Of a stretch of 64,000 nucleotides of DNA, positions 1-64,000 are shown piece after piece. The stretch comes from a virus (taxonomy: Duplodnaviria; Heunggongvirae; Uroviricota; Caudoviricetes). Both the position numbers and the translations under genes were made by a program. The notes below the pieces were generated by a model that saw only the letters and a program-made list of their open reading frames with translations, did no database searches and was not told where the DNA came from. The stretch lies in the IMG/VR virus record IMGVR_UViG_3300035208_005614, positions 1-64,000 of that record. The stretch is one strand, 5' to 3'. Each line of letters begins with the position of its first letter. Position 1 is the first letter of the stretch.

Positions 1-1323
1 CGATCTGCATTCAATACCAAAATTAAGAACAAACCTGTTGAAGACGTAAATGATTTCATAATAAATCAATTCGAAAATCAACATGCAAGAGGACAAAAAG
101 GTTTTGGAATCATTAGAATTAATGAAAAACAAAACATAGAAATAGATAGATCCTGTGAAACAACTAAATTTCTATTAGATTTATATCTAAAGAAATCAAA
201 AATGATAATAGCACATCATAGAACACCAACTTCCACAGAGAATCTACTAGGACAAACTCATCCAATGAGCATTTCCAATGATATATTGGAATTTGATTAT
301 GAAATAATTCATAATGGAATGATCTCAAACACAGACGATCTCTACAAAAAACACAAAGAATTAGGATTCACTTACAAAACAGAAATGTTTGAATATGGAT
401 ATGGAGATTCTATAAGAACAAAATGGAATGATTCAGAATCTATAGCGGTTGAATTAGCATTATTCATAGAAAAGAAAACATCAGCAATAGGAACTGATAA
501 TAATGCAGCATTCATTGTACTTCAATTAAACAAAAAAACACACAAAGCAGTTAAAGTATTCTTCGGAAGAAACGGAATAACATCCGCTTTAACAATGTTT
601 AAAGTAAAAGGAAGTTTGAGAATCTCAAGTGAAGGAGAAGGAGATGAAGTAGAAGAAAATCAACTATATTCTTTCGATATCAAAGACAAAAAAATGCAAT
701 TGCATAAAAGAAAAATAGAATTCAAGAAAAAGGAAATTCCAGCAATTGAAGATAAAGAAGAAAAAACAACAACAGATTCCAATTCATTAACAAAAAATCT
801 CATAGTAACAAACGGAAATCAAACAAAGACAAAAGATGAAGAAATCACCGTTAAAGTATTAAGAGAATGGGTAGATAGAGACAATGACGATCCAACTGAA
901 GAGGCACCAATCTCTTCTAATGAAATAGGAAAAGGATATGTTCAAGAATTAAGCGCATCTTTCAAAGACAAAATAAAAGTTGAAGATTCAAATGCAATAA
1001 CTCACATAATTGATGATTCGCTAGACGAAGAAGTTGGAAAAATCACAGATATATTAAGTGATTATAAAACAGCATTAATTAATGAAAAATTTGAAGATAG
1101 AGATATCTTCTTCTATTCATCGCAAATCTTCAGAATAGTTAAAGCAATGAAAGAAATCACAGACATAGCAGATCAAGATTACGGAGAAAAATTAGATCTA
1201 GAAGAAGAATTAGAAGATTACAACGGAAGCAACCCTGTAGGATATTTAAGTGAAGATTGGGACGGAAGAACATATGAAGAAAGAGAAAAAAACAAAAAAC
1301 AAATGGGATTCCTTAACGAATAA
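1..1323 (+). CDS. Class-II (Ntn-type) glutamine amidotransferase domain protein, 5'-partial, with an acidic low-complexity C-terminal half
   Basis: Frame 1 is open from nt 1, so the ORF runs off the window edge. Motifs IAHHRTPTSTENLLGQTHPM and IIHNGMISNTDDL parallel the GlmS/PurF-type GATase motifs (IAHTRWATHG..NAHP and HNGIIEN). Residues about 170-370 are D/E/K-rich. Confidence 0.55.
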   Translation, partial: RSAFNTKIKNKPVEDVNDFIINQFENQHARGQKGFGIIRINEKQNIEIDRSCETTKFLLDLYLKKSKMIIAHHRTPTSTENLLGQTHPMSISNDILEFDYEIIHNGMISNTDDLYKKHKELGFTYKTEMFEYGYGDSIRTKWNDSESIAVELALFIEKKTSAIGTDNNAAFIVLQLNKKTHKAVKVFFGRNGITSALTMFKVKGSLRISSEGEGDEVEENQLYSFDIKDKKMQLHKRKIEFKKKEIPAIEDKEEKTTTDSNSLTKNLIVTNGNQTKTKDEEITVKVLREWVDRDNDDPTEEAPISSNEIGKGYVQELSASFKDKIKVEDSNAITHIIDDSLDEEVGKITDILSDYKTALINEKFEDRDIFFYSSQIFRIVKAMKEITDIADQDYGEKLDLEEELEDYNGSNPVGYLSEDWDGRTYEEREKNKKQMGFLNE

Positions 1324-1328
1324 AACAT

Positions 1329-1748
1329 ATGAAATATCCAACCAAAGAACAAATTCTTGAAAAAGATCCAGCAATAAGGCAATTTACGATTGAAGTAGTT
1401 TTAAGTTGGAAAAAAGAATTCTTCAAAGATTGGAAGAATACACCAAATGAAGTAAAATTAGAAAGATTAAAATATTTAATATTAGGTATCCTAGCAATCG
1501 CATATTCAAATAAGCCATGGCTTAATATACGAGAAGGAAATAGCTATTATTATTTGCCAACAACTTATGAAATCTATCAAGATAAAAATAAGCCGAGCAT
1601 CATCTCAGCACTTCATGAATTATCACATCATCTTTACGGTCCATCCGAATTAAAAGCATGTAGATGGTCGATCTATATATTTAGAACATGCTTTCCTGAA
1701 ATGTACAAAAAACTTCAATGGAAAAATCATTTACTAATTAAAAAGTAA
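1329..1748 (+). CDS. Hypothetical protein with an HExxH motif (HELSH), possible small metallopeptidase-like protein
   Basis: 139-aa ORF starting 6 nt after the upstream stop. ALHELSHHLYG contains HExxH. No other recognisable similarity. Confidence 0.4.
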   Translation: MKYPTKEQILEKDPAIRQFTIEVVLSWKKEFFKDWKNTPNEVKLERLKYLILGILAIAYSNKPWLNIREGNSYYYLPTTYEIYQDKNKPSIISALHELSHHLYGPSELKACRWSIYIFRTCFPEMYKKLQWKNHLLIKK

Positions 1749-1779
1749 AAAGAATGAAAAGAGATAAGCCAACCTAAAA

Positions 1780-2082
1780 ATGCCACAAATCACAATACCA
1801 TTAGGTAGTGAAATAAGAGAATCTAAGAAGGATAATATAAAGATTAAGGTTCCTGGAACAAACTTCTCAGTCATAGGTGAAAAAACAGAGAATCTATGGA
1901 ATATATATCTAATAGACCCACAAACAAAAAGACAGATGACGATTAAAGCAGAAGTAACAACTAGAGCTTTCGCAACTATCTCAAGTCTAATCTTAAAAAC
2001 TCCACTACCATTCGAGAGAAAGAGAAAAAACAACGTTATATTAGTAAAAAGATTTATAAAGAAAATAATAAAAAACCAATAA
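1780..2082 (+). CDS. Hypothetical protein
   Basis: 100-aa ORF in the same-strand gene string. The antisense ORFs that overlap it are low-complexity. Confidence 0.35.
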   Translation: MPQITIPLGSEIRESKKDNIKIKVPGTNFSVIGEKTENLWNIYLIDPQTKRQMTIKAEVTTRAFATISSLILKTPLPFERKRKNNVILVKRFIKKIIKNQ

Positions 2083-2083
2083 A

Positions 2084-2524
2084 ATGGACAAAACAGCAAA
2101 AATAACCTTAACAGGTAAAGTAGAAAAGTTTAAATTAATAGCAAGAGATGCACTAAGAATGAATCTCATAACACCAAGACTATCAGCAGTCTCAAGACTT
2201 GAAAAATCAGTCGCAGATGTCGCAAAAGCTACAGCTGAAGTCAATCATGAAATAGAAGTATTAAATTACGATATTTCAAAGCTTGATGTTAACCATCCAG
2301 ATTATGCAGACAAGAAATCAGGAAAAGAAGATAGAGTTAAAAGTCTATCAGAACTTCTAACTGATAACGCAAAAGAAACTGCAGATCTTACAAAAGAAAT
2401 TGCAAATGAAAAAGATGGAATTGCAAAAATTGAAGCAGGAGAAACTAAAGTATCTCTAGATGAACTTAATGCTCTAGTAGCAAAGTTGATCGAAGCAGAT
2501 GCATTATCGCAAGTTAATGGATAA
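2084..2524 (+). CDS. Hypothetical coiled-coil protein
   Basis: 146-aa ORF starting 2 nt after the previous stop. K/E-rich heptad-like sequence. Followed by an intrinsic terminator. Confidence 0.45.
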   Translation: MDKTAKITLTGKVEKFKLIARDALRMNLITPRLSAVSRLEKSVADVAKATAEVNHEIEVLNYDISKLDVNHPDYADKKSGKEDRVKSLSELLTDNAKETADLTKEIANEKDGIAKIEAGETKVSLDELNALVAKLIEADALSQVNG

Positions 2525-2534
2525 ATAGAAGAAA

Positions 2535-2569
2535 GGTAGTTAGGTATAAAACCCTAACTGCCTTTTTTT
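2535..2569 (+). terminator. Rho-independent terminator
   Basis: Stem of about 10 bp (GGTAGTTAGG ... CCTAACTGCC, one G-U pair) with a TATAAAAC loop, followed by TTTTTTT, immediately after the 2084-2524 stop at a convergent gene junction. Confidence 0.75.
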
Positions 2570-2595
2570 AACGCAATTTCCCTAAGCTGCAAAAA

Positions 2596-3084
2596 TCAAA
2601 CATGCGCCGTGCTGGTACTTACAGATAGAATTTTTTCTTTCCAACAATAAGCACTAGCATTCCATGGCTTTAACCCCTCTTTTTTTATAAGGTAAAACCC
2701 ATATTCCAAACTATCCCATTCATCATGAATATCTAGGCCCATTTTTTTCATAACTGCCTCATGCCAAAAATCATTAATTTGGAGAGGCCCCCAATCTTTT
2801 GACCAAACATATTTAATTGTAGTTGTTGAACCGTCTTTATTTGTAACCGTTTTATAAGAATAGTTGTTATTAACTGCTTCCTTATACATTTTACTCTCAC
2901 ATCCTATTATTTTTTTAACTGTTGAACTTGATACTTCATATTTTGCTGATAATCTATTTACTTCACTTTCTAATGTTTTCTCTTCTATTTTAACTGTCTT
3001 AACTGACGCTGACGTTGAGTAAAACCCGAAGAACAGGGCTAAAAACAACGTGATAACTAATAAACAAATTTTTAGTATATTCAC
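2596..3084 (-). CDS. Lysozyme-like/lytic transglycosylase-like protein with an N-terminal membrane anchor
   Basis: Hydrophobic N-terminus (ICLLVITLFLALFFGFY). A CES...GPLQIN motif resembles the SLT-domain catalytic Glu and GLMQI motifs. Confidence 0.45.
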   Translation of the reverse strand: MNILKICLLVITLFLALFFGFYSTSASVKTVKIEEKTLESEVNRLSAKYEVSSSTVKKIIGCESKMYKEAVNNNYSYKTVTNKDGSTTTIKYVWSKDWGPLQINDFWHEAVMKKMGLDIHDEWDSLEYGFYLIKKEGLKPWNASAYCWKEKILSVSTSTAHV

Positions 3085-3387
3085 TATTAAGGTGGTGGTC
3101 GTTCATACTGATTCTCTCTATAAAACTATGCCAACATTCCCGACGACTAATCGGGGTTTATAGATGTGCCTTTTCTGTAAACTGACAATTTCAAAGAACC
3201 CCATAATGATACTACGGTTAGGCTAAAAAACAAGGCGAAATTGTCAACATAAGGTCTGTGAAAGAATTGCACTTTCTGAGGATACTTCTTCGATTTTTTA
3301 ACCGAATAGAGCTTTCGCCAGTATAATCGCTATTTCAGACCTGTCTCCAAAACATTTCCCTCGCGGGTACATAAATTATACACCCTC

Positions 3388-4545
3388 TTAGGAAAGAAAG
3401 ATATGAGATGAAGACGTTTTTTCTTTTCTTTTATGATCTATAAGGAAAAAAGCCTGTTTTGGCTTCTCATAATCAGCTTTAATCGAAATTGCAAAGGAAT
3501 TAAACCCTATAACGCTTCCATTACAAATAAAGTTTCCTCCATCTCTAAGTTGATGAAAATGACCAAAAACATCAAGATCCGCGTGTTGAACTTTATTCCA
3601 TTGAGCAATAGCTTTATTTACCGAGATATATATACCTGACATACCTCCATTATATTTCATAAAATGACCATGGTGAAAACGAATTGTCAATCCCCCTACA
3701 TCAATATAAGAGTGATAACTTGTAGGAATTATAAACTTTACACGAGGATTATCTTTAAAAGCATTTGCTAAGACGTGATATAAAACATATTCATAAGAAT
3801 GGCCTGCTTCTGTAGATGGTCGTATCTTCTGGGTATCTCTGGCATGATTTCCAGAATGACAAGGCAAAACGATATTAACATCTGTATTATCTAACAAATA
3901 ATTGATTCCTGCCTCTAAAACACCCTTTACTTCGAGCATTTCTTCGATTGGCGACATGGAATTGTTCTCAAGCGACTCTTCTCTCAAATGACCATTTATC
4001 ATATCTCCTAGCATCGCTAGAACAAGATTGTTGATTTGGCTGTGATGTTTGTAAATTATGATGAGTTTCGCGAGATTTTTGAAGAAAAACTCTAATCTTG
4101 TCTTCGCGATCTTAGGATTGTATTCATTTTTACCATTAACATTGTCAGATTTCACAGTTTCCGCATAATGTATGTCAGAAAGTACCGCAACTGCCGTGAC
4201 CTCCCCGCTAGGATCAGATTTTATTGATTTAATCGTATAAGTATTCGCTGTTCCTACTATTTTAAATGCTTCAATAATAGCTTCAGCATCTGCAAGTTTA
4301 CTACAAACCAAGTCATATTTCTTTTGAGTATGCTTTCCTTCATTCTCTAAGTTGCCCAAAACAACATCTCTTTCTATCTCCTTTTCAGGCGAAAGGTGTT
4401 TATTTTGGGCATTTTTGCGCACAGGAGGAAGATGGAGGGTATTTCTTCCCATTTTTCTGACAGCGTCTGCCGTTTGACCTGTCATTTTTCCTATATCTTT
4501 ATAGGATTTTTTCCCCCAATATCTTTTTATTGTTGATGTAATCAT
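3388..4545 (-). CDS. Calcineurin-like metallophosphoesterase with an N-terminal HTH-like segment
   Basis: Ordered phosphoesterase motifs LSDIHY (DxH), MLGDMING (GDxxxxG), GNHARD (GNH) and GHFHQ (GHxH). The N-terminal 40 aa (KSYKDIGKMTGQTADAVRKMGR) look like a helix-turn-helix. Confidence 0.65.
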   Translation of the reverse strand: MITSTIKRYWGKKSYKDIGKMTGQTADAVRKMGRNTLHLPPVRKNAQNKHLSPEKEIERDVVLGNLENEGKHTQKKYDLVCSKLADAEAIIEAFKIVGTANTYTIKSIKSDPSGEVTAVAVLSDIHYAETVKSDNVNGKNEYNPKIAKTRLEFFFKNLAKLIIIYKHHSQINNLVLAMLGDMINGHLREESLENNSMSPIEEMLEVKGVLEAGINYLLDNTDVNIVLPCHSGNHARDTQKIRPSTEAGHSYEYVLYHVLANAFKDNPRVKFIIPTSYHSYIDVGGLTIRFHHGHFMKYNGGMSGIYISVNKAIAQWNKVQHADLDVFGHFHQLRDGGNFICNGSVIGFNSFAISIKADYEKPKQAFFLIDHKRKEKTSSSHIFLS

Positions 4546-4561
4546 ATTAATTTATTAAAAA

Positions 4562-4592
4562 AACAGCAAAGTTTTCTACTTTGCTGTTTTTT
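4562..4592. terminator. Bidirectional hairpin terminator
   Basis: CAGCAAAGT-TTTCT-ACTTTGCTG with an A-run upstream and a T-run downstream, so a U-tract follows it on either strand. It overlaps the last codons of the 4576-4893 gene. Confidence 0.55.
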
Positions 4593-4893
4593 GCTCCAAA
4601 AATGCTTTTAATATCATTGAATAATTTGCAATATCATCAAGGGTATCCCCAATTTTTTCGTCAAGAACTCTGGCATCATCATCCAATAAAGTTGCTAATC
4701 TAGATATCTTATCGCACATTCTAACCACAATCCCTTTTTCTACAGAACAAATTCCTAAAAATTCAACTAATTCAAATGCCCTAAAAGCACTATCCTTTTT
4801 GTCTCCTGTATAATCCTTATTTTTTCTTTCCATCAAAGCAATATTATTTGCATAATACTCTTTTATTTTCTTTAAAAATGTTTTTTTATTCAT
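4576..4893 (-). CDS. MazG-like (all-alpha) nucleotide pyrophosphohydrolase family protein, tentative
   Basis: 105 aa. RAFELVEFLG and LDEKIGDTLDDIANY fit the ExxE ... E.GDxL pattern of MazG/HisE-type NTP pyrophosphatases. Confidence 0.4.
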   Translation of the reverse strand: MNKKTFLKKIKEYYANNIALMERKNKDYTGDKKDSAFRAFELVEFLGICSVEKGIVVRMCDKISRLATLLDDDARVLDEKIGDTLDDIANYSMILKAFLEQKTAK

Positions 4894-4921
4894 ATCATAA
4901 TTTTAATTATCTTTACGACCT

Positions 4922-5125
4922 TTATTTAGTTGGTGCGTGTTGATCAGGGAATTGTGTATCGCCGTATGGCTTTACTTCTTCCTCTTTTACTTCAACTTTT
5001 GTTTCCTCTTTTGTCTCTTCCACAACTTCGGTTGTAGGTACTTCTACTGCAGGTTTTTGTTCTACTGCTGGTGTCGGAGCTGGAGTATTATCTAATCCTC
5101 CAACGCTCAAAAATTCTTCTGTCAT
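4922..5125 (-). CDS. Small acidic Pro/Thr/Glu/Val-rich protein
   Basis: 67-aa ORF with low-complexity PAPTPAVEQKPAVEVPTTEVVEETKEETK sequence. Confidence 0.35.
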   Translation of the reverse strand: MTEEFLSVGGLDNTPAPTPAVEQKPAVEVPTTEVVEETKEETKVEVKEEEVKPYGDTQFPDQHAPTK

Positions 5126-5151
5126 CTTTTTTAAAAATTAAAACTAATAAA

Positions 5152-5430
5152 TTAAATAATAGCTATTACGTCAGATTCATTTACTAACAAATAACTTTTT
5201 CCTTCCAATTGTATCATAGTACCATACTGAAAAATTATGTTATCTCCAACTTTAACTTCCATGGACTGGATAATTCCATTATCCATCATTCTTCCATTTC
5301 CAGCATAGACAACTTTACCTTTAGAAAAATCACTTTGATCTGTTGTTTTTGAAATAACTAAACCACTTGCTGTCTTCTCTATCGCTTTGTCTGATTCCAC
5401 TATAACTCTTGCTCCTAATATTTTTATCAT
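5152..5430 (-). CDS. groES: Co-chaperonin GroES (Cpn10)
   Basis: 92 aa. IKILGARVIVE..EKTASGLVIS...GKVVYAGNG...VKVGDNIIFQYG...YLLVNESDVIAII matches the Cpn10 pattern along its full length. Confidence 0.85.
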   Translation of the reverse strand: MIKILGARVIVESDKAIEKTASGLVISKTTDQSDFSKGKVVYAGNGRMMDNGIIQSMEVKVGDNIIFQYGTMIQLEGKSYLLVNESDVIAII

Positions 5431-5434
5431 ATTT

Positions 5435-6448
5435 TTATTTGTTATTTAACTGATAATCAACTGTCTTCTTTAAAGACTTTTCAAAATCTACTTTGGGTTT
5501 CCATCCAAGTTCGGCCAACTTAGACCCATCGAGCGCATAACGACAATCATGGCCAGGTCTTGAACTATGAAAATTTATAAGTTCATAATTCAACGGCTTC
5601 CCTATATATTCAGCGATAAGTTTTGCCATAGTAAGATTGTCCACTTCTTTTTCTCCCACAACATTAAATCTTTCAGGGGTCTCGAAATCAGGATACATTC
5701 TAGGAGTGACATTGTTCATTATGAACAAAATTGCATCAGCAACATTTCTTGCATGAATATAAAAACGAGAACCTGCTGTCTTTCCATCTGGATATGAATG
5801 GATGAAAATTTTCTCTCCTGAAACTGCTCTATCAATACACAATTGCACGAACTTTTCCTTATCTTGTCTTTCCCCAAAAACATTCATTGTATTCGTAATT
5901 ATAAGAGGGACGCTATAAGTTCTCCAATAAGAGATAGCAACAGCTTCCTGGGCCGCTTTTGACGCACTGTAGGGGTTGCTAGGAACGATTGGTGACCATT
6001 CTTTATGGTTTATTCCAATAGGGGCTTGTCCGTAAACTTCGTCAGTTGAAAATTGCAAAAACATTTTAGGTTTAATTTCTCTTGCAAACTCCAACATATT
6101 AAGGACCAAGTTCACATTATTTTGCACAAAAGGAACTGGATCAGTAATTGATCTATCTACATGACTATCAGAAGCAATATTCAAAATGATATCTACTTGT
6201 CCAATCGCTTTTTTAGTATCTTCCGTGAACGGAGAAACGAGATCATGGGTCAAAATTGTGACTCTATCTTTGTGATCTTGATAATTCTTGTCATCAAGAA
6301 TACGAGTAGGAATACCTTTATGTTTCCATGAAGCTATTCCAACAATCTCATGATCTGTATTTTTCAACAAATGAGATAAAACGTGTGAACCCACAAAACC
6401 TGACACTCCAGTCAAAAGTATTTTCATATTTTTAATTGTTAATCCCAC
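5435..6448 (-). CDS. NAD-dependent epimerase/dehydratase (dTDP-glucose 4,6-dehydratase-like)
   Basis: Rossmann motif LLTGVSGFVGSHV and YSASK (YxxxK) catalytic motif. The true start may be the internal MKILLTG. Confidence 0.8.
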   Translation of the reverse strand: MGLTIKNMKILLTGVSGFVGSHVLSHLLKNTDHEIVGIASWKHKGIPTRILDDKNYQDHKDRVTILTHDLVSPFTEDTKKAIGQVDIILNIASDSHVDRSITDPVPFVQNNVNLVLNMLEFAREIKPKMFLQFSTDEVYGQAPIGINHKEWSPIVPSNPYSASKAAQEAVAISYWRTYSVPLIITNTMNVFGERQDKEKFVQLCIDRAVSGEKIFIHSYPDGKTAGSRFYIHARNVADAILFIMNNVTPRMYPDFETPERFNVVGEKEVDNLTMAKLIAEYIGKPLNYELINFHSSRPGHDCRYALDGSKLAELGWKPKVDFEKSLKKTVDYQLNNK

Positions 6449-6882
6449 AAATCCATCATATATTTTCCGAGTAGTTCAAAACCCTCCTGAACCTTTTTAT
6501 GATGTTCTTTTAAAGCTTCTCCCTCCAAATATTTATATTCAGGATCATTTTCGGCATTATATGCATCAGTTAACGCATATTCTATTTTAGATAAAACCAC
6601 TAACCACGCCGCTGGATCAGAAGCAAAATCCATAGGAAGCGAATGTCCGTGTTCTTCTTCGTATCTTACAAAAGCTATAAATGGTTTATATATTTTATTT
6701 AAAATATAATAATTCAAGCTATATACATCAACATCAGCATAACCCCTTGTTAATCTCTGATAAGTATTTTTAACTTCACTAGGTATTTCTTCTATTAAGT
6801 GCCAAAGCCTATTAAAGAAACATCGAATAGGGTGTTCCTTTTGATAATTTTCTAATTCTTCCATAAAATCTTTACAATTCAT
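6439..6882 (-). CDS. Hypothetical protein
   Basis: 147-aa ORF overlapping the downstream gene start by 10 nt, which suggests translational coupling. Confidence 0.45.
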   Translation of the reverse strand: MNCKDFMEELENYQKEHPIRCFFNRLWHLIEEIPSEVKNTYQRLTRGYADVDVYSLNYYILNKIYKPFIAFVRYEEEHGHSLPMDFASDPAAWLVVLSKIEYALTDAYNAENDPEYKYLEGEALKEHHKKVQEGFELLGKYMMDLWD

Positions 6883-6896
6883 AATTTTACTATTAA

Positions 6897-7769
6897 TTAA
6901 TAATGACCGACTTTCATTTTTATTGCTTGTAATTTTAACACTTCTTTTTTAAATTGTCCAAAGTTTTTAAAATATCGATAAAGATATCTTCCCTCATTCT
7001 CAGGCAATAACTTTTTAACTCTTAATTCTTTACCTTGCTCCAATCCTCTAAGACCAACTTCTATCAAATGCTCTCTCCATTCCTTTTTAGTCTTAAATTG
7101 AGGATTGTATGTAGAAAAATTTGGTTGCATCTTAAGATAATCTCTACAATATTTAATATAACTTCCATATCTATAATGCATTATTGTTATAATACCTCCC
7201 CCATATTCCTTTTTAATATCTGTAAGAGTAGGAGTTTTACCTAATTTTTTACCTAAACTAATTATTTTGGTCATGATTTGGAGATCACAAATACCATAAG
7301 CATTTTGTCCTTCCTTTGCTTTCTTTTTACCTTTTCTATTTCCTGCTTCTCTATTCTTCTTTTTAAAACCGTAACCATTACTATTTCCTAATTGCATTTT
7401 CCCTTCTTTTTGTAATTGAGTGATAACTTCTGATTGTCTTAATCTAAGTTTCTTTGATTTCAAAGCTGTCTGAGTAAACAAACCGAATTTTGCTCTATAT
7501 TGTTCTCCTGTCATTCCGTGCTTGACTGAAAAGTGTGTAGGTAGTTGTTCAAACCATTTACCACACTCATGACATTGCAATTTACCTGTCTCCGAATCTT
7601 CTGCAAGAACTCCAACAAAACCGAATCCTGTTGAGACTGGCATAAAAGGTGGTTCCCATTTTTTAATATTAATAAAACCTGACTCGGCTTGATCGTAAGC
7701 TATCTTATTCTGTTTTTTATGTGGATATACTGGCATGTTTTTTAATAATGAGTTAAGTCGAGGGGGCAA
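6897..7769 (-). CDS. Ros/MucR-family zinc-finger transcriptional regulator-like protein with a C-terminal extension
   Basis: KLQCHECGKWFEQLPTHFSVKHGMTGEQYRAKFGL closely matches the Ros/MucR CxxC...HxxxxH finger and the following EYRxKWGL motif. About 150 extra C-terminal residues are unassigned. Confidence 0.7.
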   Translation of the reverse strand: MPPRLNSLLKNMPVYPHKKQNKIAYDQAESGFINIKKWEPPFMPVSTGFGFVGVLAEDSETGKLQCHECGKWFEQLPTHFSVKHGMTGEQYRAKFGLFTQTALKSKKLRLRQSEVITQLQKEGKMQLGNSNGYGFKKKNREAGNRKGKKKAKEGQNAYGICDLQIMTKIISLGKKLGKTPTLTDIKKEYGGGIITIMHYRYGSYIKYCRDYLKMQPNFSTYNPQFKTKKEWREHLIEVGLRGLEQGKELRVKKLLPENEGRYLYRYFKNFGQFKKEVLKLQAIKMKVGHY

Positions 7770-7927
7770 GATTCGACTTGCAGTCTTAATATGTTTCGTC
7801 TAGAACTCCACATATCCACCTGACTTAATAATTTCTCGTCCAACAAACTTGGCGCTGTTGACATGAGTGGACGTACATTTCCACGTTAGTTTAGATACTT
7901 CATGTATCGACACCCTCGACTTAACTC
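7750..7927 (-). ncRNA. Structured leader or candidate ncRNA closed by a 15-bp perfect inverted repeat
   Basis: GAGTTAAGTCGAGGG (7750-7764) and CCCTCGACTTAACTC (7913-7927) bracket about 150 nt containing nested hairpins (GCAAG/CTTGC, GTGGA/TCCAC, CGTCCA/TGGACG). It is GC-enriched relative to its surroundings. It lies downstream of the 8044-8071 promoter and upstream of the MucR-like gene. Confidence 0.4.
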
Positions 7928-8043
7928 ACTATTTTTTTTAATTAACTTAATAAATAGGATTTACGGGGGGTTTAACAAAAATGATTTCTCATTAATTCGA
8001 GTATTGTTTATTCCTCGAAGCCCCCACAATTCCTACTACTTTA

Positions 8044-8071
8044 AGTATACTCCTATCTTTTTACTTGTCAA
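8044..8071 (-). promoter_or_regulatory. Sigma-70-like promoter TTGACA-N16-TATACT (consensus copy 1)
   Basis: Minus-strand reading cTTGACAagtaaaaagataggagTATACTta. Identical to the 20828 copy. The -35 box lies inside an ACTTGnCAAGT palindrome. Confidence 0.65.
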
Positions 8072-8095
8072 GTGAAAAGTCACTTGACAGACTCT

Positions 8096-9751
8096 TTACA
8101 TCATGTCGGGTTTATCTTTTGGTATTTCTGCCATAGCTACTTCTAGGGTTAGGAACATTCCTGCTCCACTAGAAGCATTTTCTAAGGCACATCTCTCTAC
8201 TTTCAATGGATCAATAATTCCACTTTCAATAAGATTATCAACAAAAACATTATTAAAGGCATCAAAACCGCCTCCATCTTCTTGATTTTTAACCTCATTT
8301 ACCACTTCCTCTCCATCTCCTAATCCACAGTTAATAGCAATGTGTTTTAAAGGTATCTCCATTGCTTTGGCAAGAATATCAAAACCTAGAAGCTCATCTA
8401 CCGTGTATTCACCCTCATTTTTGGCCTCTAAAACCCTCGTAGACGCATGAATTAATGAATATCCACCTCCTGGAACTATACCCTCCTCCAAAGCCGCTTT
8501 TACGGCATTTATAGCGTCTTCAACTTTTAGTTTAAGATACTTAGTTTCTGTGTCTGTTGAAGCTCCAACTTTGATTCTTGCAACACCACCAGAAAGTTTA
8601 GCAATTCTTTCCTCAACTTTAAGTTTGTCGTGCTTAGATTCGAGAGTTTCCATTTCTAATTTTGCGGTAGCAATACGCTCATCAATCTTAGTTTTATCTC
8701 CTTTCCCTCCGATAATTGTTGTCTTATCTTTTGTAGAAACAACTCTTTCGGCAGAACCTAGATGATCTAATCCCACTTTATCCATTGTCATACCTAAATC
8801 TTTTGATATAAATGTTGCACCAACTGTAATTGCTATATCTTCCAAATAATCTTTCTTTCTTAAACCGAATCCTGGAGCTTTAACTCCTAGAGTGATAAAT
8901 CCATTTTGGAATCTATTTGCAAGAACTGTTTGAAGAGCGTCTCCAACGATATCTTCAGCGATGATAACTAAATCTTGTTTCCCAGAGGCTTTTAATGCTT
9001 CCATGATCAAATAAACATCTTCAGCAGAACCGAGTTTCAAATCCGTAACTAAGATCGAAACATCTTTAACCACAGATTCTCCACGAGCTGGATCGGTCAT
9101 CATATATGGAGTTATAAAACCTTTATCTAATTCTAAACCTGAAGAAATTTCACTTGTAATTCCAACAACTGGACTTTCCTCCACTGTAATTATTGCATCT
9201 TGTCCTAATTCAGATACTGTCTTTGCAACAACTTTACCTATTTCTTCTGATTTCGAAGAAATGGTTGCAACACGAGTAATCTCTTCATTTCCATTTATTG
9301 GTTTAGAGATAGTTTTTAAGTAATCAACTGCAATCTTTGAAGCTTTATCTATACCAGATTTAACTCCAATAGAATTTACTTTTGCAGGTTTAAGAGAAAT
9401 CAATCTCAAAATCTTTGTCCATAAAGAACCTTTGATTAATTTCATTCCCTCAGTAGCAATAGCCTGATACAAAAGAATTGTGGTTTTTCTTCCATCTCCA
9501 GCGATATCATTTGTTTTTTGTGCTACTTCTTTTTCTAAATTTGCTCCAACATTCTGCATAGAATCTTTTAAAACAATCTCACGTGATATAGAACCGCCAT
9601 CTCCTGTTATTGTTGGTCCACCAAAACCACGATCAAAAACTACATTACGCCCCCTTGGACCTATTGCGGGTTTTATAGAATCACCAACTGCGTCTATACC
9701 GACTTTTAATTCCTTTCTTGCTTCCTCTCCAAATAAAATTCTTTTTGCCAT
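8096..9751 (-). CDS. groEL: Chaperonin GroEL (Cpn60)
   Basis: 551 aa. AKRILFGEEAR...GPRGRNVV..GDGTTT-like region...AVKAALEEGIVPGGG... The C-terminus ends in MM. Collinear with GroEL over its full length. Confidence 0.9.
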   Translation of the reverse strand: MAKRILFGEEARKELKVGIDAVGDSIKPAIGPRGRNVVFDRGFGGPTITGDGGSISREIVLKDSMQNVGANLEKEVAQKTNDIAGDGRKTTILLYQAIATEGMKLIKGSLWTKILRLISLKPAKVNSIGVKSGIDKASKIAVDYLKTISKPINGNEEITRVATISSKSEEIGKVVAKTVSELGQDAIITVEESPVVGITSEISSGLELDKGFITPYMMTDPARGESVVKDVSILVTDLKLGSAEDVYLIMEALKASGKQDLVIIAEDIVGDALQTVLANRFQNGFITLGVKAPGFGLRKKDYLEDIAITVGATFISKDLGMTMDKVGLDHLGSAERVVSTKDKTTIIGGKGDKTKIDERIATAKLEMETLESKHDKLKVEERIAKLSGGVARIKVGASTDTETKYLKLKVEDAINAVKAALEEGIVPGGGYSLIHASTRVLEAKNEGEYTVDELLGFDILAKAMEIPLKHIAINCGLGDGEEVVNEVKNQEDGGGFDAFNNVFVDNLIESGIIDPLKVERCALENASSGAGMFLTLEVAMAEIPKDKPDMM

Positions 9752-9753
9752 AC

Positions 9754-11451
9754 TTATTTTTTATATTTTAATTTCAAGCTATTAATATACTCATCTAACA
9801 TACTGTCCTCTTCTTCTGTTTCTTTTCCTTCAATTAATTGGTCTATAATTTCTTGTTTTCTAGACAAAAGTTTTTTCATAAAACCATCAATTGTCCCTTT
9901 ACTTATTATTTGATAAATGTTCAAACATTCATATTCTGCCCCTGGTCGGTGAGCTCTATTCTCACCTTGATCAAGATCTGCAGGATTCCAAGGAAGATCT
10001 AAAAAAATAACATTTGAAGCCGCGGTTAACGTAATTCCAACACCCGCGCTTCTTGTTCCTCCAAAGAAAATTTTACAGTTCGGATCTGTTTGAAACTTCT
10101 TTACCATCTCTCCTCTCTCGTCAATCGGAGTACTTCCAAGTAAAAGAACAGAATTTTCTTCATATTGATCCGCTAATTCCTGTAGAGGAGCATTGAAACT
10201 TGAAAAAACAATAACTTTTTCATCAGCTTCAATGATTCCGTCTATTAATTCTTTAGCAGTTGTAATTTTGCCCATAGCATTAATCTCTCTAAGAAGATTC
10301 AACTTAACCAATCTTTCGGCCGCCATTGATTTTAAGATTTGTTTATCTGTCTTATCTTTCTTATATGTTTTAAGATATTTAACTAAGTTTTCTTCAACTA
10401 ATTCATACTGAGTTCGCTCCGCTTCTGGCAAATCGATCGGAACTTCGACTCTATTTTTGGGTGGTAACTGGGAAAGAACTTCTTCTTTTGTTCTTCTAAG
10501 AAAATATTTACTTATCTTTTCTTTTAATTCTGCAAGATTTGTAGCTCCTTTCGCTTCAAACCCCCAATAACCTTGCTTGCCATCGCAATACTTCGTTGCA
10601 TACTGATAATAATTGTTCCATTTTTTAGGATCAATCATTGAAAGAACATTAAACATTTCTATAGGTCTTGAAAGAACTGGTGTTCCTGTCAACATGATTA
10701 TGTTTGGAATATTTCTAGCCAACAATTTTATAATTTTAGAACGTTGTGCAGTTGGTGATTTGATCAAATGACTTTCGTCACAAACCAAACAATCAAACTT
10801 ATACTTCATAAATTCATTATAAAACTTCTTTAATATATCATAATTTACTATAACGCAGTTAACATCAAAAGGTATAGATTCTAAATCTGTCTTTGGCTCT
10901 ACAACAAAAGATTTTAAATCTGTCCATTTCTCTATTTCACTCTCCCAAGCAAATTTTACAGAAGCAGGGCAAACAATTAAGCTTCTCTTGTGACCTACAT
11001 GGGTAATGTAACCTAAAGTCTGTGCCGTCTTACCGACACCAGGACTATCAGCCAGCAGAGCTCTCCCCCCACTATTTACTAAAAATTCAACTCCCAACTT
11101 TTGATATTCATACAAATTTCCTTTAATCCCTTTTACAGATATTGTAGAAACTGTAGACTCTTTAATTCTTTCAGCATTTTGTGCTTTCTCTTCTTCAACA
11201 ATAACGCTTTTTTCATATGATTCTAAATCGTTTTTAACATCAACATTAAATTCTAAACCTTCAAATTTTCCTTTTAAAACAGTAATTAGAGAAGGATCAG
11301 TAAAACGCCAGACTTTATTATCCGCATCCCAACTAAATTCTTTCCAACCGAGAGTATTTTTAAGATATTGACAATATTCAACGACAATGTCGTTGTATTC
11401 GCTCTCAAATGCGTATTCGTGATATTGTGTCTTCTCTTTTAATATTCTCAT
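9754..11451 (-). CDS. SNF2-family helicase/ATPase
   Basis: Walker A LLADSPGVGKTAQ, DESH box (CDESHLIKS) and helicase-C motifs (DLPWNPADLDQGENRAHRPG). An N-terminal region of about 110 aa is unassigned. Confidence 0.8.
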   Translation of the reverse strand: MRILKEKTQYHEYAFESEYNDIVVEYCQYLKNTLGWKEFSWDADNKVWRFTDPSLITVLKGKFEGLEFNVDVKNDLESYEKSVIVEEEKAQNAERIKESTVSTISVKGIKGNLYEYQKLGVEFLVNSGGRALLADSPGVGKTAQTLGYITHVGHKRSLIVCPASVKFAWESEIEKWTDLKSFVVEPKTDLESIPFDVNCVIVNYDILKKFYNEFMKYKFDCLVCDESHLIKSPTAQRSKIIKLLARNIPNIIMLTGTPVLSRPIEMFNVLSMIDPKKWNNYYQYATKYCDGKQGYWGFEAKGATNLAELKEKISKYFLRRTKEEVLSQLPPKNRVEVPIDLPEAERTQYELVEENLVKYLKTYKKDKTDKQILKSMAAERLVKLNLLREINAMGKITTAKELIDGIIEADEKVIVFSSFNAPLQELADQYEENSVLLLGSTPIDERGEMVKKFQTDPNCKIFFGGTRSAGVGITLTAASNVIFLDLPWNPADLDQGENRAHRPGAEYECLNIYQIISKGTIDGFMKKLLSRKQEIIDQLIEGKETEEEDSMLDEYINSLKLKYKK

Positions 11452-11456
11452 ACATT

Positions 11457-11672
11457 TTATTTCATTTTTTTATTATCCTTTAACTTTAAACCTTTTCTCT
11501 TAGATTCTTCAATCTCCTTAATCGCTTTTAAGGTTTTCTCAGAATCAAAAATATTCATTTTTCCCACTTTCGTAATAGGTTTAAGCAACCCGATTGAGAA
11601 ATAATAAGCCAACTTGCTCTTATTTATCCCCAATTCTATGGCTAGCTCTCCTAATGATGCCTGTTTATTCAT
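11457..11672 (-). CDS. Small HTH DNA-binding protein
   Basis: 71 aa. LGELAIELGINKSKLAYYFSIGLL resembles a MerR/Xis-type helix-turn-helix. First gene after the 11701 promoter. Confidence 0.5.
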   Translation of the reverse strand: MNKQASLGELAIELGINKSKLAYYFSIGLLKPITKVGKMNIFDSEKTLKAIKEIEESKRKGLKLKDNKKMK

Positions 11673-11700
11673 GATTATTTTTATTATTGATACTCTGTAA

Positions 11701-11728
11701 GTATACTCCTTTCTCCTTACTTGTCAAG
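11701..11728 (-). promoter_or_regulatory. Sigma-70-like promoter TTGACA-N16-TATACT (copy 2)
   Basis: Minus-strand reading cTTGACAagtaaggagaaaggagTATACTtac, between the Fic stop and the HTH gene start. Confidence 0.65.
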
Positions 11729-11734
11729 TAAGAT

Positions 11735-12292
11735 TTATCTAAACCATTTATAATAGTTCTTCTGTTCATCTCCCCCTTTATCATAATCAGCATGGATTAC
11801 TTCTATTGGAAGCCTATATTGAATGCGATGCCACAACATGATAAGTCTTCCAACACGACCATTTCCATCCTCAAAAGGATGAATATTTTCAAACTGAATA
11901 TGAGACGTTTTTACAACAGATTTAGGAGAAAGTGACTCATCTTGTGAATAAATTAATATATCTTTACAAAAATTTTCAAGATCATCATTTATCAATTGCC
12001 ATGAAATAAAGGGTTTAACGTGCCCCCCTATCCACACATCACAATTACGGTATCTTCCCGCTATATCTGGTCGAAGATCTTTCATTAGAATTTTATGAAT
12101 TTTAAGTATTTTATTAGGTGTTAAATATTTTTGATATTTTAAGTAATTCCATGCTTTTTTTGCCTGAATAAAAGGTTCTAATCCCTCAACTCTTTCAATT
12201 GAATTTGATTCTCTGATAAAATCATCTATATTTTTGTTTCTTGTTGCTCTCTTTTTTAACTTTTGTTTTTTCATATCATTAATTTTTTTCAC
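11735..12292 (-). CDS. Fic/Doc-family protein (AMPylation-type enzyme)
   Basis: Canonical Fic motif HPFEDGNGRVGR. Confidence 0.8.
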   Translation of the reverse strand: MKKINDMKKQKLKKRATRNKNIDDFIRESNSIERVEGLEPFIQAKKAWNYLKYQKYLTPNKILKIHKILMKDLRPDIAGRYRNCDVWIGGHVKPFISWQLINDDLENFCKDILIYSQDESLSPKSVVKTSHIQFENIHPFEDGNGRVGRLIMLWHRIQYRLPIEVIHADYDKGGDEQKNYYKWFR

Positions 12293-12632
12293 AAAATAAC
12301 TCTACTGTGATATTTTTATAAATTCCTATTGACATATTTGTATAATTAGGTTTTAGTATATTTGCTCGATGTGTTGGAGAATCCATAAGAGCTTTCTCCT
12401 CTGAAATAGCACTAGGATAATTCTTTGCTAGATTCTCCCCTATATAATCACAATCCAAATTAACAAATGAATTTTTCCATCCTAAATGAGACCACTGTCC
12501 TGTATCATACAAATACTTTGCTCTTACTCCTGCCATTTGTGCCATCTGTGGGTACGTCTGAAGAGGGGCTAAATTTGCTCTAGCTCTATCATTGTTTGTC
12601 AGCATAAATAATAAGAGTAATTGTGATATCAT
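12279..12632 (-). CDS. CAP/SCP/PR-1 (YkwD-like) domain protein
   Basis: GENLAKNYPSAISEEKALMDSPTHRANILKPNYTNMSIGI matches the CAP-domain C-terminal motifs (GEN..., W..S.GHR.NIL...IG). Hydrophobic N-terminus. Confidence 0.6.
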   Translation of the reverse strand: MISQLLLLFMLTNNDRARANLAPLQTYPQMAQMAGVRAKYLYDTGQWSHLGWKNSFVNLDCDYIGENLAKNYPSAISEEKALMDSPTHRANILKPNYTNMSIGIYKNITVELFCEKN

Positions 12633-12931
12633 TTTATTAGTTTTTTATAATCCCTAATACAAATTGGTAGGTGGTCATTCTTTCTTTTACTTAAAAAGTC
12701 TAAAGAATATTCATAATACTCAAACATTTGCTTTCTTGAGTATTTATAACGAACAAAATCTACCATATCTGTCATATTAAAGAAATAATCATTAATATGA
12801 TAAACTCCTCCAACTTCATTTGCTACCCACCAACGTTCATTATCTTTGCCGAAGTATTTTATTGCAAAATACACAGCAAAATCATTTGTATACCACTCCC
12901 AATTCTCTAAAAATTGATTAATTTTTTTCAT
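12629..12931 (-). CDS. Hypothetical protein
   Basis: 100-aa ORF overlapping both neighbours by 4 nt (ATGA-type coupling). Confidence 0.4.
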   Translation of the reverse strand: MKKINQFLENWEWYTNDFAVYFAIKYFGKDNERWWVANEVGGVYHINDYFFNMTDMVDFVRYKYSRKQMFEYYEYSLDFLSKRKNDHLPICIRDYKKLIK

Positions 12932-13290
12932 TTTGTTTTTACAATTAGATTTTTATCCGCCATTCCAAAAGAAACTTCATCGTCAAAAGCAATATCGACT
13001 TGACCGTGAATAGTGTCATCATATTCGGCTTTTCCAAAACACTGATCTACCCACTTTTCTAAGCCAAATTTTAACACTATTTGCTCTGCGTATTCCTTAC
13101 CACCACCACTCCAAACATAGATCTTGCAATTTTTAATATGTTCATGAAGCAATTCCATAAGTTGAACTGTTCTCAAGTTCAATACTGGTTCAGCTTTATA
13201 CATGAATGGTGATCCATATATTGTTCCGTCTACGTCAAACGAGATGATAATTTCTTTCATATTTTTATCTCCTACCGTAATAGTAGGCAA
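12928..13290 (-). CDS. HAD-superfamily phosphatase-like protein
   Basis: ISFDVDGTI matches HAD motif I (DxDGT). Confidence 0.5.
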   Translation of the reverse strand: MPTITVGDKNMKEIIISFDVDGTIYGSPFMYKAEPVLNLRTVQLMELLHEHIKNCKIYVWSGGGKEYAEQIVLKFGLEKWVDQCFGKAEYDDTIHGQVDIAFDDEVSFGMADKNLIVKTK

Positions 13291-13513
13291 TTAAATTTTG
13301 TAATTTTAACTTTTTCGACTTTTCTTCTTTTTCTGTGGAATCCTCCACAACTGCTGTCTCCCATTCTTCTTTAGAATAATAACTAACGGGTTGCATTTGT
13401 GGACGTGCCATTTGTACCTGGGAGGCTAGAATGGTTCTTTCCCAATCTTTTATGCGGTTCTCCCTTATACGCATCTCCTCCTGATAACTATTCGTATAAG
13501 CCATGAGAGTCAT
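13265..13513 (-). CDS. Hypothetical protein
   Basis: 82-aa ORF in the operon string. Confidence 0.35.
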   Translation of the reverse strand: MTLMAYTNSYQEEMRIRENRIKDWERTILASQVQMARPQMQPVSYYSKEEWETAVVEDSTEKEEKSKKLKLQNLIAYYYGRR

Positions 13514-13514
13514 G

Positions 13515-13934
13515 TTATTTAACTATATGAACGGTATTCTTCCCGACTAGACCATCAACTAACTTATTTAGAATATCCTTCATGTCTTTAACATCAAAAC
13601 CTAGATTTTCGAAAGCTTTGGTCAAGATTTCTGCTTCTTTTGTTTTGTTATTTAGATTCATCTTCAACTCAGCATTTTCTTTAGTCAAAACCTTTGTTGC
13701 TTCTGCTACTTTATTTTCCAATTCTAAATCTTTTCTAGTAACAATAATCTCATTATCTTTAGCGAGATTATCTGCTTTTTTCTCCAATCCTTCAATCTCT
13801 TCTCTATGAATCTTACCTTGTCTTTCTATTTTTTCTTCATACTCCTTAACTATTTGTCCTTCTCTTTCCTTGCTCTTATTTGCATCTGCTTTTTCAAGCA
13901 AATCATTATATGTTTTATCTGATAAAAATTTCAT
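13515..13934 (-). CDS. Hypothetical coiled-coil protein
   Basis: 139 aa, K/E-rich heptad-like. The antisense ORF 13582-13809 is low-complexity. Confidence 0.4.
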   Translation of the reverse strand: MKFLSDKTYNDLLEKADANKSKEREGQIVKEYEEKIERQGKIHREEIEGLEKKADNLAKDNEIIVTRKDLELENKVAEATKVLTKENAELKMNLNNKTKEAEILTKAFENLGFDVKDMKDILNKLVDGLVGKNTVHIVK

Positions 13935-13935
13935 T

Positions 13936-14250
13936 TTATTGGTATCTTGCGATACATTCCTGTATCATTTTACTCTTATAATTTTCGTCTTCGCACTGTT
14001 TTTTTGCCTCAGTATTTGTGATCGATCCACAAATATCTGAATCTTTTCCTGTATCAACCACAGGTTCATCTGGTTCTGGAATATATGCTACTGCGGTCTG
14101 ATTAAATCCACTAACTTTGGTTGATGTAGTAGTCGAATTTGCTTTATTTTTTGCTCTAGCACTTTCAATACTCGCCATCACTACTGATGAAAAAATACCT
14201 ATAATTGCTATTACAACCAACATTTCTATTAACGTAAAACCTTTTTTCAT
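13936..14250 (-). CDS. Type IV pilin-like protein (prepilin N-terminal cleavage/methylation domain)
   Basis: N-terminus MKKGFTLIEMLVVIAIIGIFSSVV is the class-III signal (G|FTLIE) followed by a hydrophobic helix. Confidence 0.7.
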   Translation of the reverse strand: MKKGFTLIEMLVVIAIIGIFSSVVMASIESARAKNKANSTTTSTKVSGFNQTAVAYIPEPDEPVVDTGKDSDICGSITNTEAKKQCEDENYKSKMIQECIARYQ

Positions 14251-14251
14251 T

Positions 14252-14512
14252 TTATTTTTTTATATACCACGCTTTTAATCTAGGTAGATTATCTAAGACC
14301 AACCTTATCTGCTCCTTAGTAATCTTGCCTTGTCCTATCCCGTCTTGTAAAAGAACTACGATAGCTCTTTGAGTTAATTGAGACTTCTGAAGTTTTTCGA
14401 ATCCTTCAGAAACTGAAATTATGCTTTGAGCTAAAAGTTCTATCGACTCGGGATTCTCTTCATTCTTGACTACTCTAATATTTTGTTTTCCCATATTATT
14501 TTGTCTCTTCAA
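14252..14512 (-). CDS. Hypothetical protein
   Basis: 86-aa ORF tightly packed between neighbours. Confidence 0.4.
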   Translation of the reverse strand: MKRQNNMGKQNIRVVKNEENPESIELLAQSIISVSEGFEKLQKSQLTQRAIVVLLQDGIGQGKITKEQIRLVLDNLPRLKAWYIKK

Positions 14513-14646
14513 TTGCTAAAAGAATCTTTTCTGCCACAGCACTAAGAAGAATTCCATCATGTGCCTTATTTGGAACACAGAATTCTCTTAAAACCGCTAT
14601 TATTTTTTCTTTTTTTTCTTCATTCATAATTTTAATTTATTAATTA

Positions 14647-15159
14647 TTAATCTCCCCACGAACCTGAATCACTACTTGAATAACTATCGCTACCCCATGA
14701 TCCTGAATCACTTCCCCAAGATCCTGAATCGCTACTTGAATAGCTATCGCTACCCCATGATCCTGAATCACTACCCCACGAAGTATCGTCTACTGCACTA
14801 CTTTCGTCTCCCCAACTTCCCCAAAAACTATCGTTTGACTTACTTCCACTTCCCCAAGATCCAGAATTACTATCTGAATTACTTGTTGTTTGACTAGGAG
14901 CAGAATCACGATAGGTAGTATTATTGTAATAAGTATTACCTCTTGATCCTCCAAAAAGCCACATCCAGAAAAACGGTTCATACGAGTTGTTCTGCGGTTG
15001 CGATTGAACAACGACATTTGTCGTTGTTCCTGCAACTGTAGTGGAAGAAACATTCTTAGCCGCCTTAAACATCGGAACGAAAGCTAGTACAAGAAATATT
15101 GCGACTAGAATAGAACCGATAACTAAGATTGCCTGTAAATTTTTATGTCTTTCCCACAT
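14647..15159 (-). CDS. Membrane-anchored protein with a Ser/Gly/Trp/Asp-rich repeat tail
   Basis: N-terminal TM segment (ILVIGSILVAIFLVLAFVP). C-terminal SGSWGSDS repeats are encoded by a 57-bp tandem DNA repeat at about 14650-14790. Confidence 0.55.
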   Translation of the reverse strand: MWERHKNLQAILVIGSILVAIFLVLAFVPMFKAAKNVSSTTVAGTTTNVVVQSQPQNNSYEPFFWMWLFGGSRGNTYYNNTTYRDSAPSQTTSNSDSNSGSWGSGSKSNDSFWGSWGDESSAVDDTSWGSDSGSWGSDSYSSSDSGSWGSDSGSWGSDSYSSSDSGSWGD

Positions 15160-15163
15160 ATAA

Positions 15164-16081
15164 TTATTTTAATTGGATTACTGGAATCGTGTTTCCTCCC
15201 ATCATCGTTGATGGATAATGTCCGTCCCATTGCTTGATTGCTTGTAATGCTACGTAATCAGCTCCTCCTTGTGAGTTTATAGCTTGTGCTGAAATTCTTA
15301 TCGCTTCTGCATCTGCTTTTGCTTTTTCTACTGTTTGCTGTGCTTCATATTGAACTTGAACTAATTTGTTCTTTTGAGCTTCAGCGTCTTGAACTGCTGT
15401 AACTTTAGCTTCAATTGATTTGCTAAATGCATCTGAGAAAGCAAAGTTTGTAACTGAGAATCTTTCCATAACTGCATTCTTTTCAACAAATTGTGTTGCA
15501 AGTAAAGCATTTACTTTGTCTGAGAATTCTGCTCTTTTTGTAACCAATTCTTCTGCTGTGTATTGAGCTGATGTAGATTTAACTATTTCTCTAATCATCG
15601 GTTCAATAACATTTGCTTGATAATTCTCTACTGAACTATATTGAGAGAATATTTCTGTTACTTTTGTTGCATCTACGTGATAATTTACAACTACTCCAAT
15701 TGCTACATCCTGAAGATCTTTTGATGCTCCAAAAAGATTTGTAGATTGATTTTTCTCATCTCCTGTATCTCCGCTCTTATCGTAATCAATTGTTTGAGTC
15801 TTAACGCTCATCAAATGAATTGATTCTAACCATGGGAGTTTGAAATAAAGTCCTGGTTGAACTGTACCTACTACCTTACCTAGATTTGTTTTAACTCCTA
15901 CTTCTCCAGCACTAACTGTACCAAATGATCCGAAGATTGTTGGTAATGCGATAAATAAAGTAATAAAAGCAATTGCTATATGTGTAATAACTTTTGCTAG
16001 ATCTACTTCAGTACCGTAATCTGTTTTCATTGAATAATCGAACATTCCTCTTTTTTTATTTTCCATTTTTATATTTTTCAT
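15164..16081 (-). CDS. SPFH/band-7 (prohibitin/HflKC-like) domain membrane protein
   Basis: N-terminal TM (IAIAFITLFIALPTIF) followed by GEVGVKTNLGKVVGTVQPGLYFKLPW, a band-7-like core, then a long A/Q/E-rich coiled-coil tail. Confidence 0.7.
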   Translation of the reverse strand: MKNIKMENKKRGMFDYSMKTDYGTEVDLAKVITHIAIAFITLFIALPTIFGSFGTVSAGEVGVKTNLGKVVGTVQPGLYFKLPWLESIHLMSVKTQTIDYDKSGDTGDEKNQSTNLFGASKDLQDVAIGVVVNYHVDATKVTEIFSQYSSVENYQANVIEPMIREIVKSTSAQYTAEELVTKRAEFSDKVNALLATQFVEKNAVMERFSVTNFAFSDAFSKSIEAKVTAVQDAEAQKNKLVQVQYEAQQTVEKAKADAEAIRISAQAINSQGGADYVALQAIKQWDGHYPSTMMGGNTIPVIQLK

Positions 16082-16093
16082 TATTATTAACTT

Positions 16094-16312
16094 TTAAACA
16101 ACTATACTCTTTTTTAAATCCTCTAAATCTGACAAAAGACTAACAAGTCTTCCTTCAAGGGTTGTTCTTGTTGGTAAGGGACCGTTGAGAGTCGCACTTT
16201 TTGATGGACTACTCTCAATAATAAAATTAGCCTTATCTCTTATTTCAAACACTTTCTTTGAACAATCGTCTATTATTTGTAAATAGACATTACTGTTTAC
16301 TTTTTCTTCCAT
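16094..16312 (-). CDS. Hypothetical protein
   Basis: 72-aa ORF, first gene downstream of the 16368 leftward promoter. Confidence 0.4.
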   Translation of the reverse strand: MEEKVNSNVYLQIIDDCSKKVFEIRDKANFIIESSPSKSATLNGPLPTRTTLEGRLVSLLSDLEDLKKSIVV

Positions 16313-16367
16313 TTTTAATAAAATTATTCGTGAGAAAAAATGACTAGTTTCTTCTCTAACTCAGCCA

Positions 16368-16395
16368 AGTATACTCCTTTCAAAATACTTGTCAA
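16368..16395 (-). promoter_or_regulatory. Sigma-70-like promoter TTGACA-N16-TATACT (copy 3, leftward)
   Basis: Minus-strand reading cTTGACAagtattttgaaaggagTATACTtgg, in the divergent region. Confidence 0.65.
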
Positions 16396-16407
16396 GTAAA
16401 AAGAAGA

Positions 16408-16436
16408 TTTACTTTCATTTAGTACTGTGGTATGAT
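16408..16436 (+). promoter_or_regulatory. Rightward promoter with an extended -10 box
   Basis: TTTACT-N17-TGgTATGAT on the plus strand, about 30 nt upstream of the 16468 gene and back to back with the 16368 leftward promoter. Confidence 0.45.
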
Positions 16437-16467
16437 GTATAAATTACTAGTTATAATATAAAATAAT

Positions 16468-16743
16468 ATGGATAAAATCTTTAGCACACGTGATCTTTAC
16501 TTAGCGGCGACTCTAGTTAGCCTTAAATTCTATCTAACAGGAATTGACTACCAAATAGAGGGAGAAAAAAACCTACCTATAGGTTATTTTAAGTTTGAAG
16601 ACACAAAAGAGATACAAGAAGCCAAATCTAAATACACCCAAGGATTATTGATGGTTGAACCTAAATCGTTCATCACTAATTTAAAAAGTTTAAAAAGCGA
16701 GATAGTTAATATTTATAAAAATCCTCATAATTTTGGTAAGTAA
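16468..16743 (+). CDS. Hypothetical protein
   Basis: 91-aa ORF, first gene of the rightward block. Confidence 0.45.
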   Translation: MDKIFSTRDLYLAATLVSLKFYLTGIDYQIEGEKNLPIGYFKFEDTKEIQEAKSKYTQGLLMVEPKSFITNLKSLKSEIVNIYKNPHNFGK

Positions 16744-16782
16744 ATTATAGTTCTTTTTACGCAGTTATTGTTTATTTTTTGT

Positions 16783-16836
16783 TTCTATGTTGTAACATAG
16801 AAATGTCTTTGACATATTAAGAAAAAGGAATATTAT
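16783..16836 (+). promoter_or_regulatory. Operator-like palindrome plus sigma-70-like promoter upstream of the replication genes
   Basis: Palindrome TTCTATGTT-GT-AACATAGAA (16783-16802) followed by TTGACA-N16-TATTAT (16809-16836). Confidence 0.5.
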
Positions 16837-16875
16837 TGTCGTATATGGGAAAATTTGATACCAAAATTGTTGAAC

Positions 16876-16945
16876 AAAAAGGTATATCCATAGCATCGAA
16901 AGATGCCGAGTCGTCAATCACTCGCCCATGTGGATATACCTTTTT
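16876..16945 (+). other. Long hairpin (15-bp stem, about 40-nt loop) followed by a T-run, in the leader of the replication initiator gene
   Basis: AAAAAGGTATATCCA (16876-16890) pairs with TGGATATACCTTTTT (16931-16945). A CATC-GAAA-GATG mini-hairpin sits in the loop. Could be an attenuator or an origin-associated stem-loop. Confidence 0.4.
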
Positions 16946-16979
16946 GCTTCGCAATTTTATTAATTAATGGGAAAAAACA

Positions 16980-17858
16980 ATGAAATATAATATCAATATA
17001 AATCAAAAAGCATTGAGCGAATTAAGCGACGATATGGACGTCTTAGATGCCTCTATTTTGGTTTATATTAATGATATTTGTGGCAGTGGCAGTGAAAAAA
17101 TACACAGTAGAAGATTTAAGGATGAAAACGGTATATTTTGGACATGGGTTGATCTACAAACCTTATGCGACGATATGCCTCTTCTTCGTATTGGATCTAG
17201 ATCAGCTATTTCAAATAGAATCAAAAGAATAGAAAAAAACGGTTTTATTTCTACTTTAACAAGAATGGTGGATCGTCATTCTCGTTTATTTATAAAGCTA
17301 AATGACAAGGTAGATAATCTCACGTTCGTGGAAAAGAACGTGTCAGTTGTTGACACGTTCTCCAAAACAAACGTGTCGAGGGGGGACACGTTCTGTTTGG
17401 AGAACGAGCACGTTCTCCTAGAAGAACGTGTGGAGGATTCACACGTTCTCCAAAACGCACGTATTATAGATACTAGTAATACAATACATAATAATACTAC
17501 TTACTCTGTGCAAAAAGGGAGGACGAGGAAAAAAGACATTCCTATGGATTCTGATAGGTTGTCTCTATTCAACGACTTCTGGGCAGCGTTTCCGATTAAG
17601 AAAGGGAAACAACTTGCGGAAGCACGTTGGAAAGAAATTGATATTGCCATAATGCCAATGATTATCGAGGATGTAAAAAAGAAGAGCATAAAGGATGATC
17701 AATGGATTAGAGGGTACGCTCCCCATCCCCCAACTTATTTAAATCAAAAACGATGGACAGACGAAATTGATCCCCCCAAGACGACAGCCCCTAAACTAGC
17801 TCCAGGAAATACTTATACAAAAGGAAAAATGAAAGATGTCGAAGAATTAATTGTTTAA
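16980..17858 (+). CDS. Putative replication initiator/replisome organiser carrying an internal origin-like palindrome array
   Basis: 292-aa ORF immediately upstream of the DnaC-like and primase-helicase genes. No closely recognisable domain. It contains a DNA palindrome array (see the repeat feature), as in the lambda O gene and its origin. Confidence 0.5.
   Translation: MKYNININQKALSELSDDMDVLDASILVYINDICGSGSEKIHSRRFKDENGIFWTWVDLQTLCDDMPLLRIGSRSAISNRIKRIEKNGFISTLTRMVDRHSRLFIKLNDKVDNLTFVEKNVSVVDTFSKTNVSRGDTFCLENEHVLLEERVEDSHVLQNARIIDTSNTIHNNTTYSVQKGRTRKKDIPMDSDRLSLFNDFWAAFPIKKGKQLAEARWKEIDIAIMPMIIEDVKKKSIKDDQWIRGYAPHPPTYLNQKRWTDEIDPPKTTAPKLAPGNTYTKGKMKDVEELIV
17321..17448. repeat. Array of five palindromes built on GAACGTG/CACGTTC half-sites (origin-like iterons)
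   Basis: CACGTTC-8-GAACGTG (17321-41), GAACGTGTC-8-GACACGTTC (17335-60), AACGTGTC-7-GACACGTT (17370-92), GGAGAACG-AGCA-CGTTCTCC (17399-418) and GAACGTGTG-7-CACACGTTC (17424-48), all inside the 16980-17858 reading frame. Confidence 0.7.
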
Positions 17859-17877
17859 AAATATAATATAAAATAAA

Positions 17878-18429
17878 ATGAAATTAGATTACACAAAAAT
17901 AATACCGAGGAGATACCACGACGTTTCATATGAAAATGACGTTACGGATGTGGTGAAAGGAGTAGTTAAGGAACAGATTCAAAAAAGAGACGGTTTATAT
18001 ATCCGTGGAGATGTAGGAGTAGGGAAAACTCACTTGGCCTGTGCTTTAGTTAAAAAATTTATAGAGGAGGGTCTTGATGTAAGGTTCTATAACACAAGTG
18101 ATTTTTTAGAGAGACTTAGAGACGAGTTTAAGAACGGAGTTATTACCGATGAGAGTTCTGAAGGGTTATTCAGAGATACGATGAATTATAAAGGGATTCT
18201 TGTTTTAGACGACATAGGGACAGAGAAAGTGACCGATTGGGTCAACGAAAGACTTTATCTCATTATAAACAAAAGATATGAGGATATGCTTCCCACGATT
18301 TTTACTTCAAATTGCGATATGGAAACCTTTTCAGCGAGATTAGGAGATCGATTTTCATCTAGAGTAAAGCAAATGACTAGAATTATTAACCTTGTCCACT
18401 CAGACAGAAGATTAACTCCAAAACTCTAA
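17878..18429 (+). CDS. DnaC/IstB-like helicase loader ATPase
   Basis: Walker A RGDVGVGKTHLA, Walker B ILVLDDIG and sensor TSN. 183 aa. Confidence 0.8.
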   Translation: MKLDYTKIIPRRYHDVSYENDVTDVVKGVVKEQIQKRDGLYIRGDVGVGKTHLACALVKKFIEEGLDVRFYNTSDFLERLRDEFKNGVITDESSEGLFRDTMNYKGILVLDDIGTEKVTDWVNERLYLIINKRYEDMLPTIFTSNCDMETFSARLGDRFSSRVKQMTRIINLVHSDRRLTPKL

Positions 18430-20192
18430 TGAAAACTATAAATGAAAAATTGTTAAATTTCGCGTTAGAGTCTCTTAAAAAAGGAATTTCAGTTATTCCT
18501 GTAGGTAAAAACAAAATTCCGCTTTTATCATGGAAAGTTTATCAAACTCGTTTCGCGTCAGAAGAAGAAGTTAGAGGATGGTTCGAAGGATATGACGATC
18601 CTCAAATAGGTTTTGTTACAGGAAAGATATCAAATCTTCTGGTTATTGATATTGAAAAAGGAGGGGATCCTAGTTTTCTTCCACAAGATACAACGATAGT
18701 TCACACGGGAGGAGATGGATATCATTACTACTTTAAATTTGAAGATGGAATTATGAATAAGGCTAGAATCAAACCCCTTATAGATTGGAGAGGAGAAGGA
18801 GGTTATGTAGTTTCACCGTATTCAGTTTCAGAAAAAGGACCCTATACGATTCTTCAAGACTTGCCATGGTTACCATTTCCTAAGGAATTATTTCCGCCTA
18901 AAGTAGATATTTTCCAATCCCCAGGATTGAATAGCGCCAGAGTTTTTGAAAGAAGACCGATCGTTGAATACCCAGGTTATGGAACAGGACAAAGAAATGA
19001 TCAGATGGCGAGATACATTGGTTATTTGTTAACACAATTACACCCTGCAGATTGGGATACCCAAGGTTGGAATATTATTTTAACTGCTAATCAAAAAAAT
19101 ACACCGCCATTAGCACAAAATGAGCTCCTTACAACGTTTAATAGCATAAAAGGTGTTGAGAGACGTAATAACCCATTCGGGCGCGCTGGCGGGGCAAATA
19201 CCTCCCAAAACACGTACGCTTCAAGCACTTTTCAAGAGAACCCAGTAATTCTAAATGATGGAAGTGACGAAATTAAACATCTTGCCGAAGTTGCCGATGA
19301 ACAGGTTATAAATCAAGAAGATATTTATCCACTTCAAATGAAATGTTTTGATGATGTTATTTTAGGAGGAGTCTGCCCTGGAGATCTTGTTGTTATCGCA
19401 GGACAGTCGGGACATGGAAAAACATCTCTTGCACAGGACTGGACACTTTCTTTTGTCCGTGGTGCAAAAAAGGCAAAGAGCCTTTGGTTCTCTTATGAAG
19501 TTTTACCAACCCACTTGTGGAAAAAGTTTCAAGAAATGGGAATGAGTAGAGAAGACTGCGTTTTTATTCCCTCAAAGAACACTTCGGGTAATGTCGCTTG
19601 GGTAGAACAAAAGATCAAGGAAGGTAAGGAAAAATTTGGAATCAAGGTAGTTATGATCGACCACTTAGGGTTTCTATTACCCAAGACAAATGGCACTTTA
19701 GGAATGAAAAATATGTCAAGCAATTACTCAACATTTTTGACACAGGTTGTGAGAGATTTGAAGACTATAGCTTTGAAGGAAGAAGTTATAATCTTTTTGC
19801 CAGTTCACATGAGAAAGGCGGAGAAAGGAAATAGAAAATCTGATATTGATGATATTAAAGATTCTTCTGGTGTAGCACAGGAATCAGATCTAGTATTTTT
19901 AATTGAAAGAGAAAAAAATAAAGATACAAATGCAAGGTCATATTTTACAGATAAAACCAAAATTACTTTAGCTAAGAATAGAAAAACTGGAACAACTATT
20001 ATTGGGAACTTCTCTATGGTTAAAGGAAGATTCGCTTATGACGATACTTATGACAAGAATTTAGAAGCTTTTGAGAAATTTGGAGAAGAAAAACCTCCAG
20101 AACCAGTAAAGGTCGCAAGATATTACGATACTCCCGATAGTGAGATAGACGAAGATATCACTTGGGAGAGAACTAAAGAAGTAGAAGAATAA
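18429..20192 (+). CDS. Primase-helicase (N-terminal bifunctional prim-pol domain plus C-terminal DnaB/RepA-like RecA-fold helicase)
   Basis: N-terminus ISVIPVGKNKIPLLSWKVYQ...LLVIDIEKGG...HTGGDGYHYYF...GGYVVSPYS matches the primase/polymerase N-terminal domain. C-terminus has GDLVVIAGQSGHGKTSLA (Walker A) and VVMIDHLGF (Walker B). Confidence 0.8.
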   Translation: MKTINEKLLNFALESLKKGISVIPVGKNKIPLLSWKVYQTRFASEEEVRGWFEGYDDPQIGFVTGKISNLLVIDIEKGGDPSFLPQDTTIVHTGGDGYHYYFKFEDGIMNKARIKPLIDWRGEGGYVVSPYSVSEKGPYTILQDLPWLPFPKELFPPKVDIFQSPGLNSARVFERRPIVEYPGYGTGQRNDQMARYIGYLLTQLHPADWDTQGWNIILTANQKNTPPLAQNELLTTFNSIKGVERRNNPFGRAGGANTSQNTYASSTFQENPVILNDGSDEIKHLAEVADEQVINQEDIYPLQMKCFDDVILGGVCPGDLVVIAGQSGHGKTSLAQDWTLSFVRGAKKAKSLWFSYEVLPTHLWKKFQEMGMSREDCVFIPSKNTSGNVAWVEQKIKEGKEKFGIKVVMIDHLGFLLPKTNGTLGMKNMSSNYSTFLTQVVRDLKTIALKEEVIIFLPVHMRKAEKGNRKSDIDDIKDSSGVAQESDLVFLIEREKNKDTNARSYFTDKTKITLAKNRKTGTTIIGNFSMVKGRFAYDDTYDKNLEAFEKFGEEKPPEPVKVARYYDTPDSEIDEDITWERTKEVEE

Positions 20193-20196
20193 AAAA

Positions 20197-20409
20197 ATGA
20201 GTAGACCAGAACATTTAAATTGTGTGAATACTGTTGAGGGGATAAGAAGAATTAATGAAGAACAAAGAGAATATGATAAAGACCCCGAACAATATGAAAG
20301 AAGAGAAAGAGAAATTAAAGAAGAGAGAGAAAGAGAGCAAGAACAAGAAAGACAAGATTATTTAGAACAGGAAAAAATATTAGAAGATAACGAACAAAAT
20401 TATGGATGA
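20197..20409 (+). CDS. Small Glu/Arg-rich coiled-coil protein
   Basis: 70 aa with ERREREIKEEREREQEQERQ low complexity. Confidence 0.4.
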   Translation: MSRPEHLNCVNTVEGIRRINEEQREYDKDPEQYERREREIKEEREREQEQERQDYLEQEKILEDNEQNYG

Positions 20410-20644
20410 AAAATCAATTAGAGAATTTTTAGAAGAATTAGATCCTGATAATAAAATCCCTGAAGATAGAAAAGAAGATTTTATTCAGGAAGTTATTTAC
20501 AGAGAAGCACACCCTATTCCTGACGGAACAGTTATTGATGGAATAACATATTCCACATTAGAAGAACAAATGGCAAACGAAACGGACTGGAGAAAAAAAG
20601 CGTCGATCGCAGCCCGAATTATTAGTAAGAGATTAGAAGAATAA
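20402..20644 (+). CDS. Hypothetical protein
   Basis: 80-aa ORF overlapping the upstream gene by 8 nt. Confidence 0.4.
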   Translation: MDEKSIREFLEELDPDNKIPEDRKEDFIQEVIYREAHPIPDGTVIDGITYSTLEEQMANETDWRKKASIAARIISKRLEE

Positions 20645-20646
20645 CA

Positions 20647-20838
20647 ATGTACGAAGACAATGAATGTCCTACAGGTAAAAAGATTTATGATAAAAAAGGA
20701 GCAACAACATTAAAAAATAAAACGATGGAATTGCATCATATTGAAATGCGAATATATCCTTGCCCGAGATGTAATGGGTGGCACCTAACAAGCGTCGGGA
20801 AGCATAAACCGTTTAGACACTGTAAACTTGACAAGTAA
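20647..20838 (+). CDS. Small Cys-containing (zinc-ribbon-like) protein
   Basis: 63 aa with CPTGK...CPRCNGWH. The stop codon overlaps the -35 box of the 20828 promoter. Confidence 0.4.
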   Translation: MYEDNECPTGKKIYDKKGATTLKNKTMELHHIEMRIYPCPRCNGWHLTSVGKHKPFRHCKLDK

Positions 20839-20855
20839 AAAGATAGGAGTATACT
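20828..20855 (+). promoter_or_regulatory. Sigma-70-like promoter TTGACA-N16-TATACT (copy 4)
   Basis: cTTGACAagtaaaaagataggagTATACTtaa on the plus strand, identical to the 8044 copy. Confidence 0.65.
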
Positions 20856-20861
20856 TAAAAG

Positions 20862-21105
20862 ATAGTTGATTGATTTCTGGGGTTTGGCGTGTCATCTAGA
20901 TTGCTTCCGCATCGCTAAGGTGGCCCGTCAAAGGAAGTCCTCAGACGTCAATCAATTATCTGTGCGAATCGGTAGTTGTGTCCGTGATTTGAAGGTCCAG
21001 TAACTCTCTGCCACGCTTCGCGCTGGTTTAAAGTCTGGCGTAAGGAAATCGACCCGCCTTTGAATCGTGGGCTCAACTACTGAAAATTATTAGTTTAAAA
21101 GAAAA
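20862..21105 (+). ncRNA. GC-enriched structured leader or candidate ncRNA (about 245 nt)
   Basis: No ORF. Markedly GC-richer than the flanking sequence (GGGGTTTGGCGTGTC ... GCCACGCTTCGCGCTGG ... CGACCCGCC), with many short GC stems. Transcribed from the 20828 promoter ahead of the 21111 gene. Confidence 0.4.
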
Positions 21106-21110
21106 TAACA

Positions 21111-21896
21111 ATGGAAATAAAAATATTTGGAAAGAGTTTGTTTAAGTTTAGTAAAAATGAAGCATTATTTGTGGGTATTAATTCATCAATGAAAGAAAGT
21201 AAATATCTTCCTGATTTTTACGGCAGATCATTTGGTGGAGGAAGTATGAGTATTGAAAATGTCATATCTTCATCTTTTGCAACAGAATTAGCTGGAACAG
21301 GGGCAGTTACAAAATATGCAGAGACAAAAAAGGAAGAACCTGCTAAAGAAAAAGAAAAAATAACACCAAAAGGAGTTTATAATTTACAAATGTTGAATGA
21401 TAAGAGTTTTAAATTAAAAGTTGAACCGACCTACCTTGACAACTTAATTCAGTCTTTCAAGGATAAATTGTCTCTAATTAAATCTGAAGAATATGATATG
21501 AGAAATGGTACTCAAGAAATTGCAAGTATTCTTATGAGACTAGAAAATAGAAAAAAGTATAGCGATCATAAGAAAATGTTTGAGGAATTCCCATATACTA
21601 CAACAAATAAGATAAATGAATTGGTTAAGGAACACGATCATTTAAAGATAGGACAAGTTGCAGAATTTATGGCTGATATGCCAAAAGAGGCAATTGATGT
21701 TATGAAGAAATATAATAAAGAAGTTGATTTGCTTTGTAAAAAGCAAGCAGTATTCTATATTATTGCAAACAAAGAAGATTTCAAGAAAACAGAGAAGAGA
21801 AGAGATCCAATACTTTTGGCACAATCACCATTCGGTCACTTCTGGCAGATACTTGGAGCTTGGGATGAAGAAATGATGTTAATCGAAGAATTATAA
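21111..21896 (+). CDS. Hypothetical protein
   Basis: 261-aa ORF. Confidence 0.5.
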   Translation: MEIKIFGKSLFKFSKNEALFVGINSSMKESKYLPDFYGRSFGGGSMSIENVISSSFATELAGTGAVTKYAETKKEEPAKEKEKITPKGVYNLQMLNDKSFKLKVEPTYLDNLIQSFKDKLSLIKSEEYDMRNGTQEIASILMRLENRKKYSDHKKMFEEFPYTTTNKINELVKEHDHLKIGQVAEFMADMPKEAIDVMKKYNKEVDLLCKKQAVFYIIANKEDFKKTEKRRDPILLAQSPFGHFWQILGAWDEEMMLIEEL

Positions 21897-21902
21897 AAAA
21901 AT

Positions 21903-22214
21903 ATGGAAAAAGAAAAATCACTAGGATATAGTTTGTTTGTAGACGAAGATATGAATGATCTTTTAGTTCTACTTTGCAACCTATATTCTATGGCAGAAGA
22001 GAGTGGACTCTTCGAAAAATATCCACCAGATGATAGTTTGAAGATACAGTTAGCGTTTATGAGATTATTAAAAAATGCAGTCGAACCTGCCCACAAGCTA
22101 GGTTGGTGCAAAGACCCAGATTGCGAATGGGTTGATAAAGATAAAAAAGATGACAAAAATAACACAAACAAAGATGGGAAGAGCAAAAATGATAAAAAAG
22201 ACGGTAACAAATAG
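21903..22214 (+). CDS. Hypothetical protein with a Lys/Asp-rich tail
   Basis: 103-aa ORF. The last 30 aa are KD-rich low complexity. Confidence 0.4.
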   Translation: MEKEKSLGYSLFVDEDMNDLLVLLCNLYSMAEESGLFEKYPPDDSLKIQLAFMRLLKNAVEPAHKLGWCKDPDCEWVDKDKKDDKNNTNKDGKSKNDKKDGNK

Positions 22215-22383
22215 ATTAGGTAAGAAAGAAGTTGGAAGAATTACAGGATATGAACCTTGTACTCCAAGGAAAAATGTAAGTGATCCCAAAACTTACAAAA
22301 CAGCGTTAGTATCAGAAGGTCAAATTATCAACTGGGGTAAAAGAGAAAGAAAAGAAACCCGAAAGTTAATGAAACAATTATAA
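22132..22383 (+). CDS. Hypothetical basic protein, start uncertain
   Basis: Its stop (TAA) overlaps the recA ATG (TAATG), suggesting translational coupling. Its 5' part overlaps 21903-22214 in another frame, so the true start is probably an internal Met. Confidence 0.35.
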   Translation: MIKIKKMTKITQTKMGRAKMIKKTVTNRLGKKEVGRITGYEPCTPRKNVSDPKTYKTALVSEGQIINWGKRERKETRKLMKQL

Positions 22384-23399
22384 TGAAAAAAGAAAAAAAA
22401 GAGGTAGAAGAAGTTAAGACGGATAAAGTGGAAGATGCATTAGCAAGACTTCAAAAGAAGTATGGTGCTGATGTTCTTATGCAAATGGATAAAAATATTG
22501 ACTTCAAAGTAGATTGGCTTTCAACAGGATGTTTTTCTTTAGATGATCTTATCGGAGGAGGAATTCCTAGAGGAAGAATCATTGAAGTTTTTGGAGCAGA
22601 ATCAGGAGGTAAGAGTACCTTATCATTATTCATTATGGCACAAATTCAAAAGCAAGGAGGTAGAGTCGCATTGATTGATGCTGAAAATGCTTTTGACGGA
22701 TCTTATGCTGCTAATATTGGGTTAGATGTATCAAAGTTGATGGTTTCTCAACCAACCTCTCTCGAAGAATCAATGGATATCATTAAGGAACTTGTAGAGA
22801 CAAGTATGATAGATATCATCGTTGTCGACTCTGTGAGCGCCCTAGTGCCCAAATCAGAGGTTGAGGGAGAAGATTTTATGAAGGATACGATGGCTATTCA
22901 AGCGAGACTTATGAGTAGAGCATTAAGAATTCTTTCAGGACCTATATCTAAATCAAAAACAGTGGTTATCTTTATCAATCAAATTAGAGATAAAGTAGGA
23001 GTTTTCTTTGGAGCCAAAACAACAACCAGTGGAGGAAGAGCATTAAAATTCTTCAGTTCAGTTAGGCTTGAAGTTTCAAAAGGTTCTAAAATAGAAAAAG
23101 GAGATGTTCAAATCGGTAATGAGATTATAGTTACAGCAGTTAAAAATAAGGTGGGATTCCCATGGAAGAAAACTAAACTAGATCTTTATTATGCAAAAGG
23201 AATAGATCTTTATGCAGATACCTTGGATTTTGCTGAAAAACTTGGAATTGTAACTCAAAAAGGAGTAACATATTATTTTAAAGAAGCTGGAATAGGGGTA
23301 GGAAGAGATAAGGCAAAAAAATTCCTTATTGATAATGAAGAAACTTTCAAACTTATTCAAGAAGAAATAAAGAAAAATATATGTCCAACAAAATCATAA
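22383..23399 (+). CDS. recA: Recombinase RecA
   Basis: GGGIPRGRIIEVFGAESGGKSTLSL...ALIDAENAFD...IVVDSVSALVPKSEVEGE is collinear with E. coli RecA ([24 protein letters not shown]...FIDAEHALD...VVDSVAALTPKAEIEGE). Confidence 0.9.
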   Translation: MKKEKKEVEEVKTDKVEDALARLQKKYGADVLMQMDKNIDFKVDWLSTGCFSLDDLIGGGIPRGRIIEVFGAESGGKSTLSLFIMAQIQKQGGRVALIDAENAFDGSYAANIGLDVSKLMVSQPTSLEESMDIIKELVETSMIDIIVVDSVSALVPKSEVEGEDFMKDTMAIQARLMSRALRILSGPISKSKTVVIFINQIRDKVGVFFGAKTTTSGGRALKFFSSVRLEVSKGSKIEKGDVQIGNEIIVTAVKNKVGFPWKKTKLDLYYAKGIDLYADTLDFAEKLGIVTQKGVTYYFKEAGIGVGRDKAKKFLIDNEETFKLIQEEIKKNICPTKS

Positions 23400-23605
23400 A
23401 AAATATTAAATTCCTTATCAAGGCGATAGATAGAGGATATGGTCATAATTGTGAAGATGTTTGTTGGGATTGCCCATGTTGTAAAGCACATCATCTTCAA
23501 GACGGTTTAAGATGGATGTTAGAATTAGAAGAGTTTGGAGAACAATGTAAGAAAACTAAATTTAAACAAAAAAATGTTAAATCAAGGAGAAAAAACAATA
23601 AATAA
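23381..23605 (+). CDS. Hypothetical Cys-rich small protein
   Basis: 74 aa with CEDVCWDCPCCKAHH. Overlaps the recA end and the next ORF. Confidence 0.3.
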   Translation: MSNKIIKNIKFLIKAIDRGYGHNCEDVCWDCPCCKAHHLQDGLRWMLELEEFGEQCKKTKFKQKNVKSRRKNNK

Positions 23606-24119
23606 AAAAATATATGCTTTGCTTTTAGAATCAAGCAAGACTTATTTTTTGAGTGTGCAATCTGCCTATTCTTTAGAGGATGCATTTCTTTTAGCCAAGA
23701 TAGAGTTCGCAAAACTTAATCCTTTATCAAAAGGAGAAAATTCATTGGAAGGAGCAAAGATAGGTTTATTCTCGATCAAAACTGTAGAGGAACTTAACTC
23801 ACAAAATTCAGATAAAATTACTTCAGTTGATAGTGCTATTCAAACACAAGAGGAAACGTCTTCTGGAAGAACAGTAAAGATCGGTCAGGTAGACCCTGAA
23901 GACTTTCTAAAAATATTGGAAGAGGGTTTTCTTCCAAAAACAAGGAAGAGTGATATTAAAAAGATAATTCCTAAGACGCCTCCAGAAGAAGAACCTAAAA
24001 CCAAGAAGAATAAATTAATGTTAGAAATCATCAAAAGTAAAGATAAAAGAATCCTAGAAATGAATAAGGAGCTTTTTACTCCTGAAGAAATCAAATATAT
24101 TGAAAAACAGATGGAATAA
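23535..24119 (+). CDS. Hypothetical protein
   Basis: 194-aa ORF. Confidence 0.45.
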   Translation: MENNVRKLNLNKKMLNQGEKTINKKIYALLLESSKTYFLSVQSAYSLEDAFLLAKIEFAKLNPLSKGENSLEGAKIGLFSIKTVEELNSQNSDKITSVDSAIQTQEETSSGRTVKIGQVDPEDFLKILEEGFLPKTRKSDIKKIIPKTPPEEEPKTKKNKLMLEIIKSKDKRILEMNKELFTPEEIKYIEKQME

Positions 24120-24139
24120 TCTGTCAAGGTATTATTTAC

Positions 24140-24167
24140 TTGACAAGTAAAATAGAAGGAGTATACT
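24140..24167 (+). promoter_or_regulatory. Sigma-70-like promoter TTGACA-N16-TATACT (copy 5)
   Basis: cTTGACAagtaaaatagaaggagTATACTtac on the plus strand, upstream of 24232. Confidence 0.65.
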
Positions 24168-24231
24168 TACAACAAGGTCGATGTTCATGTTATAAGTTAA
24201 ATTATTAAAGTTAAATTAATTAAAAAAAGTT

Positions 24232-24879
24232 ATGGTAGATATATTTCAAACAAAAGAGAAGGTTATGCCAGAGTGGATGAAGTTCGTTAATGCGGGCGAT
24301 GCTATTCAAGGTACATATGTAGGTAAAATAGTAGGACAGATAGACGGTTACGGCAACGAGCAAGTAATTTATCAATTACTAAAAGACGATAAGATCGTTA
24401 ACGTTGGATTTGGATTGAACAAAAAATTCCTTAATAAGGATATGGAGTCAGTCAAATTTGGACAAATTATTGGATTCAAATATAAAGGAAAAGTAGAAGT
24501 AAAAGATAAGTTCGGTAAAGCTGTTATGGTTAAAGATTTTTCTCTTCATCAAGATCCTAAGATTGTAGATGAAGCATGGTTAAAAGCAAACCCAAATGGA
24601 GTTGAAGTTCAAGTTGCTGATAAAACTTCTGTATCAGAAAAGCCAAAGGGATTTGGAGATTTTGACAATGTAGTAGCAACAAACACAGAAGATGTTCCAT
24701 TTTCTAGTGCAGGTTCTTTGACAAACGCAGACAAGTTAACTGTTATTGAAAAACTTGCTAAAGACAAACTAGGAGTTATAGGTTCACAAGCAGTTAAGGA
24801 TAAAGTAATGGAAGTAACAGGTATAGCATTTATACCAGTCAACTTCGACAAGATTACAGAAAAATTGATATCTATGTAG
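24232..24879 (+). CDS. Hypothetical protein; the recombination-module position suggests a possible ssDNA-binding role
   Basis: 215-aa ORF between recA and sbcD. No convincing OB-fold motif seen, so the function is a guess from context. Confidence 0.4.
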   Translation: MVDIFQTKEKVMPEWMKFVNAGDAIQGTYVGKIVGQIDGYGNEQVIYQLLKDDKIVNVGFGLNKKFLNKDMESVKFGQIIGFKYKGKVEVKDKFGKAVMVKDFSLHQDPKIVDEAWLKANPNGVEVQVADKTSVSEKPKGFGDFDNVVATNTEDVPFSSAGSLTNADKLTVIEKLAKDKLGVIGSQAVKDKVMEVTGIAFIPVNFDKITEKLISM

Positions 24880-24905
24880 TTAATTAGTTTTTATAACTAG
24901 CGACT

Positions 24906-26006
24906 TTGAGCAAGTCGCTAGGTGTAAAGACACCTAAAAATATGAAAAAAAACATGATTGGAGTTATAGGAGACATGCACATGAAAGATGACCTATCATA
25001 TGCAGACAATATATCGGATAGACGAGTTTCAGAAAAAAAATCTATTTTAGATTTTATTGTTGAATCATTCAAGGACTGCGATCATGTCGTATTTCTAGGA
25101 GACAATTTTAACAGTAGAAATAATAGTTCTGAGACGAATAGAGAGTTCGTGGAATTTTTAGAGAGATTTAATGATAAACATTTATACATAATATCTGGGA
25201 ATCATGAGAAAAAAGGTAATGGTAAGACAGCAATTGATTTTTTAGGGGAAATTAAAAAAAGTAATTGGCATATCTTTACTAAACCAGGAACAGTTACATT
25301 AGGAATTAAAAATCCATCAGTTGGAGTTTCTACAGCAAAAAAGGAAAACTTAAAATTGGATTTTCTTCCGTACATGTTAAATCAAGAATTAGAAGTGGAA
25401 AATACTGAAGAAGCAGTTAAAAAAATAATAAAGAATTTAGAAGGAGGAGATATATTATTTGCACATCACGCGATATCAGGAACAGTATTTAATGGAATTT
25501 TGACAGACACTCTTAAAGAGATTGTTCTACCAGAATATGATTTAAAAGATGAATATAAACTTATTGTAGCAGGACACATACATGTACCTTGCCAATACGG
25601 TAAAATACTTATCACTGGGAATGTATTTACGACAGAAGTAGGAGATAAAGAGAAGTTCATTTACAAAATTAATACAGATTTAGAAATAGAAAAAATTAAG
25701 GTACCTGCAAGACCCATAGGTAAAATAGAAAACCCTACAGAAGAACAATTGTCAAGTATACCTAATAATGCTATTGTTAAAGTCATATTAACAGATAAAA
25801 AAGTCAATCTTGAAACATTGAAGGAACAGTTATCTAGATTTGATGCATCACTTATTATTGAAGATTATCCTAACGAAAGGGTAAAGGCTCATATAGAAGA
25901 AGGAGCATTTGATTTCAGCATAGAAGCAGTACTTAAACTTTATGCAGAACAAAAGAAAATTGATCACGAAAAGTTACTTAAAGGATTGCAATTAATAAAT
26001 GGCTAA
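24906..26006 (+). CDS. sbcD: SbcD/Mre11-family nuclease
   Basis: Phosphoesterase motifs GVIGDMH, VVFLGDNFN, IISGNHE, FAHHA and VAGHIHV in the canonical order. The start is probably the internal MKKNMIG. Confidence 0.8.
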   Translation: MSKSLGVKTPKNMKKNMIGVIGDMHMKDDLSYADNISDRRVSEKKSILDFIVESFKDCDHVVFLGDNFNSRNNSSETNREFVEFLERFNDKHLYIISGNHEKKGNGKTAIDFLGEIKKSNWHIFTKPGTVTLGIKNPSVGVSTAKKENLKLDFLPYMLNQELEVENTEEAVKKIIKNLEGGDILFAHHAISGTVFNGILTDTLKEIVLPEYDLKDEYKLIVAGHIHVPCQYGKILITGNVFTTEVGDKEKFIYKINTDLEIEKIKVPARPIGKIENPTEEQLSSIPNNAIVKVILTDKKVNLETLKEQLSRFDASLIIEDYPNERVKAHIEEGAFDFSIEAVLKLYAEQKKIDHEKLLKGLQLING

Positions 26007-26574
26007 ACAAAAAATAATAACTTTAGGACTAGATTTATCACTCACGGGAACGGGGGTAATTATTCTAGAAAATGGAAAGATAATTAAGAGGATCTTGATT
26101 AAATCAAAACCAGTTGGAGATCTTCCGATTGATGAACTTAAAAGAATTCAGAAGATAGTATCGGATATCGAAAACACATTTCAAGACAAGAATGGAACTG
26201 GACCGTACATTAACGTCGCTGTTATAGAAGGATTAGCCTTCATGGTGCGTAATGCAACAGCATTAGTTCAGTTATCAGCCTTGAATTATATGACGAGAGC
26301 TTTGTTAAAAGATCATGGTATACCGTTTGTAATCGTAGCCCCCACAAGTCTTAAAAAATTTGTAACAGGAAGTGGAGCAAGCAAGAAAGATGTTATGTTG
26401 ATGGAAACGTTTAAGAGATATAATGTCAGTATTTTAAATGATAACGAGTGCGATGCATTTGGACTAGCGAAGATAGGAGAAGCATTATTAATGACTTCTG
26501 GCCCAAGATGTAGTTTACCTATCTTTCAACAAGAAGTGTTAGATTTATTAGATAAGCAAATCAAAAATATATGA
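25999..26574 (+). CDS. ruvC: RuvC-like Holliday junction resolvase
   Basis: IITLGLDLSLTGTGV resembles the RuvC N-terminus (ILGIDPGSRVTGYGV). C-terminal NECDAFGLAKIGE resembles the DAADALA motif. 191 aa. Confidence 0.6.
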   Translation: MAKQKIITLGLDLSLTGTGVIILENGKIIKRILIKSKPVGDLPIDELKRIQKIVSDIENTFQDKNGTGPYINVAVIEGLAFMVRNATALVQLSALNYMTRALLKDHGIPFVIVAPTSLKKFVTGSGASKKDVMLMETFKRYNVSILNDNECDAFGLAKIGEALLMTSGPRCSLPIFQQEVLDLLDKQIKNI

Positions 26575-26798
26575 AGAATGAATTAAAAAATAAATTGTTG
26601 ACAAAAGAACAAGTAGATGTCGTAAAAGAAATGATCATAGATTCTATGAAAAGTGTTTATATCGATCAGGGTATCAATCCTGGAGAAGCCTTTCATATAG
26701 TTTCTGGCGGAATAGCAGATAAGATCATAGTAAATTCACAAAAAGCTCTTATTCAAACAAATGTTTTGCTAAAGCAGTCAAAAATAGCAAACCTTTAA
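26571..26798 (+). CDS. Hypothetical protein
   Basis: 75-aa ORF overlapping the upstream gene by 4 nt. Confidence 0.4.
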   Translation: MKNELKNKLLTKEQVDVVKEMIIDSMKSVYIDQGINPGEAFHIVSGGIADKIIVNSQKALIQTNVLLKQSKIANL

Positions 26799-26826
26799 AA
26801 ACTAAGAAGTCTAAATAATTAAAAAC

Positions 26827-27111
26827 ATGCCAGACAACAATGTAATAAAATCAATCGTAACAAATACATGTCCACACTGTGGAAAGGAGATTTATATTGA
26901 AAGCCAAATGACTCCTCCAGTGATTAATTCTGTATATACAGCAGAAGCTGTCGCTAAAGCAAAACAAGATTGTATTGAAAGAATTGGGACTTTGGCAATT
27001 GATGATGAAAAAAAGGTCGTAGTAATTAAGTGGTTAAATGATCCTGAGACTATATTTGGACCAAATGAAGTTGAAAGTATAATCTTGAGCTTATTGAAAC
27101 CGCAAGAATAA
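26827..27111 (+). CDS. Hypothetical protein
   Basis: 94-aa ORF with a CPHCGKEIY motif. Confidence 0.4.
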   Translation: MPDNNVIKSIVTNTCPHCGKEIYIESQMTPPVINSVYTAEAVAKAKQDCIERIGTLAIDDEKKVVVIKWLNDPETIFGPNEVESIILSLLKPQE

Positions 27112-27112
27112 A

Positions 27113-27394
27113 ATGAAAGTAAATGAATTGATGTTTTCTTTTTTAACAGAACATAAGGAAGCGAGGGAAAGAAAAAATAAGAACCGATGTATAGCTTATG
27201 TGGTTTCTAGGATGCACCCTTCCTCAGATATTAAAATAGAATTATTAGAGGATATGGTAGGAGAAATCTTAACCATGGATCGAGCTTGGAGAAAGACGTT
27301 AGAAGATAATTCAAATTTGAGAGGAACTGATTATAAAGAGAAGGAAAGATTAGAGAAAAAAGTACAAAAAGATTTGGGATATCCAGTAAAATAA
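27113..27394 (+). CDS. Hypothetical protein
   Basis: 93-aa ORF. Confidence 0.4.
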   Translation: MKVNELMFSFLTEHKEARERKNKNRCIAYVVSRMHPSSDIKIELLEDMVGEILTMDRAWRKTLEDNSNLRGTDYKEKERLEKKVQKDLGYPVK

Positions 27395-27407
27395 ATTATA
27401 AACTAAA

Positions 27408-29519
27408 ATGATATTATTAAATGAAATTACAATTAAAAACTTCCTTTCTCACGAGGACACAACAATTCATTTCAATGAAAATGAGAAACTTTTGGTTGAT
27501 GGTAAGAGCGGTAGTGGTAAATCTTCCATCACAGAAGCTAATCTCTGGGTTCTCTACGGCAAAGGTAGAACCGACAATCGTTCCCTTGTTAGAAAAGGGA
27601 CAAAAAGCGCATCTGTCTCTCTTAAACTTGATGATGGACCAGTCTCAACGATCATCACACGTACTGTTTCCAGCGCAGGAAAAAATGTACTTACAGTTAC
27701 TCAAAGGAAAGGGAAAGATAAGTATCTTCCGATCGAGAGGACTGGGCTTAAGGACATGCAGGACTTTATTGAAAGAGAATACCTCAAAGCCTCTTACGAA
27801 CTCTTCACGAATAGCGTTGCGTACCCTCAAGAAAATGAAAATTCCTTTGTCAAAGCAACTGCCTCTAAAAGAAAAGATCTCCTCCTCGAAATAGTTCGAG
27901 CAGGTAATTTTGATGAGTTATATGAGAAAGCGCGCAAAGCACTTAATGCAAATGAAACAGGTGTCTCTAACGAAATGGTTAGAATCACTTTCTTAGAGAA
28001 TTCAATCAAAAATTCAGAGATTATAGCTTCAAAATACGACTCTCATAAAGAAGCCTATGATATGACTACAAAACAAGTTGAAGAAGAAGAGAAGATAGAA
28101 AAATCTTTAGAGGGGCAATTAAACAACGTTTCTCAGATATCAAAGATGATTACTAGTGAAACGAATACAAAAAATCTTCTAGAAAAGACTCTTAATAGTT
28201 CGAACACACAATTACAACTTTGTCAAAAAACTATCAAAGATCATGAAACTTTTGATATAAGTATCCATTATAAAAATGTAGAAGAAATTGGAGTATTTTC
28301 TAAAGAAGCAGACAAGATTGAACAAATTCTTTTTGAAAATTCAAAAGCACAACAACATATTAATGAACACATGTCAAATAGACCGAGTGTTTTTGATTAC
28401 AAAAAAGACATTGAGGACATTAATAAAAGTCTTATATCTTTAATGAAAGAAATGGGTAAATGCCCAGCGGGAGATAATTGTCCTTTTCTAGTTCCAGTAA
28501 AGGGTCAAATAGACTTCCTTTCAGGACAACTAGTTGAGAAAGCAGACAAATCAGTGGCTGAACAAGAGGCTTTTGAGAAATGGGAAGCTAGAGGTAAGAC
28601 TCTTACTCCCATAACGGACACTACAGATTTATATAATAAACTAAAGGACATTCGATCTAAAATCGAGGTGCTTTCTAAATCAAAAGATGTCATTACCCAG
28701 TACGAATTAGTCAAAAATAGTATCGGAGATTATAAGACAAAAGAGATCTCTTTAAACATAGAAATTGATCAAACTCGCATGGAAATCATTAAAATTGAAA
28801 AAGGTATCAGAGAATTAAATGAAGACCTTGTCAAGTATGATAGTAATAAAATAAACACCGAATTATCAACGATAAGAGTATTAAAGAGAAAAGCTCAGAT
28901 AGAGGTGGAAAATAGTGCCTCTGGAATGGCCATGGCTACAAATGCCCAAAAGGATATTAAGGAGGCCTCTACAGCCCTAAAAACAGCCTTAGCTGGGGTT
29001 TCTAAAGCTAATGAAGACAAGGAATCACTTGAATTAATTAAAGAAGCTTTTAGCCCTCGTGGAGTTAAGGCGGTTATCATTGATTACTTGGTTCCTCAGT
29101 TGGAGGAAAGAATAAACGGTATTCTTAAACAGATGTCTGATTTTAGAATAAGACTCGACACCCAGAAGGCTCTGGTTGATGATGAGGGCGTAAAAGAGGG
29201 CTTATTCATTACGGTTATAAATGATCACGGAGAGGAGTTACCATTCCAGTCATATTCGGGCGGGGAGAAAGTTAAGATCACTGTAGCAATTTCTGAAGCA
29301 CTAGCTTCCTTGATGAGCCAAGTAGGTTTTAGAATTATGGATGAGAATATAGTCAGTTTAGATAGAGATAGCACGGAAGGTTTCGTTAAGGTCCTTACGA
29401 ATCTTCAAGAGAAGTTTCCTCAGTTGCTTGTAATCTCGCACCTTCAGGAAGTTAAAGATATTTTTGAGAAGAAGATTACAATTATTAAAGCAAATGGTAT
29501 AAGCAAAATTTATGAATAA
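27408..29519 (+). CDS. sbcC: SbcC/Rad50-family ATPase
   Basis: N-terminal Walker A GKSGSGKSS, central zinc-hook-like CPAGDNCPF, C-terminal signature YSGGEKVK and D-loop ENIVSLDRDS. Long central coiled coil. Confidence 0.8.
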   Translation: MILLNEITIKNFLSHEDTTIHFNENEKLLVDGKSGSGKSSITEANLWVLYGKGRTDNRSLVRKGTKSASVSLKLDDGPVSTIITRTVSSAGKNVLTVTQRKGKDKYLPIERTGLKDMQDFIEREYLKASYELFTNSVAYPQENENSFVKATASKRKDLLLEIVRAGNFDELYEKARKALNANETGVSNEMVRITFLENSIKNSEIIASKYDSHKEAYDMTTKQVEEEEKIEKSLEGQLNNVSQISKMITSETNTKNLLEKTLNSSNTQLQLCQKTIKDHETFDISIHYKNVEEIGVFSKEADKIEQILFENSKAQQHINEHMSNRPSVFDYKKDIEDINKSLISLMKEMGKCPAGDNCPFLVPVKGQIDFLSGQLVEKADKSVAEQEAFEKWEARGKTLTPITDTTDLYNKLKDIRSKIEVLSKSKDVITQYELVKNSIGDYKTKEISLNIEIDQTRMEIIKIEKGIRELNEDLVKYDSNKINTELSTIRVLKRKAQIEVENSASGMAMATNAQKDIKEASTALKTALAGVSKANEDKESLELIKEAFSPRGVKAVIIDYLVPQLEERINGILKQMSDFRIRLDTQKALVDDEGVKEGLFITVINDHGEELPFQSYSGGEKVKITVAISEALASLMSQVGFRIMDENIVSLDRDSTEGFVKVLTNLQEKFPQLLVISHLQEVKDIFEKKITIIKANGISKIYE

Positions 29520-29955
29520 TATAGAAAAGAAAAAACAGATTAGAGAAATAAATAAAAGAACCATCAGAAGAATGAGAAGTGAGGGTAAGAGTCTTTATGA
29601 GATTTCATTACATGTTAATCTAACTTGTGAAAGAGTTCGCCAGATAGAGAGAGACGTACTTAAATTACCTGTAAGGGGGCATAAGAAAGCAAAGAGAATA
29701 CAAAGAAAGTGTGGTAATCCAAACTGTTCAAACATAATGACGGTAAAAGAAAATGATCATAGACAAAATTGTAGCAAGAAATGTTACTTGGAAGTGATGC
29801 CTCATAAGACACCTGAACAAAAAAGAATTGAACACAATGCAAGAATCCTTAAGTATTATCACGAAAATTTGAAACATGATCCTAAGTTTATAAGGAAAAA
29901 AAAAATTAGAAACAAAAGAGCGGCTGAAAAAGCAAGAGCTTTAAAAAACAAATAA
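29512..29955 (+). CDS. Sigma-70 region-4-like HTH protein with a C-terminal Cys cluster
   Basis: LTCERVRQIERDVLKKL is typical of sigma-factor region 4. Followed by CGNPNCS...CSKKC. 147 aa. Confidence 0.55.
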   Translation: MNNIEKKKQIREINKRTIRRMRSEGKSLYEISLHVNLTCERVRQIERDVLKLPVRGHKKAKRIQRKCGNPNCSNIMTVKENDHRQNCSKKCYLEVMPHKTPEQKRIEHNARILKYYHENLKHDPKFIRKKKIRNKRAAEKARALKNK

Positions 29956-29956
29956 T

Positions 29957-30490
29957 ATGGAATCAACAGAACAAACAGTAAGTACACATACTAAAGGAGA
30001 AATTGAGGCACAAAAATACCTTAAACGCCTTGTTGCGCCCCACACAAAAGTAAGTAAAGAAGTTACAAATAAGGATCTAGATAAGGTAGTGGAAGAAGTT
30101 AAGATATTATATAACTTGTGCTATGTACAAAACGGGTTATATCTAGGAGCATATGCTATGCATCACTCACAGATCGAAGATAAAGATCCTATGAGTTTCT
30201 TTGTTATTGCAGATAAAAGAATCATTATAAACCCAAAGATAGTTAAACATAGTAATTATACCAAAGACTCTAAGGAACAATGTATGTCTTTTGCGAATGA
30301 AGGTCCAGTTGTTGTTCAGAGATGGCAAAAGATAGAACTTGAATATCAAACTATAATGACTGACCCAGAACATGATGGCAAATTTAAATTATCTGATATA
30401 ATTAAGGAATCATTAAGTGGTTTTGAAGCGTTTGTTATGCAACATGAAATCGATCATGGTAATGCAAAGTTTATTTATCAATTAAAATAA
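29957..30490 (+). CDS. def: Peptide deformylase-like protein
   Basis: Motif 3 QHEIDHGN (QHExDHxxG), motif 2-like EQCMSF (EGCLS) and a weaker motif 1 GLYLGAYAM. 177 aa. Confidence 0.6.
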   Translation: MESTEQTVSTHTKGEIEAQKYLKRLVAPHTKVSKEVTNKDLDKVVEEVKILYNLCYVQNGLYLGAYAMHHSQIEDKDPMSFFVIADKRIIINPKIVKHSNYTKDSKEQCMSFANEGPVVVQRWQKIELEYQTIMTDPEHDGKFKLSDIIKESLSGFEAFVMQHEIDHGNAKFIYQLK

Positions 30491-30494
30491 AAAT

Positions 30495-30716
30495 ATGGAA
30501 AAAGAAGAGAAAAAAGAAAAAACAGTTTATACTCTAGGATTGCATGAATCCATGGAGATTAAGACTGATCTAGGAGGTAAGGTAGAAATAACAAGAGTCC
30601 CAGGAGGATGGGTTTATTGTTTTGAATATCCTGGCTTTAGACAAAGCCCTATTCTATTTGTACCATTTGATAATGAGTATCAAGTAATTACTAAAATTAA
30701 AACTAAAAAAGACTAA
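30495..30716 (+). CDS. Hypothetical protein
   Basis: 73-aa ORF. Confidence 0.4.
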   Translation: MEKEEKKEKTVYTLGLHESMEIKTDLGGKVEITRVPGGWVYCFEYPGFRQSPILFVPFDNEYQVITKIKTKKD

Positions 30717-30717
30717 T

Positions 30718-31080
30718 ATGGAACAATATCAAATTTTGTATGATGCTTTTATGAGTCAATATAATAAAGGAGAAACTTCACCTTCACAAGTTGGAGAGGT
30801 ACTTGCCAGAATAGCTGGTTTGTTCCCTAATTATAACATTGTGATGATTAAAGCAGAAAAAGAGTTCGCGTTAGTACACAAGACAATAGCCGAAGGATCA
30901 GATGATACAACTGGTAAAGCTATTTCATCTTCTAAAGCAGAGGTTCTTGCTGATGCTTCACCTGAAGCTTATGCATTTAAAATTGCTAGAGGACATAAAG
31001 AGAATATCGAGATGCTTGTTGGCACATTAAAATTCCTTCAAAAGTCACTTGAAGTTGAGTACCTTAACTCAAATATATAA
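30718..31080 (+). CDS. Hypothetical protein
   Basis: 120-aa ORF. Confidence 0.4.
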   Translation: MEQYQILYDAFMSQYNKGETSPSQVGEVLARIAGLFPNYNIVMIKAEKEFALVHKTIAEGSDDTTGKAISSSKAEVLADASPEAYAFKIARGHKENIEMLVGTLKFLQKSLEVEYLNSNI

Positions 31081-31352
31081 TGAAAAATAAAAAACTAGAA
31101 GAAAGAATATTCTGTGGTCAATGTGGAAAAGAATTAGACGCATATTGGATTCCTGCAGAAGAATGTAAGATAGATGTGTGTTCATGGGGAGATTCCTACA
31201 CGACCATTCTCGGCAGACCTTATAGTACGAAAAACGGTGAGAGACAATATGGAATAAAATATATATGTCCTAAGTATAAAAAAGGTTTCCTTTCAGATAA
31301 TGGCCATGATTGTTTTATTAAAGACGAGATTTTCACTAAAAAAGATATTTAA
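31080..31352 (+). CDS. Small zinc-ribbon-like protein
   Basis: 90 aa. The sequence CGQCGKELDAYWIPAEECKIDVCSWGDSYTTILGRPYSTKNGERQYGIKYICP has C-x2-C at its start and a second CSW...ICP cluster. Confidence 0.35.
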   Translation: MKNKKLEERIFCGQCGKELDAYWIPAEECKIDVCSWGDSYTTILGRPYSTKNGERQYGIKYICPKYKKGFLSDNGHDCFIKDEIFTKKDI

Positions 31353-31650
31353 AATGAAAAAAATACCATGTGGAACATGTGGTGTTATGTTTGAACCTAA
31401 AAGCGACAGAAACAAATATCACAATAGGAGTTGCTTCAAAAAAGCATTCTGGATAAGACAAAAAGAAAAGAATAAGAAGATAGGAAACTTCCCTACTTTT
31501 AAATGTCCAAATTGCGGACAAAAAATAACGTTACCGTTTGATCCTGTTAAGGAGATAAGTAAATGGGCTAATTATTCTTGCCCAGGGTGTAATACTCTTA
31601 TGATTAATGTATCTGAAGAGATAATAACTCAAGACGAACAAGTTTTATAG
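31300..31650 (+). CDS. Zinc-ribbon protein
   Basis: CGTCG...CPNCG...CPGCN. Overlaps the previous ORF by 53 nt, so the start is uncertain. Confidence 0.4.
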   Translation: MAMIVLLKTRFSLKKIFKMKKIPCGTCGVMFEPKSDRNKYHNRSCFKKAFWIRQKEKNKKIGNFPTFKCPNCGQKITLPFDPVKEISKWANYSCPGCNTLMINVSEEIITQDEQVL

Positions 31651-31652
31651 TT

Positions 31653-34600
31653 TTATTCGTTAGCTAAAATAGGTAATCCTCTCACAGTACCCCATTTTGT
31701 TTTTACTCCTTTGATCTGTTTCTCATGAGCATTAGCTGCTTTCTTTGCTTCATCCTGCGTACTGCCTAACCATAGAGATCCATCAGAGGCGTGAACATAA
31801 AAAGTTTTACCTCCCGTTGTATCATTAAACTTTCCTGACTTCATCTCATTAAGAGCGTCTTTAATCGCTTGAAGTTTTTTGTTATCAGTTGTGTTGATTA
31901 ACCCTGCTTTTAGTTTTTGATATTCACTTTGCTTAACTTTTCCATTACTAGAAGTTGCTCCTTGTGGTGCATAAGCCTGGTATTGATATGGAGCTTGTAG
32001 AACCTTAGTTAAAGAACCTTGATACCTATCAGGATCGTTTACAGCTCTATTAATAGCTGTGTTTATAATATGTTTAGTCTCAAAAGCTTGTTTGTCGGGT
32101 CTGTTACTTACTTCTCCATAAAGAATTGCAGCAGCCTCATCTATATCGCTATCCTTTACTTTAATTCCTCTTACATCATAAGTAGGTTCTTCTTTTGCTC
32201 TAAAAGTTGTAGTCAATCCTGGAAGTAATTTTTCTTTAACATTTCCCCAAGCATTAGAAATGCCAGTCCCTATGTCATCCATAAGACCCCCCTGTCCATC
32301 TGGACCTCCCTTACCTTCTTTTACTGTTTCTACTACATTCTGTGCGCTTGGAGTAATAACTTGAGAAAACGGATCAAATGATTCAGACCCTTGGTAATAA
32401 GTATTTGCTACTTTAGGAGAAGCATCTATTAATTCTCTATAAAGATAGATAAACTTCGGTTTATTATATATTTCTGCCCAAGATATATTTGCCAACTTAT
32501 CTGTTGCTGCCCAATATGAAATATTATCTAGATCAGCTTCTGTGTAATTACCTTCTTCTAAATTCTTAAGGAAGTAATTCTCAACTCTTTGTTTTGCTTT
32601 TTCTCTTATAGTTTTTCCTTCCTTCCCTGGGTTTGTTTGATATTCTAATTTAGCTTTTTTAGCAATACTAATAATATCCTTTAATTTTGAATTATTAGGA
32701 TTGTATTTATCTTTAAATGCTTGAGAAACAGCTTTTGCTCCTTCTTTGTGTATAATAACTTTTTGTTCTCCAGTAACATCATAAGACTTTAATTTTGAAG
32801 CAGCGAGTGTCTTTTCTTGTAATGGAGTTAATACAGTTCCTGCTTTTTTAAGGTTATTGTAATATTCGATAGTAGGAGCTAAACCTGTTTGTTTGATTCT
32901 TTGATTAGTTTTAGCATCTACTTTGCCTAGGAAAATATCATTAACTGTGTTTGCAGTCTCTCCAAGCGCTTTAATACCATAAGGTTTTTGTATATTTTTA
33001 AGAGCCCCAGTTAATGAAATTGGGTTAAGCGTTTCTCCACTATTAACGCTCCAAAGTTCTTTAGTAGCCCAGTTAGGATCGTCATTTGTTCTTTTAAGAA
33101 TATCGTCAGATTTCTTTGAGTCTACAGCTTCTCTTTGCGCCTGAGAAATCAATTGTCTTTCTTTTGTTCCCCATTTTGGAGTTGCAGTAAAATCCTCCTT
33201 AGAATTATAAGTAGTTCCTTTTTCTACAACATTGCCGTTAGAAAGTATTTCGTACTGACTGTATTTTTTAGGATCAGATTCTCCATAAACCTTGATAGTA
33301 ATATTATTATCTTTTACCTCATCCATAATACGTGAAGCCATGGAAATCATACTTGTTTGGTCATCTCCAACAAGTTGATTTTTTATAACTTTTTTAATAG
33401 TTTTATTTGTAGCAAGTTCAGGTGTGGATGATTTAACTTCAGTAAATGGAGTAGCTAGAGATCCTCTTTTAACGATAGCATCGACTTCGGCTTGTGACAT
33501 CCCACCTTCGCCTATTTTAGTTACGTGCATAGTATCAGCATCTTGATCTCCTTGTAGAATAATTCTTTCATTGAATGGGCTAACAATACCGTTCTCTTCT
33601 GCGAGACTTGTGTTACCTGATTTTGTACCGTCTACAACTCTAAGAACAGCAAGGTTGTTAATATCATAAGAAGGATCTCTACTTACAACTACGTAATCAC
33701 CTTCTTTAACTCCGAGACTTTTAATTTGCTCAGATCCTAAAATTATTTCGTGGTTATTGACATATCTAGTTTTTCCTGTTCCATCATAATCAGCCTTAAT
33801 AGGAGCAACCATCGTTACCATTGTACTATTTTTATAAGTAGGGTTTATTGCATTCTCCATAACTAAATTCTTTAGTATTTTGTTTATTTCAAAATGAAGA
33901 TTGTTTTTTGCAGCACTTAATTCTCCGAAAGATAATTGTTTAGCTCCTTGGAATAGATTCTCTTTTTCTAATTGAGGATATTTTTCAACTGCTTTATCAA
34001 ATACTTCTTTAAGCTCAGCATTGCTTTTTGTTTTTGCTATATCATCTATAAGAGTCTGTAGATCTTTAACGTCCTGATTAACTTTAATAAGTTTATTTTC
34101 AGATACACCAACATCAGTACTTAAGAATTTTCTTTCTCCAGAAGGAGATATTTTACTAACACTTCCTGTAGTTGATCTGTCTTTGCCATAAATATCAGAA
34201 AGAGGAAGATTAAAATCTCCGAGTTTTGGACCTATTTTAGCATTAGAATCAAAACTGATTACATCATTTTTACCAATTTCAATACCGTGAGTTTCTTTAT
34301 AACTATTTCTAATTGCCTCATCAGCTTTAATGGCCTGGCCTTTGTGATAAGATTTTTCTCCATTAAGAGTTGTATCAAGAATTATTTTAACAGATCCTTT
34401 ATGTCTATTTTTATCATAACCTAAACCTTCTATAAGTTTGTCAAAAGCATCCTCTCCAAGGATAAAAGGACCGTCTTGTGTCTTACCTCCGTGAAATGAT
34501 TCTACAGAAGCTTTTGCTTCTACCCCCTCTGGATTTTCAAACTTACTTGTATCTATTTTAAATTCTGGTGTATCACCTATAGTTTCAGCTTTAAGTGTTC

Positions 34601-37600
34601 TTAGTCTTGCTGTCTGTTCAGGACCTAGGTACTGATCATATCTATGAAAAATAAGATTAGCTCTTTTAACAAAATCTACATCTTTAATATTTTTAGGCAT
34701 TCCAAGAACATCTACCATGTAGACTCTTGTAAATTTATCTTCTGGAGTAGTCAAAGTTTCGCCTTCGTTCTGATATTTTGTAGGATTTTGATCATACTTT
34801 TCAACCATCTTAGGTTCCATCTTGACAAAGACAGTATTTTCTATTCCTTTACCTGTAATTCCAATTGGAACAAAACTTTTATTTCTCATTTCATCTGTCA
34901 AAGTATTTAAAGCATTGCTACTTTTTTTAACGTAAGATTTGTCTCCTCCTGAATAATCGTTATCCTTTCCAACATGAACCACCTCCATTGAGTTCTCTGG
35001 AAGTCCATTAGCTTTATTAAAATCTTTTGTAAGTAAATCAATCTTTCCTACATTTTGTGTTCCACCTTCTTTAAGTTGCGCTTTACCGTCAGAAATAATA
35101 ATCTCATTTCTTGCTCCTGAACTTGCAAGTGTAGTATAAAGATTCTTAAGATCTCTCAAATCTCTCTTATCTGATATTTCAAAGGCATCATTTCCACTAG
35201 CTGTTTTAATTTTTTGTGTGAAATCGTTTAAGAAAGTTGGCCATCCATCAATAATCCCTTGTCTTGTTTCTCCGTTACCAGATACTGACTTAGCAACTTC
35301 AGTTAATTTAGCGCGTGTGAAATCACTTCTCTTTTTAGGATCTGAAATTTCTTTAAGAGCAACTTCGTTGATTCCTTCCTTTCCTCTTCCTGTTTGTTTA
35401 AATTGTCCAGGATCAGCTCTTTCAGGGGCTTTTTCTATAGTGTCTAGAGCGCTTTGTACGTTAGTTTCAGCAACGGGTAGTGTATTCGCTTCATTAAGTG
35501 TTTTAGACATCTCCTGTGCCGTTTTTGGGGCTTCTGTAGGCTTAATTATAGGCAATTCAGCATCAGAAAGTGACTTAAATGATGTATCTGTAGTTTTAGG
35601 CGCCACTTTAGCTTTTTTGATCATGTCAATAAGTCTCTGACTCATTCCTTGTTTCTTCAATTGTGCAATCTCTTCTGGGGTAACTTCTGGTGTAACATTA
35701 GAAACTGGTAACGGTCCTTTTTTACTTCTTTCCATATAAGAAATCTGATCAGAAGTAAAACCTTGTTTTTTTAATGACTGTACTTCCTCTTCAGTAAATT
35801 CTTTAAGTGGAGTAGAAACTTTTTCTTGAATATTACTTATAGCACTAGACACCTGTTTTTTAATAGGTTCAAATGATTTACCTTTAAATGCAATACTTTC
35901 TGCCCAATTCTCGGGTTTAATATTGACAGCCAAGAAATATTCTCCTGACTTATTGCTTTTAGTTAGTTTAGATTGGTTAGCAGTTAGAACAGATAAACCG
36001 TTGTCTCTCATTGCTTGAGCAATTTTTGAGTTATTTAAATTTGAATCAAATTTTTGAAGAGGATTTTCTGCCTTGATTCTAGTAAGAAGAGTTTTGTTAT
36101 CTATTTTTGATAAATTTTCTGCGAATAAAATATTTGCTTCTTCTTGAGTTAATGAAGGTTTAGATTGATCTTTAAGAAGATTATCATAAAATTCTTGAGG
36201 TGTTTTTGACGCCTTTCTTATTTGTCTGATTCTATTCATCATTGATCTGAAATTCTCGTTGAAGTTGAATTTTCTTGTATCAATTCTTTCTCCTGTAGAT
36301 GCGTAACCAACTTCTCTTATTTGTCTTCCATTAGGTGTTTCTGCAATATAAAAAGTTCTGATTGTATCCTCGGGTTTAGCAATAGGAGCAGGTCTACCTT
36401 GAGATAACTCAGCGAAGTTTATAACCCTTGACACTCTTTCATTTTTTGGATCTAATACAAAGTAAAGTTGGTCAGAGTGTTGTTCTCCTTTTACTCCTTT
36501 ATCATAAGCCCCTATATTAATACTATTTTTTGCACTTATTCCTTTTGCGTTTCCAGTTATTGGAATATCTCCTGTAGGTAAGTTACTTAAATCTGCAGTT
36601 ATTTCAGGAGCAGGTTGTATATCAAGAGGAACTGAATTTAATATATCTGAATAATCTCCAGCAGGTTCTGGTCTTAAATTATTTTTAGATGGAGAAATTT
36701 TACTCTTCATTTGAGTAACTAAAGATTGAAGATCTTGAATTTCTTTTTGTTCTCTTGCACTAGGTTTGATATTTGGATCTGTTGTGACTCCATATGTCTG
36801 TGTTCCAGGATCTAATGTTCTGTTATAAAGTTGGTTTCCTGCTGTGCCGAAACCTAGAAGTTCTGCGTCTATATCTTCTTGAGAAAAATCATTACCTGAA
36901 GCGCGAGCTTCTGATATAATTTTTCCATATCTATTTATTGCTACTCTAGTTATTAACTGTGTGACATCCTCCTGAGTTTGAATTGGCATTCTAGAAATAC
37001 TTGGATCGTTTGGATTTTCTTTAAGAAATTGCTGTCTAAAGTTTTCTGCCGTAGGTATATCATATTTAGTTTGAGCGATAGGAGTTTCTCCTTTCATAAC
37101 TGCAGGAACTAATTCAGGAACAACAGAATTCATTCTTGCTGATGCCATTTTGAATGCTTGATCTGAAGCGATTGTCTTTAATCCTTGATTTACACCAAGA
37201 GTTGCACCCCCTGCTTCGAATTTACCTGGAGCCCCCATCATGTGAAGAGCCGACATTAAAGCTCCTTGTTTAAGAGCTTCTTGTATTGAATTTTCTTTAT
37301 TACCACCAAGAATAAGAGAAAGAGTAGTTGCACTTAATCCAACTCCGAGATATCCCTTGATGCTTTGTCCATATCCTGCTGTAAGTCCTCCGAATGCAGC
37401 ATCTGAGAAGAATTGACTCATGTGAGCTCCCAAATCTGCTTCTTCTTGACCAGTTAATTGCCTTCCAGTTTGTCCTATTTGTCCCCACGTTCCTAGAAGA
37501 CCCGCACCTTTAAGCATTTCTGCTGCTTGTTTTTTCCAAGCGATATTTCCTACTGTTTCTGTCCCAGCGTCTATTATTGCTTTCTTTGTTACGAGACCTG

Positions 37601-38825
37601 CAGTATCCATAGCTCCTTCAGCCATAGTAACGGCTTTTGCTGCATTAACAGCTCCTCCGAAAATTCCATCATATTCAAGAATTGGAACGGCCGCTGCTTT
37701 TGCTGCGCCTCCCATAAGACCAAGAGCTCCGAGTCCTTTCCCAACTAAACCTATACCTGTCATCATACCGACGATATTACCAGCTAAGTTAGTTACTTTT
37801 CCGAGGGTTCCAGATGATTCACTTGCTCCTGTTCCAGGGGCAATTCCTGCAGTAGCTCCTCCGACTAATCCTTTTGCAAACTCTCTAATTGGATCTGGCA
37901 ACCATCCTTCTCCGAATTGATCCATATTTTCTTTGAATGATTCTCCGAAATATTTCAATGCTCTTTTATCAAAAATTCCTACAGGTTTGCTAATTGCATC
38001 CTTCCATTGTTGTGCATATTTTTCTGCGACTTTAGTATCTAAATAACCTTTGTCATTAACTAGATTAATATCTGGAGCATCATCAACGTTTGTTTTCCAG
38101 TTTAAAGCCATCGCTTTTGCTTCGCTCTGAGTTATTTTTCCATTAGCAAGCAATGTTAAAGGAACTGCTTGTATAGCAGTTTTTTTGTCGTGAGATACAT
38201 TATCAAAAACTTCAAGATTTTTTAGTGTGTCTGCTCCACCTGCCCATAAAGGGACGATGTGGTCTACTTGGAATAAAGCAGGAGACAAATTACCGAGAAC
38301 TTGCTGTTTAACTCCTGGATTTATTTTATTATCCATGATTACACGATCAGATTTAATTAGTTTTCCAGGTTGAGTTGGATCAACAACATATTGTCCTCCC
38401 CCCATTGAGAGAGGAAGATTTCTAGCGACAACGGCAGATGATGGTGTAACCCAATTACCATTTGCATCTGGAGCAGTAAATTGACTATATCCTTCAGGTA
38501 AAGATTCTGTTGGAGTAAAAGTTGATGGAGCTACATAACCTGGAGCATAAGGAACAACTGGTGTCGGTTCTTTAAAAGCTTCTGTTATAGGAACTCCTAT
38601 AGGAAAATTATAATCAGTTGGAGCTTTTGTTGTTTTCGTTTTTCCTGTACCAAAAATAGCACCATAATCTGATACATTAAAGTGTGAATCTAGAGATCCT
38701 TTTACCACACTTGACGAAGTCTTCTGTGCGTTTTGTTGTAATTGTTTAGTTAAACCAGAAAGATTCGCAATTGATGGTTGCGAGCTAGGAGTACCATATT
38801 GCGTATTTTCAGGTAAATTAGCCAT
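31653..38825 (-). CDS. Giant tape-measure-like virion protein (2390 aa) with an N-terminal HNH-like motif and a C-terminal SleB-type cell-wall hydrolase domain
   Basis: Gly/Ala-rich hydrophobic tracts (GIGLVGKGLGALGLMGGAAKAAA...) as in tape-measure proteins. DHIVPLWAGGADTLKNLEV...H fits an HNH nuclease motif near residues 185-225. The C-terminus NRAVNDPDRYQGSLTKVLQAPYQYQAY...FYVHA resembles the Hydrolase_2 (SleB/CwlJ) domain. Confidence 0.65.
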   Translation of the reverse strand: MANLPENTQYGTPSSQPSIANLSGLTKQLQQNAQKTSSSVVKGSLDSHFNVSDYGAIFGTGKTKTTKAPTDYNFPIGVPITEAFKEPTPVVPYAPGYVAPSTFTPTESLPEGYSQFTAPDANGNWVTPSSAVVARNLPLSMGGGQYVVDPTQPGKLIKSDRVIMDNKINPGVKQQVLGNLSPALFQVDHIVPLWAGGADTLKNLEVFDNVSHDKKTAIQAVPLTLLANGKITQSEAKAMALNWKTNVDDAPDINLVNDKGYLDTKVAEKYAQQWKDAISKPVGIFDKRALKYFGESFKENMDQFGEGWLPDPIREFAKGLVGGATAGIAPGTGASESSGTLGKVTNLAGNIVGMMTGIGLVGKGLGALGLMGGAAKAAAVPILEYDGIFGGAVNAAKAVTMAEGAMDTAGLVTKKAIIDAGTETVGNIAWKKQAAEMLKGAGLLGTWGQIGQTGRQLTGQEEADLGAHMSQFFSDAAFGGLTAGYGQSIKGYLGVGLSATTLSLILGGNKENSIQEALKQGALMSALHMMGAPGKFEAGGATLGVNQGLKTIASDQAFKMASARMNSVVPELVPAVMKGETPIAQTKYDIPTAENFRQQFLKENPNDPSISRMPIQTQEDVTQLITRVAINRYGKIISEARASGNDFSQEDIDAELLGFGTAGNQLYNRTLDPGTQTYGVTTDPNIKPSAREQKEIQDLQSLVTQMKSKISPSKNNLRPEPAGDYSDILNSVPLDIQPAPEITADLSNLPTGDIPITGNAKGISAKNSINIGAYDKGVKGEQHSDQLYFVLDPKNERVSRVINFAELSQGRPAPIAKPEDTIRTFYIAETPNGRQIREVGYASTGERIDTRKFNFNENFRSMMNRIRQIRKASKTPQEFYDNLLKDQSKPSLTQEEANILFAENLSKIDNKTLLTRIKAENPLQKFDSNLNNSKIAQAMRDNGLSVLTANQSKLTKSNKSGEYFLAVNIKPENWAESIAFKGKSFEPIKKQVSSAISNIQEKVSTPLKEFTEEEVQSLKKQGFTSDQISYMERSKKGPLPVSNVTPEVTPEEIAQLKKQGMSQRLIDMIKKAKVAPKTTDTSFKSLSDAELPIIKPTEAPKTAQEMSKTLNEANTLPVAETNVQSALDTIEKAPERADPGQFKQTGRGKEGINEVALKEISDPKKRSDFTRAKLTEVAKSVSGNGETRQGIIDGWPTFLNDFTQKIKTASGNDAFEISDKRDLRDLKNLYTTLASSGARNEIIISDGKAQLKEGGTQNVGKIDLLTKDFNKANGLPENSMEVVHVGKDNDYSGGDKSYVKKSSNALNTLTDEMRNKSFVPIGITGKGIENTVFVKMEPKMVEKYDQNPTKYQNEGETLTTPEDKFTRVYMVDVLGMPKNIKDVDFVKRANLIFHRYDQYLGPEQTARLRTLKAETIGDTPEFKIDTSKFENPEGVEAKASVESFHGGKTQDGPFILGEDAFDKLIEGLGYDKNRHKGSVKIILDTTLNGEKSYHKGQAIKADEAIRNSYKETHGIEIGKNDVISFDSNAKIGPKLGDFNLPLSDIYGKDRSTTGSVSKISPSGERKFLSTDVGVSENKLIKVNQDVKDLQTLIDDIAKTKSNAELKEVFDKAVEKYPQLEKENLFQGAKQLSFGELSAAKNNLHFEINKILKNLVMENAINPTYKNSTMVTMVAPIKADYDGTGKTRYVNNHEIILGSEQIKSLGVKEGDYVVVSRDPSYDINNLAVLRVVDGTKSGNTSLAEENGIVSPFNERIILQGDQDADTMHVTKIGEGGMSQAEVDAIVKRGSLATPFTEVKSSTPELATNKTIKKVIKNQLVGDDQTSMISMASRIMDEVKDNNITIKVYGESDPKKYSQYEILSNGNVVEKGTTYNSKEDFTATPKWGTKERQLISQAQREAVDSKKSDDILKRTNDDPNWATKELWSVNSGETLNPISLTGALKNIQKPYGIKALGETANTVNDIFLGKVDAKTNQRIKQTGLAPTIEYYNNLKKAGTVLTPLQEKTLAASKLKSYDVTGEQKVIIHKEGAKAVSQAFKDKYNPNNSKLKDIISIAKKAKLEYQTNPGKEGKTIREKAKQRVENYFLKNLEEGNYTEADLDNISYWAATDKLANISWAEIYNKPKFIYLYRELIDASPKVANTYYQGSESFDPFSQVITPSAQNVVETVKEGKGGPDGQGGLMDDIGTGISNAWGNVKEKLLPGLTTTFRAKEEPTYDVRGIKVKDSDIDEAAAILYGEVSNRPDKQAFETKHIINTAINRAVNDPDRYQGSLTKVLQAPYQYQAYAPQGATSSNGKVKQSEYQKLKAGLINTTDNKKLQAIKDALNEMKSGKFNDTTGGKTFYVHASDGSLWLGSTQDEAKKAANAHEKQIKGVKTKWGTVRGLPILANE

Positions 38826-38835
38826 TATTTTTTAA

Positions 38836-40863
38836 TTAAGATGTAGGAGCATTAGAGATAGTAGAAGCTATAGCGTCTGCATTTTCTTGATCGGTTCCTT
38901 TAAATAATTGAGAATATATTGCGTTAGCTGGTTGTCCAAGTGAAGCATAACTTTTTGCTGTAAGATTGATAGAATTATAAAGATCATTTAAGAAGTCGGT
39001 TCCTAAAGCACTATATTGTTTCATCCACTTTTCTTTAGTAGATGTATCTGTAAGAGCTGAAGCTGATTTACCTATACCTAAGAAACCTCCGTGTGGATTT
39101 ACCAGATCATTTACAGCATTTTTAACAGTACTTATTTTACCGAGAACGAAACCTGAAAGAGAATTACTTATACTTCCAAATAATTGGTTTTGAAGAGTTG
39201 TTCCCCATGTTTCACTTTCTGTATAACCAGAGTTTGTCAAATCGTCAATCAGGCCTTTAACTTGTTTAACTACTTTTGGATCGTTACCACTATTCTTAAG
39301 AGTATTTACTAGACCTCTTCTGATTGTTTCTGTCAAGGCTCTCATATCTCCTTGTTCAATAGCAACCTGTGCATATAAACCAGCTAGACCTTCTGTTCCA
39401 ACCCTTGTCATATCAAGAGATCCTCCATCTGTAGCTGTTGCTGATTCTGGTTGTAACCACTGTTTAGAATATGTATCTATATCTTTAAGATAATCTGCAT
39501 TACTTGTTATTTGGCCATCAGAAACTCCAAGAACAGATGAACTGTTTCCATAAAGTTGTTGTTTAAGTAAGGCAAGATTGTATGCTTTTGTAGGAGCATT
39601 TTCTAGTTCTGTATAAGCACTACTCATCCTAGTCAAGAGATTATTATATTCGTTCTGTGCCATTGTTCCTTGTCTCGTTAATGCATCACTATAATCTTTA
39701 TAGATATTATCGTAATTAGATTGTGCTCTTGTAACATCAGCATTGTAATCAGCTACAGCAGAATTTAAGAAATTACCATAACGGGTATTTTGTCTTCCTT
39801 TAAGTGTGTAAAGATAATTTAATTGTCTGTTATACGCATTCAAATCAGCAGGATCACTTAAGTCTTTTGTTGTAGCTTGATTTTCTGTTTGTTCAATCAT
39901 GCTATCAATAAATTTAAGATATTGATCTTTTCCTCTGATATAGTTTTGTAAAGTTGGAACTAAGTTTGTACCTTCTGCTTTCAAATCACTAAGTGATTGT
40001 TCCAAAGGTTCTAGATTAAAATCTTTTTTAAGTTTAGCATCTAAGTTAGTTATATACTGGTCTAAACCTCCTCCGAATTTCGCGTCTGCATAATCCATAG
40101 CAAAGGCTGTTGCTCCTTCTCCTGAAGCGACTGCTTTTGCGACATCTGCATTTCCTCCTGTTGGAGGCGTGTATGTTGTATCAACTGGAGTACTTGATGA
40201 TGAAGAAGATTCACCGCTTACACCGCTAACTGCTGGTGCATTGCTTGTATCTGTTTTTGTTCCTCCAGAATTTAATGCATTTTTTACTGATTCAGGTAAG
40301 TTATTAATATCTAATCCCGTTTTAGTATCAGTTGCAACTACAGGTGCTTTTATATTTGTTTGAGGTGTAGTATCAGACATAGATGTTGTATCTATTTTTG
40401 TCGGTGTATTAACCCCAAAAGATGACAAAGGTTTCGGTGTATAAGGTGTTGATATCTGTCCTAATGAAGCATAACTTTTTGCTGGAGTTTCTACTGTAGA
40501 AGGTTTCCAAGAACTACTTACTGAAGCCAAATCTTTTTGCCAATCTGGAGTTGTTGTACTAGGAGCGGGCGTTGCACTAGATGAAGTTGTTTTAAAATTA
40601 GGAAGAGCTGGGAAAACCATTAAATTACTGAAATCGGGAGCTGTATAAGGAGTAGAAGCAAGAGTAGACTGAACTCCTCCTTTGCCGTCTTGAGTATTGA
40701 CACCACCCACTTTTTTCATTATAGAAAGAATTGACTTTGCTTGTTCTCTTTTTGTACTACCTATAGGAGAAGACATCGCTTCTTTGAAAGTTCTTGAAAG
40801 TTTTGGATTCGACATGATCGAATGAAATAACTCGTTCTTCTTTTTTATGTTGTCGTTTTGCAT
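38836..40863 (-). CDS. Ser/Thr-rich structural protein
   Basis: 675-aa ORF in the tail cluster with long S/T/P-rich low-complexity segments. Confidence 0.5.
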   Translation of the reverse strand: MQNDNIKKKNELFHSIMSNPKLSRTFKEAMSSPIGSTKREQAKSILSIMKKVGGVNTQDGKGGVQSTLASTPYTAPDFSNLMVFPALPNFKTTSSSATPAPSTTTPDWQKDLASVSSSWKPSTVETPAKSYASLGQISTPYTPKPLSSFGVNTPTKIDTTSMSDTTPQTNIKAPVVATDTKTGLDINNLPESVKNALNSGGTKTDTSNAPAVSGVSGESSSSSSTPVDTTYTPPTGGNADVAKAVASGEGATAFAMDYADAKFGGGLDQYITNLDAKLKKDFNLEPLEQSLSDLKAEGTNLVPTLQNYIRGKDQYLKFIDSMIEQTENQATTKDLSDPADLNAYNRQLNYLYTLKGRQNTRYGNFLNSAVADYNADVTRAQSNYDNIYKDYSDALTRQGTMAQNEYNNLLTRMSSAYTELENAPTKAYNLALLKQQLYGNSSSVLGVSDGQITSNADYLKDIDTYSKQWLQPESATATDGGSLDMTRVGTEGLAGLYAQVAIEQGDMRALTETIRRGLVNTLKNSGNDPKVVKQVKGLIDDLTNSGYTESETWGTTLQNQLFGSISNSLSGFVLGKISTVKNAVNDLVNPHGGFLGIGKSASALTDTSTKEKWMKQYSALGTDFLNDLYNSINLTAKSYASLGQPANAIYSQLFKGTDQENADAIASTISNAPTS

Positions 40864-40864
40864 A

Positions 40865-41278
40865 TTAAAATTTTTTTATATAAGACATCGGGTTCTTCCA
40901 TTTACCAAATGCGCTTGCTATTCGTATATCTAAGTGTGTTGGATCTCCTCCAGATGGACTATATGAGTTTCCAGTAGCGCCCATCTTAGCAATTGGTTGT
41001 CCTTTTTTTACCACCTGTCCTGGCTTTACATTTGCTCCTTGTAAGTGTCCGTATTGATGCACATTTCCTCCTGTATCTTTAAGTGTAACAACATTACCCA
41101 TTCCGTTTGTCGTTGGCCCTACAGACGTAACTTGTCCATCAGCAAAAGCAGGAACTGGTGTTCCAGGGGTATTTGCGATATCTACACCAGGGTGCACAGC
41201 TTCACCTCTTGTCTTTCCCATAAAAGGTGTTGTAATTTTTCCTGGTATTTTAAGTTTTGTTGTTTTTTGTTGATTCAT
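40865..41278 (-). CDS. M23-family peptidase (LytM-like)
   Basis: HPGVDI (HxxxD) and PTHLDIRIA (HxH-like) motifs. 137 aa. Confidence 0.7.
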   Translation of the reverse strand: MNQQKTTKLKIPGKITTPFMGKTRGEAVHPGVDIANTPGTPVPAFADGQVTSVGPTTNGMGNVVTLKDTGGNVHQYGHLQGANVKPGQVVKKGQPIAKMGATGNSYSPSGGDPTHLDIRIASAFGKWKNPMSYIKKF

Positions 41279-41282
41279 ATTT

Positions 41283-43148
41283 TTAATAACCTCTTAATTT
41301 GGTTAGAAGTTGAGTATTTTGTGTTGCCGATCCTGTATATCCAGTGATGCCGTTTTTCGCTGCTAATGCTGCTCTTGAAGAATATGAAGAATCTCCTCCC
41401 GTACTTGTGAGATAATCAACAATAGAAGATCCTTGATATCCTGTTTTTGCTGGAGTTGATGTTTTAACAGGAGTATAAGGGCTTGAAATTACTCCTAATG
41501 GAGATGAATTTGCTGGAGTTTGTGTTGTTTTTGGAATAGTAGATTTGGTTGTATCGGACATTGAAGTATCTACTGTAGTTATAGGATTATATGAATTTAA
41601 CAAAGACGGAGTTGTTGAAGGTAGAGGAATTGAAGGAGTTGTTGTTTTGGCTGGAGTTTGAATCGTAGAAGGAGTAGAGGTAGGCATTGGAGTTGATATT
41701 TGACCTAAAGGAGAAGAATTCGCTGGAGTAGGGGTTGAAGATCCAGAATTTAATTTATTTGAAATTGCGGCGGCGGCTGTAGAAGCTGCTTTTGTTGGAG
41801 AAGAAACTCCCATAACAGATCCTGAACTTGTAGAAACATTTGTATTTGTAGAAGCAGGAGTTGTTGTGTCTGGAGTACTTGTTTTTGTTAATCCAGTGTC
41901 TGTTGGACTTGAACCTGTATCTGTAGGTTTGTCAAGAACATTATTTGGATCTCCATAAGCTCTTTGTTCATCTGTTAAAGCTTTTTGTGTAACTAGAGTT
42001 TCAGCTGCATCTTTTGCTGACTTAGCGTTTGCTGCTATACCTGTATAATATTTAGTATAAATAGCACTTCTAAGATTACCGTTTTCATCAAGAATAGAAT
42101 CATGATATGCCTGGATTTGTGCGTCTGTCATATCAGGATATTTAGCTTTAAGATTAGCAACACTATAAGTATCGGCTACATCAGCAGATGGTTTAAGTAA
42201 GATAGATCTAAATTTAGATGGATCTACTCCAGCCGCAGTATCCTCTGCATCCATTTTAGCAATTGCTGTTTTTATGTCAGAAGGTGAGCCTGAAGCCAAA
42301 AGAACTTGTATTTCTTTATTATTAGCGTCAGTAACTCTTTGTTCTCTTGCTCTTTGATCATTAAGTCTTAATGTTTTTAGATAATTATCTATAGCTTCGT
42401 TCTGTAAACCACTTCCTGCTAATCCTTGAGTTTTATAAGAATCTTCTAATGTATTGATTTGTTTCCAAGCAGTTGCGGCATCATCACTTAATTTAATACC
42501 GAAGTTAACTTCAACTTGTTTTTTCCATTCATTATAATTGTAATCTGCAGAAGCTTTTTCTTGTTCACTTGTAGCTTCTAATTGAGAATTTGCTAAGTCA
42601 TAAAAAGAAGATTTTATATTTGCTACCGCATCTTTAAAAGTTTGTGATGAAGGATCTAATATAGGAACTAACATTTTAAAAGTATCTTCGTCCATATCTG
42701 CTCCGTATTTAAGAATCGCTGGATCCATTATTCCCGCAAGATTAAAAGTTGGAATAACTGTAGAAGCAGTTAATTTTGCCTGTTGTCCTTCAGCCGTTGC
42801 TGCATATTGGGTTCTTTCAAGGTCAGGATCTATTATTTTAAGACTCTTTGCAGAGGTGTTGCCTTGGGATTCCAATTCTCTTCTTTTCATATCATTCAAA
42901 ACATCCCCAATCGTATATCCTCCATAAGTTAAGGCATTAACATAAAAAGCGACTACATCTGGTTTAGATGCAATTAAGTTATTTAAAAAGCTTGAATTTA
43001 TAAGATTTGAACTTGTAGCAGAAGAAACAATAGATTTTTCTATTGCTGTGCTTCTGTCTTCTAGTGACTTATTTTGGTTATAACCATAGTAAGGAGTAGA
43101 AGAAGTTGGTGCTGATTCAAGACCTGTATTAAATAAATTTTCTGCCAT
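41283..43148 (-). CDS. Ser/Thr/Pro-rich structural protein
   Basis: 621-aa ORF with a C-terminal S/T/P low-complexity half. Confidence 0.5.
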   Translation of the reverse strand: MAENLFNTGLESAPTSSTPYYGYNQNKSLEDRSTAIEKSIVSSATSSNLINSSFLNNLIASKPDVVAFYVNALTYGGYTIGDVLNDMKRRELESQGNTSAKSLKIIDPDLERTQYAATAEGQQAKLTASTVIPTFNLAGIMDPAILKYGADMDEDTFKMLVPILDPSSQTFKDAVANIKSSFYDLANSQLEATSEQEKASADYNYNEWKKQVEVNFGIKLSDDAATAWKQINTLEDSYKTQGLAGSGLQNEAIDNYLKTLRLNDQRAREQRVTDANNKEIQVLLASGSPSDIKTAIAKMDAEDTAAGVDPSKFRSILLKPSADVADTYSVANLKAKYPDMTDAQIQAYHDSILDENGNLRSAIYTKYYTGIAANAKSAKDAAETLVTQKALTDEQRAYGDPNNVLDKPTDTGSSPTDTGLTKTSTPDTTTPASTNTNVSTSSGSVMGVSSPTKAASTAAAAISNKLNSGSSTPTPANSSPLGQISTPMPTSTPSTIQTPAKTTTPSIPLPSTTPSLLNSYNPITTVDTSMSDTTKSTIPKTTQTPANSSPLGVISSPYTPVKTSTPAKTGYQGSSIVDYLTSTGGDSSYSSRAALAAKNGITGYTGSATQNTQLLTKLRGY

Positions 43149-43149
43149 G

Positions 43150-44187
43150 TTATTGTTGTTGATTACCTATTTTACCGAACAAACCATCTAGCATTGAAAG
43201 CGATCTATTCTCTGCGTTAGGATCTGAAGGTTTTCCATATCTATTTTGTAATTGGCCTGGACTAAATTCTATATTATCCATTGATCCATCGTGTTTCATC
43301 CCCTTATCTTTTTCAAGTAAAGTGAATCCCGCAAGCGGACCTCCTGGTGCTAGAGCCTTAGAAGAAACTGTGACTATTGCTCTTTTAGCTGCTTCTGGAT
43401 CATCAAATGCAGCATCTAATGCTTTTTCGTTTAATATAGGACGTAATACTTTCTTCTTTTTGTCAACTAACCATAATGTTCCTTTATTCGGATCATTCTG
43501 TGACATTATTTTTACAAGAGCATGATCTCCCACAAAGAAAGAATTTACTTCTGGAGCGCCTTGTGACATATCACCTTGCATTCCCATAGGACTAGGTCCA
43601 CCTGTTCCCATCATAGGAGCACCAGACATAGGCATAGCAGGCATAGCAGAAGCTTTAGGAGTCTCTGGTATAGAGTTAACAGCGTTCTTTGTTTGTTTCT
43701 TCATCATGTCATTTGCAGCTTTTCTTTGCATCTCAAGAACGGATCTTATTCTTTTAGGATCATTTGGCATATTACTTCTAACCCATTCTGGATCAGGAGC
43801 AGGAAGTCCGTATTCATCATAAAGAGAAATGATATCTTGATCACTTAATCTAGGCATTGTAGCCTTATCCACCATCTGTCTATGTTTGATATTTTCTATA
43901 GCTTTATTTCCTTCGTCCTGAGTTTTTTTATCATCGTCTTCTTTTCTGTTTATTTCTAAACGTTTCTTGTGGAGTTCCTCCATAAGTTTAGGGAGTTCTG
44001 ATTGTCCTTTAACTGTCCAATATCCTGTATCATTTTGATTTCTCTCATTCGGTGTAAATCCAAACGATTGAAAAGCCTCAATCACTTGTTCTTTTGTGAT
44101 TTTCGGTTCTTCCTGAACACTCTTTTGCACGTTTTTTGCTACACTAGAGTATTGATTTGTTTTACCTAAAGAGGACTTTTGTGACAT
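43150..44187 (-). CDS. Hypothetical protein
   Basis: 345-aa ORF with an M/P/G-rich segment. Confidence 0.5.
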   Translation of the reverse strand: MSQKSSLGKTNQYSSVAKNVQKSVQEEPKITKEQVIEAFQSFGFTPNERNQNDTGYWTVKGQSELPKLMEELHKKRLEINRKEDDDKKTQDEGNKAIENIKHRQMVDKATMPRLSDQDIISLYDEYGLPAPDPEWVRSNMPNDPKRIRSVLEMQRKAANDMMKKQTKNAVNSIPETPKASAMPAMPMSGAPMMGTGGPSPMGMQGDMSQGAPEVNSFFVGDHALVKIMSQNDPNKGTLWLVDKKKKVLRPILNEKALDAAFDDPEAAKRAIVTVSSKALAPGGPLAGFTLLEKDKGMKHDGSMDNIEFSPGQLQNRYGKPSDPNAENRSLSMLDGLFGKIGNQQQ

Positions 44188-44390
44188 TATTTTTGTTGTT
44201 TATTAAGAAATTCCATTAGTCTTTGTAAGATACCAGAGAGTTCTATTACACCACTGACTTCTGCCTTGACTAAATTTACTGTATTACCATCAGTTTCAAT
44301 GATAATTTGACGCATTTTAGGAGTTTCTTTAACCTCCTTTCCTGCTTCCTTGACTTCTTCTGCATTTCCTTTTTTCTCTTCTTTTTCCAT
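44187..44390 (-). CDS. Small protein, paralog A of a tandem pair
   Basis: MEKEEKK...RQIIIETDGNTVNLVKAEVSGVIELSGILQ is alignable with the 44452-44694 product. Confidence 0.45.
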   Translation of the reverse strand: MEKEEKKGNAEEVKEAGKEVKETPKMRQIIIETDGNTVNLVKAEVSGVIELSGILQRLMEFLNKQQK

Positions 44391-44451
44391 ATTTTTATAA
44401 TTAATATTAATAATGTTCTTATTTTACCACAGTCCAATAGAAAACCCAATA

Positions 44452-44694
44452 TTAAGCATTCCCAATGGTTGTACCTTCTTTTTTGATCTTATTCTCTCTA
44501 CTCATTTGACTCTGATTTACAACATATTCTGTCATTAAGTCTAGTATTGCCTTGAATTCTATAAGACTTGCGACTTCTGCTTTTACAATATGAACTGATA
44601 TACCATCAGTTTCAATAATGATCTGTCTTTTAACCTCTCCTTTTAAAACTGCCTCTTTTTTAGGATCTATAACTTTCTCTTCTTCTTTTTCCAT
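44452..44694 (-). CDS. Small protein, paralog B of a tandem pair
   Basis: MEKEEEK...RQIIIETDGISVHIVKAEVASLIEFKAILD is alignable with the 44187-44390 product. Confidence 0.45.
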   Translation of the reverse strand: MEKEEEKVIDPKKEAVLKGEVKRQIIIETDGISVHIVKAEVASLIEFKAILDLMTEYVVNQSQMSRENKIKKEGTTIGNA

Positions 44695-44731
44695 AATTTT
44701 ATAATTAATCTAATAATACTAACATTATACA

Positions 44732-46636
44732 CTATGTAGTGTAACAAGGAATATAATAAGGAGTTCCTCCGACGAAAACTCTTATCTTTGCGTCTTGTAC
44801 TCCACCCACTGCAGCAAAAACCTTTTCTGCTCCATCAAAAGAAAATGCATATTCTAATCCTGTACTAGAATTGTTTAAATCAAAATCTATTCCTCCAATA
44901 GCTGTAGTGCTACTTGTGTGATTATAAATATACATACCACCACCAGAACTTGGACTTATGGCTTTAGTGTGAACAATACTTATTGCGTATCCTAGAGTGT
45001 CATGATCAATTTTCAAAGCAGGAGTATAAGAGTTAGATGAATTAGATATATAAATACCTGCCATATTATTAGCACTAGTATGAGTAACGCTTATTCCATA
45101 TCCATTTGCTGAATAAGCCAAATCTATCCCGTGACCACTGTTATTCCCAGTGGGGCCATCAATTTCAATACTTGTGTTACCTCCAGTATTATTTATAAAT
45201 ATAGGAGTTCCTGCAGATGAGTGATTAATATATAAGCTAGGACTTGCTCCTGAATTTCCTATATAAATTCCTCCAGAACTATGTGTTGCCGTTATTAATT
45301 GAGCATAATAATGACCATCATGTTCTATCTCTATACAAGGTTGTGAATTATTTGATCCATTACTTGTTTGAAATATATATGCACCTCTATTAATCACGTC
45401 AGAAGCATTTGTATAATAATAACCATAACCACTTACAGTAGATGAAATAAAAATAGCATTTGAAGTGCTTGCATTCATAGTAATTCTAATTGCTTTGTCT
45501 ACAGAAACTCCACCTCCCATTTGAGTTATAAGTGCATTAGTAGAATCATAAAAATTAATAGTGTTGTCTGCACTAGTAATTACCATTCTTTCTCCTATAC
45601 CAGATGCTGTTTGTATAACACCTCCAGTAATTGTTCCTCCATTTAAAGTTAAATCTGTTCCATCATATTTAAATATTTTGGTTGCTGAAGAACCTATTTC
45701 AAATTTAGGTTTTGTTACGGAGAAATCATACCCCAAAATAAATCCAGCAGTTGCATCTTGACCGAAGTCTGTTTTTCCATAATTAATCATTACATCGCCG
45801 TTCCCTGCAGTCGCAGTGATCCCATTAGCTCCAATACTCCAGTAATTTGTAGCAGATCCTATCTTACCCGCTGTAGCAGTTATTGTTCCAGCAAAAGACG
45901 CTGACCCATTTATGAGTATTTTTACATTTGCATTAGCAAGAGTTTGACTTGCTTGACATGCATAAAATCCCGTGTCATTCATTAATATACCTGCAGAACT
46001 AACAGTGCCGTCTCCAACGGTTGCTGAAGTTCTAATAACCGCATTTGTATTTACATTAAAAGTTGTGTAATTAATAATACCACTAGCAAAAGTTGGTGCA
46101 GAACCATCAGTAGGAAGATTAAAAGTAAGACCCAATACAGAGTCATATCCTCTAAGACCAGCTATATCCATGATAACTCCATTTGATCCTATACCTACAG
46201 TTGCTCCTGTTTTGATGATACCCGTAGTAGTTCCATATAAACTATCAGGACCTATAGTCCATCCACCAATAAGACCAGTCAACGCTTGAATATTTCCGCT
46301 AACATAAACGTTTGTAAATTCAGCATAACCAGTTTGTCCATCAATATAAAAACCGACTTTTTTAGGTTTCCAGTTAGTTGATCTGATCATATTATTGATC
46401 CAAAGATCAGCCATTCCTCCATCACTTTTAACTGGTTGAGTCTCTACGCTTCCATTGTCAATACTCCCATCGGTCTCTTCTGTAGATCCCGAGTTATTTG
46501 TTAGAGAATTTCCACTAGATGTATCAACTGAACCTGATGACGAAGTTGGATCTCCAATGTTAATAGTAGATCTATCCATATACACACCGTATGGACGATC
46601 TATATATTCATAGTTTTGGTTTGATGAGTTTGCCAT
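44732..46636 (-). CDS. Tail-fibre-like protein
   Basis: 634 aa, Gly/Thr/Ser/Asn-rich with repetitive beta-rich segments (TITGGVIQTASGIG...). The fibre assignment is structural context only. Confidence 0.45.
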   Translation of the reverse strand: MANSSNQNYEYIDRPYGVYMDRSTINIGDPTSSSGSVDTSSGNSLTNNSGSTEETDGSIDNGSVETQPVKSDGGMADLWINNMIRSTNWKPKKVGFYIDGQTGYAEFTNVYVSGNIQALTGLIGGWTIGPDSLYGTTTGIIKTGATVGIGSNGVIMDIAGLRGYDSVLGLTFNLPTDGSAPTFASGIINYTTFNVNTNAVIRTSATVGDGTVSSAGILMNDTGFYACQASQTLANANVKILINGSASFAGTITATAGKIGSATNYWSIGANGITATAGNGDVMINYGKTDFGQDATAGFILGYDFSVTKPKFEIGSSATKIFKYDGTDLTLNGGTITGGVIQTASGIGERMVITSADNTINFYDSTNALITQMGGGVSVDKAIRITMNASTSNAIFISSTVSGYGYYYTNASDVINRGAYIFQTSNGSNNSQPCIEIEHDGHYYAQLITATHSSGGIYIGNSGASPSLYINHSSAGTPIFINNTGGNTSIEIDGPTGNNSGHGIDLAYSANGYGISVTHTSANNMAGIYISNSSNSYTPALKIDHDTLGYAISIVHTKAISPSSGGGMYIYNHTSSTTAIGGIDFDLNNSSTGLEYAFSFDGAEKVFAAVGGVQDAKIRVFVGGTPYYIPCYTT

Positions 46637-46642
46637 ATTTTT

Positions 46643-48592
46643 TTATTCATTATCCATGTTTTCATCTGTTGTTGGTAGAGTTACAAGAGTCATACGAGAT
46701 AATTTACAAATTTGAGGACTTGAATCTCTTATAGACAAACTTACAAGTCTGCAGTAAGGAGGTTTACCTCTGGAACTATCTTTATCAGTTATTTTTACAA
46801 CAGAAAGACCTTTGGTTATTTTACCCTCTACTGGATAATATTCTTCGTTGTTTTCTAAGTTCACAAAAAGTTGCATACCAGAACCTCTTTCTACTTCTGT
46901 CATTAAGGCAATTAGTTTGCTTGAATATTCAAAAGCCTGAGTTGAAGAAGCATTCGCCTGTACCCCAACAGTTAATTTATTCGTATCTACTCTAAAATGT
47001 ATTGGTGATCCATCGTCTGTTTCTCCATTAAGAAATTCTTTAACAGCGTGATTGCCTGAAGTGTCCGTAAATTCCAATCTTCCAGAATCAGTTGCCTCAA
47101 CAAAAGTAGCAAATTCAGATGCTTTAACATTTGTATGAACATACCAATTTTGTTGAATAATATTAAATTCGACACAAACATCTTTAAGTATTTTATCAAT
47201 CGATCCATCAGGTTTATATAAAGTAACATCTCCAAGAGTAAAGAAGATGTTTCTTCCTTTCTTTCCTGCAGCAGAAGTTTCTTTACCTATTTTAGTTGCA
47301 CCCGTGATGTATTTTTCTATTTTATTTGAAATTAATTGTGGTACTCCCCCTGTTGTTGCATATATACCAGTGTAGTGTAGGAAGTACATTGTACCTATCA
47401 TTTTTACATAACCTTTTCTAGAAACACATCCAACATCAAGATCAAAGTTTTCTAAAGTATAATCATTCCACGAGATCATAGAATTTTTATTAGCAGCAAA
47501 CATAACGTTTCCTATATTTGTAAGTACGGTAATAGCATCATTCTCTCCTCCAGAAAGTTTAAAAGTATCGTATTGTTTTACATCACGTCCTGAAGTAGAT
47601 GGGTTATTTATCCATCTGAATATTTTTGAACCGTTGAATGTGCCCGCAATCCAAACTTCATCAGAAGCAAGGAGATTAGGTGTACCTGTCCAAGTTGCAA
47701 CCACACTGTCTTCATTAACTAAAGTAACAGTTATTGTAGTTATTAAGGTATTTCCTCTATAAATATCATATTGATTTGCTCCAGAATCTGCATACATATA
47801 TTTTGTTTCTGTTAATTTAACAGTAGATCCAGAGGCGGCTAATGGCATATCTTCATTAAGAAGACAGACAATACCTAATGGATAAGAAGAACGTAGAATA
47901 GTATTTTTATATCTAACTCCACTATGAATAAAGTCAGCCATGTATAATCTATTTTTGTAATAATTTATTCTAGAAGCTGGTGGGGTATTATAAAGATGAC
48001 CGCCTCCAGTTGTTGAAGTCGTAACTGTAACACCATCACTATTTATATATCTATTTGGAGAGTTCTGATTTACAAGAAAAACACATCCTTCTGCATATGT
48101 ATAGTCAAAAGTTCCTCCTGGAATATTTGTTCCATTACCTGTCAAAGGAATCCATTGATTACTATTATTAATATAATAAATAGTAGCAACTGTTCCAGTA
48201 TTATTATTAACAACATCAGTTAAAGAAAGGTCGTCTTTGACAAGGATAGAAAGGGATGTTGGAATATAAGTTTCAGCCATAAGAATAGTCTCAGAAATAT
48301 TAATAGAAAGAGTTGAGTTTTCGGCAACACTGATTCTATATAAACCTTGATTTGCAGCATTTTGAAATGAAAATAAACCGTAATTATTAGTAGTAACAAA
48401 AGGTTTTCCAACTGAGTTAGTACCTAAAACAGTTTGACCACCTCTTTTTTCAATAGTTCCAATAATAAGAGAACGTGCATTTTCAACATGTACGAACTCT
48501 GTCTTTTTTGCCATGTTAAAACTAACTAACGAATTAACGCCTTCAAAATATGGAATTATAAGTCTTTGTTGTTTTGCACCAGGTTCTAACAT
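46643..48592 (-). CDS. Virion structural protein
   Basis: 649-aa ORF in the structural string. No recognisable motif. Confidence 0.45.
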   Translation of the reverse strand: MLEPGAKQQRLIIPYFEGVNSLVSFNMAKKTEFVHVENARSLIIGTIEKRGGQTVLGTNSVGKPFVTTNNYGLFSFQNAANQGLYRISVAENSTLSINISETILMAETYIPTSLSILVKDDLSLTDVVNNNTGTVATIYYINNSNQWIPLTGNGTNIPGGTFDYTYAEGCVFLVNQNSPNRYINSDGVTVTTSTTGGGHLYNTPPASRINYYKNRLYMADFIHSGVRYKNTILRSSYPLGIVCLLNEDMPLAASGSTVKLTETKYMYADSGANQYDIYRGNTLITTITVTLVNEDSVVATWTGTPNLLASDEVWIAGTFNGSKIFRWINNPSTSGRDVKQYDTFKLSGGENDAITVLTNIGNVMFAANKNSMISWNDYTLENFDLDVGCVSRKGYVKMIGTMYFLHYTGIYATTGGVPQLISNKIEKYITGATKIGKETSAAGKKGRNIFFTLGDVTLYKPDGSIDKILKDVCVEFNIIQQNWYVHTNVKASEFATFVEATDSGRLEFTDTSGNHAVKEFLNGETDDGSPIHFRVDTNKLTVGVQANASSTQAFEYSSKLIALMTEVERGSGMQLFVNLENNEEYYPVEGKITKGLSVVKITDKDSSRGKPPYCRLVSLSIRDSSPQICKLSRMTLVTLPTTDENMDNE

Positions 48593-49197
48593 GTTATTTT
48601 GTTACTTTTTTTAAGATTATCTCTCCACCACATAGGTTGTAAATTTGTATAATGTACTGCTTTTAGAAATTGTTCTCTATCAGTTAAATCAAAATTAGCC
48701 AAAGGTACTTTATGATCTATCCACCACCCTTTCATTGTCCAATTCTCCCATGTCATGCCCGTAGTAAACTGATTTTCTAGATATTTTTTAAGTTCTGGAA
48801 TAGTACAACCTAGATCTCTTATAGCTGAACCTGACTTCGCATTGTCTTTAATGGCCATATAGAGTCTTTTACGTAATGATTTGGTCAGTTTATATTGGAT
48901 ATCTTTTTTAATTCGTTCTTTGTCATATCTTATTTTATTTATTATGATTTTTCTCTTATTTTTTGTATAGTATTTTTTATCTTTTTCTTGAAATTTTTCA
49001 GGATTTTCTTTGCGAGAATTAAATCGGTCTTTTAATATTTTTTCTCTGTTTTTAATATAATACCCCTTTTTATTTTTACTAATTTCTTCTTTATGTTCTG
49101 TATTATATTTTTTAGCTTTAACTGAAAGTTTTTCCTTGTTTTTTTTGTTGTATTCTTTTCTATACAACTTCCTTTTTAATGGGTTTTTAAGAGGCAT
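48586..49197 (-). CDS. HNH endonuclease
   Basis: C-terminal WWIDHKVPLANFDLTDREQFLKAVHYTNLQPMWWRDNLKKSNK fits the HNH core (DH..P...N......N.QP...N..K). Basic N-terminal half. Confidence 0.6.
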   Translation of the reverse strand: MPLKNPLKRKLYRKEYNKKNKEKLSVKAKKYNTEHKEEISKNKKGYYIKNREKILKDRFNSRKENPEKFQEKDKKYYTKNKRKIIINKIRYDKERIKKDIQYKLTKSLRKRLYMAIKDNAKSGSAIRDLGCTIPELKKYLENQFTTGMTWENWTMKGWWIDHKVPLANFDLTDREQFLKAVHYTNLQPMWWRDNLKKSNKITC

Positions 49198-49203
49198 ATA
49201 ATT

Positions 49204-50343
49204 TTATACATTACTTTGTCTTTGAATTCCCCACGCATCCAAGTTAGCATCACGTTTGACGCTAGCAATAATCATATCGTTGATTCCATTTGTATAGGAT
49301 TCAAGATACATTTTGTACTGTGGGTTTTGAAATTTTTGAAAGGCTCTATAAAGCATATAGTCCTTTATTACATATTCTCCTCCATTTGGAAGATCTACTT
49401 CATCGGTATTAAGAGACAACCTCGTTGCTCTTTTTTGATATATATAACTATAAGTTCCTCCTGCAACTGGGGTTGGTATGATTCCAAGCTTGAAACCTCT
49501 TATATAATATCTAGGACCAATTCCATTGAAGGAATATGCTTCTCTTAGAGGTATATATTCTATATCTCGTTTATTGAAACCCCATGACCCTGGACTTGTC
49601 GGATCGGTAATAACGAAAGCTATCAAGTGATCAAAATCAGTAGGAAGATCATATTCAATTTGACCTGCTACTAAAGTAAGTGTTGTAATAGCGGAAGATG
49701 AATATTCAACATTTGTTAGGTTAAGTTTGTTTCTCATTCTACCGTAAGCTTCAGAAGCCCATGAAAGAGCGTCCTCTCTAGTGACTAATTTTAATTCTTT
49801 GTTGCTCAACATACTGAAGAAATCAGCCAAGATTTGCTCAGTCATATTTGATTCAAATCCTATATAAGGAATATAGTTTGAAACCTGAGAGTAATTTGTA
49901 GTATTTGAATTGTAGAAACAATACCATCCATATCCTGTTGAGAATGTTTCATCGCTATAGGTCGTAAACCAATCGCTAGGTTGAAGATCTATAAATCCAG
50001 TTAGAGGAACTGCAGTTCCGATATCAAAAACGTCTGTAAGTGTATGGAAAAAACGAACTTGATTATAAGGAAGTATACTTACACGAGTGCTTTCAGCATG
50101 GGCAAATTTTGTAGGAGTAGTGATTGTAATAACCCCAGTATTGTTATTTACACTTTGTATTTGTACAACTTCAGCATCTTCAGCTCCAAAGTTGCTCAAA
50201 AGTAGATATGCATTAGTTGCATAAGCTGAATCTGTAGCGTTTAACACATTAAAACAGGTAATACCTGATAGTTGGTTTGTAACCAAGTAACTATATTTAC
50301 TTGACAGTGTTAATCTTCTATTGTCTGCTTCTAAAATTATCAT
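49204..50343 (-). CDS. Virion structural protein
   Basis: 379-aa ORF between the repeat-protein genes and the HNH gene. Confidence 0.45.
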   Translation of the reverse strand: MIILEADNRRLTLSSKYSYLVTNQLSGITCFNVLNATDSAYATNAYLLLSNFGAEDAEVVQIQSVNNNTGVITITTPTKFAHAESTRVSILPYNQVRFFHTLTDVFDIGTAVPLTGFIDLQPSDWFTTYSDETFSTGYGWYCFYNSNTTNYSQVSNYIPYIGFESNMTEQILADFFSMLSNKELKLVTREDALSWASEAYGRMRNKLNLTNVEYSSSAITTLTLVAGQIEYDLPTDFDHLIAFVITDPTSPGSWGFNKRDIEYIPLREAYSFNGIGPRYYIRGFKLGIIPTPVAGGTYSYIYQKRATRLSLNTDEVDLPNGGEYVIKDYMLYRAFQKFQNPQYKMYLESYTNGINDMIIASVKRDANLDAWGIQRQSNV

Positions 50344-50396
50344 TTGTTTTAATTAATTAACTATTAAATTATATTCTACCATAGTCCTACTTAAAC

Positions 50397-51338
50397 TTAC
50401 AGTGACCTTGACTTGCCCCCGATGGGACTTCTTCCATACATCATTTTGAAAGATTCCATATTAGGATATCCCGATACATTAACTGAATCATGAACTTTTA
50501 TACTCAAATTAAGATCTTGCACCTCAACTGAGTCAAAAACATATATATCTCCTAGTTGTGTGTTGTCCAGAGAGGTCTCTGAGACATTAACAGAATCACT
50601 AACAGAAAGTATCAAATCTCTAATTTGGTCTATGTTTTCCGATATATTAATAGAGTCAACCACAGACACAGGCATCGCCAAGGAATCATTGATATTTGTT
50701 GAAATATTAATAGTTTCAATACTATTGATGCCCCCCAATTGGCTATTTGTGATCCCTGTTACTGGGTTTGATATATTAATTCGGTCATTGACTGAAGATA
50801 TAAGTAGGGGATCTCCATAAACCTCAAAAAGTAAAGTATCGGCTGCGGTGCTCCCCCAAGAACTTCCATCTGAACTATAACACCTATCTCCAACTGCATT
50901 TGTGCTACTATAACCGATGTTTACTGTGTTTGTATTAACTTCTCCTGCAGTTACATGAAAAACAATACAATAATAAGTTCCACTAGTTAAAACCTTCTTA
51001 TTTGCTCCAGTAAAAGTAAAAGTTTTTAGAACATAATCTGTCGGTTGCCCATTATCCTGAGTCAAACCTAAAGATGATACGGAAACAACATCTGAAGTCG
51101 CAAGTGGAGATCCTGTAGGCTTCATACTGCTATGATAAGAACCTGACGAAGCATAAAGATACGCCATCGCGTTCCCAGTCGGAGTTCCATTTTTCGCTAA
51201 TGAAAATTTACAGCTACTTAAAATATAATTTGATCCAGCAAGAAAAGACTCACCAAAATATATTGGTCCACCAAAATCAGGGTATAACTGATCTGCTCCA
51301 TTTAATGTTTCACTAAAACTTGTAATTAATGTTGCCAT
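50397..51338 (-). CDS. Repeat-containing fibre-like protein (lectin-like domain plus INISE-type repeats)
   Basis: The N-terminal approximately 170 aa are paralogous to the four lectin-like domains of the 2680-aa protein (..TGNAMAYLYASSGSY...PTGSPLATSD...FTFTGANKKVLTSGTYYCIVF). The C-terminal half carries INISNPVTGI / VVDSINISENI repeats. Confidence 0.55.
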   Translation of the reverse strand: MATLITSFSETLNGADQLYPDFGGPIYFGESFLAGSNYILSSCKFSLAKNGTPTGNAMAYLYASSGSYHSSMKPTGSPLATSDVVSVSSLGLTQDNGQPTDYVLKTFTFTGANKKVLTSGTYYCIVFHVTAGEVNTNTVNIGYSSTNAVGDRCYSSDGSSWGSTAADTLLFEVYGDPLLISSVNDRINISNPVTGITNSQLGGINSIETINISTNINDSLAMPVSVVDSINISENIDQIRDLILSVSDSVNVSETSLDNTQLGDIYVFDSVEVQDLNLSIKVHDSVNVSGYPNMESFKMMYGRSPIGGKSRSL

Positions 51339-51343
51339 ATTTT

Positions 51344-52462
51344 TTATGAATCCCAGTTAGCACTTCCTACAGGTTGACCTTTACTTCCTGAACTTGCCTG
51401 TGGATCTATTCTACTTGAAGAACTTGTAAAATTCATCATCCTTCCTTTTGCTGTCGGTGCTCTATTTAATTCTGAATCAGTTTTACTTACAGGTTTAAAT
51501 ACAGATCCAGTAGCAATTACTTCATCAAGTCCCTTAGAAGCTTTTGGTTTGCTTCCTCCAGGAGACGGTGAAAATCTAAATGATTCTAATATCAATAATT
51601 CACTTATATTTACTTGATCTGAAACATTTAATGGAGAAAAAGTTTCATTAAGTATATTTTCACTAATATTTGTCTCATCTATAATATTGATATCTCCTAA
51701 TTGAGCATTTTCAATAGAAATTATTTCTGTTGAATATATTGTGTCTATTACAAAAAGAGAAAGAATTCCAGTGTCTGTAAAATTTTCTGAGATAACAACA
51801 GAATCAATTAAATTAATATCTCCCAATTGTCCTAAATTGGTGATGTTTTCAGAGATATTAATAGTGTCTATGCTTACTAAAGAAGTTTCTCCAGAGTTGA
51901 TTATCTCTTCTGTAATATTTACAGAACTAAATACATTTATTCCACCCAAATCTGGAGAATTAAGAGTTACTTCTTCTAAAATGTTTATGGAATCGCTTAT
52001 CTCTATATAAGAAAATAATAAACCGTTGTTATCCTCTGAAAGATTAACTTCATCAAATACAAACAAATTAATTTCTTCCAGACCACTGTTTTCTTCTGAG
52101 ATATTTACAAGATCAAATACATTCAAATTATAAAAATCAAAGAAAGAAGATATGGTAATTTCTTCTGAAATACTAATATTATCAACTGTAAATATATTAA
52201 TTTCTTCTGAACCAGTTGCTTCTTCTGAAATATTAATTTCATCAAATACAAAAGCATCGATTTCTTCTAGACCTATCGATTCTTCTGAAATATTTACAAG
52301 ATCAAACACATCCAAATTATAAGCACTGGATGACTCAGATATAATAACTTCTTCTGAGATATTTACATCATCACCAATATTAACATCATATATCAAAAGT
52401 TCCCCATTATATGAATATTTAGGTGAATTGTATCCTATTCCTATTTCGTTATATGTAATCAT
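51344..52462 (-). CDS. Repeat-containing fibre-like protein (INISE-type repeats)
   Basis: 372 aa dominated by VFDLVNISEE / INLFVFDEVNLSED repeat units of the same family. Confidence 0.55.
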   Translation of the reverse strand: MITYNEIGIGYNSPKYSYNGELLIYDVNIGDDVNISEEVIISESSSAYNLDVFDLVNISEESIGLEEIDAFVFDEINISEEATGSEEINIFTVDNISISEEITISSFFDFYNLNVFDLVNISEENSGLEEINLFVFDEVNLSEDNNGLLFSYIEISDSINILEEVTLNSPDLGGINVFSSVNITEEIINSGETSLVSIDTINISENITNLGQLGDINLIDSVVISENFTDTGILSLFVIDTIYSTEIISIENAQLGDINIIDETNISENILNETFSPLNVSDQVNISELLILESFRFSPSPGGSKPKASKGLDEVIATGSVFKPVSKTDSELNRAPTAKGRMMNFTSSSSRIDPQASSGSKGQPVGSANWDS

Positions 52463-52467
52463 GTATT

Positions 52468-55400
52468 TTAAAAGAATCCTGCTATCTTGCCTACAGGTTT
52501 TGAATCTCGACCTTGTCCTACAAGTTTAACACTAGTACCTCTTCCTACAGGTTGCATCTTGTTTCCCTGTGCAACTGGTTTACTATCTGAAGGTGAAAAT
52601 CTGAATGATTCTGAAACAATTGATTCTGAGATGTTTATTTGATCTAAAACACTTATATCATAATAAAAACCTAATCTTATATCAGAATCAATCTCAATTT
52701 CATCAAAAACATTAATATCTCCAAGTTGTCCGTTATTTTCAACATTCTCTGAAATTTCTATATTTTCTGCTACTTGTATTCCAGTAAGAAGTAAATCTAC
52801 CAATTCAATATCCGATATTGAGATTGAATCGTATATATTTATATCTCCAAGTTGTGGGTTAGAAAGGATTACATTTTCTGAAATATTTATACCGTCAGAG
52901 ACGTTTATACCTCCAAGTAGAGGGTTCTCCTGATTATCGGTATCCAAAACATTGACAGAATCTGAGACATTAATTCCTCCCAAATAAGAATTACCCAAGA
53001 TAATATTTTCTGAAATCTCAACCAAATCTTTTACTGAGATCTCTTGTTCTCCTGTATCTTGGAAATTTTCAGAAATATTTATCGTATCAAAAATGTCGAT
53101 TCCTCCTAATTGAGAATTTTCTACAGTTACTTCTTCAGAGATCTCAATTGAATCGTATTTGTCTATACCTGACTCCAAATAATCAACTATTCCGATATCA
53201 TCAGAAACATTAATATCTCCTAGCTGAGAATTTTCTAAAGTAACCGATTCAAGAATATCAATAAGATCAAATACAGAGACTTCTTGTTCTCCTGTATCTT
53301 GGAAGTTTTCAGATATATTGATTATGTCGTTGACAGAAACATTCAATTCTCCTGTATTTGTAATATTTTCTGAAATATTTACATTATCAACAATATTTAT
53401 ATCTCCTAACTGAGAATTATTTATATTTAAATATTCAGATATGTTTACAATTTCTATAATATTTATAGATCCTAATTGCGAGTTACTTAATGCTACATTA
53501 TCTGAAATATTTATAGAATCAGTAGCAAAAATATTTCCAAGTTGAGTTCTTATGACCAAATCTTCTGAAATATTTATAGAATCAGTAGTAGAGATATCTC
53601 CTAACTTGGAGTTATCCAATACGACTTCTTCTGTAATATGAATCACATCGTCAACAATAATAATGAGACTTCCTCCACCTGTGCCGAAATCAACAATATC
53701 TACTTCATCTGAAACGTTGATTCCTCCTAGTTGAGAATTTGAAACGATGACTGACTCTGAAATATTTACTGTATCTATTACTGAAGTGCTTAATATCCCC
53801 GCGTCTGTAAAGTTTTCTGAAATATTTATGTTGTCTACAACAGAAATATCCCCTAACTGTCCAGTTAGATTTACATTTTCAGATATATCTATTGTGTCGT
53901 AAACACTTATTCCTCCTAGATTTGAGTTAGAAACGGTAACTGATTCAGAAATGTTGACTGAGTCTGAAACGTTAATACCTCCTAGATTTGAGTTAGAAAC
54001 GGTAACTGATTCAGAGATATTTACTGAGTCTGAGACGTTGATACCTCCTAGATTTGAGTTAGAAACTGTAACTGATTCAGTGATGTTTATTGAATCGTAT
54101 ACTGAAATATTCTCTTCTCCCATATCTACGACATTTTCTGATATATTGATGGTGTCAAAAACTGAAGTATTCAATACTCCTGTGTCTGTAAAGTTTTCAG
54201 AAATATTTATCGTGTCATAGATATTAATATTTCCTAGTTGTGAGTTTAGAACAATTACTGATTCTGAGATATTGATGGTATCAAATACTGAAGTATTCAA
54301 CACTCCTGTATCCGTAAAGTTTTCTGAAATATTTACTGTATCCGAAAGATTAATATCTCCTAACTGAGAGTTTGAAATGGTAATTGTTTCTGAGATATTT
54401 ACTGTGTCAGAAACATCAATGTTACCCAACTGAGAGTTTGAAATAGTAACTGACTCAGAAATGTCCACTGTGTCATAAACATTTATATCACCTAATTGAG
54501 AGTTTGAAATAACAACTGACTCTGAAATATTTATTGTGTCAAAAACTGAGATAGAACTGAATCCTGTATCTGTAAAGTTTTCTGAGATATTTATTGAATC
54601 TGAGACATTAATATCTCCAAGATTTATAGAGGAATTGGTTGATTCTGAAACATTAATTGAATCATAAACATTAATAGTTCCTAGTTGAGTATTCGTGACT
54701 ATAAATGATTCTGAGATATTTACTATATCTATTATATTAATTTCTCCAAGAGTAGTTGAAGAAATAATTGATTCTGAAATATTTATTGTGTCTGATACGT
54801 TTATGTTTCCTAGTTGAGAATTTGAAATTACAACTGACTCTGAAATATTTATGGTATCTATTACTGAGGTACTTAATACACCTGTATCTGTAAAGTTTTC
54901 TGAAATATTTATTGAATCTGAAACATTTATGTCTCCTAGTTGAGAGTTTGAAACAGTAGTTAATTCTGAGATATTTATAGAATCATATACATTAATTTCT
55001 CCTAATTGAGAGTTTGTAAGTGTAACTGATTCAGATATGTTTATAGAATCATATACGTTAATTCCTCCTAGCTGAGAATTTGAAACAACAACCGATTCAG
55101 ATATATTAACTAAATCAACAACTGAAATATTTGAGACTCCAGTATCTGTAACATTTTCTGAGATGTTTATTGAATCTACAACGGAAATATCTCCTAACTG
55201 ACCAGTTAGACTGATACTTTCAGAGAAATTTATTGAATCAAAAACGTTGATATCACCTAACTGAGAGATTGAAACTATGACTGATTCAGAGATATCTACT
55301 AAGTCTGAAACGTTGATACCTCCTAGATTTGAGTTAGAAACTGTAACTGATTCAGAGATATTTACTGAATCCGAAACGTTGATGTTTCCTAGACTTGAAT

Positions 55401-58400
55401 TAGAAACACTTATTGATTCAGACATATTTATTGAATCAAAGACATTTATTCCTCCTAACTGAGTATTTGTAAGTGTAACTGATTCAGAAATATTAATAGA
55501 ATCGTAAACAGAAAGAGAGAATAAACCTGAATCTACAAAATTCTCAGAAATATTTATTGTGTCAAAAACATTAATGTCTCCTAATTGAGAATTTGAAATG
55601 GTAACTGACTCTGAAATATTTATAGTGTCATAAAGATTTATATAAGAAAGTATAGAATCAGTTAAATCTTCTGAGATATTTATTGAATCATATATATTTA
55701 TTCCTCCTAACTGAGCGCTTGTAAGAGTAACTGATTCAGAAATGTTTACTGAATCATAAAGATTTACATCTCCAAGAGGAGATCTAACTACAACTGACTC
55801 AGAGACATTAATTGAATCAGATAAAACATCGTCACCATATATTCCAAAAGCAAAACCTGGTGTATCTCTTGTCCAAGTCCCTCCAGAATAATATGCAGAA
55901 TCTCCCACTGCAGTTGACTGATCAATTGGAGCAAAAGTCTGGAAACCATAATCTCCAGTTGTTGACTCAACGGTCATGTAATAATGACCTGGAGCTAGAG
56001 AAATTATATTAGCTCCAGAAAATGTGAAGGTTGTGTAAGGACCTGGGAATGACCAATTAAGCGTATTAGCCTCTATTTGGTCTGATACGGCAAGTAATGT
56101 GCCTGGGATAGAATTAACCCCGTAGGTGCCAGAATCTGTGTAAATACGGGCTGTTAGATAACCTGTGCGTCCTCCATTTCTATACAAATAACGACTTGTA
56201 GTTCTTACTCTTGTTGTTTGACTGATTGTAAATGTTTCCCCAAAGGCATAATCTGTATAACCTATTCCACTATTTGTAAGATTTAAAGCATAATAATCAA
56301 GTAAGGTTGTGGTACTAGTTATATACAAAAATCCTTCATCCACTATATTTTCAGAAATATTTATATCATCTCCAACATCTATTGATAAATCATTAATAGG
56401 CGGAAGAACTGAAACACTTTCAGATATATTAATATCTTCTCTTGGATGTCTATCTTCAGCAACATAAAAAATAAGATCGTCATTTGCACCTATTCCAGGT
56501 AAACCAACCCAATTACCTCCTAATTTAACAGATGCATTACCTGGATGAGTTGGAGAGCCCAAATCACTGTAAATTAATAAGGTTCCACTTGTCGGAGTAG
56601 ACTCAATTGTTATTACATAATATTGACTTGCTGTAAGTGCTATTTTATTTATTCCCGAGAAATTAAAATAGATTATTCCATTTGAAGCAGGAATCGTTGA
56701 AATGTCTATTGAATCAGAAGTAGCAAGTAATGTATCTGGTATTGAATCATAACCAAACGTTCCTGTCATCGTGTAGATCTTTGAAACTACAGTTCCTGTT
56801 GCTCCATTACCATTTAGATAGAATCCAGAAAAATCTAAGGTTCTATTTGCTTTACATAGGAATGATTGTCCGAAGAATTGAAAACCGTAGAATGTACTAT
56901 TTGCATGAGTATAATCATAACTATCTATGTAATTAAGATTTCCAATGTCTCCAAGTTGTCCTGTGTTTGTTACACTTTCAGAGATATTTATTACATCATA
57001 ACTAATAACTATTAAAGGATTAACTTGGTATGATTCAGAAATATTTACTGTGTCATATGTATTTGCATATAAGAATGGATTTTCTATAGTAACGGATTCA
57101 GATATATTAACGACATCGTTTAATATTGGATGACCGTGAGCAATAAAGACAGTATTATAATTTTGTAACGCAGTCCAAACACCTCCACTCTGAGAAGCAG
57201 AATTACCGTTTGTAAAATTCTCTGGTGTATTAGCTGAGACTACTGGGTTGTTAGATGCTCCTCCACCTGGAAAATCAAAAACTAAGAAATAATCTGTATT
57301 TTCACTTAATGAAATTCTATTACTTCCTGAAAATGGGAAATTAAAATACGCACCACTTCCGCTATATGGAGGTAAAGTAGAAGCTTCAACTGAATCTGAT
57401 GTAGCCAAAGCACTCCCTGTAGGAACAGCATCAACTCCATATGTTCCCGTTGAAGCATATATTTCGACATAAATAGGTCCTGAAGGAGCGTTAAATTTAG
57501 CCAAAAGAACATCAACACTATCCAAGATCATTGAAGTTGTGCTCTTTGTCCCCTGTGCCCACGCATGATTAGCATACAAACCTCCATACCATGCGCCAGA
57601 TACAGTAGTAAAACTATCGTAAATAACGACATTTTTAATTATGTCTCCTAACTGTCCTGTATCGTTGGGAACATCTGAAATATTTAATGTATCGTAAAGA
57701 TTAATTCCTCCTAACTGAGTACTTGAAAGAGTCTTTGATTCAGAAATATTTATTGTATCTACGACAGAAACAGCTAGGGGTTCTTCAGAATTTTCACTTT
57801 CAGATATGTTTATGGAATCAAAAATAGATACGCTTAATGGTTCTTCTACATTAATACTTTCTGATACATTTATTGAGTCATATACATTTATTCCTCCTAA
57901 CTGAGCGTTTGTAAGAGTAACCGATTCAGAAATGTTTATTGAATCATAAAGATTTATATCTCCAAGTTGAGATTCTGTGATTGTTTTTGACTCTGATATA
58001 TTTACTGAATCATATAGATTTATTCCGCCTAGATTTGGATTAGAAATTGTAACTGACTCAGAGATGTTTACTGAATCATATAGACTTATATTTACGTCAA
58101 GAGTTTCTGTAATACTTTCTGATATATCTATTGAATCATATATATTTATTCCTCCTAGATCTGGATTAGAAATAGTAACTGATTCAGATATATTTACTGA
58201 GTCATCTTTATTTATTCCTCCGAGTTGAGAATTTGTAACAATTACATCTTCTGAAGTATCTATTGAATCATATAAATTAATACTTCCTAGTTGCCCTGTT
58301 CTAGTTATAGATTCAGAAATATTTATATCGTCATGAACATTTATTCCGCCAAGTTGCCCTGTTCTAGTTATAGATTCTGATATATTTATGTCATCGTGAA

Positions 58401-60510
58401 CACTAAGAGGTAGTATGGGACTTGCTGAAATGGTTACGTCAGCATCTTCTGTAATATTAATAGTTTCATATTTAAGAAATTGGGTAGAGATAATTTCAAC
58501 TTGTGGAACACCGTTATAAACTGCAAAATAAAGATCGTCAGTATAACCAGTCCATGTTGTGCCGTTGGAAGAACCACATCTATTTCCTCCTGCTCCAGTT
58601 CCTCCACCTCCTATTTGTAAATAATTACCTCCATCTCCCCCTGGATAGTAAAAAACTAAACAATAATAAGTTGCCGCCGACATGAGATATCTACCCGCTA
58701 CTTCAAAATCAAAAGAGACTTCTTGAAAAGCAGAAGTTGAAATAGTTTGTACATTTACCCCTTTAGAGGTAGCAAGAGCAGCACCAGTTGGTTTACCTGA
58801 AGTCGTTCCGTAAGTTCCCGTGTGCGCGTATAATTTAGCATAGATAAAACCTGTAGGGTTAGTGTACCTTTTAAAATAACCTATTCCTTTCCCTAAAATA
58901 CCAGCATTGGTATTTGTAAAAGATTGACCTGAATATGGAGCGGCACTATAAATAGTTAAATAACCTGGTGCAGAAAGATAATTTTCAATTAAATAAGTTA
59001 CATAAAGAGGTTCAGCAGCAACATTTAAATCATCATGAACTTGAATTTCAAGATAATGAATTACCGTTGTAGATTCTGATATATTAATTAATTGGTTTTG
59101 ATATGTTTCTCTAGCGTTAAGAACTTTTAATTCAACCCAACCTTCATTAATAAAAATACTTTCTATTCTACTTACGTACTCTATAGGTGTAGTTAAAGCA
59201 ACAGTAATACTCTCTGAAATATTAACTTTTTCAGGTATAAAAACTTGTCTTTGGACGAGATCTTCTATTTTTATTCTATCAAAAACCGAAAGGGGCAAAG
59301 AAATTGCGACTTTAACATCTTCCCTTATTTTTGGAGATTCAAAATTATATCCTTGCCATTTAGTTGCTGTCCCCACCGTTAATCCAGTAGGTGCTTCCTG
59401 AATACCTATATCATCGTGAACATAGATATTTATATTATTAGGATCGTTTATTTCTATAGAATTGAATACATGAGATGTCCCAGAATTCCAACAATATAAT
59501 CCTCCAAGAACCCACATATTTCTTTCTGTTACTCCAGAAACAGATCTAACAAGAACTCCATCAAGCCAGAAGGTAATATTCCCGTTTAGATCGTAAATAA
59601 TTTCATAAGTTCTTTCTACTGTTCCGTATCCTGAACCTATCGCAATTTGTGTTGTTCCTGCCTGTGTAATCAAAACACCTGAAGATTCCCATCTATATAA
59701 GAAAGAATAACTATTTGTAGGACCTGAAAAACCGATGTTATAATAAGAACCTGCTGTCGAGGTAAATTTGGCAATAAATTTAATAGACATTCCAGGATTA
59801 ATCAATGGAACTCTATAATTTATTGAAGATCTAGGACCACTTCCCGTTAATCCAGTTAGAGTCAAAAGACCCCCAGAAGCCGCCCATTGAGCTGGAAAAG
59901 TGGGTTCTGCCCAGTACATAAGATCAAGAACATTTAACTTAGTATTACCGTTAAATGGTTCAAACCATGGTGTTGCTGGTGGAAAAACATCAACAGAATC
60001 AACATTCATGATCATTCCTGAGTCATAAACGTTACCGAATTGGACTTTAAGATCTGAATCTAAGATTGCAGTAAGTGATCTATAAACAAGAGCTCCATCA
60101 ATAAAAAAGTTTGCAAATCCATTAGGTAACCATTCTATTTCAAAATTGTGTTGTGTAGCGTTAGCTACTATTCCAGTATTAAAATAAGTGTTTACAGTTC
60201 CATTGTAAATTTGGATATAAATATATGTTGCTCTATCCCAAGTCTGAGCAAAGGCGATAGTATCTGTTGGACCTACAAAACCTAAAGCGTGTCCGCTCAA
60301 TGCAGTATCTGGACAGTTTGCTCTAAAAGAAAGAGTTGTACCAGGACCAAAAGTATCATTGCTTCTAACTATACAAGTGGGGCTTCCTGCTCCTCCACCA
60401 GTAAGTTTAAGCATTCCACTAGCAATAGTAACGTTACCCGCGTATGTCCATTCCGCGGTGTTTATAGGTAAACTATCAAATGTGTCTATTAATCTCGGTA
60501 CGATCGACAT
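52468..60510 (-). CDS. Giant 2680-aa repeat protein: four paralogous lectin-like domains plus more than 50 copies of a 22-aa repeat
   Basis: Uninterrupted 8 kb ORF. The 22-aa repeat unit approximates SNSQLGDINVYDSINISESVTV. Four about 150-aa paralogous domains (..TGTYG...P.G.ALATSD.I...T......F.F.G.N.I.L....YY..) lie in the N-terminal half. Probable receptor-binding fibre. Confidence 0.7.
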   Translation of the reverse strand: MSIVPRLIDTFDSLPINTAEWTYAGNVTIASGMLKLTGGGAGSPTCIVRSNDTFGPGTTLSFRANCPDTALSGHALGFVGPTDTIAFAQTWDRATYIYIQIYNGTVNTYFNTGIVANATQHNFEIEWLPNGFANFFIDGALVYRSLTAILDSDLKVQFGNVYDSGMIMNVDSVDVFPPATPWFEPFNGNTKLNVLDLMYWAEPTFPAQWAASGGLLTLTGLTGSGPRSSINYRVPLINPGMSIKFIAKFTSTAGSYYNIGFSGPTNSYSFLYRWESSGVLITQAGTTQIAIGSGYGTVERTYEIIYDLNGNITFWLDGVLVRSVSGVTERNMWVLGGLYCWNSGTSHVFNSIEINDPNNINIYVHDDIGIQEAPTGLTVGTATKWQGYNFESPKIREDVKVAISLPLSVFDRIKIEDLVQRQVFIPEKVNISESITVALTTPIEYVSRIESIFINEGWVELKVLNARETYQNQLINISESTTVIHYLEIQVHDDLNVAAEPLYVTYLIENYLSAPGYLTIYSAAPYSGQSFTNTNAGILGKGIGYFKRYTNPTGFIYAKLYAHTGTYGTTSGKPTGAALATSKGVNVQTISTSAFQEVSFDFEVAGRYLMSAATYYCLVFYYPGGDGGNYLQIGGGGTGAGGNRCGSSNGTTWTGYTDDLYFAVYNGVPQVEIISTQFLKYETINITEDADVTISASPILPLSVHDDINISESITRTGQLGGINVHDDINISESITRTGQLGSINLYDSIDTSEDVIVTNSQLGGINKDDSVNISESVTISNPDLGGINIYDSIDISESITETLDVNISLYDSVNISESVTISNPNLGGINLYDSVNISESKTITESQLGDINLYDSINISESVTLTNAQLGGINVYDSINVSESINVEEPLSVSIFDSINISESENSEEPLAVSVVDTINISESKTLSSTQLGGINLYDTLNISDVPNDTGQLGDIIKNVVIYDSFTTVSGAWYGGLYANHAWAQGTKSTTSMILDSVDVLLAKFNAPSGPIYVEIYASTGTYGVDAVPTGSALATSDSVEASTLPPYSGSGAYFNFPFSGSNRISLSENTDYFLVFDFPGGGASNNPVVSANTPENFTNGNSASQSGGVWTALQNYNTVFIAHGHPILNDVVNISESVTIENPFLYANTYDTVNISESYQVNPLIVISYDVINISESVTNTGQLGDIGNLNYIDSYDYTHANSTFYGFQFFGQSFLCKANRTLDFSGFYLNGNGATGTVVSKIYTMTGTFGYDSIPDTLLATSDSIDISTIPASNGIIYFNFSGINKIALTASQYYVITIESTPTSGTLLIYSDLGSPTHPGNASVKLGGNWVGLPGIGANDDLIFYVAEDRHPREDINISESVSVLPPINDLSIDVGDDINISENIVDEGFLYITSTTTLLDYYALNLTNSGIGYTDYAFGETFTISQTTRVRTTSRYLYRNGGRTGYLTARIYTDSGTYGVNSIPGTLLAVSDQIEANTLNWSFPGPYTTFTFSGANIISLAPGHYYMTVESTTGDYGFQTFAPIDQSTAVGDSAYYSGGTWTRDTPGFAFGIYGDDVLSDSINVSESVVVRSPLGDVNLYDSVNISESVTLTSAQLGGINIYDSINISEDLTDSILSYINLYDTINISESVTISNSQLGDINVFDTINISENFVDSGLFSLSVYDSINISESVTLTNTQLGGINVFDSINMSESISVSNSSLGNINVSDSVNISESVTVSNSNLGGINVSDLVDISESVIVSISQLGDINVFDSINFSESISLTGQLGDISVVDSINISENVTDTGVSNISVVDLVNISESVVVSNSQLGGINVYDSINISESVTLTNSQLGEINVYDSINISELTTVSNSQLGDINVSDSINISENFTDTGVLSTSVIDTINISESVVISNSQLGNINVSDTINISESIISSTTLGEINIIDIVNISESFIVTNTQLGTINVYDSINVSESTNSSINLGDINVSDSINISENFTDTGFSSISVFDTINISESVVISNSQLGDINVYDTVDISESVTISNSQLGNIDVSDTVNISETITISNSQLGDINLSDTVNISENFTDTGVLNTSVFDTINISESVIVLNSQLGNINIYDTINISENFTDTGVLNTSVFDTINISENVVDMGEENISVYDSINITESVTVSNSNLGGINVSDSVNISESVTVSNSNLGGINVSDSVNISESVTVSNSNLGGISVYDTIDISENVNLTGQLGDISVVDNINISENFTDAGILSTSVIDTVNISESVIVSNSQLGGINVSDEVDIVDFGTGGGSLIIIVDDVIHITEEVVLDNSKLGDISTTDSINISEDLVIRTQLGNIFATDSINISDNVALSNSQLGSINIIEIVNISEYLNINNSQLGDINIVDNVNISENITNTGELNVSVNDIINISENFQDTGEQEVSVFDLIDILESVTLENSQLGDINVSDDIGIVDYLESGIDKYDSIEISEEVTVENSQLGGIDIFDTINISENFQDTGEQEISVKDLVEISENIILGNSYLGGINVSDSVNVLDTDNQENPLLGGINVSDGINISENVILSNPQLGDINIYDSISISDIELVDLLLTGIQVAENIEISENVENNGQLGDINVFDEIEIDSDIRLGFYYDISVLDQINISESIVSESFRFSPSDSKPVAQGNKMQPVGRGTSVKLVGQGRDSKPVGKIAGFF
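52560..55890. repeat. 66-bp-period coding tandem repeat, about 50 units
   Basis: Direct reading of the DNA shows reiterated ...AATATTTCAGA(G/A)ATATTTAT(T/G)GAATC... units. Shorter runs lie at about 57650-58450 and in the two downstream genes. Confidence 0.7.
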
Positions 60511-60554
60511 ATCAATATATTATCATAGTGCTTTAGCCGTTCTCCCTCTTAGAA

Positions 60555-60586
60555 TACAAAAAAGACGCCTAGCGGCGTCTCTTTTG
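60555..60586. terminator. Hairpin terminator AGACGCC-TAGC-GGCGTCT flanked by A- and T-runs
   Basis: A 7-bp GC stem preceded by ACAAAAAA and followed by CTTTTG. Terminator-like on either strand. It lies about 50 nt upstream of the giant gene start. Confidence 0.5.
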
Positions 60587-60660
60587 AGAGATCTCTATAT
60601 ATATGGGGCTTAGGAAATGAAAATGAAACCTAACCCCGTCTAAGCATAGCATAGTGCAAA

Positions 60661-60691
60661 CGAAAAACCACCCAAAAACGAGTGGTTTTCG
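60661..60691 (-). terminator. AT-rich hairpin just downstream of the 60713-60940 gene
   Basis: CGAAAAACCAC ... GTGGTTTTCG, a 10-bp stem with a short U-run after it on the minus strand. Confidence 0.35.
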
Positions 60692-60712
60692 GTAGGTAAC
60701 CCCTAATCTTTC

Positions 60713-60940
60713 CTACTGGGGAGATTTTGGATCACCTCCTTTGTCTTTGAATTCGTCTGTGTGTTCTTTTGCCCATTTCTCTGCACCTCCGTTTTCGGCG
60801 TAATGTTTCAACAACCAATCTGGGTGGTAATAGAGTTCGTCATCTGAACAACAATGTTCGACGCGCGTGGTGTGGCGATTCAAAGGATTTGTTAAGGCGT
60901 CAATGATTTGAGCTACATTGTAGCCTTTTAGATCAAACAT
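60713..60940 (-). CDS. Hypothetical protein
   Basis: 75-aa ORF, GC-richer than average. Confidence 0.4.
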   Translation of the reverse strand: MFDLKGYNVAQIIDALTNPLNRHTTRVEHCCSDDELYYHPDWLLKHYAENGGAEKWAKEHTDEFKDKGGDPKSPQ

Positions 60941-60999
60941 TTGACACCTCCTATGAGTGAATTTAATTTCCGAAATCAGCAGTCAAGCATATTATTAAT

Positions 61000-61509
61000 T
61001 TAGAACGTCTTTATCTCACCAAAACTACAATCAGAACTTGCACAACCTAGTATGTTACTTGGTGCACTTCCTCCTACTGCACCGCCTAGACTTGCTGAGG
61101 CTGAAGTCAAAGTATAATTTTGACCGTCAGTTGTTCCTGATGAACAATAACCTATAGTGTTTACTGCGTTAGATGTTGATCCTCCACAATACGTGATATT
61201 TGGGTTATATGTTCCGTAAGTCCAGTAATAATAAGGCTGATACCATGGTTGGTTGATATAAATTGGGGTTTGAATCGTCTTTATTGTTTCAATAATTTGT
61301 GTTCTACTTGCCAATTTCTCTATAGTTTCGCGCAAGAACTTAATCTCGCTCTCTAAACTCTTCTTGTCTCTTTCTTCGTCAGTCTCGCTAGTAAATAAAA
61401 TCTCTCTTGCTTCTTCTTTTGTTAGAATTGGCTTGGCACCTTCGGTGAGTTTTAACACTTCATCGATTGTGGGGAGCTTTGAAAGTCTCCACTTTAATTT
61501 TGTCGTCAT
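61000..61509 (-). CDS. Hypothetical protein with a Cys/Gly/Ser/Thr/Tyr-rich C-terminal half
   Basis: 169-aa ORF with an acidic coiled-coil-like N-terminus and YCGGSTSNAVNTIGYCSSGTTDG low complexity. Confidence 0.45.
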   Translation of the reverse strand: MTTKLKWRLSKLPTIDEVLKLTEGAKPILTKEEAREILFTSETDEERDKKSLESEIKFLRETIEKLASRTQIIETIKTIQTPIYINQPWYQPYYYWTYGTYNPNITYCGGSTSNAVNTIGYCSSGTTDGQNYTLTSASASLGGAVGGSAPSNILGCASSDCSFGEIKTF

Positions 61510-61584
61510 CTTCTTGTTATTTATTAACTTGACCGTTGATTTCGGGAATTAAATTTTGAAAGAACTGATCCTTTTATATTTTAT

Positions 61585-61656
61585 CATAGTACTAGCTCTT
61601 CGAGTAGGATTCGGACCTACGATCTATCGCTTAACAGGCGATGGCTTTACCACTAA
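61585..61656 (-). tRNA. tRNA-Asn (anticodon GUU)
   Basis: Hand-folded cloverleaf: acceptor TCTTCGA/TCGAAGA, D GCTT/AAGC, anticodon stem ATCGC/GCGAT with loop CUGUUAA, T-arm GTAGG-TCCGAAT-CCTAC. Coordinates within about 2 nt. Confidence 0.75.
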
Positions 61657-61661
61657 GCTAT

Positions 61662-61732
61662 CGAAGAATATGCTGGGGAAGATGGAATCGAACCACCATT
61701 AATCGCTTCAGAGGCGATCTTACTACCTTTAT
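61662..61732 (-). tRNA. tRNA-Gln (anticodon CUG)
   Basis: Acceptor TGGGGAA/TTCCCCA, anticodon stem ATCGC/GCGAT with loop CUCUGAA, T-arm GGTGG-TTCGATT-CCATC. Confidence 0.7.
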
Positions 61733-61750
61733 AAGATTCCCCAATTTGTA

Positions 61751-61822
61751 CTTTCTAACTGCTGGGGATCTTGGGTTCGAACCAAGCTACACGGCTTCAA
61801 GGGCCGTTGAACTACCAACTAT
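61751..61822 (-). tRNA. tRNA-Gln (anticodon UUG)
   Basis: Acceptor TGGGGAT/ATCCCCA, D GAAT/GTTC, anticodon stem ACGGC/GCCGT with loop CCUUGAA, T-arm CTTGG-TTCGAAC-CCAAG. Confidence 0.8.
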
Positions 61823-61835
61823 TCTAATCCCCAAT

Positions 61836-62198
61836 TTACCATTTTTTACCTTTTTTTCTAGCAGTTAATCTCCACTTTTTTCTAACCTCATTATAAGCAT
61901 TCATACAAAGTCTACATCTACATTTATGATGTCTATACATTGAATACATTCCATGTTTTGATTCCCCGTTATCAATCTTATTCTTTTCTTTGTGACATAT
62001 ATGACAAAGTAATTGACACTTAGAAACTTCTAATAAAACTTTTTGTATAGAATAAGACCATTTTTCTGTTATGGTAAATTTTTTTGTTTTAGGATCAATA
62101 TGATCAAACTCTAATCCTTCTTTACTTCCACAAACAACACATTTTCCTCCTAATAATTCTATTAATAAACTAATTCTTTTTTTATAATGTCTTATCAT
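61836..62198 (-). CDS. HNH endonuclease embedded in the tRNA array
   Basis: CVVCGSKEGLEFDHIDPKTKKF...LLCHICHKEKN is a canonical HNH pattern (C..C...DHI.P.....N..LC..CH..K). Confidence 0.6.
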   Translation of the reverse strand: MIRHYKKRISLLIELLGGKCVVCGSKEGLEFDHIDPKTKKFTITEKWSYSIQKVLLEVSKCQLLCHICHKEKNKIDNGESKHGMYSMYRHHKCRCRLCMNAYNEVRKKWRLTARKKGKKW

Positions 62199-62313
62199 TA
62201 GTATATCCTACCATAATACTTTAAAATGTCCTACCCTGCGGGCCGAGAAGGACTTGCACCCTCATTTTCCGCTTTGGAGACGGAAGTGTTTCTATTACAC
62301 TATCAACCCAATG

Positions 62314-62386
62314 GGTAACTATTGGGAATTGAACCCAACCTAAGAGTTTCACAAACTCCTGTGCGAACCGATACACTACAGTCACC
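62314..62386 (-). tRNA. tRNA-His (anticodon GUG) with an encoded G-1
   Basis: Extra 5' G opposite the C73 discriminator, acceptor GTGACTG/TAGTTAC (two G-U pairs), anticodon loop UUGUGAA, T-arm TTGGG-TTCAATT-CCCAA. Confidence 0.75.
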
Positions 62387-62389
62387 ATG

Positions 62390-62473
62390 TGCGTAAAAGA
62401 GGACTCGAACCTCTAACTCCTTTCGAAGACAACATTTTAAGTGTTGCGCGTATACCACTTCCGCCATTCACGC
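62390..62473 (-). tRNA. tRNA-Leu (anticodon UAA), class II
   Basis: Acceptor GCGTGAA/TTTACGC, anticodon stem CAACA/TGTTG with loop CUUAAAA, long variable arm of about 16 nt, T-arm AGAGG-TTCGAGT-CCTCT. Confidence 0.8.
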
Positions 62474-62477
62474 ATTG

Positions 62478-62551
62478 TGCACGAAAGAGGACTCGAACCT
62501 CTAGATCTTGGTTTTTGAAACCAATACGTTTACCAATTTCGTCATTCGTGC
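62478..62551 (-). tRNA. Atypical tRNA with anticodon CAA: Leu-like acceptor and T-arm but only a 5-nt variable loop
   Basis: Acceptor GCACGAA/TTCGTGC and T-arm AGAGG-TTCGAGT-CCTCT are shared with the two tRNA-Leu genes. Anticodon stem TTGGT/ACCAA with loop UUCAAAA. The variable region is only GATCT. Confidence 0.55.
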
Positions 62552-62555
62552 CCTG

Positions 62556-62626
62556 AGCCTCTCGTTAGAATCGGACTAACGTCTAAAGTTTACAAAACTA
62601 TCGTTCTACCATTGAACTAGAAAGGC
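62556..62626 (-). tRNA. tRNA-Thr (anticodon UGU), tentative
   Basis: Acceptor GCCTTTC/GAGAGGC (one G-U), D GTTC/GAAC, anticodon loop UUUGUAA on a stem with one mismatch, T-arm GTTAG-TCCGATT-CTAAC (unusual C55). Confidence 0.55.
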
Positions 62627-62670
62627 TTAATGTGACCGTCATCGACAAGAAACCGACACTACGTCACATG

Positions 62671-62754
62671 TGCACAAAAAGGGACTCGAACCCCCACCCC
62701 CTTTCGGAGATCAGTTTCTAAGACTGATGCGTATACCAATTCCGCCATTCGTGC
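62671..62754 (-). tRNA. tRNA-Leu (anticodon UAG), class II
   Basis: Acceptor GCACGAA/TTTGTGC, anticodon stem TCAGT/ACTGA with loop CUUAGAA, variable arm of about 15 nt, T-arm GGGGG-TTCGAGT-CCCTT. Confidence 0.8.
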
Positions 62755-62848
62755 AGAGTTCCACAATTAATTGCTAAGTTAATTAGCCTATCAAGTACCT
62801 TAAAAAAGGTACAGTGGAACTATATTGTCCAATCCGAAGATTGGAGTG

Positions 62849-62919
62849 TGCCATGAGATGGAATCGAACCACCGTGTCCTGTGCTTCAAACAGGAGTTTT
62901 ACCATTAAACTATCAGGGC
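62849..62919 (-). tRNA. tRNA-Phe (anticodon GAA)
   Basis: Acceptor GCCCTGA/TCATGGC (one C-U mismatch at 4:69), D GTTT/AAAC, anticodon stem CCTGT/ACAGG with loop UUGAAGC, T-arm GGTGG-TTCGATT-CCATC. Confidence 0.65.
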
Positions 62920-63104
62920 TATAATTCACTATAACATCCCTACTCTTGTTAAATGGCTCTGACGAGCTCCAGGGTTTTATATTTATAGTGGTGGCATCCG
63001 AGCCCCCGCTTACGCGGTGACTTGGCAAATTCGAAATTGGAACTTTTACTTTCAGCCACTTATCCAACTTCTAGAGAACCTAGTAACAAGACGGTTCCCT
63101 TGTG

Positions 63105-63176
63105 AGCATCGAGCTGGAATCGAACCAGCGCATGATAGTTTTGCAAACTATCGTCTTACCACTTGACTACCGATGC
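63105..63176 (-). tRNA. tRNA-Cys (anticodon GCA)
   Basis: Acceptor GCATCGG/TCGATGC, anticodon stem ATAGT/ACTAT with loop UUGCAAA, T-arm GCTGG-TTCGATT-CCAGC, discriminator U. Confidence 0.75.
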
Positions 63177-63180
63177 TTGG

Positions 63181-63261
63181 TGCATGTAGTTGGAATCGAA
63201 CCAACAGTGCCCGCGGGCGAAGGTTTTACAGACCCCTAGAATTCCACTATCTGATACATGC
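63181..63261 (-). tRNA. tRNA-Tyr (anticodon GUA), class II
   Basis: Acceptor GCATGTA/TACATGC, anticodon loop CUGUAAA, variable arm containing the GCCCGCGGGC hairpin, T-arm GTTGG-TTCGATT-CCAAC. Confidence 0.7.
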
Positions 63262-63262
63262 G

Positions 63263-63334
63263 TAGCAGGTAGGAGAATCGAACTCCTTTGAAGAGGTTAT
63301 GGGCCTCCCGACTTAACCATCCGTCTCACCTGCG
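63263..63334 (-). tRNA. tRNA-Met (anticodon CAU; elongator, initiator or Ile2-type not resolved)
   Basis: Anticodon stem GGAGG/CCTCT with loop CCCAUAA (C33), T-arm AGGAG-TTCGATT-CTCCT, acceptor CGCAGGT/ACCTGCT with a C1:U72 mismatch. Confidence 0.6.
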
Positions 63335-63350
63335 ATAAACTATTCAATTG

Positions 63351-63421
63351 TCAGAGAACTAGGGATCGAACCTAGGCCGTATGTTTCCAGAACACAAATG
63401 CTTCCGCTACACCATACTCTG
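63351..63421 (-). tRNA. tRNA-Pro (anticodon UGG), tentative
   Basis: Acceptor CAGAGTA/TTCTCTG (one mismatch), anticodon stem TGTGT/ACATA with loop UCUGGAA (C33), T-arm CTAGG-TTCGATC-CCTAG. Confidence 0.55.
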
Positions 63422-63432
63422 ATAAAGAACTG

Positions 63433-63507
63433 AGGGCAAGGCTGGTATCGCACCAGCTTCATTTCGGGGTATTAGCACGACGCTCTACTCTTAGTCGCTA
63501 CCTGCCC
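63433..63507 (-). pseudogene. Aberrant tRNA-like element (possible tRNA pseudogene)
   Basis: A good acceptor-like closing helix (GGGCAGG/CTTGCCC) and a T-arm-like hairpin GCTGG-TGCGATA-CCAGC, but no consistent D or anticodon arms could be drawn. Confidence 0.3.
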
Positions 63508-63712
63508 TTATTTTAACTTAATATTTGATGGAATGTCAAAATCTTTTCTATCTATCCTTCTCAAAAAGGCTCTTATATTCCTATGAGGTTTATAATTCCA
63601 TCCTTTCTGTTTGTATTTATTTATATCTTTATTTTTCATTACGCTATTGCAGAACATAATAGGTTGGATGGTCCGTAGCGAGCGGAGTCCATTAGTTTCA
63701 TTCTGCTACCTG

Positions 63713-63783
63713 CGGGACTAGCGGGAATCGAACCCGCACTTAATGTTAGACAAACAATAGTTCTGCCACTAAACTATAGTCCC
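63713..63783 (-). tRNA. tRNA-Asp (anticodon GUC)
   Basis: Acceptor GGGACTA/TAGTCCC (perfect), D GTTT/GAAC, anticodon loop UUGUCUA, T-arm GCGGG-TTCGATT-CCCGC, discriminator G. Confidence 0.75.
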
Positions 63784-63804
63784 AATAAATATATCATATC
63801 ACAT

Positions 63805-63858
63805 TAAAAAATAAAAACAAAAAGTCCTTCTTAGGCTCAAATTTTGCGCGAAGAAGGA
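63805..63858 (-). terminator. Rho-independent terminator (minus strand) just upstream of the tRNA array
   Basis: An 8-bp stem TCCTTCTT/AAGAAGGA with an 18-nt loop. On the minus strand it is followed by CTTTTTGTTTTTATTTTTT. A TATGAT -10-like box (63793-63798, minus strand) then sits about 9 nt before the tRNA-Asp 5' end. Confidence 0.55.
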
Positions 63859-64000
63859 TTAATGTCCCCTGATGGGGCTAAACGGCTATGCCCAAACAAG
63901 CTATTCGTCGTTCAGACCTTAAAGATTTCTCTCTAAAACCCTCCGTAACGAGACTCTTAACCTTCTAAGGCTAAGACTTATAGCGAGTAAGTGTATTTAG

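Follow-up and report, generated by a model that had tools for sequence, protein, structure and literature searches.

The minus strand of this phage-like sequence carries, directly after groEL and at the head of the chaperonin (groES) operon, a conserved structured leader RNA that has not previously been catalogued and that belongs to a rare group of uncultivated phages. The RNA is built from two domains, a three-way-junction core of about 86 nt (domain 1, D1; 7953–8038, minus strand) and a variable domain (domain 2, D2; 7744–7933, minus strand), the second of which contains the long inverted repeat that was originally flagged at this locus. On balance, we favour a reading in which the flagged repeat is the closing helix of an accessory module within a two-domain, cis-acting leader, where D1 would bind a factor and D2 would serve in processing or stability. 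The initial annotation had read the region as a structured RNA of the minus strand, and this is borne out by a recurrent fold with compensatory changes and by G.U pairs and folding energies that favour the gene strand.

The window, meaning the whole 64,000-nt stretch of DNA that was analysed, appears phage-like from its PHROG matches (a primase/helicase and an SbcC-like nuclease), an array of 15 tRNAs at 61.6–63.8 kb (ARAGORN) and its relatives in IMG/VR. The neighbourhood of the leader lies entirely on the minus strand, with genes for an SNF2 helicase (9754–11451) and GroEL (Cpn60; 8096–9751) followed by a 359-nt gap that holds the element. Next come a MucR-like protein of 279 aa with a Ros/MucR zinc finger (6897–7736; Pfam PF05443, E = 1.2e-9), which is the first gene after the RNA, a protein without a Pfam match that is 147 aa long in the window (DUF147; 6439–6882), an epimerase (5435–6448) and GroES (5152–5430), and same-strand genes continue to about 2600. 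The lineage is barely sampled: GroEL homologues are 58–69% identical and lie on metagenomic contigs of 5–112 kb, the GenBank phage collection contained no match by DNA or by the DUF147 protein, and searches of IMG/VR with the MucR-like protein and GroEL returned distant loci only, or none. Fifteen distinct members of the group, all on uncultivated phage-like contigs, were collected from GroEL neighbourhoods and from pattern and protein scans. Among 26 matches from a pattern scan of metagenomes, two were new members (L028 and L039) and the others duplicates or chance matches; a second pattern scan, of IMG/VR, gave 80 loci, of which the covariance model accepted two that were already known. The exact arm of the inverted repeat had five matches in IMG/VR, each a single unpaired copy of the 15-mer, and the two of these loci that were inspected fully (L004 and L005) are unrelated high-GC sequence. 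One relative, L008, is 98.4% identical to the window, with 52 of 52 differences falling outside the groEL-to-mucR stretch; it is uninformative on selection because no differences occur from groEL to the MucR-like gene.

The leader is predicted to be transcribed from a minus-strand promoter at 8044–8071, in which TTGACA and TATACT are separated by 16 nt (11 of 12 consensus positions; extended motif tcACTTGACAAGTA...GGAGTATACTTA), with a start near 8037; where the transcript starts and ends, and whether it is processed, are predictions from sequence. The promoter named at 8044 in the initial annotation is thus confirmed as a consensus match, and both promoter and fold recur in 15 distinct relatives, where the motif CTTGACAAGT is invariant (15 of 15) and the -10 box reads TATA(C/A)T, the invariant promoter pattern of the leader unit being ACTTGACAAGTA...TATACT. 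Five near-identical promoters occur in the window, this one among them, and a second large structured RNA (twin hairpins, 20860–21082) follows an identical promoter there. Just 3' of the groEL stop, a perfect 10-bp inverted repeat (TGTCAAGTGA/TCACTTGACA; 8066–8089) includes the -35 hexamer in its promoter-proximal arm and could be either a groEL 3' hairpin or an operator; similar GTCAAG...CTTGAC-like repeats are found in L011, L014, L028 and L047 and at the promoter at 24140 of the window.

Comparison of the member sequences demonstrates that D1 is the invariant core of the leader RNA and that its fold is under selection. D1 begins about 1–3 nt after the predicted transcription start in the window and scores 82 bits against covariance model R1. 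In the computed fold, it is closed by helix P1 (8036–8031 and 8029–8021 with 7969–7961 and 7959–7954; 13–15 bp), which encloses helix P2 (8019–8014 with 8001–7996) and its conserved loop GAAUAAACAAUA (8013–8002; pattern G-AAU-N-AAUA-C), helix P3 (7992–7989 with 7984–7981), which carries a GAAA loop in the window and a GNRA loop in many members, and the junction UUUUGUUAAAC (7980–7970), near-invariant among members as YUGUUAAAC. A long-range pairing of six G with five C had been reported between the element and the promoter; the pairing is real (minus-strand G 8025–8021 with C 7969–7965), but it forms part of P1 within the conserved D1 and is not a separate feature. Compensatory double changes affect 18 of the 21 D1 pairs (RNAalifold, 15-sequence alignment), and 89.8% of D1 cells are paired versus 69.2% in column shuffles, with 0 of 500 shuffles reaching the observed value; when partners are slid by 1–3 columns, pairing falls to 37–50%. 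The initial annotation had pointed to relatives and compensatory changes as the test of the structure, and the recurrence of this fold in 15 relatives with covarying pairs answers it in favour of an RNA. Within the D1 pairs, G.U/U.G combinations outnumber A.C/C.A by 25 to 8. Conservation averages 0.82 in the unpaired core columns versus 0.60 in the paired ones, the pattern expected of an RNA whose loops and junction form a specific site. R1 finds exactly one D1 copy per related locus and no match in about 1.1 Mb of other, unrelated loci, and the copy at 7953–8038 is its sole match in the window (next-best score 16.8 bits). Pairing of the P2 loop (AAUAA) with the junction (UUGUU) as a pseudoknot was considered and gained no support, because the nucleotides do not covary and L050 and L053 are without the loop motif.

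The flagged repeat itself is real and non-random. The window contains GAGTTAAGTCGAGGG at 7750–7764 and its exact complement at 7913–7927, so that the perfect 15-bp repeat originally described is present; the exact repeat in fact spans 16 nt (7749–7764 with 7913–7928), and one G.U pair on the minus strand extends the helix to 21 bp (7744–7764 with 7913–7933), the closing helix of D2. Its arms are unique within the window, where exact 15-mer inverted repeats within 300 nt occur at three loci, the expectation from Markov-1 simulations being 0.17 per 64 kb. The helix encloses 148 nt that are predicted to form five hairpins, consistent with the earlier count of at least three internal stems. Folding of the region, also suggested in the initial annotation, gave a minus-strand minimum free energy of -68.1 kcal/mol, far beyond that of shuffled sequences (-39 +/- 4; z -7.1), and a plus-strand value of -58.6 kcal/mol (z -5.8). 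The segment had also been called GC-enriched, which holds only modestly (GC about 0.41 versus 0.25–0.33 in the flanks). One internal hairpin, GUGGA/UCCAC (7884–7880 with 7871–7867), is followed by the motif UCAUGUCAACAG, which is common to L011, L017 and L039. A 40-aa open reading frame within D2 (7742–7864, minus strand) was rejected as a gene; it is not conserved, because its AUG is missing in L011 and L039.

Across relatives, the sequence comparisons establish D2 as an optional, exchangeable accessory module whose constant property is a long closing helix. This helix is 18–36 bp long, with 1–6 G.U pairs on the gene strand, in 11 of 12 D2 modules (the minimum-free-energy fold of L028 has none), and in 11 of 12 the fold of the gene strand is more stable than that of its complement. 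Compensatory changes of the kind sought in the flagged stem are apparent when the closing helices of the window and L011 are compared in ungapped register: the outer 10 bp are identical (AAUAGUGAGU / ACUCAUUAUU), and of the inner 11 positions, eight differ by a double, compensatory change, one by a single change and one by a broken pair. Other features of D2 vary widely. The interior differs among members in type and size (0–400 nt), with total lengths of about 75 nt in L009 and L012, about 190 nt in the window, L011 and L017, and about 290 nt in L014, while L039 has two modules in tandem. An internal hairpin followed by UCA(U/A)G-CAACAG recurs in the window, L011, L017 and the second module of L039. 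For L050 and L053, near-identical D1 sequences are joined to different D2 types. The flagged 150-nt element is therefore not the core but the variable and dispensable domain: it is missing in L046, L047, L016 and L048, of which L016 and L048 have extra hairpins 5' of D1 in its place, and D2 cannot be essential because these four members do without it.

In the members, the leader unit runs in the order promoter, D1 of about 86 nt, in most cases D2, an A/U-rich stretch (UUAAUUAAAA-like) and an ATG. In the fold of the full leader, the two domains form independently, and both the A/U-rich linker between them (UUAUUAAGUUAAUUAAAAAAAA; 7934–7952, minus strand) and the start region are unpaired; the linker resembles the A/U-rich leader that precedes the start codon in D2-less members (compared with L046 and L016). 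The next gene is preceded by the A-rich leader UUAAAAAAC and starts with an ATG at 7736–7734 (together 7734–7743, minus strand), a stretch that is unpaired and without a Shine–Dalgarno sequence. A/U-rich leaders are general in the window, where an SD-like motif precedes 2 of 33 long open reading frames, and the AUG region is unpaired in the folds of both the window and the D2-less members. No terminator-like site was found in the window between the RNA and the following gene, D2 is without the U-run that would follow the helix in an intrinsic terminator on the minus strand, and a simple scan of the spaces between the operon's genes turned up no convincing terminators on the minus strand. On the plus strand, a T8 run (7934–7941) follows the helix, but the 'loop' would be 148 nt long and relatives do not conserve the corresponding A-run. 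Members differ in how far D1 lies from the next start, from about 28 to 340 nt, a roughly 12-fold range.

The unit lies directly after groEL in all members except L047, where another gene precedes it, and what follows it is far less constant. For example, the RNA is followed by a small open reading frame in L009, L012, L028 and L050, by DUF147 in L011, L016, L017, L046 and L048, by GroES in L013 and by tRNA-Asn in L039. The MucR-like gene occupies this position only in the window and L008 and in L014 and L015, so the description of the element as the leader of the MucR-like gene captured an incidental arrangement. Gene order across the loci identifies DUF147 (147–170 aa) and GroES as the conserved downstream partners, and the MucR-like gene and the epimerase as insertions at a variable spot, which is occupied by homing-endonuclease-like NUMOD3 genes in L011 and L017. 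DUF147 was considered as a possible RNA-binding partner; its structural model is confident (pLDDT 87.5) and all-helical and has no fold match below E = 1, and the family has about 100 members among 5.8 billion clusters.

Known RNA families do not account for the leader. The Rfam search proposed in the initial annotation identified no family matching the element: at the gathering score, Rfam 15 found only tRNAs in the window and seven relatives, and at E <= 10 the region 7600–8200 gave chance matches only (VrrA at 22 bits, threshold 50) and L014 none. ARAGORN detected no tRNA or tmRNA near 7700–8100, and a tmRNA-like 5' end on the plus strand was ruled out by ARAGORN and Rfam together. The window lacks a CIRCE operator (TTAGCACTC-N9-GAGTGCTAA): its best site is mismatched at 6 of 18 positions, and none lies near the element. 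No reverse-transcriptase domain of the kind that would mark a retron occurs in the genes flanking the relatives' copies, the neighbours in the window being Cpn60 and Ros/MucR proteins, and a literature search found no description of a D1/D2 leader RNA.

Several readings of this RNA were weighed, of which the main rival, and one that deserves serious if secondary consideration, is a free-standing non-coding RNA: D1, alone or together with D2, would be cut from the transcript and act in trans as a decoy, a scaffold or a multimeric assembly. The inconstancy of the following gene (MucR-like, small open reading frames, DUF147, GroES or a tRNA) agrees with this, as do long terminal helices that resemble the processing stalks of stable RNAs, the GNRA loops in P3 of many members, the ornate modularity of D2, and the structured RNA at 20860–21082 behind an identical promoter. 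In L039, RNase P would release the RNA, since tRNA-Asn directly adjoins it. However, the window has no terminator after the RNA, an open reading frame or tRNA follows after a short A/U stretch in every member inspected, no complementary target was identified, and known families of trans-acting RNAs give no match. It is rather unlikely that D1 is a riboswitch aptamer sensing a small molecule on behalf of a DUF147/GroES operon, with D2 as a peripheral expansion. The 5' leader position and an aptamer-like D1, in which P1 closes a three-way junction, the stems covary and the nucleotides of junction and loops are highly conserved, are what such a reading calls for, but an expression platform is absent: the leader has neither a terminator nor a helix sequestering the start region. 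Moreover, the spacing from D1 to the start codon differs about 12-fold among members and can take in unrelated modules or a tRNA, no metabolic theme unites the downstream genes, and no Rfam riboswitch matches, even at E <= 10.

Two further readings place the flagged repeat at the level of DNA. We judge it unlikely that D2 is a selfish, MITE-like inverted-repeat insertion, tolerated but functionless, in an A/U-rich leader. Its presence, absence or type differs at the same site among relatives, its terminal inverted repeats are 21 nt long, its ends are conserved between the window and L011 (AAUAGUGAG.../...CUCAUUAUU, with AAUAGUG also in L050), a 9-nt direct repeat (ATTAAAAAA) flanks it in the window, and the window leader with D2 removed resembles the D2-less leader of L046. 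Against this, D2 has one copy in the 64-kb window and likewise in the loci compared, BLAST searches with six D2 modules return only themselves, no transposase was identified, and the flanking ATTAAAAAA is a low-complexity A-rich string of a type common before start codons and has no counterpart in L011; in addition, the pairing of D2 is maintained by compensatory changes and by G.U pairs that exist on the sense strand only, which argues for selection on RNA rather than on terminal repeats recognised as DNA. The initial annotation had held that the element could equally be a DNA site, for example a recombination or packaging site, and a cruciform or replication site may be added to these, yet such an explanation is now highly improbable. 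It would draw on the exact 16-bp inverted repeat, unusual for the window, and on the SbcC-like palindrome nuclease that the phage encodes. The wobble pairs (25 G.U versus 8 A.C) and folding energies (the sense strand better in 11 of 12 D2 modules) are strand-asymmetric, however, and this G.U excess and gene-strand stability indicate that selection acts on the gene strand as RNA and not on a palindrome in the DNA. Iterons or repeated boxes are absent, the neighbours are a chaperonin and a zinc-finger protein with no integrase, terminase or initiator, and there are relatives in which the locus is otherwise retained but the element is not present.

Under the favoured reading of a two-domain, cis-acting leader, minus-strand transcription would start at the conserved sigma-70-type promoter that immediately follows groEL, and the two-domain RNA would form the 5' end of the transcript. 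D1 may bind a specific factor, whether a protein, RNA polymerase or a small ligand, and would act on the whole transcript through processive antitermination, stability or processing, with no hiding of the ribosome-binding site; candidate routes are binding of a protein or polymerase in the manner of nut or put, stabilisation of the 5' end, or release as a separate RNA. The unpaired start region, the lack of a terminator, the variable distance between D1 and the start and the scarcity of Shine–Dalgarno sequences argue against a riboswitch or thermometer that occludes the start site, and they agree with a core whose action is on the entire transcript. A promoter-proximal folded RNA at the head of a long operon is also the layout found in processive antitermination. 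D2 may be a double-stranded hairpin of the kind that RNase III takes as a substrate, serving in processing or stability, and a helix of about 20 bp or more (21 bp in the window) does separate D1 from the start codon, the geometry of such a hairpin. By analogy with the lambda N leader and T7 R0.3, it could separate or insulate D1 from the downstream mRNA. We know of no means of predicting RNase III recognition from sequence alone. The tRNA that follows the RNA in L039 fits a released, stand-alone RNA equally well.

The lambda N leader consists of NUTL and an RNase III hairpin, and T7 R0.3 is an RNase III cleavage site. Here, as in those leaders, the order is a strong early promoter of host type, a small conserved element for RNA recognition, a long irregular hairpin of about two turns and the first gene, and by analogy the element would work on the transcript without occluding the start site. 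In contrast, sequence and Rfam similarity are lacking, D1 has a closed three-way junction in place of boxA/boxB, the multi-branched interiors of D2 vary between 0 and 400 nt, and both cleavage and an antiterminator are putative here. HK022 put and EAR are cis-acting processive-antitermination RNAs, and D1 resembles them as a promoter-proximal folded RNA of about 70–90 nt with two hairpins that needs no expression platform and is indifferent to the following gene; unlike them, its two hairpins are enclosed by the 13–15-bp P1, no downstream terminators were found here, and polymerase binding is hypothetical for D1. Riboswitches built on three-way junctions (purine, TPP) share the P1-closed junction, covarying stems, conserved junction nucleotides and 5' leader position, whereas this leader RNA is without an expression platform, an Rfam match or an association with metabolic genes. 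Similarly, Correia/NEMIS and ERIC elements are transcribed intergenic inverted-repeat modules of 100–200 bp that form RNA hairpins, some of them RNase III substrates, but they are multi-copy, whereas D2 is single-copy with its pairing kept by compensatory change. The CIRCE/HrcA system of bacterial groESL operons also places an inverted repeat between promoter and chaperonin gene, although its consensus is absent here and its size and architecture are unrelated. ROOL and GOLLD RNAs are likewise phage-borne and modular, with many hairpins and sometimes adjoining tRNA genes, but the D1/D2 RNA is much smaller, always heads an mRNA and has no Rfam match.

The covariation support is strong for an alignment of only 15 sequences, and with no Rfam match the leader is a candidate new RNA family. 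The immediate impact is moderate, since its function is unproven and the lineage uncultivated. The combination of an invariant junction core with interchangeable modules and no expression platform points to action on the transcript itself. As a tentative extension, D1 might represent a new class of factor-binding regulatory RNA dedicated to the chaperonin operon of these phages, either put/nut-like or a ligand sensor without a classical platform; the swappable long-stemmed modules, D2 and the twin hairpins at 20860–21082 among them, would in that case be phage-specific processing signals that free stable structured RNAs from early transcripts. If D1 does bind a ligand or polymerase, a short list would gain a new class, and the leader offers a testable handle on the timing of chaperonin expression in these phages.

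Promoters of the window are of the classic sigma-70 type, and five of them are near-identical extended copies of the form tacTTGACAagta-N-aggagTATACTta, located at 8071, 11727 and 16395 on the minus strand and at 20828 and 24140 on the plus strand, each with a spacer of 16 nt. The copy at 8071, which is the promoter of the leader RNA that follows groEL, and the copy at 20828 are identical in spacer sequence too. A palindrome, ACTTG(A/T)CAAGT, encloses the -35 element of these promoters, which look like a phage-specific and perhaps early class. The -35 box forms the downstream arm of an inverted repeat, TGTCAAG...CTTGACA, that was found at 8066-8089, at approximately 24118-24145 upstream of the 24140 promoter, and in four of the related uncultivated phage-like contigs compared with the window (L011, L014, L028 and L047). 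This repeat could serve as an operator or form the upstream gene's 3' hairpin. Most relatives with listed upstream genes carry a small MerR-like gene before the SNF2 gene, while none was seen in L011 and L051.

The 20828 promoter is followed by a second large structured leader (20860-21082, plus strand), located 5' of a 261-aa ORF (21111-21896) and consisting of two long imperfect hairpins with the closing pairs GAUAGUUGAUUGAU/GUCAAUCAAUUAUC and GGUAGUUG/CUCAACUAC. Its folding energy is -96.4 kcal/mol (z -7.7) and its GC content approximately 50%, versus 33% for the genome; an Rfam search with this leader returned no match. Exact inverted repeats of at least 15 nt within 300 nt occur three times in the window, versus 0.17 expected, and include the repeat that closes D2, the optional long-stemmed module of the leader RNA after groEL. 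Of the other two (4558-4592 and 16875-16946), one is located between two minus-strand ORFs, and a promoter-like site (16809, plus strand) lies close to the other. A Shine-Dalgarno-like motif accompanies only 2 of the 33 long ORFs, and A/U-rich TTAATTAAAA-like strings precede the start codons. The window also encodes two giant ORFs on the minus strand (31653-38825, 2390 aa; 52468-60510, 2680 aa) and ends with an array of 15 clustered tRNA genes (61595-63783, minus strand).

Large D2 modules were identified in L014 (5795-6052) and L039 (approximately 3750-3560, minus strand). The two have in common the motif GACUAUACGAGU and an inner helix, CUGRGR...YCYCAG-UAAU, that is also found in L009, L012, L013, L017 and L053, which suggests that D2 modules fall into at least two classes, this one and an AAUAGUG class to which the window, L011, L050 and L039b belong.

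Comparison with L009, L011, L012, L016 and L017 identifies the stretch between the leader RNA and groES (5435-7736) as an insertion hot spot. The window carries the MucR-like gene and an epimerase gene here, both missing from most relatives; L011 and L017 have NUMOD3 (homing-endonuclease-like) ORFs in this region, and other relatives have small unrelated ORFs. The near-identical contig L008 differs from the window at 50 positions clustered at the DUF147/epimerase junction (6239-6799; divergence 5.5-8.6%) and is otherwise identical, with no differences across groEL, the RNA and mucR, a pattern that suggests a mosaic formed by recombination between closely related strains.

For the small protein DUF147 itself (6439-6882, minus strand), the structural model (pLDDT 87.5) is all-helical; the protein matched no family in Pfam or PHROG and no fold in the PDB, and has approximately 100 homologues in 5.8 billion clusters. 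It lies between groEL and groES in all loci examined except L013 and the short contig L047, and may be a chaperonin accessory.

Follow-up and report, generated by a model that had tools for sequence, protein, structure and literature searches.

A family of sigma-70-type promoters with a symmetric -35 box in an uncultivated phage

The window, a stretch of 64,000 nucleotides from an uncultivated phage genome of probably ~101 kb, contains five copies (P1 to P5) of one promoter motif, whose sigma-70-type core is set in conserved flanks that render the -35 region symmetric. As a phage promoter the motif is nothing unusual in kind, though it has an interesting twist that runs through the clade, and it probably doubles as an operator. 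It is very likely that the five copies act as strong promoters read by the host RNA polymerase with its primary sigma factor. The explanation as a whole, a sigma-type promoter family with a phage operator layer, is proposed with moderate confidence. As reader of the symmetric box, the best candidate is a 71-aa MerR-like protein, and the assignment of the operator layer to it is a tentative one that falls just short of an even chance.

Motif copies and their genomic setting

The pattern ACTTGACAAGT-N9-GGAGTATACTT has five exact matches in the 64-kb window and ~8.5 kb of its flanks, against none expected and none in 100 shuffles, and a tolerance of up to three mismatches adds no match in this scanned sequence. 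All 22 specified positions are identical across the five copies (Table 1). The same five had been noticed in a preliminary description, whose second 28-mer lies at 11700-11727 and not at 11701-11728. The identity then reported between P1 and P4, which are inverted with respect to each other, is real and extends over 34 nt rather than 31, spacer included (ACTTG...CTTAAA). "Five or more" copies had been announced, and this holds, since the six top sigma-70-like sites between 6500 and 26400 are the five copies and a sixth, weaker site, which precedes the replication-initiator gene 16980.

Table 1. Coordinates of the motif copies and associated features in the window
Feature	Position	Strand	Remarks
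Promoter copy P1	8043-8073	-	-35 TTGACA 8071-8066; -10 TATACT 8049-8044
Promoter copy P2	11699-11729	-	27 nt 5' of MerR-like gene, then SNF2 helicase and GroEL genes
Promoter copy P3	16367-16397	-	in divergent gap; heads leftward block
Promoter copy P4	20826-20856	+	followed by 254-nt structured leader, then genes 21111-23399 including UvsX/RecA gene
Promoter copy P5	24138-24168	+	heads 215-aa gene, SbcCD and further downstream genes
Weaker sixth copy	16809-16836	+	TTGACAtat-N-TATTAT; 16-nt spacer; no symmetric flanks
Upstream GTCAAGT element of P1	8082-8088	-	starts exactly 15 nt before ACTTG of P1
Upstream GTCAAG element of P5	24123-24128	+	15-nt offset, as at P1
MerR-like winged-helix protein, 71 aa	11457-11672	-	first gene after P2; Pfam MerR_1 23.9 bits (cut-off 21.6)
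Conserved three-way-junction RNA	7957-8034	-	covariance-model match 85 bits
Structured leader RNA	20857-21110	+	254 nt, 3' of P4; MFE -96.4 kcal/mol, z = -7.25
MucR-like gene	6897-7769		directly 3' of P1; ROS_MUCR 38.6 bits
Sigma-region-4-like gene	29512-29955		Sigma70_r4 19.1 bits (Pfam cut-off 24.1)

Every match is co-oriented with the genes downstream of it. An intergenic location had been claimed for all copies and is found for four of them, which lie fully outside coding sequence, either 5-22 nt past the upstream stop codon (22 nt past that of GroEL for P1) or in a divergent gap, whereas P4 shares its first 13 nt with the end of ORF 20647-20838 (last four codons plus stop). No terminator-like site occurs upstream of any of the five, so that four of them are internal promoters in co-directional gene arrays and not isolated operon heads, as they had been called. 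P1 would drive a conserved structured RNA and the MucR-like/GroES gene block, and the leftward block behind P3 includes small ORFs and lipoprotein-like, pilin-like, CAP and Fic genes. The copies occur only in the module for replication, recombination and host takeover, in agreement with the dedicated promoter class originally proposed; for its "early or middle" timing, the gene content is the only guide.

The sigma-70 core and the downstream RNAs

In all five copies the -35 hexamer TTGACA agrees with the consensus at 6/6 positions and the -10 hexamer TATACT at 5/6 with respect to TATAAT, which amounts to an 11/12 sigma-70 match with a 16-nt spacer. The -10 box AGTATACT is also an 8-bp palindrome, a feature absent from the preliminary description.

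The core was followed in 58 promoters of related phages, which were located through gene synteny rather than through the motif. Both hexamers are kept in this set, although the retention of the -35 box is not an independent result, as a 5-of-6 match to TTGACA served as the search criterion for it. The spacer measures 16 nt in 28 promoters, 17 in 22, 18 in four, 19 in three and 15 in one, and TATACT alternates with TATAAT, position 5 of the -10 hexamer being C 21 times and A 33 times. Syntenic copies of the P2 type lie 5' of MerR-like genes in relatives and those of the P3 type opposite DUF5659 genes, while 11 of the 14 lineages identified solely through the downstream RNA have a syntenic P1-type copy. 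As for the P5 type, homologues of the 215-aa gene have ACTTGACAAGT upstream even when protein identity is as low as 27-31%. The motif thus has every sequence property of a primary (sigma-70/sigma-A) promoter, as first described, with hexamers kept in distant relatives, and from this we infer recognition by the host sigma factor.

The three-way-junction RNA starts 10 nt past the -10 hexamer of P1, the position expected of a transcription start, and in 8 of 12 lineages its start falls 2-12 nt past this hexamer. Compensatory changes are present in 18 of its 22 pairs, and 94.7% of cells are paired as compared to 34-50% with slid partners; a search of Rfam gave no match. The leader RNA behind P4 likewise has no match in Rfam at E<=5, and no homologue among the relatives' loci compared.

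The symmetric box and its candidate reader

In every copy the -35 hexamer is embedded in a symmetric box of 11 bp, (A)CTTG-A-CAAG(T), and the spacer ends in GGAG, both as previously stated for the window. The GGAG end is weakly conserved in relatives (0.3-0.55 bit per position). The symmetry of the box comes from its flanks, namely C at -1 and AGT after the hexamer, and these are retained in the relatives' promoters at C(-1) in 50/58, A(+6) in 51/58, G(+7) in 49/58 and T(+8) in 50/58, with spacers randomised. The information carried by the two arms is 1.21 bit at C(-1) against 1.17 bit at G(+7), and 0.72 bit at A(-2) against 1.21 bit at T(+8).

The gene for the 71-aa MerR-like protein had been missed by the preliminary description. 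The AlphaFold model of the protein (pLDDT 88.5) retrieves MerR-family DNA-binding domains with Foldseek, together with the short members GlnR, TnrA and RacA, and superposes on the DNA-binding domains of TnrA and GlnR with a TM of ~0.8. The long dimerisation helix of the family is missing, and at the sequence level no family membership is found beyond Pfam MerR_1. At loci that contain the MerR-like gene, the AGT flank is present at 50 of 84 TTGACA sites, 36 of which have the full 11-mer, whereas at loci without the gene it is present at 1 of 21 and the full 11-mer at none (Fisher 3e-6, a statistic that ignores phylogeny). A rough neighbour-joining tree of SNF2 suggests at least two correlated events for this link; the co-occurrence may come down to no more than about two events, or to a host switch.

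The strongest competitor is that these are plain host promoters without a phage factor, the AC...AGT flanks being an extended -35 preference of host sigma region 4. The symmetry would then have no significance of its own, TTGACAA being by itself a 7-bp near-palindrome. This is unlikely but deserves serious attention. The centre base of the box is strongly oriented (A in 54 of the 58 relatives' promoters, T in only two), which means that the box is read with direction, and C at -1 is retained even in clades without the MerR-like gene. Similar motifs occur 5' of a 23S rRNA gene and a tRNA gene in bacterial genomes: the 23S rRNA promoter of a Paceibacterota genome is ACTTGACAAGT-N-GAGTATACTT, with the full box and no phage context, and a tRNA promoter of Desulfobulbaceae has the box too. 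The phage host is suggested to be a member of CPR (Paceibacterota). However, four CPR genome loci, a small sample with the host uncertain, show canonical hexamers without the flanks, both at the syntenic 23S promoters and at ~15 other promoter-like sites. Across IMG/VR, moreover, the AGT flank is no commoner than a permuted-flank control (27 matches against 33), the 27 being on contigs unrelated to this phage clade, and in sister clades the flanks vanish together with the MerR-like gene. On these sequence comparisons, the flanks are under clade-specific selection rather than the expression of a general promoter preference, and a phage factor that binds the symmetric box is plausible.

The arrangement of the half-sites bears on how such a factor might bind. 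From centre to centre, the inner half-sites ACTTG and CAAGT are separated by 6 bp, too little room for a classical helix-turn-helix dimer. Upstream of P1 there is an inverted copy of ACTTGAC, GTCAAGT, and GTCAA recurs at the same 15-nt offset in P1-type copies of L120, L153, L138, L133 and L158, and at 13-14 nt in the P5-type copies of L040 and L144. The outer pair GTCAAGT-N8-ACTTGAC has centres ~15 bp apart and is found only in some P1- and P5-type copies.

In the proposed mechanism, TTGACA, the 16-nt spacer and TATACT would be read by the host primary-sigma RNA polymerase, and the promoters would switch on the phage's gene blocks for replication, recombination and host takeover, four copies acting as internal boosters without an upstream terminator. 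The symmetric box, with the inverted GTCAAG 15 nt upstream in the P1 and P5 types, would serve as the operator. A conserved DNA-binding protein of the phage would read it, the MerR-like one being the most likely. With its gene just 3' of P2, this protein would regulate its own operon and, through repression or co-activation at the -35 region, keep the whole class of promoters in step.

The cassettes may in addition, and without conflict with this mechanism, mark recombination and module boundaries, as the promoter-early stem-loops do in T4-like phages. Such a role would explain homogenisation within the genome and the variable gene content between cassettes. The inverted identity of P1 and P4 fits this role, and so do TATACTT in P2 and P3 where the closest relative, L134, has TATAAT, the insertion of the MucR-like gene after P1 and the lack of the P3-P2 block in L125. 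However, 31-34 bp is short for homologous exchange, and such a role is considered improbable.

Recognition by a phage-encoded RNA polymerase or sigma factor (T7 or SPO1 gp28 type) through a motif that mimics the sigma-70 consensus is more doubtful still. The 22/22 identical positions resemble phage-polymerase promoters, two giant ORFs have no assigned function, and ~30 kb of genome beyond the scanned sequence could encode a sigma factor or RNA polymerase. Against it stand the 11/12 consensus match at the right spacing, the variation of the relatives' spacer over 16-18 nt with both boxes kept, the drift of TATACT to TATAAT, and the lack of any detected polymerase or complete sigma gene in the window. 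The contiguous recognition sequence of ~20 bp with fixed geometry that marks a T7-like single-subunit polymerase promoter is not seen, as the spacer varies, and no polymerase gene was detected in the window.

It had been suggested in the preliminary description that host sigma-70 is aided by a dimer, bound to ACTTGnCAAGT, of either the MucR-like or the sigma-region-4-like protein. Both genes are present in the window, the MucR-like one directly 3' of P1, but they are missing in relatives that keep the motif, and neither protein is supported as a regulator of the box. None of the closely examined relatives (L133/L134, L126, L123, L124, L125 and L120) was found to have the MucR-like gene, although all of them keep the motif and the closest relative is among them; MucR/Ros proteins, furthermore, bind AT-rich DNA with low specificity and not short palindromes. 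The sigma-region-4-like match is below the Pfam cut-off, and the gene is missing from L038, the only relative compared that spans the position, where SbcC is directly followed by a deformylase gene and whose genome keeps all five sites. Help from either protein is accordingly very improbable. A hairpin promoter or cruciform of the N4 kind, with a virion polymerase recognising the extruded inverted repeat, hardly merits belief, for, although an inverted repeat and giant ORFs are present, the repeat forms only 4-7 pairs (-0.7 to -4.1 kcal/mol in four copies). Of the four folded copies, three are indistinguishable from shuffles and the fourth, P3, owes its difference solely to pairing of the -35 flank with the -10 box and not to the palindrome, and changes in the relatives' arms, such as AGTTGACAAGT and TCTTGACAAGT, are never compensated.

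Comparison with known systems

The early promoters of T4, T5 and SPO1 depend on host sigma-70, are near-consensus, are reused before early gene blocks and show conservation beyond the hexamers. The present family resembles them as a set of reused near-consensus promoters (11/12 match, 16-nt spacer), whereas here the additional conservation takes the shape of an 11-bp dyad with its centre at the fourth base of the -35 hexamer, and the host is uncultivated. In other phages, one binding sequence is found at many promoters, as in the case of P1 C1 operators, mycobacteriophage L5 gp71 stoperators, phiC31 conserved inverted repeats and lambda OR/OL, which overlap promoters. A short protein-binding sequence repeated genome-wide allows one regulator to control the whole class, and the co-occurrence of the flanks with one regulator gene is alike in this respect. 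Unlike these operators, the putative site falls right on the -35 hexamer, and no integrase or other sign of lysogeny is seen in the window.

In Bacillus, TnrA and GlnR are short MerR-family regulators whose inverted-repeat sites lie at the -35 region or adjoin it, and the predicted fold of the 71-aa protein resembles their DNA-binding domains. TnrA sites are TGTNA-N7-TNACA, whereas the candidate half-sites here are either ACTTG/CAAGT, 1 nt apart, or GTCAAGT-N8-ACTTGAC. At T4 middle promoters a phage factor (MotA/AsiA) reads the -35/-30 region, a MotA box takes the place of the -35 element and a normal -10 is kept; here, in contrast, the -35 hexamer is a perfect consensus, and no MotA or AsiA homologue is seen. 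The N4 early hairpin promoters are likewise conserved phage promoters that contain a short inverted repeat, but they differ from the present motif, which combines a weak hairpin lacking compensatory variation with a sigma-70 consensus core.

Probable promoter copies and their genomic setting

The five copies of the reused element, P1 to P5, are very probably host primary-sigma promoters, from which a replication and takeover module would be transcribed. A 31-nt sequence, ACTTGACAAGT-N9-GGAGTATACTT, in which ACTTGACAAGT is the symmetric -35 box, was read at all five positions, and a pattern search gave five exact matches in the window against none in 100 shuffles, as expected from the preliminary description of one element in five copies. 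Allowing up to three mismatches added no further copies. Either box by itself is over-represented too, and the -10 box, AGTATACT, is a palindrome in its own right. The finer details of that description held in part: the 28-mers exist, the second lying at 11700-11727 rather than where it had been placed; P1 and P4 are identical, over 34 nt instead of 31; and the placement of every copy between genes fails at P4, whose first 13 nt lie inside the end of an ORF (20647-20838).

A generic sigma-70 scan of 6500-26400 returned the five copies and a sixth, weaker site as its top sites, and no convincing terminators were found upstream of any copy in this stretch. Thus, four of the five copies are regarded as internal promoters in co-directional gene arrays and not as the operon heads that they had been called; P3 alone is located in a divergent gap.

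The GC content of the window is 34%. Genes for GroEL, GroES, an SNF2 helicase, a replication initiator, a primase-helicase and a DnaC-like loader lie in the motif-bearing stretch (3.4-31.6 kb), together with those for the recombination proteins UvsX/RecA and SbcCD, a Fic protein, a pilin-like protein and peptide deformylase. The region from 31.6 to 60.5 kb, with large genes almost devoid of database matches, is probably structural. Its two giant ORFs and most neighbouring large genes have no significant sequence matches in Pfam, PHROG or PDB, and either giant ORF may or may not be a virion polymerase. Motif copies are absent from 31.6-60.5 kb, from the tRNA run and from the 7.5 kb past the right end. 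The genes at 2596-3084 and 3388-4545 are separated by a 303-nt gap free of ORFs, in which the GC content is fairly high and a TGTATAAT-like box occurs.

Megablast of positions 8000-25000 against INPHARED yielded no phage matches, and the best tblastn identity of the UvsX and GroEL proteins was at most 46%, which indicates that there is no close cultured relative. A 101,237-bp contig encodes a MerR-like protein identical to that of the window, which leaves about 30 kb of genome beyond what was seen; only about 1 kb of sequence was recovered leftward of the window.

Features of the window and of compared loci (L-numbers, relative phage or bacterial genome loci)
Feature	Position	Strand	Remarks
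P1	8043-8073	-	
P2	11699-11729	-	
P3	16367-16397	-	
P4	20826-20856	+	
P5	24138-24168	+	
Sixth site	16809-16836	+	TTGACA-16-TATTAT, ahead of replication-initiator gene
Second-class site	5208-5220	-	
Second-class site	16424-16436	+	
Second-class site	44421-44433	-	
Second-class site	50373-50385	-	
Second-class site	60517-60529	-	
Second-class site	61578-61590	-	
Additional second-class site	62205-62215	-	
Additional second-class site	63793-63803	-	
P1 RNA	7957-8034	-	about 80 nt, 5' end of P1 transcript; also in L126, L127, L120, L123/L141, L124/L153, L125/L152, L133/L134, L135, L138, L145, L146, L149/L150, L158
P4 leader	20857-21110	+	254 nt, non-coding
P5 leader	24169-24231	+	syntenic leaders in L040, L144, L136, L176, L191, L185, L164, L178, L188
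ORF-free gap	3085-3387		
MerR-like gene	11457-11672	-	71 aa, first gene after P2
Pilin-like protein gene	13936-14250	-	
Giant ORF	31653-38825	-	2390 aa
Giant ORF	52468-60510	-	2680 aa
tRNA array	61595-63783	-	15 genes
Zinc-ribbon ORF, L160	771-1265		MucR-like similarity
Zinc-ribbon ORF, L167	1272-1784		MucR-like similarity
MucR-like ORF, L149	6030-6209		after P1 RNA
Extended box, L122	5516-5545		Paceibacterota
ACTTGACAAGT-N-AGTATACT, L118	1760-1789		Desulfobulbaceae, 26 nt upstream of tRNA gene
ACTTGACAAGT-N-AGTATACT, L121	1455-1484		Desulfobulbaceae, 26 nt upstream of tRNA gene

Symmetric flanks and their candidate readers

Relatives were gathered without reference to the motif, through UvsX, a GroEL alignment and an SNF2 alignment against metagenomes. 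The last gave 80 loci, several of them from groundwater 0.1-µm filter fractions labelled 'Hain'; the related-locus search found no SNF2 relatives among viral contigs and no GroEL relatives among genome contigs. About 80 related loci are known from groundwater, sediment and other metagenomes. In a 97-kb IMG/VR contig (UvsX 82% identity) the element is kept at all five syntenic sites, with ACTTGCCAAGT, TATAAT for TATACT, and AGAG, TGAG or AAAG for GGAG as variants. Promoters in relatives were placed by synteny alone, the anchors being the conserved RNA (P1-type), the MerR-like gene (P2-type), the DUF5659 gene (P3-type) and homologues of a 215-aa gene (P5-type), which provided 58 distinct instances.

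In these instances the bases flanking the -35 hexamer are under selection and the spacers are randomised. Counting the first T of TTGACA as 0, the conserved flank bases are A at -2 (40/58, 0.72 bit), C at -1 (50/58, 1.21 bit), A at +6 (51/58, 1.28 bit), G at +7 (49/58, 1.17 bit) and T at +8 (50/58, 1.21 bit), and conservation declines about symmetrically away from the centre. Across IMG/VR, TTGACA-AGT-N11-GAGTATACT has 27 matches, all in contigs outside this clade, against 33 for the permuted flank TGA, so AGT is no general promoter preference. An inverted GTCAAG stands upstream of ACTTG in P1-type and P5-type copies, at an offset that is exactly 15 nt for the two window copies and for five P1-type lineages, and 13-14 nt for two P5-type lineages.

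The main alternative, that the flanks reflect a sigma preference specific to the host lineage, is rather unlikely. Among 185,579 species genomes, ACTTGACAAGT-N11-AGTATACT has five matches: a tRNA promoter shared by related Desulfobulbaceae genomes accounts for two, and a Planctomycetota genome for one. Of the remaining two, one lies in a fragment of a related phage that was binned with a Paceibacterota genome (L120), the other in a second Paceibacterota genome (L122), 324 nt ahead of its 23S-5S rRNA genes. The two Paceibacterota matches suggested at first a host from the CPR (Patescibacteria) sharing the extended box, and such a preference is favoured by the 23S and tRNA promoters. It is opposed by four further CPR genome loci, retrieved by a CPR-specific neighbour gene. 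In two of them the syntenic promoter upstream of 23S has canonical hexamers (TTGACAtct-16-TATAAT and TTGACAgcc-17-TATACT), and neither these promoters nor about 15 other promoter-like sites of the four loci carry AC or AGT flanks. As to the phage host itself, the binning of L120, the 'Hain' fractions and the pilin-like protein are only suggestive of CPR/Patescibacteria (loci listed with such hints: L120, L122, L142, L149, L150, L156, L166, L168 and L183).

A clade-specific operator layer over the promoters, most probably read by the MerR-like protein, would also account for the flanks; this putative layer is proposed tentatively, with slightly less than even confidence. The MerR-like gene lies upstream of SNF2 in many relatives and is absent in others. 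Where it is present, AGT follows TTGACA at 50 of 84 promoter-like sites and the full 11-mer occurs at 36, compared with 1 and 0 of 21 sites in loci lacking it (counts after duplicate removal; Fisher 3e-6, without correction for phylogeny). In a rough SNF2 tree, the two clades that have both MerR and the flank stand apart, with two MerR-negative clades between them in which promoters take the form cTTGACAaa(t/a); at least two correlated events are implied. The protein model is confident (pLDDT 88.5) and, when superposed, matches DNA-binding domains of the MerR family as well as its short members GlnR, TnrA and RacA. The weak points of the operator layer are the inner half-sites, only 6 bp apart, the absence of a dimerisation helix from the protein and the limited phylogenetic independence of the co-occurrence. 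In its most specific form, the proposal is that this minimal protein recognises a symmetric box coinciding with the -35 hexamer, so that hexamer and AGT are co-read by host sigma region 4 and a phage factor, in a clade of about 100-kb phages probably infecting CPR/Patescibacteria; taken as a whole, this is distinctly doubtful.

The partners proposed earlier fared less well. The MucR-like protein is real (Pfam, 38.6 bits), and its gene is an insertion between the P1 RNA and a conserved 147-aa gene, not found in the closely examined relatives, where the motif is kept. The sigma-region-4-like protein falls below the Pfam cut-off and is missing from L038, the only one of the compared relatives that spans its position, where SbcC abuts the deformylase gene. 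Neither is a credible conserved partner. Zinc-ribbon ORFs with MucR-like similarity lie directly upstream of SNF2 in MerR-lacking clades (L160, L167), and, like the window, L149/L150 carry a MucR-like ORF after the P1 RNA. Within the clade, the MucR-like genes give the impression of being mobile and interchangeable as regulators.

The probable sigma-70-type core and a second promoter-like class

The spacer of the 58 instances measures 16 nt (28 instances), 17 (22), 18 (4), 19 (3) or 15 (1). At position 5 of the -10 hexamer, C occurs 21 times and A 33 times, and each GGAG position holds no more than 0.3-0.55 bit. The -35 box has A at its centre in 54 instances and T in 2, which indicates that it is read directionally. 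In more distant relatives the hexamers alone persist. A flexible spacer, drift to TATAAT and an oriented -35 are as predicted for recognition by sigma regions 4 and 2, in agreement with the sigma-70-type promoter originally suggested, and speak against a rigid site of a phage polymerase. Independent support comes from the P1 RNA: in 8 of 12 lineages its model begins 2-12 nt past the -10 hexamer (10 nt in the window). An N4-like hairpin is rejected, as the folding energy of the box is no better than -0.7 to -4.1 kcal/mol, three of four tested copies do not differ from shuffles, the score of the fourth comes from pairing between -35 flank and -10 box, and arm changes in relatives are never compensated; compensatory covariation was dropped as a test of protein binding because it is relevant to hairpin models only. 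The clade uses canonical -35/-10 promoters.

Compared with the relatives, the uniformity of the window copies is a derived state. In the closest relative (L133/L134), P2 and P3 carry TATAAT, and P1 equals P4 in the window, spacer included, which suggests that the window copies were recently homogenised and, possibly, that they double as cassette boundaries.

A second promoter-like class, G(G/T)ACT(A/G)TGnTAnnAT, has an extended -10 and no -35 element. Its matches number six, where 0.42 were expected, and precede the tRNA array, the DUF5659/replication block and genes of putatively structural function; relatives keep the motif upstream of their DUF5659 genes. The extended -10 would define a second promoter class in the clade. 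A strictly late role was dropped, since one copy heads DUF5659 and replication genes.

Leader RNAs and comparison with known systems

The P1 RNA is found downstream of GroEL wherever its context was examined. It forms a three-way junction with an 11-13-bp closing stem, a hairpin with an AAUAAnCAAUA loop, a GAAA-loop hairpin and the junction CUGUUAAAC. Compensatory changes affect 18 of 22 pairs, and the share of paired cells is 94.7%, as opposed to 34-50% for slid controls; no convincing Rfam match was obtained at a permissive E-value. Most relatives have a gene start 25-40 nt beyond the RNA, which may therefore be a cis-regulatory leader. The P4 leader is unusually GC-rich and folds into two long hairpin domains (-96.4 kcal/mol, z = -7.25). 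Rfam gave no match for it at E<=5, and the compared relatives lack a homologue.

Transcription signals of a large uncultivated phage clade, whose host is possibly a CPR bacterium, are seen here for the first time at the level of sequence. The promoter copies are landmarks for annotating genomes of this kind, and through them a new, well-supported structured RNA came to light. A testable candidate regulator-operator pair consists of the MerR-like protein and ACTTGACAAGT, with ACTTGACAAAT as further test DNA; if the proposal is true, one protein controls a whole promoter class, including the promoter that launches a new structured RNA family.

A literature search on the motif string or on CPR phages found nothing relevant. 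In the P5 leader, ahead of the 215-aa gene, AAGGTCGA is deeply conserved directly behind the predicted start, and AGTTAA repeats then extend to the start codon; this leader resembles the autoregulatory leader of T4 gene 32, and the 215-aa protein has no family match. Promoter reuse in itself is unsurprising, as reused near-consensus early promoters and multi-copy operators are well known in phages; the point of interest is the clade-wide symmetric extension of the -35 box and its putative link to a minimal MerR-like protein.

Follow-up and report, generated by a model that had tools for sequence, protein, structure and literature searches.

A mosaic early accessory block in a probable Patescibacteria phage, with an SPFH and headless prepilin gene pair that may remodel host pili

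Why a phage should carry, in one leftward run of genes, a Fic enzyme, a CAP-domain protein, a small phosphatase, a pilin-like protein, a low-complexity membrane protein and an SPFH scaffold, and whether these genes form one system, are the questions raised by this locus. Our favoured reading, to which we assign a probability of roughly 0.55, is that of a mosaic early accessory block of a probable Patescibacteria phage, at the core of which an SPFH–headless prepilin module serves in pilus remodelling. That the window (the whole stretch of 64,000 nucleotides analysed here) belongs to a phage is supported by an SU10 adaptor domain, an array of 15 tRNAs and a phage-type replication and recombination set within it, and by its relatives in IMG/VR. 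The longest contig encoding an identical pilin protein measures 101 kb, and the genome is of roughly 100 kb. The hosts are probably ultra-small CPR/Patescibacteria bacteria, an assignment that draws on similarity and on the type of sample: among cellular SPFH genes, the closest (57-70% identity) sit beside housekeeping-type genes on genome contigs of Patescibacteria that reach 179-189 kb, and the source samples are from landfill or groundwater, a 0.1-µm filter fraction included.

Inspection of the open reading frames gives 12 minus-strand genes at 16312-11735, one more than the 11 of the first-pass annotation, and gene callers predict the same set on public contigs with 100% DNA identity (Table 1). 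From g72 through to the Fic gene the intergenic distances are 12, 4, 19, -17, 1, 1, 1, 4, -4, -4 and -14 nt, so that the tight packing with 4-nt overlaps described earlier (there are two) holds good. The promoter placed earlier at 16368 coincides with one of two promoter-like sites, in a divergent intergenic region opposite DUF5659 and replication genes. This site is a consensus match only; promoter-like matches in the region total 25 against 25.8 expected by chance, and what is notable is only the 11/12 quality of three sites. A terminator was looked for at the left boundary and none was found there; together with the second promoter-like site, upstream of further same-strand genes, this indicates that the left boundary is not the end of an operon. 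Beyond it come the MerR-like gene, an SNF2 helicase, GroEL and others, and MerR (as first gene), SNF2 and GroEL make up a conserved backbone, with MerR adjoining SNF2 in the related loci L001, L037, L038 and L041. The block is most likely the promoter-proximal, variable accessory part of a leftward early transcription unit in a large phage, and its non-structural content agrees with the earlier view that these genes are not needed for virion production.

Table 1. The leftward block and its edges in order of transcription (columns: feature, position, strand, basis or remark)
Promoter-like site, TTGACA-16 nt-TATACT	16395-16368	minus	11/12 consensus matches; 5' of the block's first gene
g72, 72 aa, no TM, no family match	16094..16312	minus	gene call on identical contigs L004, L005
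SPFH/Band-7 (prohibitin-like) membrane protein, 305 aa	15164..16081	minus	Band_7 7.7e-32; phrog_200 7.8e-50
SW170, single-pass membrane protein, (SGSWGSD)n low-complexity tail	14647..15159	minus	TM residues 5-37
g43, 43 aa, no family match	14496..14627	minus	ORF list; gene call on public contigs
g86 (80 aa in public-contig calls)	14252..14512	minus	ORF list; gene call on public contigs
Prepilin, predicted headless, 104 aa	13936..14250	minus	N_methyl 1.6e-8; TIGR02532 8e-10; phrog_3433 'pilin'
cc139, coiled-coil protein, 139 aa	13515..13934	minus	C-terminal 40 residues strongly conserved
g82, 82 aa	13265..13513	minus	L038 homologue after cc139, same C-terminal ...NLIAYYY(G/R)(R/K)R
Capless (C0) HAD-superfamily phosphatase, 110 aa	12928..13260	minus	motifs and fold
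g100, 100 aa	12629..12931	minus	phrog_35741
CAP/SCP-domain protein, YkwD type, 117 aa	12279..12632	minus	PF00188 6.9e-8; phrog_16914
Small Fic-domain protein, 179-185 aa	11735..12292	minus	PF02661 3.2e-15
Second promoter-like site, TTGACA-16 nt-TATACT	11700..11727	minus	62-nt gap after Fic; left edge of block
MerR-type HTH protein, 71 aa	11457..11672	minus	PF13411 4.5e-5

SPFH genes from phage-like contigs form 65 informative clusters at 97% identity; in 19 of these a prepilin gene lies 5-220 bp downstream of SPFH, on the same strand, with four additional cases at about 220-750 bp. These linked prepilins are 47-143 aa long, fall in at least five separate SPFH clades and have phage-type genes as neighbours; moreover, of 22 ORFs with a prepilin motif in the sampled loci as a whole, 21 occupy the position just 3' of SPFH. 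None of 11 Patescibacteria genome (MAG) contigs carrying the closest cellular SPFH has the pair. It does occur in culturable phages, namely T4-like phages of Aeromonas: in 44RR2.8t, ORF097c, a prepilin of 72 aa, comes after the Band_7 gene ORF098c, and a pair of this type is kept in about 32 records (44RR2.8t, 31, 25 and others), being intact in phage 25. About two thirds of the related phage SPFH genes have no prepilin next to them, as is also the case in all of 12 diverse cultured phages with SPFH, such that SPFH must be able to work without one; in the window itself, three small genes part the two. SPFH and a truncated pilin constitute a gene pair that recurs and that has apparently gone undescribed: pilin mimics of phages and truncated forms of PilA are known, and it is their linkage to SPFH that appears to be new. 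The first-pass annotation did not single out this pair, which is better supported than the pairing of SPFH with the Ser/Trp-repeat protein that it proposed.

The pilin-like product opens with a class III signal (MKKG/FTLIEM, the slash marking the cleavage point) and the pilin alpha-1 helix; a disordered linker then leads to a small helical hairpin at the C-terminus, which contains Cys. Its AF2 model, which was built on an alignment of 6 sequences and is of low confidence overall (pLDDT 57.6), places helices at 7-37 and 80-103, falls under a pLDDT of 50 at 37-71, contains no strands, and predicts a pilin reduced to the N-terminal helix and a short tail; the earlier prepilin-type assignment therefore stands, with the qualification that no globular head is predicted. 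Gly-1, Phe+1 and Glu+5 of pilins matter for peptidase processing and for filament packing. Across 20 SPFH-linked homologues, often just 47-60 aa long, G-1, F1, T2, L3 and E5 are invariant and the remainder averages 29% column identity, whilst the N-terminus of the window's pilin shares 62-79% identity, along the helix, with full-length pilins of the protein database. Locus L010 shares its source metagenome with L006, a locus identical to the window; L010 itself shows 100% identity to the window from SPFH to g86 and then 63-72% exactly over the pilin gene. Genomes that co-occur and are otherwise identical thus differ sharply at the pilin gene, a hotspot of diversity, and we count this restricted divergence as support, in that it resembles the signature of an arms race.

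The other partner, a membrane scaffold with an SPFH domain as first annotated, carries a single TM segment near its N-terminus (residues 26-58), and its nearest solved structures are prohibitin (2e-15) and, weakly, HflC; the Lys/Arg-rich N-terminus predicts that the SPFH domain lies outside the cytoplasm. Swarming in P. aeruginosa requires type IV pili plus flagella. Deletion of all nine SPFH genes in strain PA14 left swimming and swarming (the two motilities assayed) unchanged, so that known biology offers no link between SPFH proteins and pili.

Drawing these observations together, we propose a model in which the SPFH–prepilin pair is the oldest and most widely conserved element of the block, its prohibitin-like scaffold gene having been captured from the host lineage, and its headless prepilin having retained only the parts for membrane insertion, prepilin-peptidase processing and filament-core packing. 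Both proteins would be early products that insert into the cytoplasmic membrane in such a way that their soluble parts face outwards. The mini-pilin, once processed by the host prepilin peptidase, might then compete, at the platform where type IV pili are assembled, with the pilins of the host, acting either as a filament subunit without a receptor surface or as a poison of assembly, such that the infected cell would no longer offer pili to further phages; in an episymbiotic CPR host, attachment could change too. We also speculate, and this is the least supported step, that the SPFH protein may shield or organise the area of membrane where the mini-pilin acts, by analogy with HflK/C and prohibitin cages. 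Early remodelling of the membrane or of type IV pili for superinfection exclusion is, we infer, the most likely function, and the earlier suggestion of a pilin mimic serving this end is a reasonable one, with experimental precedent in a prophage FimU that blocks pilus-tip phages; truncated 60-aa PilA genes have likewise been noted in virulent Pseudomonas phages (PMC12952977).

Might the pair be functional without touching pili at all? The class III signal could merely anchor and orient a small SPFH partner, as a functional stand-in for NfeD or for the small membrane proteins that partner cellular SPFH, with a role in membrane stabilisation, in lysis timing or, as for HflK/C, in modulating the host FtsH protease. 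The closest solved SPFH relatives, prohibitin and HflC, do cage AAA proteases, one SPFH from a metagenomic phage carries the annotation 'lysogenization K protein', and family profile searches find no NfeD-type partner here; besides, the neighbour of SPFH in many cultured phages is a small TM protein other than a prepilin, and next after the pair comes a DUF1190 lipoprotein in the Aeromonas phages and another low-complexity membrane protein here. A mere anchor, however, would not need Glu+5, Phe+1 and Gly-1, which are invariant in 20/20 linked mini-pilins from two bacterial phyla, and variation concentrated in the exposed part of the pilin is more in keeping with recognition by some external partner than with a housekeeping role as a scaffold; we regard this reading as unlikely. 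Still less probable is that SPFH and prepilin are uncoupled, host-derived passengers co-inherited in one permissive early-region slot. The region is indeed a hotspot of gene gain and loss, most phage SPFH genes lack the prepilin, and L003 and Aeromonas phage Aeh1 have both genes apart, but the same order and strand are held down to about 50% SPFH identity in at least five clades amid otherwise unrelated neighbours, the pair arose or persisted independently in the Aeromonas phages, and the prepilin ORFs are almost confined to the one position. We give very little credence to a gain of function, whereby the phage pilin would join working pili or build its own filament to the benefit of phage or lysogen (for example by altering CPR cell-partner attachment), somewhat as the archaeal provirus SNJ2 does with its own pilins. 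Virus-encoded pilins can assemble into dominant surface filaments (PMC12426801), and PMC11623550 describes Saccharibacteria episymbiosis as mediated by type IV pili; however, forms of 47-60 aa cannot supply a surface domain, the 104-aa form has no predicted head, and no integrase was detected among the scanned proteins, which are part of the window's ORFs.

It is also highly improbable that all 12 genes form one interdependent system for envelope and signalling manipulation, as first proposed, even though they make up a tight unit flanked by two promoter-like sites, with translational coupling at its junctions, and L038 keeps seven of the 12 in order (SPFH-pilin-cc139-g82-HAD-g100-Fic). The check for co-occurrence in related phages, suggested with that proposal, finds the full set in no relative and only subsets in phage populations: SPFH-HAD-Fic in L037, SPFH-minipilin-HAD-g100 in L042, and SPFH-pilin alone in L001, where g100 is at another place. 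Genes for SAM synthetase, SAH hydrolase, HNH, RNA ligase-like and kinase proteins, all unrelated, are inserted between the shared genes in relatives, and CAP, SW170, g43, g86 and g72 (the last without a tblastn match in related loci) occur, among related loci, only in the window phage's own near-identical copies. Tight packing, for its part, is the norm throughout this genome. The block is a mosaic whose genes can be exchanged independently of one another and do not form a single machine; of the envelope module, the three membrane proteins stand and the single co-inherited system does not.

The sequences of Fic, HAD and CAP carry no membrane or export signal, and the three most likely act separately on cytoplasmic targets. 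The Fic protein, recognised as such from the outset, has the canonical active-site motif HPFEDGNGRVGR at residue 138 and an inhibitory-helix-like SNSIER at its N-terminus, and would on this basis be an AMPylase-type enzyme with the inhibitory glutamate retained. Its nearest solved structures are C. difficile Fic (4x2c) and FICD, and it further matches PADLOC SoFic (2e-20) and TIGR02613 'mobile mystery protein B' (1.6e-9). Homologues sit at the equivalent position in L037 and L038; the latter has a degenerate motif, HPFEDFNGRTFR, so that catalysis is perhaps not conserved. The CAP domain is clear, with a match to TIGR02909 (YkwD family) at 2e-17, under that model's cutoff, but it begins at about residue 9 (9-11) and no hydrophobic segment is present (maximum Kyte-Doolittle 0.48); there is therefore no signal peptide, and the secretion initially suggested is unsupported. 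The phosphatase call fell under every threshold in the sequence libraries searched and was borne out only by motif and fold: with the true start at the ATG at 13260, all four motifs (DxDGT, S51, K77 and D93-D94) are shared without exception by 24 homologues, the homologous clusters, of which there are at least 151, are nearly all of 105-117 aa, and the AF2 model (pLDDT 89.3) finds TIM50/FCP1-like proteins, the T4 Pnkp 3'-phosphatase and KDN-9-P phosphatase as top Foldseek matches, its best PDB neighbours being capless HAD phosphatases.

Amongst the smaller genes, homologues of g100 are found in L001, L038, L042 and L043, and those of cc139 lie directly 3' of the pilin in L038 (52% identity) and next to SPFH in L097. 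SW170 is the Ser/Trp-repeat membrane protein that the first reading described; in its gene, positions 14653-14782 are tandemly repeated with periods of 21 and 60 nt, and the protein has no family in Pfam, PHROG or PADLOC. A weak local match around PFFWMWLFGG (pairwise E 5e-5) connects it to Ser/Gly/Tyr-rich proteins in L037 and L042, which are encoded two genes upstream of SPFH.

The accessory block holds 12 ORFs on the minus strand, one more than was counted in the first-pass annotation, and gene callers return the same genes on three public contigs (L004, L005 and L006) whose DNA is 100% identical to this stretch of the window. From 5' to 3' the order is g72, SPFH, SW170 (a single-pass membrane protein), g43, g86, prepilin, cc139 (a coiled-coil protein), g82, HAD, g100, CAP and Fic, where small ORFs are named by length; the junctions measure 12, 4, 19, -17, 1, 1, 1, 4, -4, -4 and -14 nt. 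A near-consensus, promoter-like TTGACA-16-TATACT sits ahead of the block, just where an early promoter had been placed from the sequence alone, and a second site of the same form lies within the 62-nt gap after Fic. With these two sites, and with no terminator-like site found inside the block, it is a plausible transcription unit; promoter-like matches across the region number 25 against 25.8 expected, i.e. chance level, such that only the quality of these few sites is notable. Beyond Fic, genes continue on the same strand (a MerR-type gene, an SNF2 helicase, GroEL, GroES, an epimerase and an exonuclease), so what marks the left boundary is a promoter; the operon does not end there. Divergent from the block is a gene for a DUF5659 protein; no other small gene is as well conserved in this group of phages (71-90% identity across ten loci or more), and the DUF5659 gene is always found at the divergent promoter region beside replication genes.

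Together, these tightly packed genes had been taken to look like a single envelope and signalling module, a reading in which all 12 genes would act as one system. Every block gene was looked for in each of ~100 loci gathered around homologues of SPFH, and the comparative data contradict this. Relatives share only subsets, in the same order: SPFH, pilin, cc139, g82, HAD, g100, Fic, MerR and SNF2 in a 74-kb contig (L038); SPFH, HAD and Fic in L037; SPFH, a 50-aa pilin, HAD and g100 in L042; and, in a further contig of 74 kb (L001), SPFH and pilin, followed by SAH hydrolase, SAM synthetase and other genes before the MerR-SNF2-GroEL backbone. In L038 the shared genes are interspersed with ~10 unrelated insertions, and five genes (CAP, SW170, g43, g86 and g72) occur, among the ~100 loci, only in near-identical copies of the same phage. 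On this comparison of gene content and order, the block is a syntenic, highly plastic early accessory region, and not one co-inherited system. The possibility that it constitutes a known defence system was also rejected, as PADLOC matched Fic alone (to the SoFic and PDC-S04 models) and returned nothing for SPFH, the pilin or the other block proteins.

Within this plastic region, the SPFH gene and the prepilin form a recurrent pair. After collapsing SPFH sequences at 97% identity, a prepilin-like ORF lies 3' of SPFH on the same strand, usually at a distance of 5-220 bp, in 19 of 65 informative clusters; moreover, those loci contain 22 ORFs with the prepilin motif in all, and 21 of them occupy exactly the position after SPFH. 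On a rough SPFH tree the linked cases are spread over at least five clades, with unlinked and cellular SPFH proteins interspersed, and the genes beside them are of phage type (Mom-like, exonuclease, dCTP deaminase, NinG, YopX and amidase); the arrangement was seen in none of 11 Patescibacteria genome contigs. One relative with SPFH (L003) has a 70-aa prepilin ~8 kb away from that gene, directly upstream of which is a TM protein of 77 aa with a Ser-rich tail (1715-1927 and 9201-9434), so the components can be present yet unlinked. Every block gene comes from a known family, and phage pilin mimics, truncated forms included, are already in the literature; the linkage itself we did not find described in the literature searched, and the papers searched on phages of Patescibacteria (CPR) mention neither pilins nor SPFH as phage genes.

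The pair also occurs in T4-like phages of Aeromonas. In phage 44RR2.8t, 53 bp separate ORF098c (Band_7) from the next gene, ORF097c, whose 72-aa product starts MKGFTLIEL; both Pfam matches appear, uncommented, in a table from 2006 (PMC1524935). The pair is conserved in ~32 phage records, being intact in phage 25 at ~80% DNA identity and present in phages 31, Aes508, phiAS4, Aes012 and IME13. As in the window, SPFH comes before the prepilin (72-75 aa and ~55 bp downstream in the Aeromonas phages), the location is an early or non-structural region, and a membrane protein or lipoprotein with a Ser/Gly-rich tail comes next; the SPFH proteins, however, are very divergent, and the third Aeromonas gene is a DUF1190 member. 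This gene, ORF096c of 44RR2.8t (L116, 9385-9993), codes for a lipoprotein of DUF1190 (YgiB/YjfM type; 1.9e-21) whose tail is rich in Ser, Gly and Phe, and a YgiC/YjfC-like glutathionylspermidine-synthase homologue lies three genes beyond it. We considered whether SW170 might be its DUF1190 counterpart and rejected this, as SW170 has no Pfam match and the tails are alike in composition only. A pilin partner is absent for most phage SPFH genes: of the cultured phages, 12 of diverse origin (Klebsiella, Cronobacter, Erwinia, Vibrio, Caulobacter, Rhizobium, Stenotrophomonas, Pseudomonas, Fusobacterium and a spring metagenome phage) had no prepilin beside SPFH, although a small TM protein is often adjacent.

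The identification of a type IV pilin-like protein stands as regards its class III signal (MKKG/FTLIE), with 34.2 bits to pilin N_methyl (cut-off 21.2) and 38.1 to TIGR02532 (cut-off 16.3), and fails as regards a head domain. The AF2 model, which is of low confidence, has a long N-terminal helix at 7-37, then a linker that is disordered and finally a small helical hairpin at the C-terminus; it contains no strand and hence no sheet. Similarity to full-length database pilins (62-79% identity) is confined to the N-terminal helix. Many SPFH-linked mini-pilins comprise only 47-60 aa, which is too short for a head domain. Across 20 of them Gly-1, Phe+1, Thr+2, Leu+3 and Glu+5 are invariant, among them the residues for peptidase processing and filament packing, the rest averaging 29% column identity. 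As the window carries no prepilin peptidase or assembly gene, host machinery would be needed. A tblastn search of the pilin against GenBank phages gave no match, which its short length and the low-complexity filter probably explain, and a query with the N-terminus of P. aeruginosa PilA returned only three irrelevant records.

A comparison of two contigs from one metagenome (JGI 3300037067) reveals a hotspot of variation at the pilin gene. From SPFH up to and including g86, L010 and the window are 100% identical; DNA identity is then 63-72% exactly over the pilin gene (1857-2174 of L010 against 13951-14250 of the window), the differences being mostly in the linker, and 87-95% afterwards. As L006, from the same metagenome, is identical to the window, two phage variants co-occur there. 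This is the pattern that would be expected for a surface-exposed or recognised protein under diversifying selection or allele exchange.

Phage-borne type IV pilus components are known to be used against other phages: the function of P-FimU, from F10-like Pseudomonas prophages, has been demonstrated, and truncated PilA genes covering the N-terminal ~60 residues have been noted in virulent Pseudomonas phages (Sztanko et al., Cell Rep 2026, PMC12952977). Like these P-FimU/P-PilA-type mimics, the window pilin is a phage-encoded homologue of a pilus subunit and reproduces the conserved N-terminal region of a host pilin; it resembles the truncated form in having no exposed head. The common proposal is that such a protein enters the pilus or blocks its assembly, and the high diversity of the exposed part would fit phage-versus-phage competition. 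In contrast, SPFH linkage is not mentioned in that work, the host here is probably a CPR bacterium, and P-FimU is a full-size minor pilin of demonstrated function, whereas that of the mini-pilin is a proposed one.

The partner gene is, as annotated, an SPFH membrane protein (Band_7, 111.2 bits against a cut-off of 23.6) with a single N-terminal TM segment at 26-58. Its closest solved structure is prohibitin, and a membrane-anchored SPFH domain with a C-terminal helical region is common to it and to HflK/HflC-FtsH, prohibitin-AAA protease cages and SPFH-NfeD operons, the systems that supply the closest solved structures; encoding beside a small membrane partner is likewise usual in both. It is not, however, a member of the HflK/HflC equivalog families (22-28 bits, far under cut-offs of 134-660), and it lacks a second SPFH paralogue; among its neighbours neither an NfeD-type partner nor an AAA or other protease gene was found. 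Of phage proteins, those of phrog_200 share the domain and the single N-terminal anchor: 391 phage records match the window SPFH, under annotations as varied as ‘lipoprotein’, ‘prohibitin family protein’ and ‘band-7-like membrane protein’. Unlike these, the window SPFH is prepilin-paired and much nearer to cellular SPFH proteins (57-70% identity, the closest all on Patescibacteria genome contigs) than to those of cultured phages (at most 36%).

The Ser/Trp-repeat membrane protein, SW170, was also correctly described; it is single-pass, and its tail is encoded by a 21/60-nt tandem repeat. Two genes upstream of SPFH, L037 (5310-5825) and L042 (5296-5805) encode a signal-peptide protein of ~170 aa, rich in Ser, Gly and Tyr, whose FFFWYWIFG shares a short aromatic motif with FFWMWLFGG of SW170, such that a low-complexity membrane partner may be recurrent. 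No informative family match was obtained for the six block ORFs other than Fic, CAP, HAD, the pilin, SPFH and SW170.

As the boldest synthesis of these observations, we propose a tentative model, to which we would assign a probability of about 0.3: that SPFH and headless prepilin, often with a membrane protein bearing a Ser/Gly-rich aromatic tail, make up a dedicated phage module, distributed from CPR phages to Aeromonas T4-like phages, in which an SPFH cage forms a membrane compartment to capture the pilin pool or the assembly platform and the phage-made pilin stub shuts down or re-tips type IV pili within the infected cell. More likely is a mechanism in which the two proteins would be co-expressed early and inserted in the membrane with their soluble parts on the outer face, an orientation suggested by the Lys/Arg-rich N-terminus of SPFH and by the N-in topology of pilins. 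Host prepilin peptidase would then process the mini-pilin, which might compete with host pilins such that the infected cell no longer displays usable pili; this step parallels both what has been proposed for the truncated PilA of virulent Pseudomonas phages and what prophage FimU has been demonstrated to do. SPFH, on the analogy of the cages formed by HflK/C and prohibitin, could serve to fence off a patch of membrane. Its role is the weakest link of the mechanism: most phage SPFH genes have no pilin partner, and deletion of all nine SPFH genes in P. aeruginosa PA14 left swimming and swarming unchanged, swarming being dependent on type IV pili and flagella.

Other readings of the pair must be set against this. 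The two proteins could instead affect membrane integrity, FtsH or the timing of lysis, in which case the class III signal would serve only for anchoring; such a role leaves the invariant Glu+5 and the hotspot over the pilin gene unexplained. That SPFH and prepilin are simply hitch-hiking together is hard to square with the positional specificity of the prepilin and with the independent Aeromonas case. A gain-of-function pilus, of the kind described for the archaeal provirus SNJ2, is unlikely for headless forms.

Were the pilus-directed module borne out, it would provide a first function for the widespread phage SPFH genes, as well as a mechanism for truncated phage pilins, which have only been noted in passing and their role guessed; the conserved physical linkage joins these two questions. 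Because the pair is present in T4-like phages of the culturable A. salmonicida and A. hydrophila, it is testable at the bench without CPR culture. In CPR bacteria, type IV pili are considered to have a central part in both attachment and the uptake of DNA, and a phage module aimed at them would therefore offer a direct handle on interactions between phage, host and partner, in a field where experiments are scarce.

That the window derives from a phage is clear from a phage-type replication initiator, a helicase loader, a primase-helicase, UvsX/RecA, SbcCD and an SU10 adaptor domain, along with two giant ORFs and a 15-tRNA array (see table); relatives are present in IMG/VR, and the longest contig carrying the identical pilin protein measures 101 kb. 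Against GenBank phages, the DNA of the whole block gave a single 59-bp match at chance level. Similarity of SPFH to Patescibacteria proteins and of the pilin helix to full-length database pilins, together with the source samples, which include landfill and the 0.1-um fraction of groundwater, makes a CPR host likely though not proven. Some of the Patescibacteria SPFH contigs are 179-189 kb long or have tRNA-synthetase-like neighbours (the synthetase being called by eye), and for these we rejected the explanation that the homologues lie on mis-binned phage contigs; mis-binning is possible for short contigs such as L021. Both chaperonin subunits are phage-encoded, and GroEL is kept beside the SNF2 helicase in relatives. 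Several large ORFs neighbouring the giant ORFs have no PHROG or Pfam match.

Coordinates of the accessory block and of other features in the window
Feature	Position (nt)	Strand	Remarks
Accessory block, 12 ORFs	16312-11735	minus	
Promoter-like site ahead of block	16395-16368		TTGACA-16-TATACT
Promoter-like site after Fic	11727-11700		same form
DUF5659 gene	16468-16743	plus	divergent from block
HAD gene	12928-13260	minus	true start, ATG at 13260
GroES	~5152-5430		mapped from L004; Cpn10 Pfam match on identical contig
ROS/MucR-type zinc-finger regulator domain	6897-7769	minus	domain recorded on identical contig; no PHROG match
GroEL	8096-9751		phrog_5725, 1.4e-114; Cpn60 Pfam match on identical contig
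Giant ORF, 2390 aa	31653-38825	minus	presumed structural region
Giant ORF, 2680 aa	52468-60510	minus	presumed structural region
15 tRNA genes	61595-63783	minus	Asn, Gln x2, Trp, His, Leu x3, Thr, Phe, Cys, Tyr, Met, Ser, Asp; right end of window

Relative to the SPFH-prepilin pair, Fic, HAD and CAP are ordinary accessory genes; their products carry neither a membrane nor an export signal, and probably work separately, on targets in the cytoplasm. The call of a Fic enzyme is borne out by PF02661 (57.2 bits, cut-off 24) and by HPFEDGNGRVGR at residue 138, which agrees with the canonical active-site motif of AMPylating Fic proteins, HxFx(D/E)GNGRxxR (in Doc, K replaces the second G). Compared with the inhibitory (S/T)xxxE(G/N), its SNSIER at residue 29 retains Ser and Glu and ends in R. 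The Fic homologue of the closest pilin-bearing relative, L038 (10697-11218), has a degenerate active site, HPFEDFNGRTFR (G to F and G to F), despite which the inhibitory-like SNAIE is kept (SNAIEQ in full); catalysis may thus not be conserved across the lineage. The fold and the active-site motif are shared with class II Fic AMP-transferases (C. difficile Fic, SoFic and FICD) and ‘mobile mystery protein B’, and the N-terminal SxxxE resembles their inhibitory helix; the window Fic is, however, much shorter (~180 aa, core only), with R in place of G or N as the last residue of that motif. A partner HTH gene of the ‘mystery protein A’ type was not seen, and no relative was confirmed when IMG/VR was scanned with Fic peptide patterns. 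Proteins of the CAP/SCP/YkwD family are typically extracytoplasmic, and the block CAP protein had been described as secreted; it does contain a CAP domain of YkwD type (33.8 bits, cut-off 21.1), with secretion unsupported, as the match to the domain starts as early as residue 9-11 and the protein has no hydrophobic segment, and thus no signal peptide.

The HAD phosphatase is real by motifs and fold, though it falls below every sequence-library threshold (NIF, 17.5 against 21.8; Hydrolase, 14.5 against 26.4; HAD-IIIC, 15 against 35.75). All four catalytic motifs (DxDx[TV]; S/T; K/R; DD or ED) are present, with D9, D11, T13, S51, K77, D93 and D94 invariant in 24 sequences. A search of the PDB with the sequence alone was uninformative, so that a fold search was needed: the AF2 model (pLDDT 89.3) adopts a Rossmann-like HAD core fold, and its top Foldseek matches in the PDB include TIM50/FCP1-like proteins, T4 Pnkp 3'-phosphatase and KDN-9-P phosphatase, at a probability of 0.98-1.0 and an E-value of only ~3e-3, some of the nearest solved folds being capless HAD phosphatases. 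The capless protein of 110 aa belongs to a large family (proteins P0014-P0133; at least 151 clusters, mostly on phage-sized contigs) with homologues of 105-117 aa; between phages with 45-70% identity in their other genes it retains 75-85%, which is unusually strong conservation for an accessory gene.
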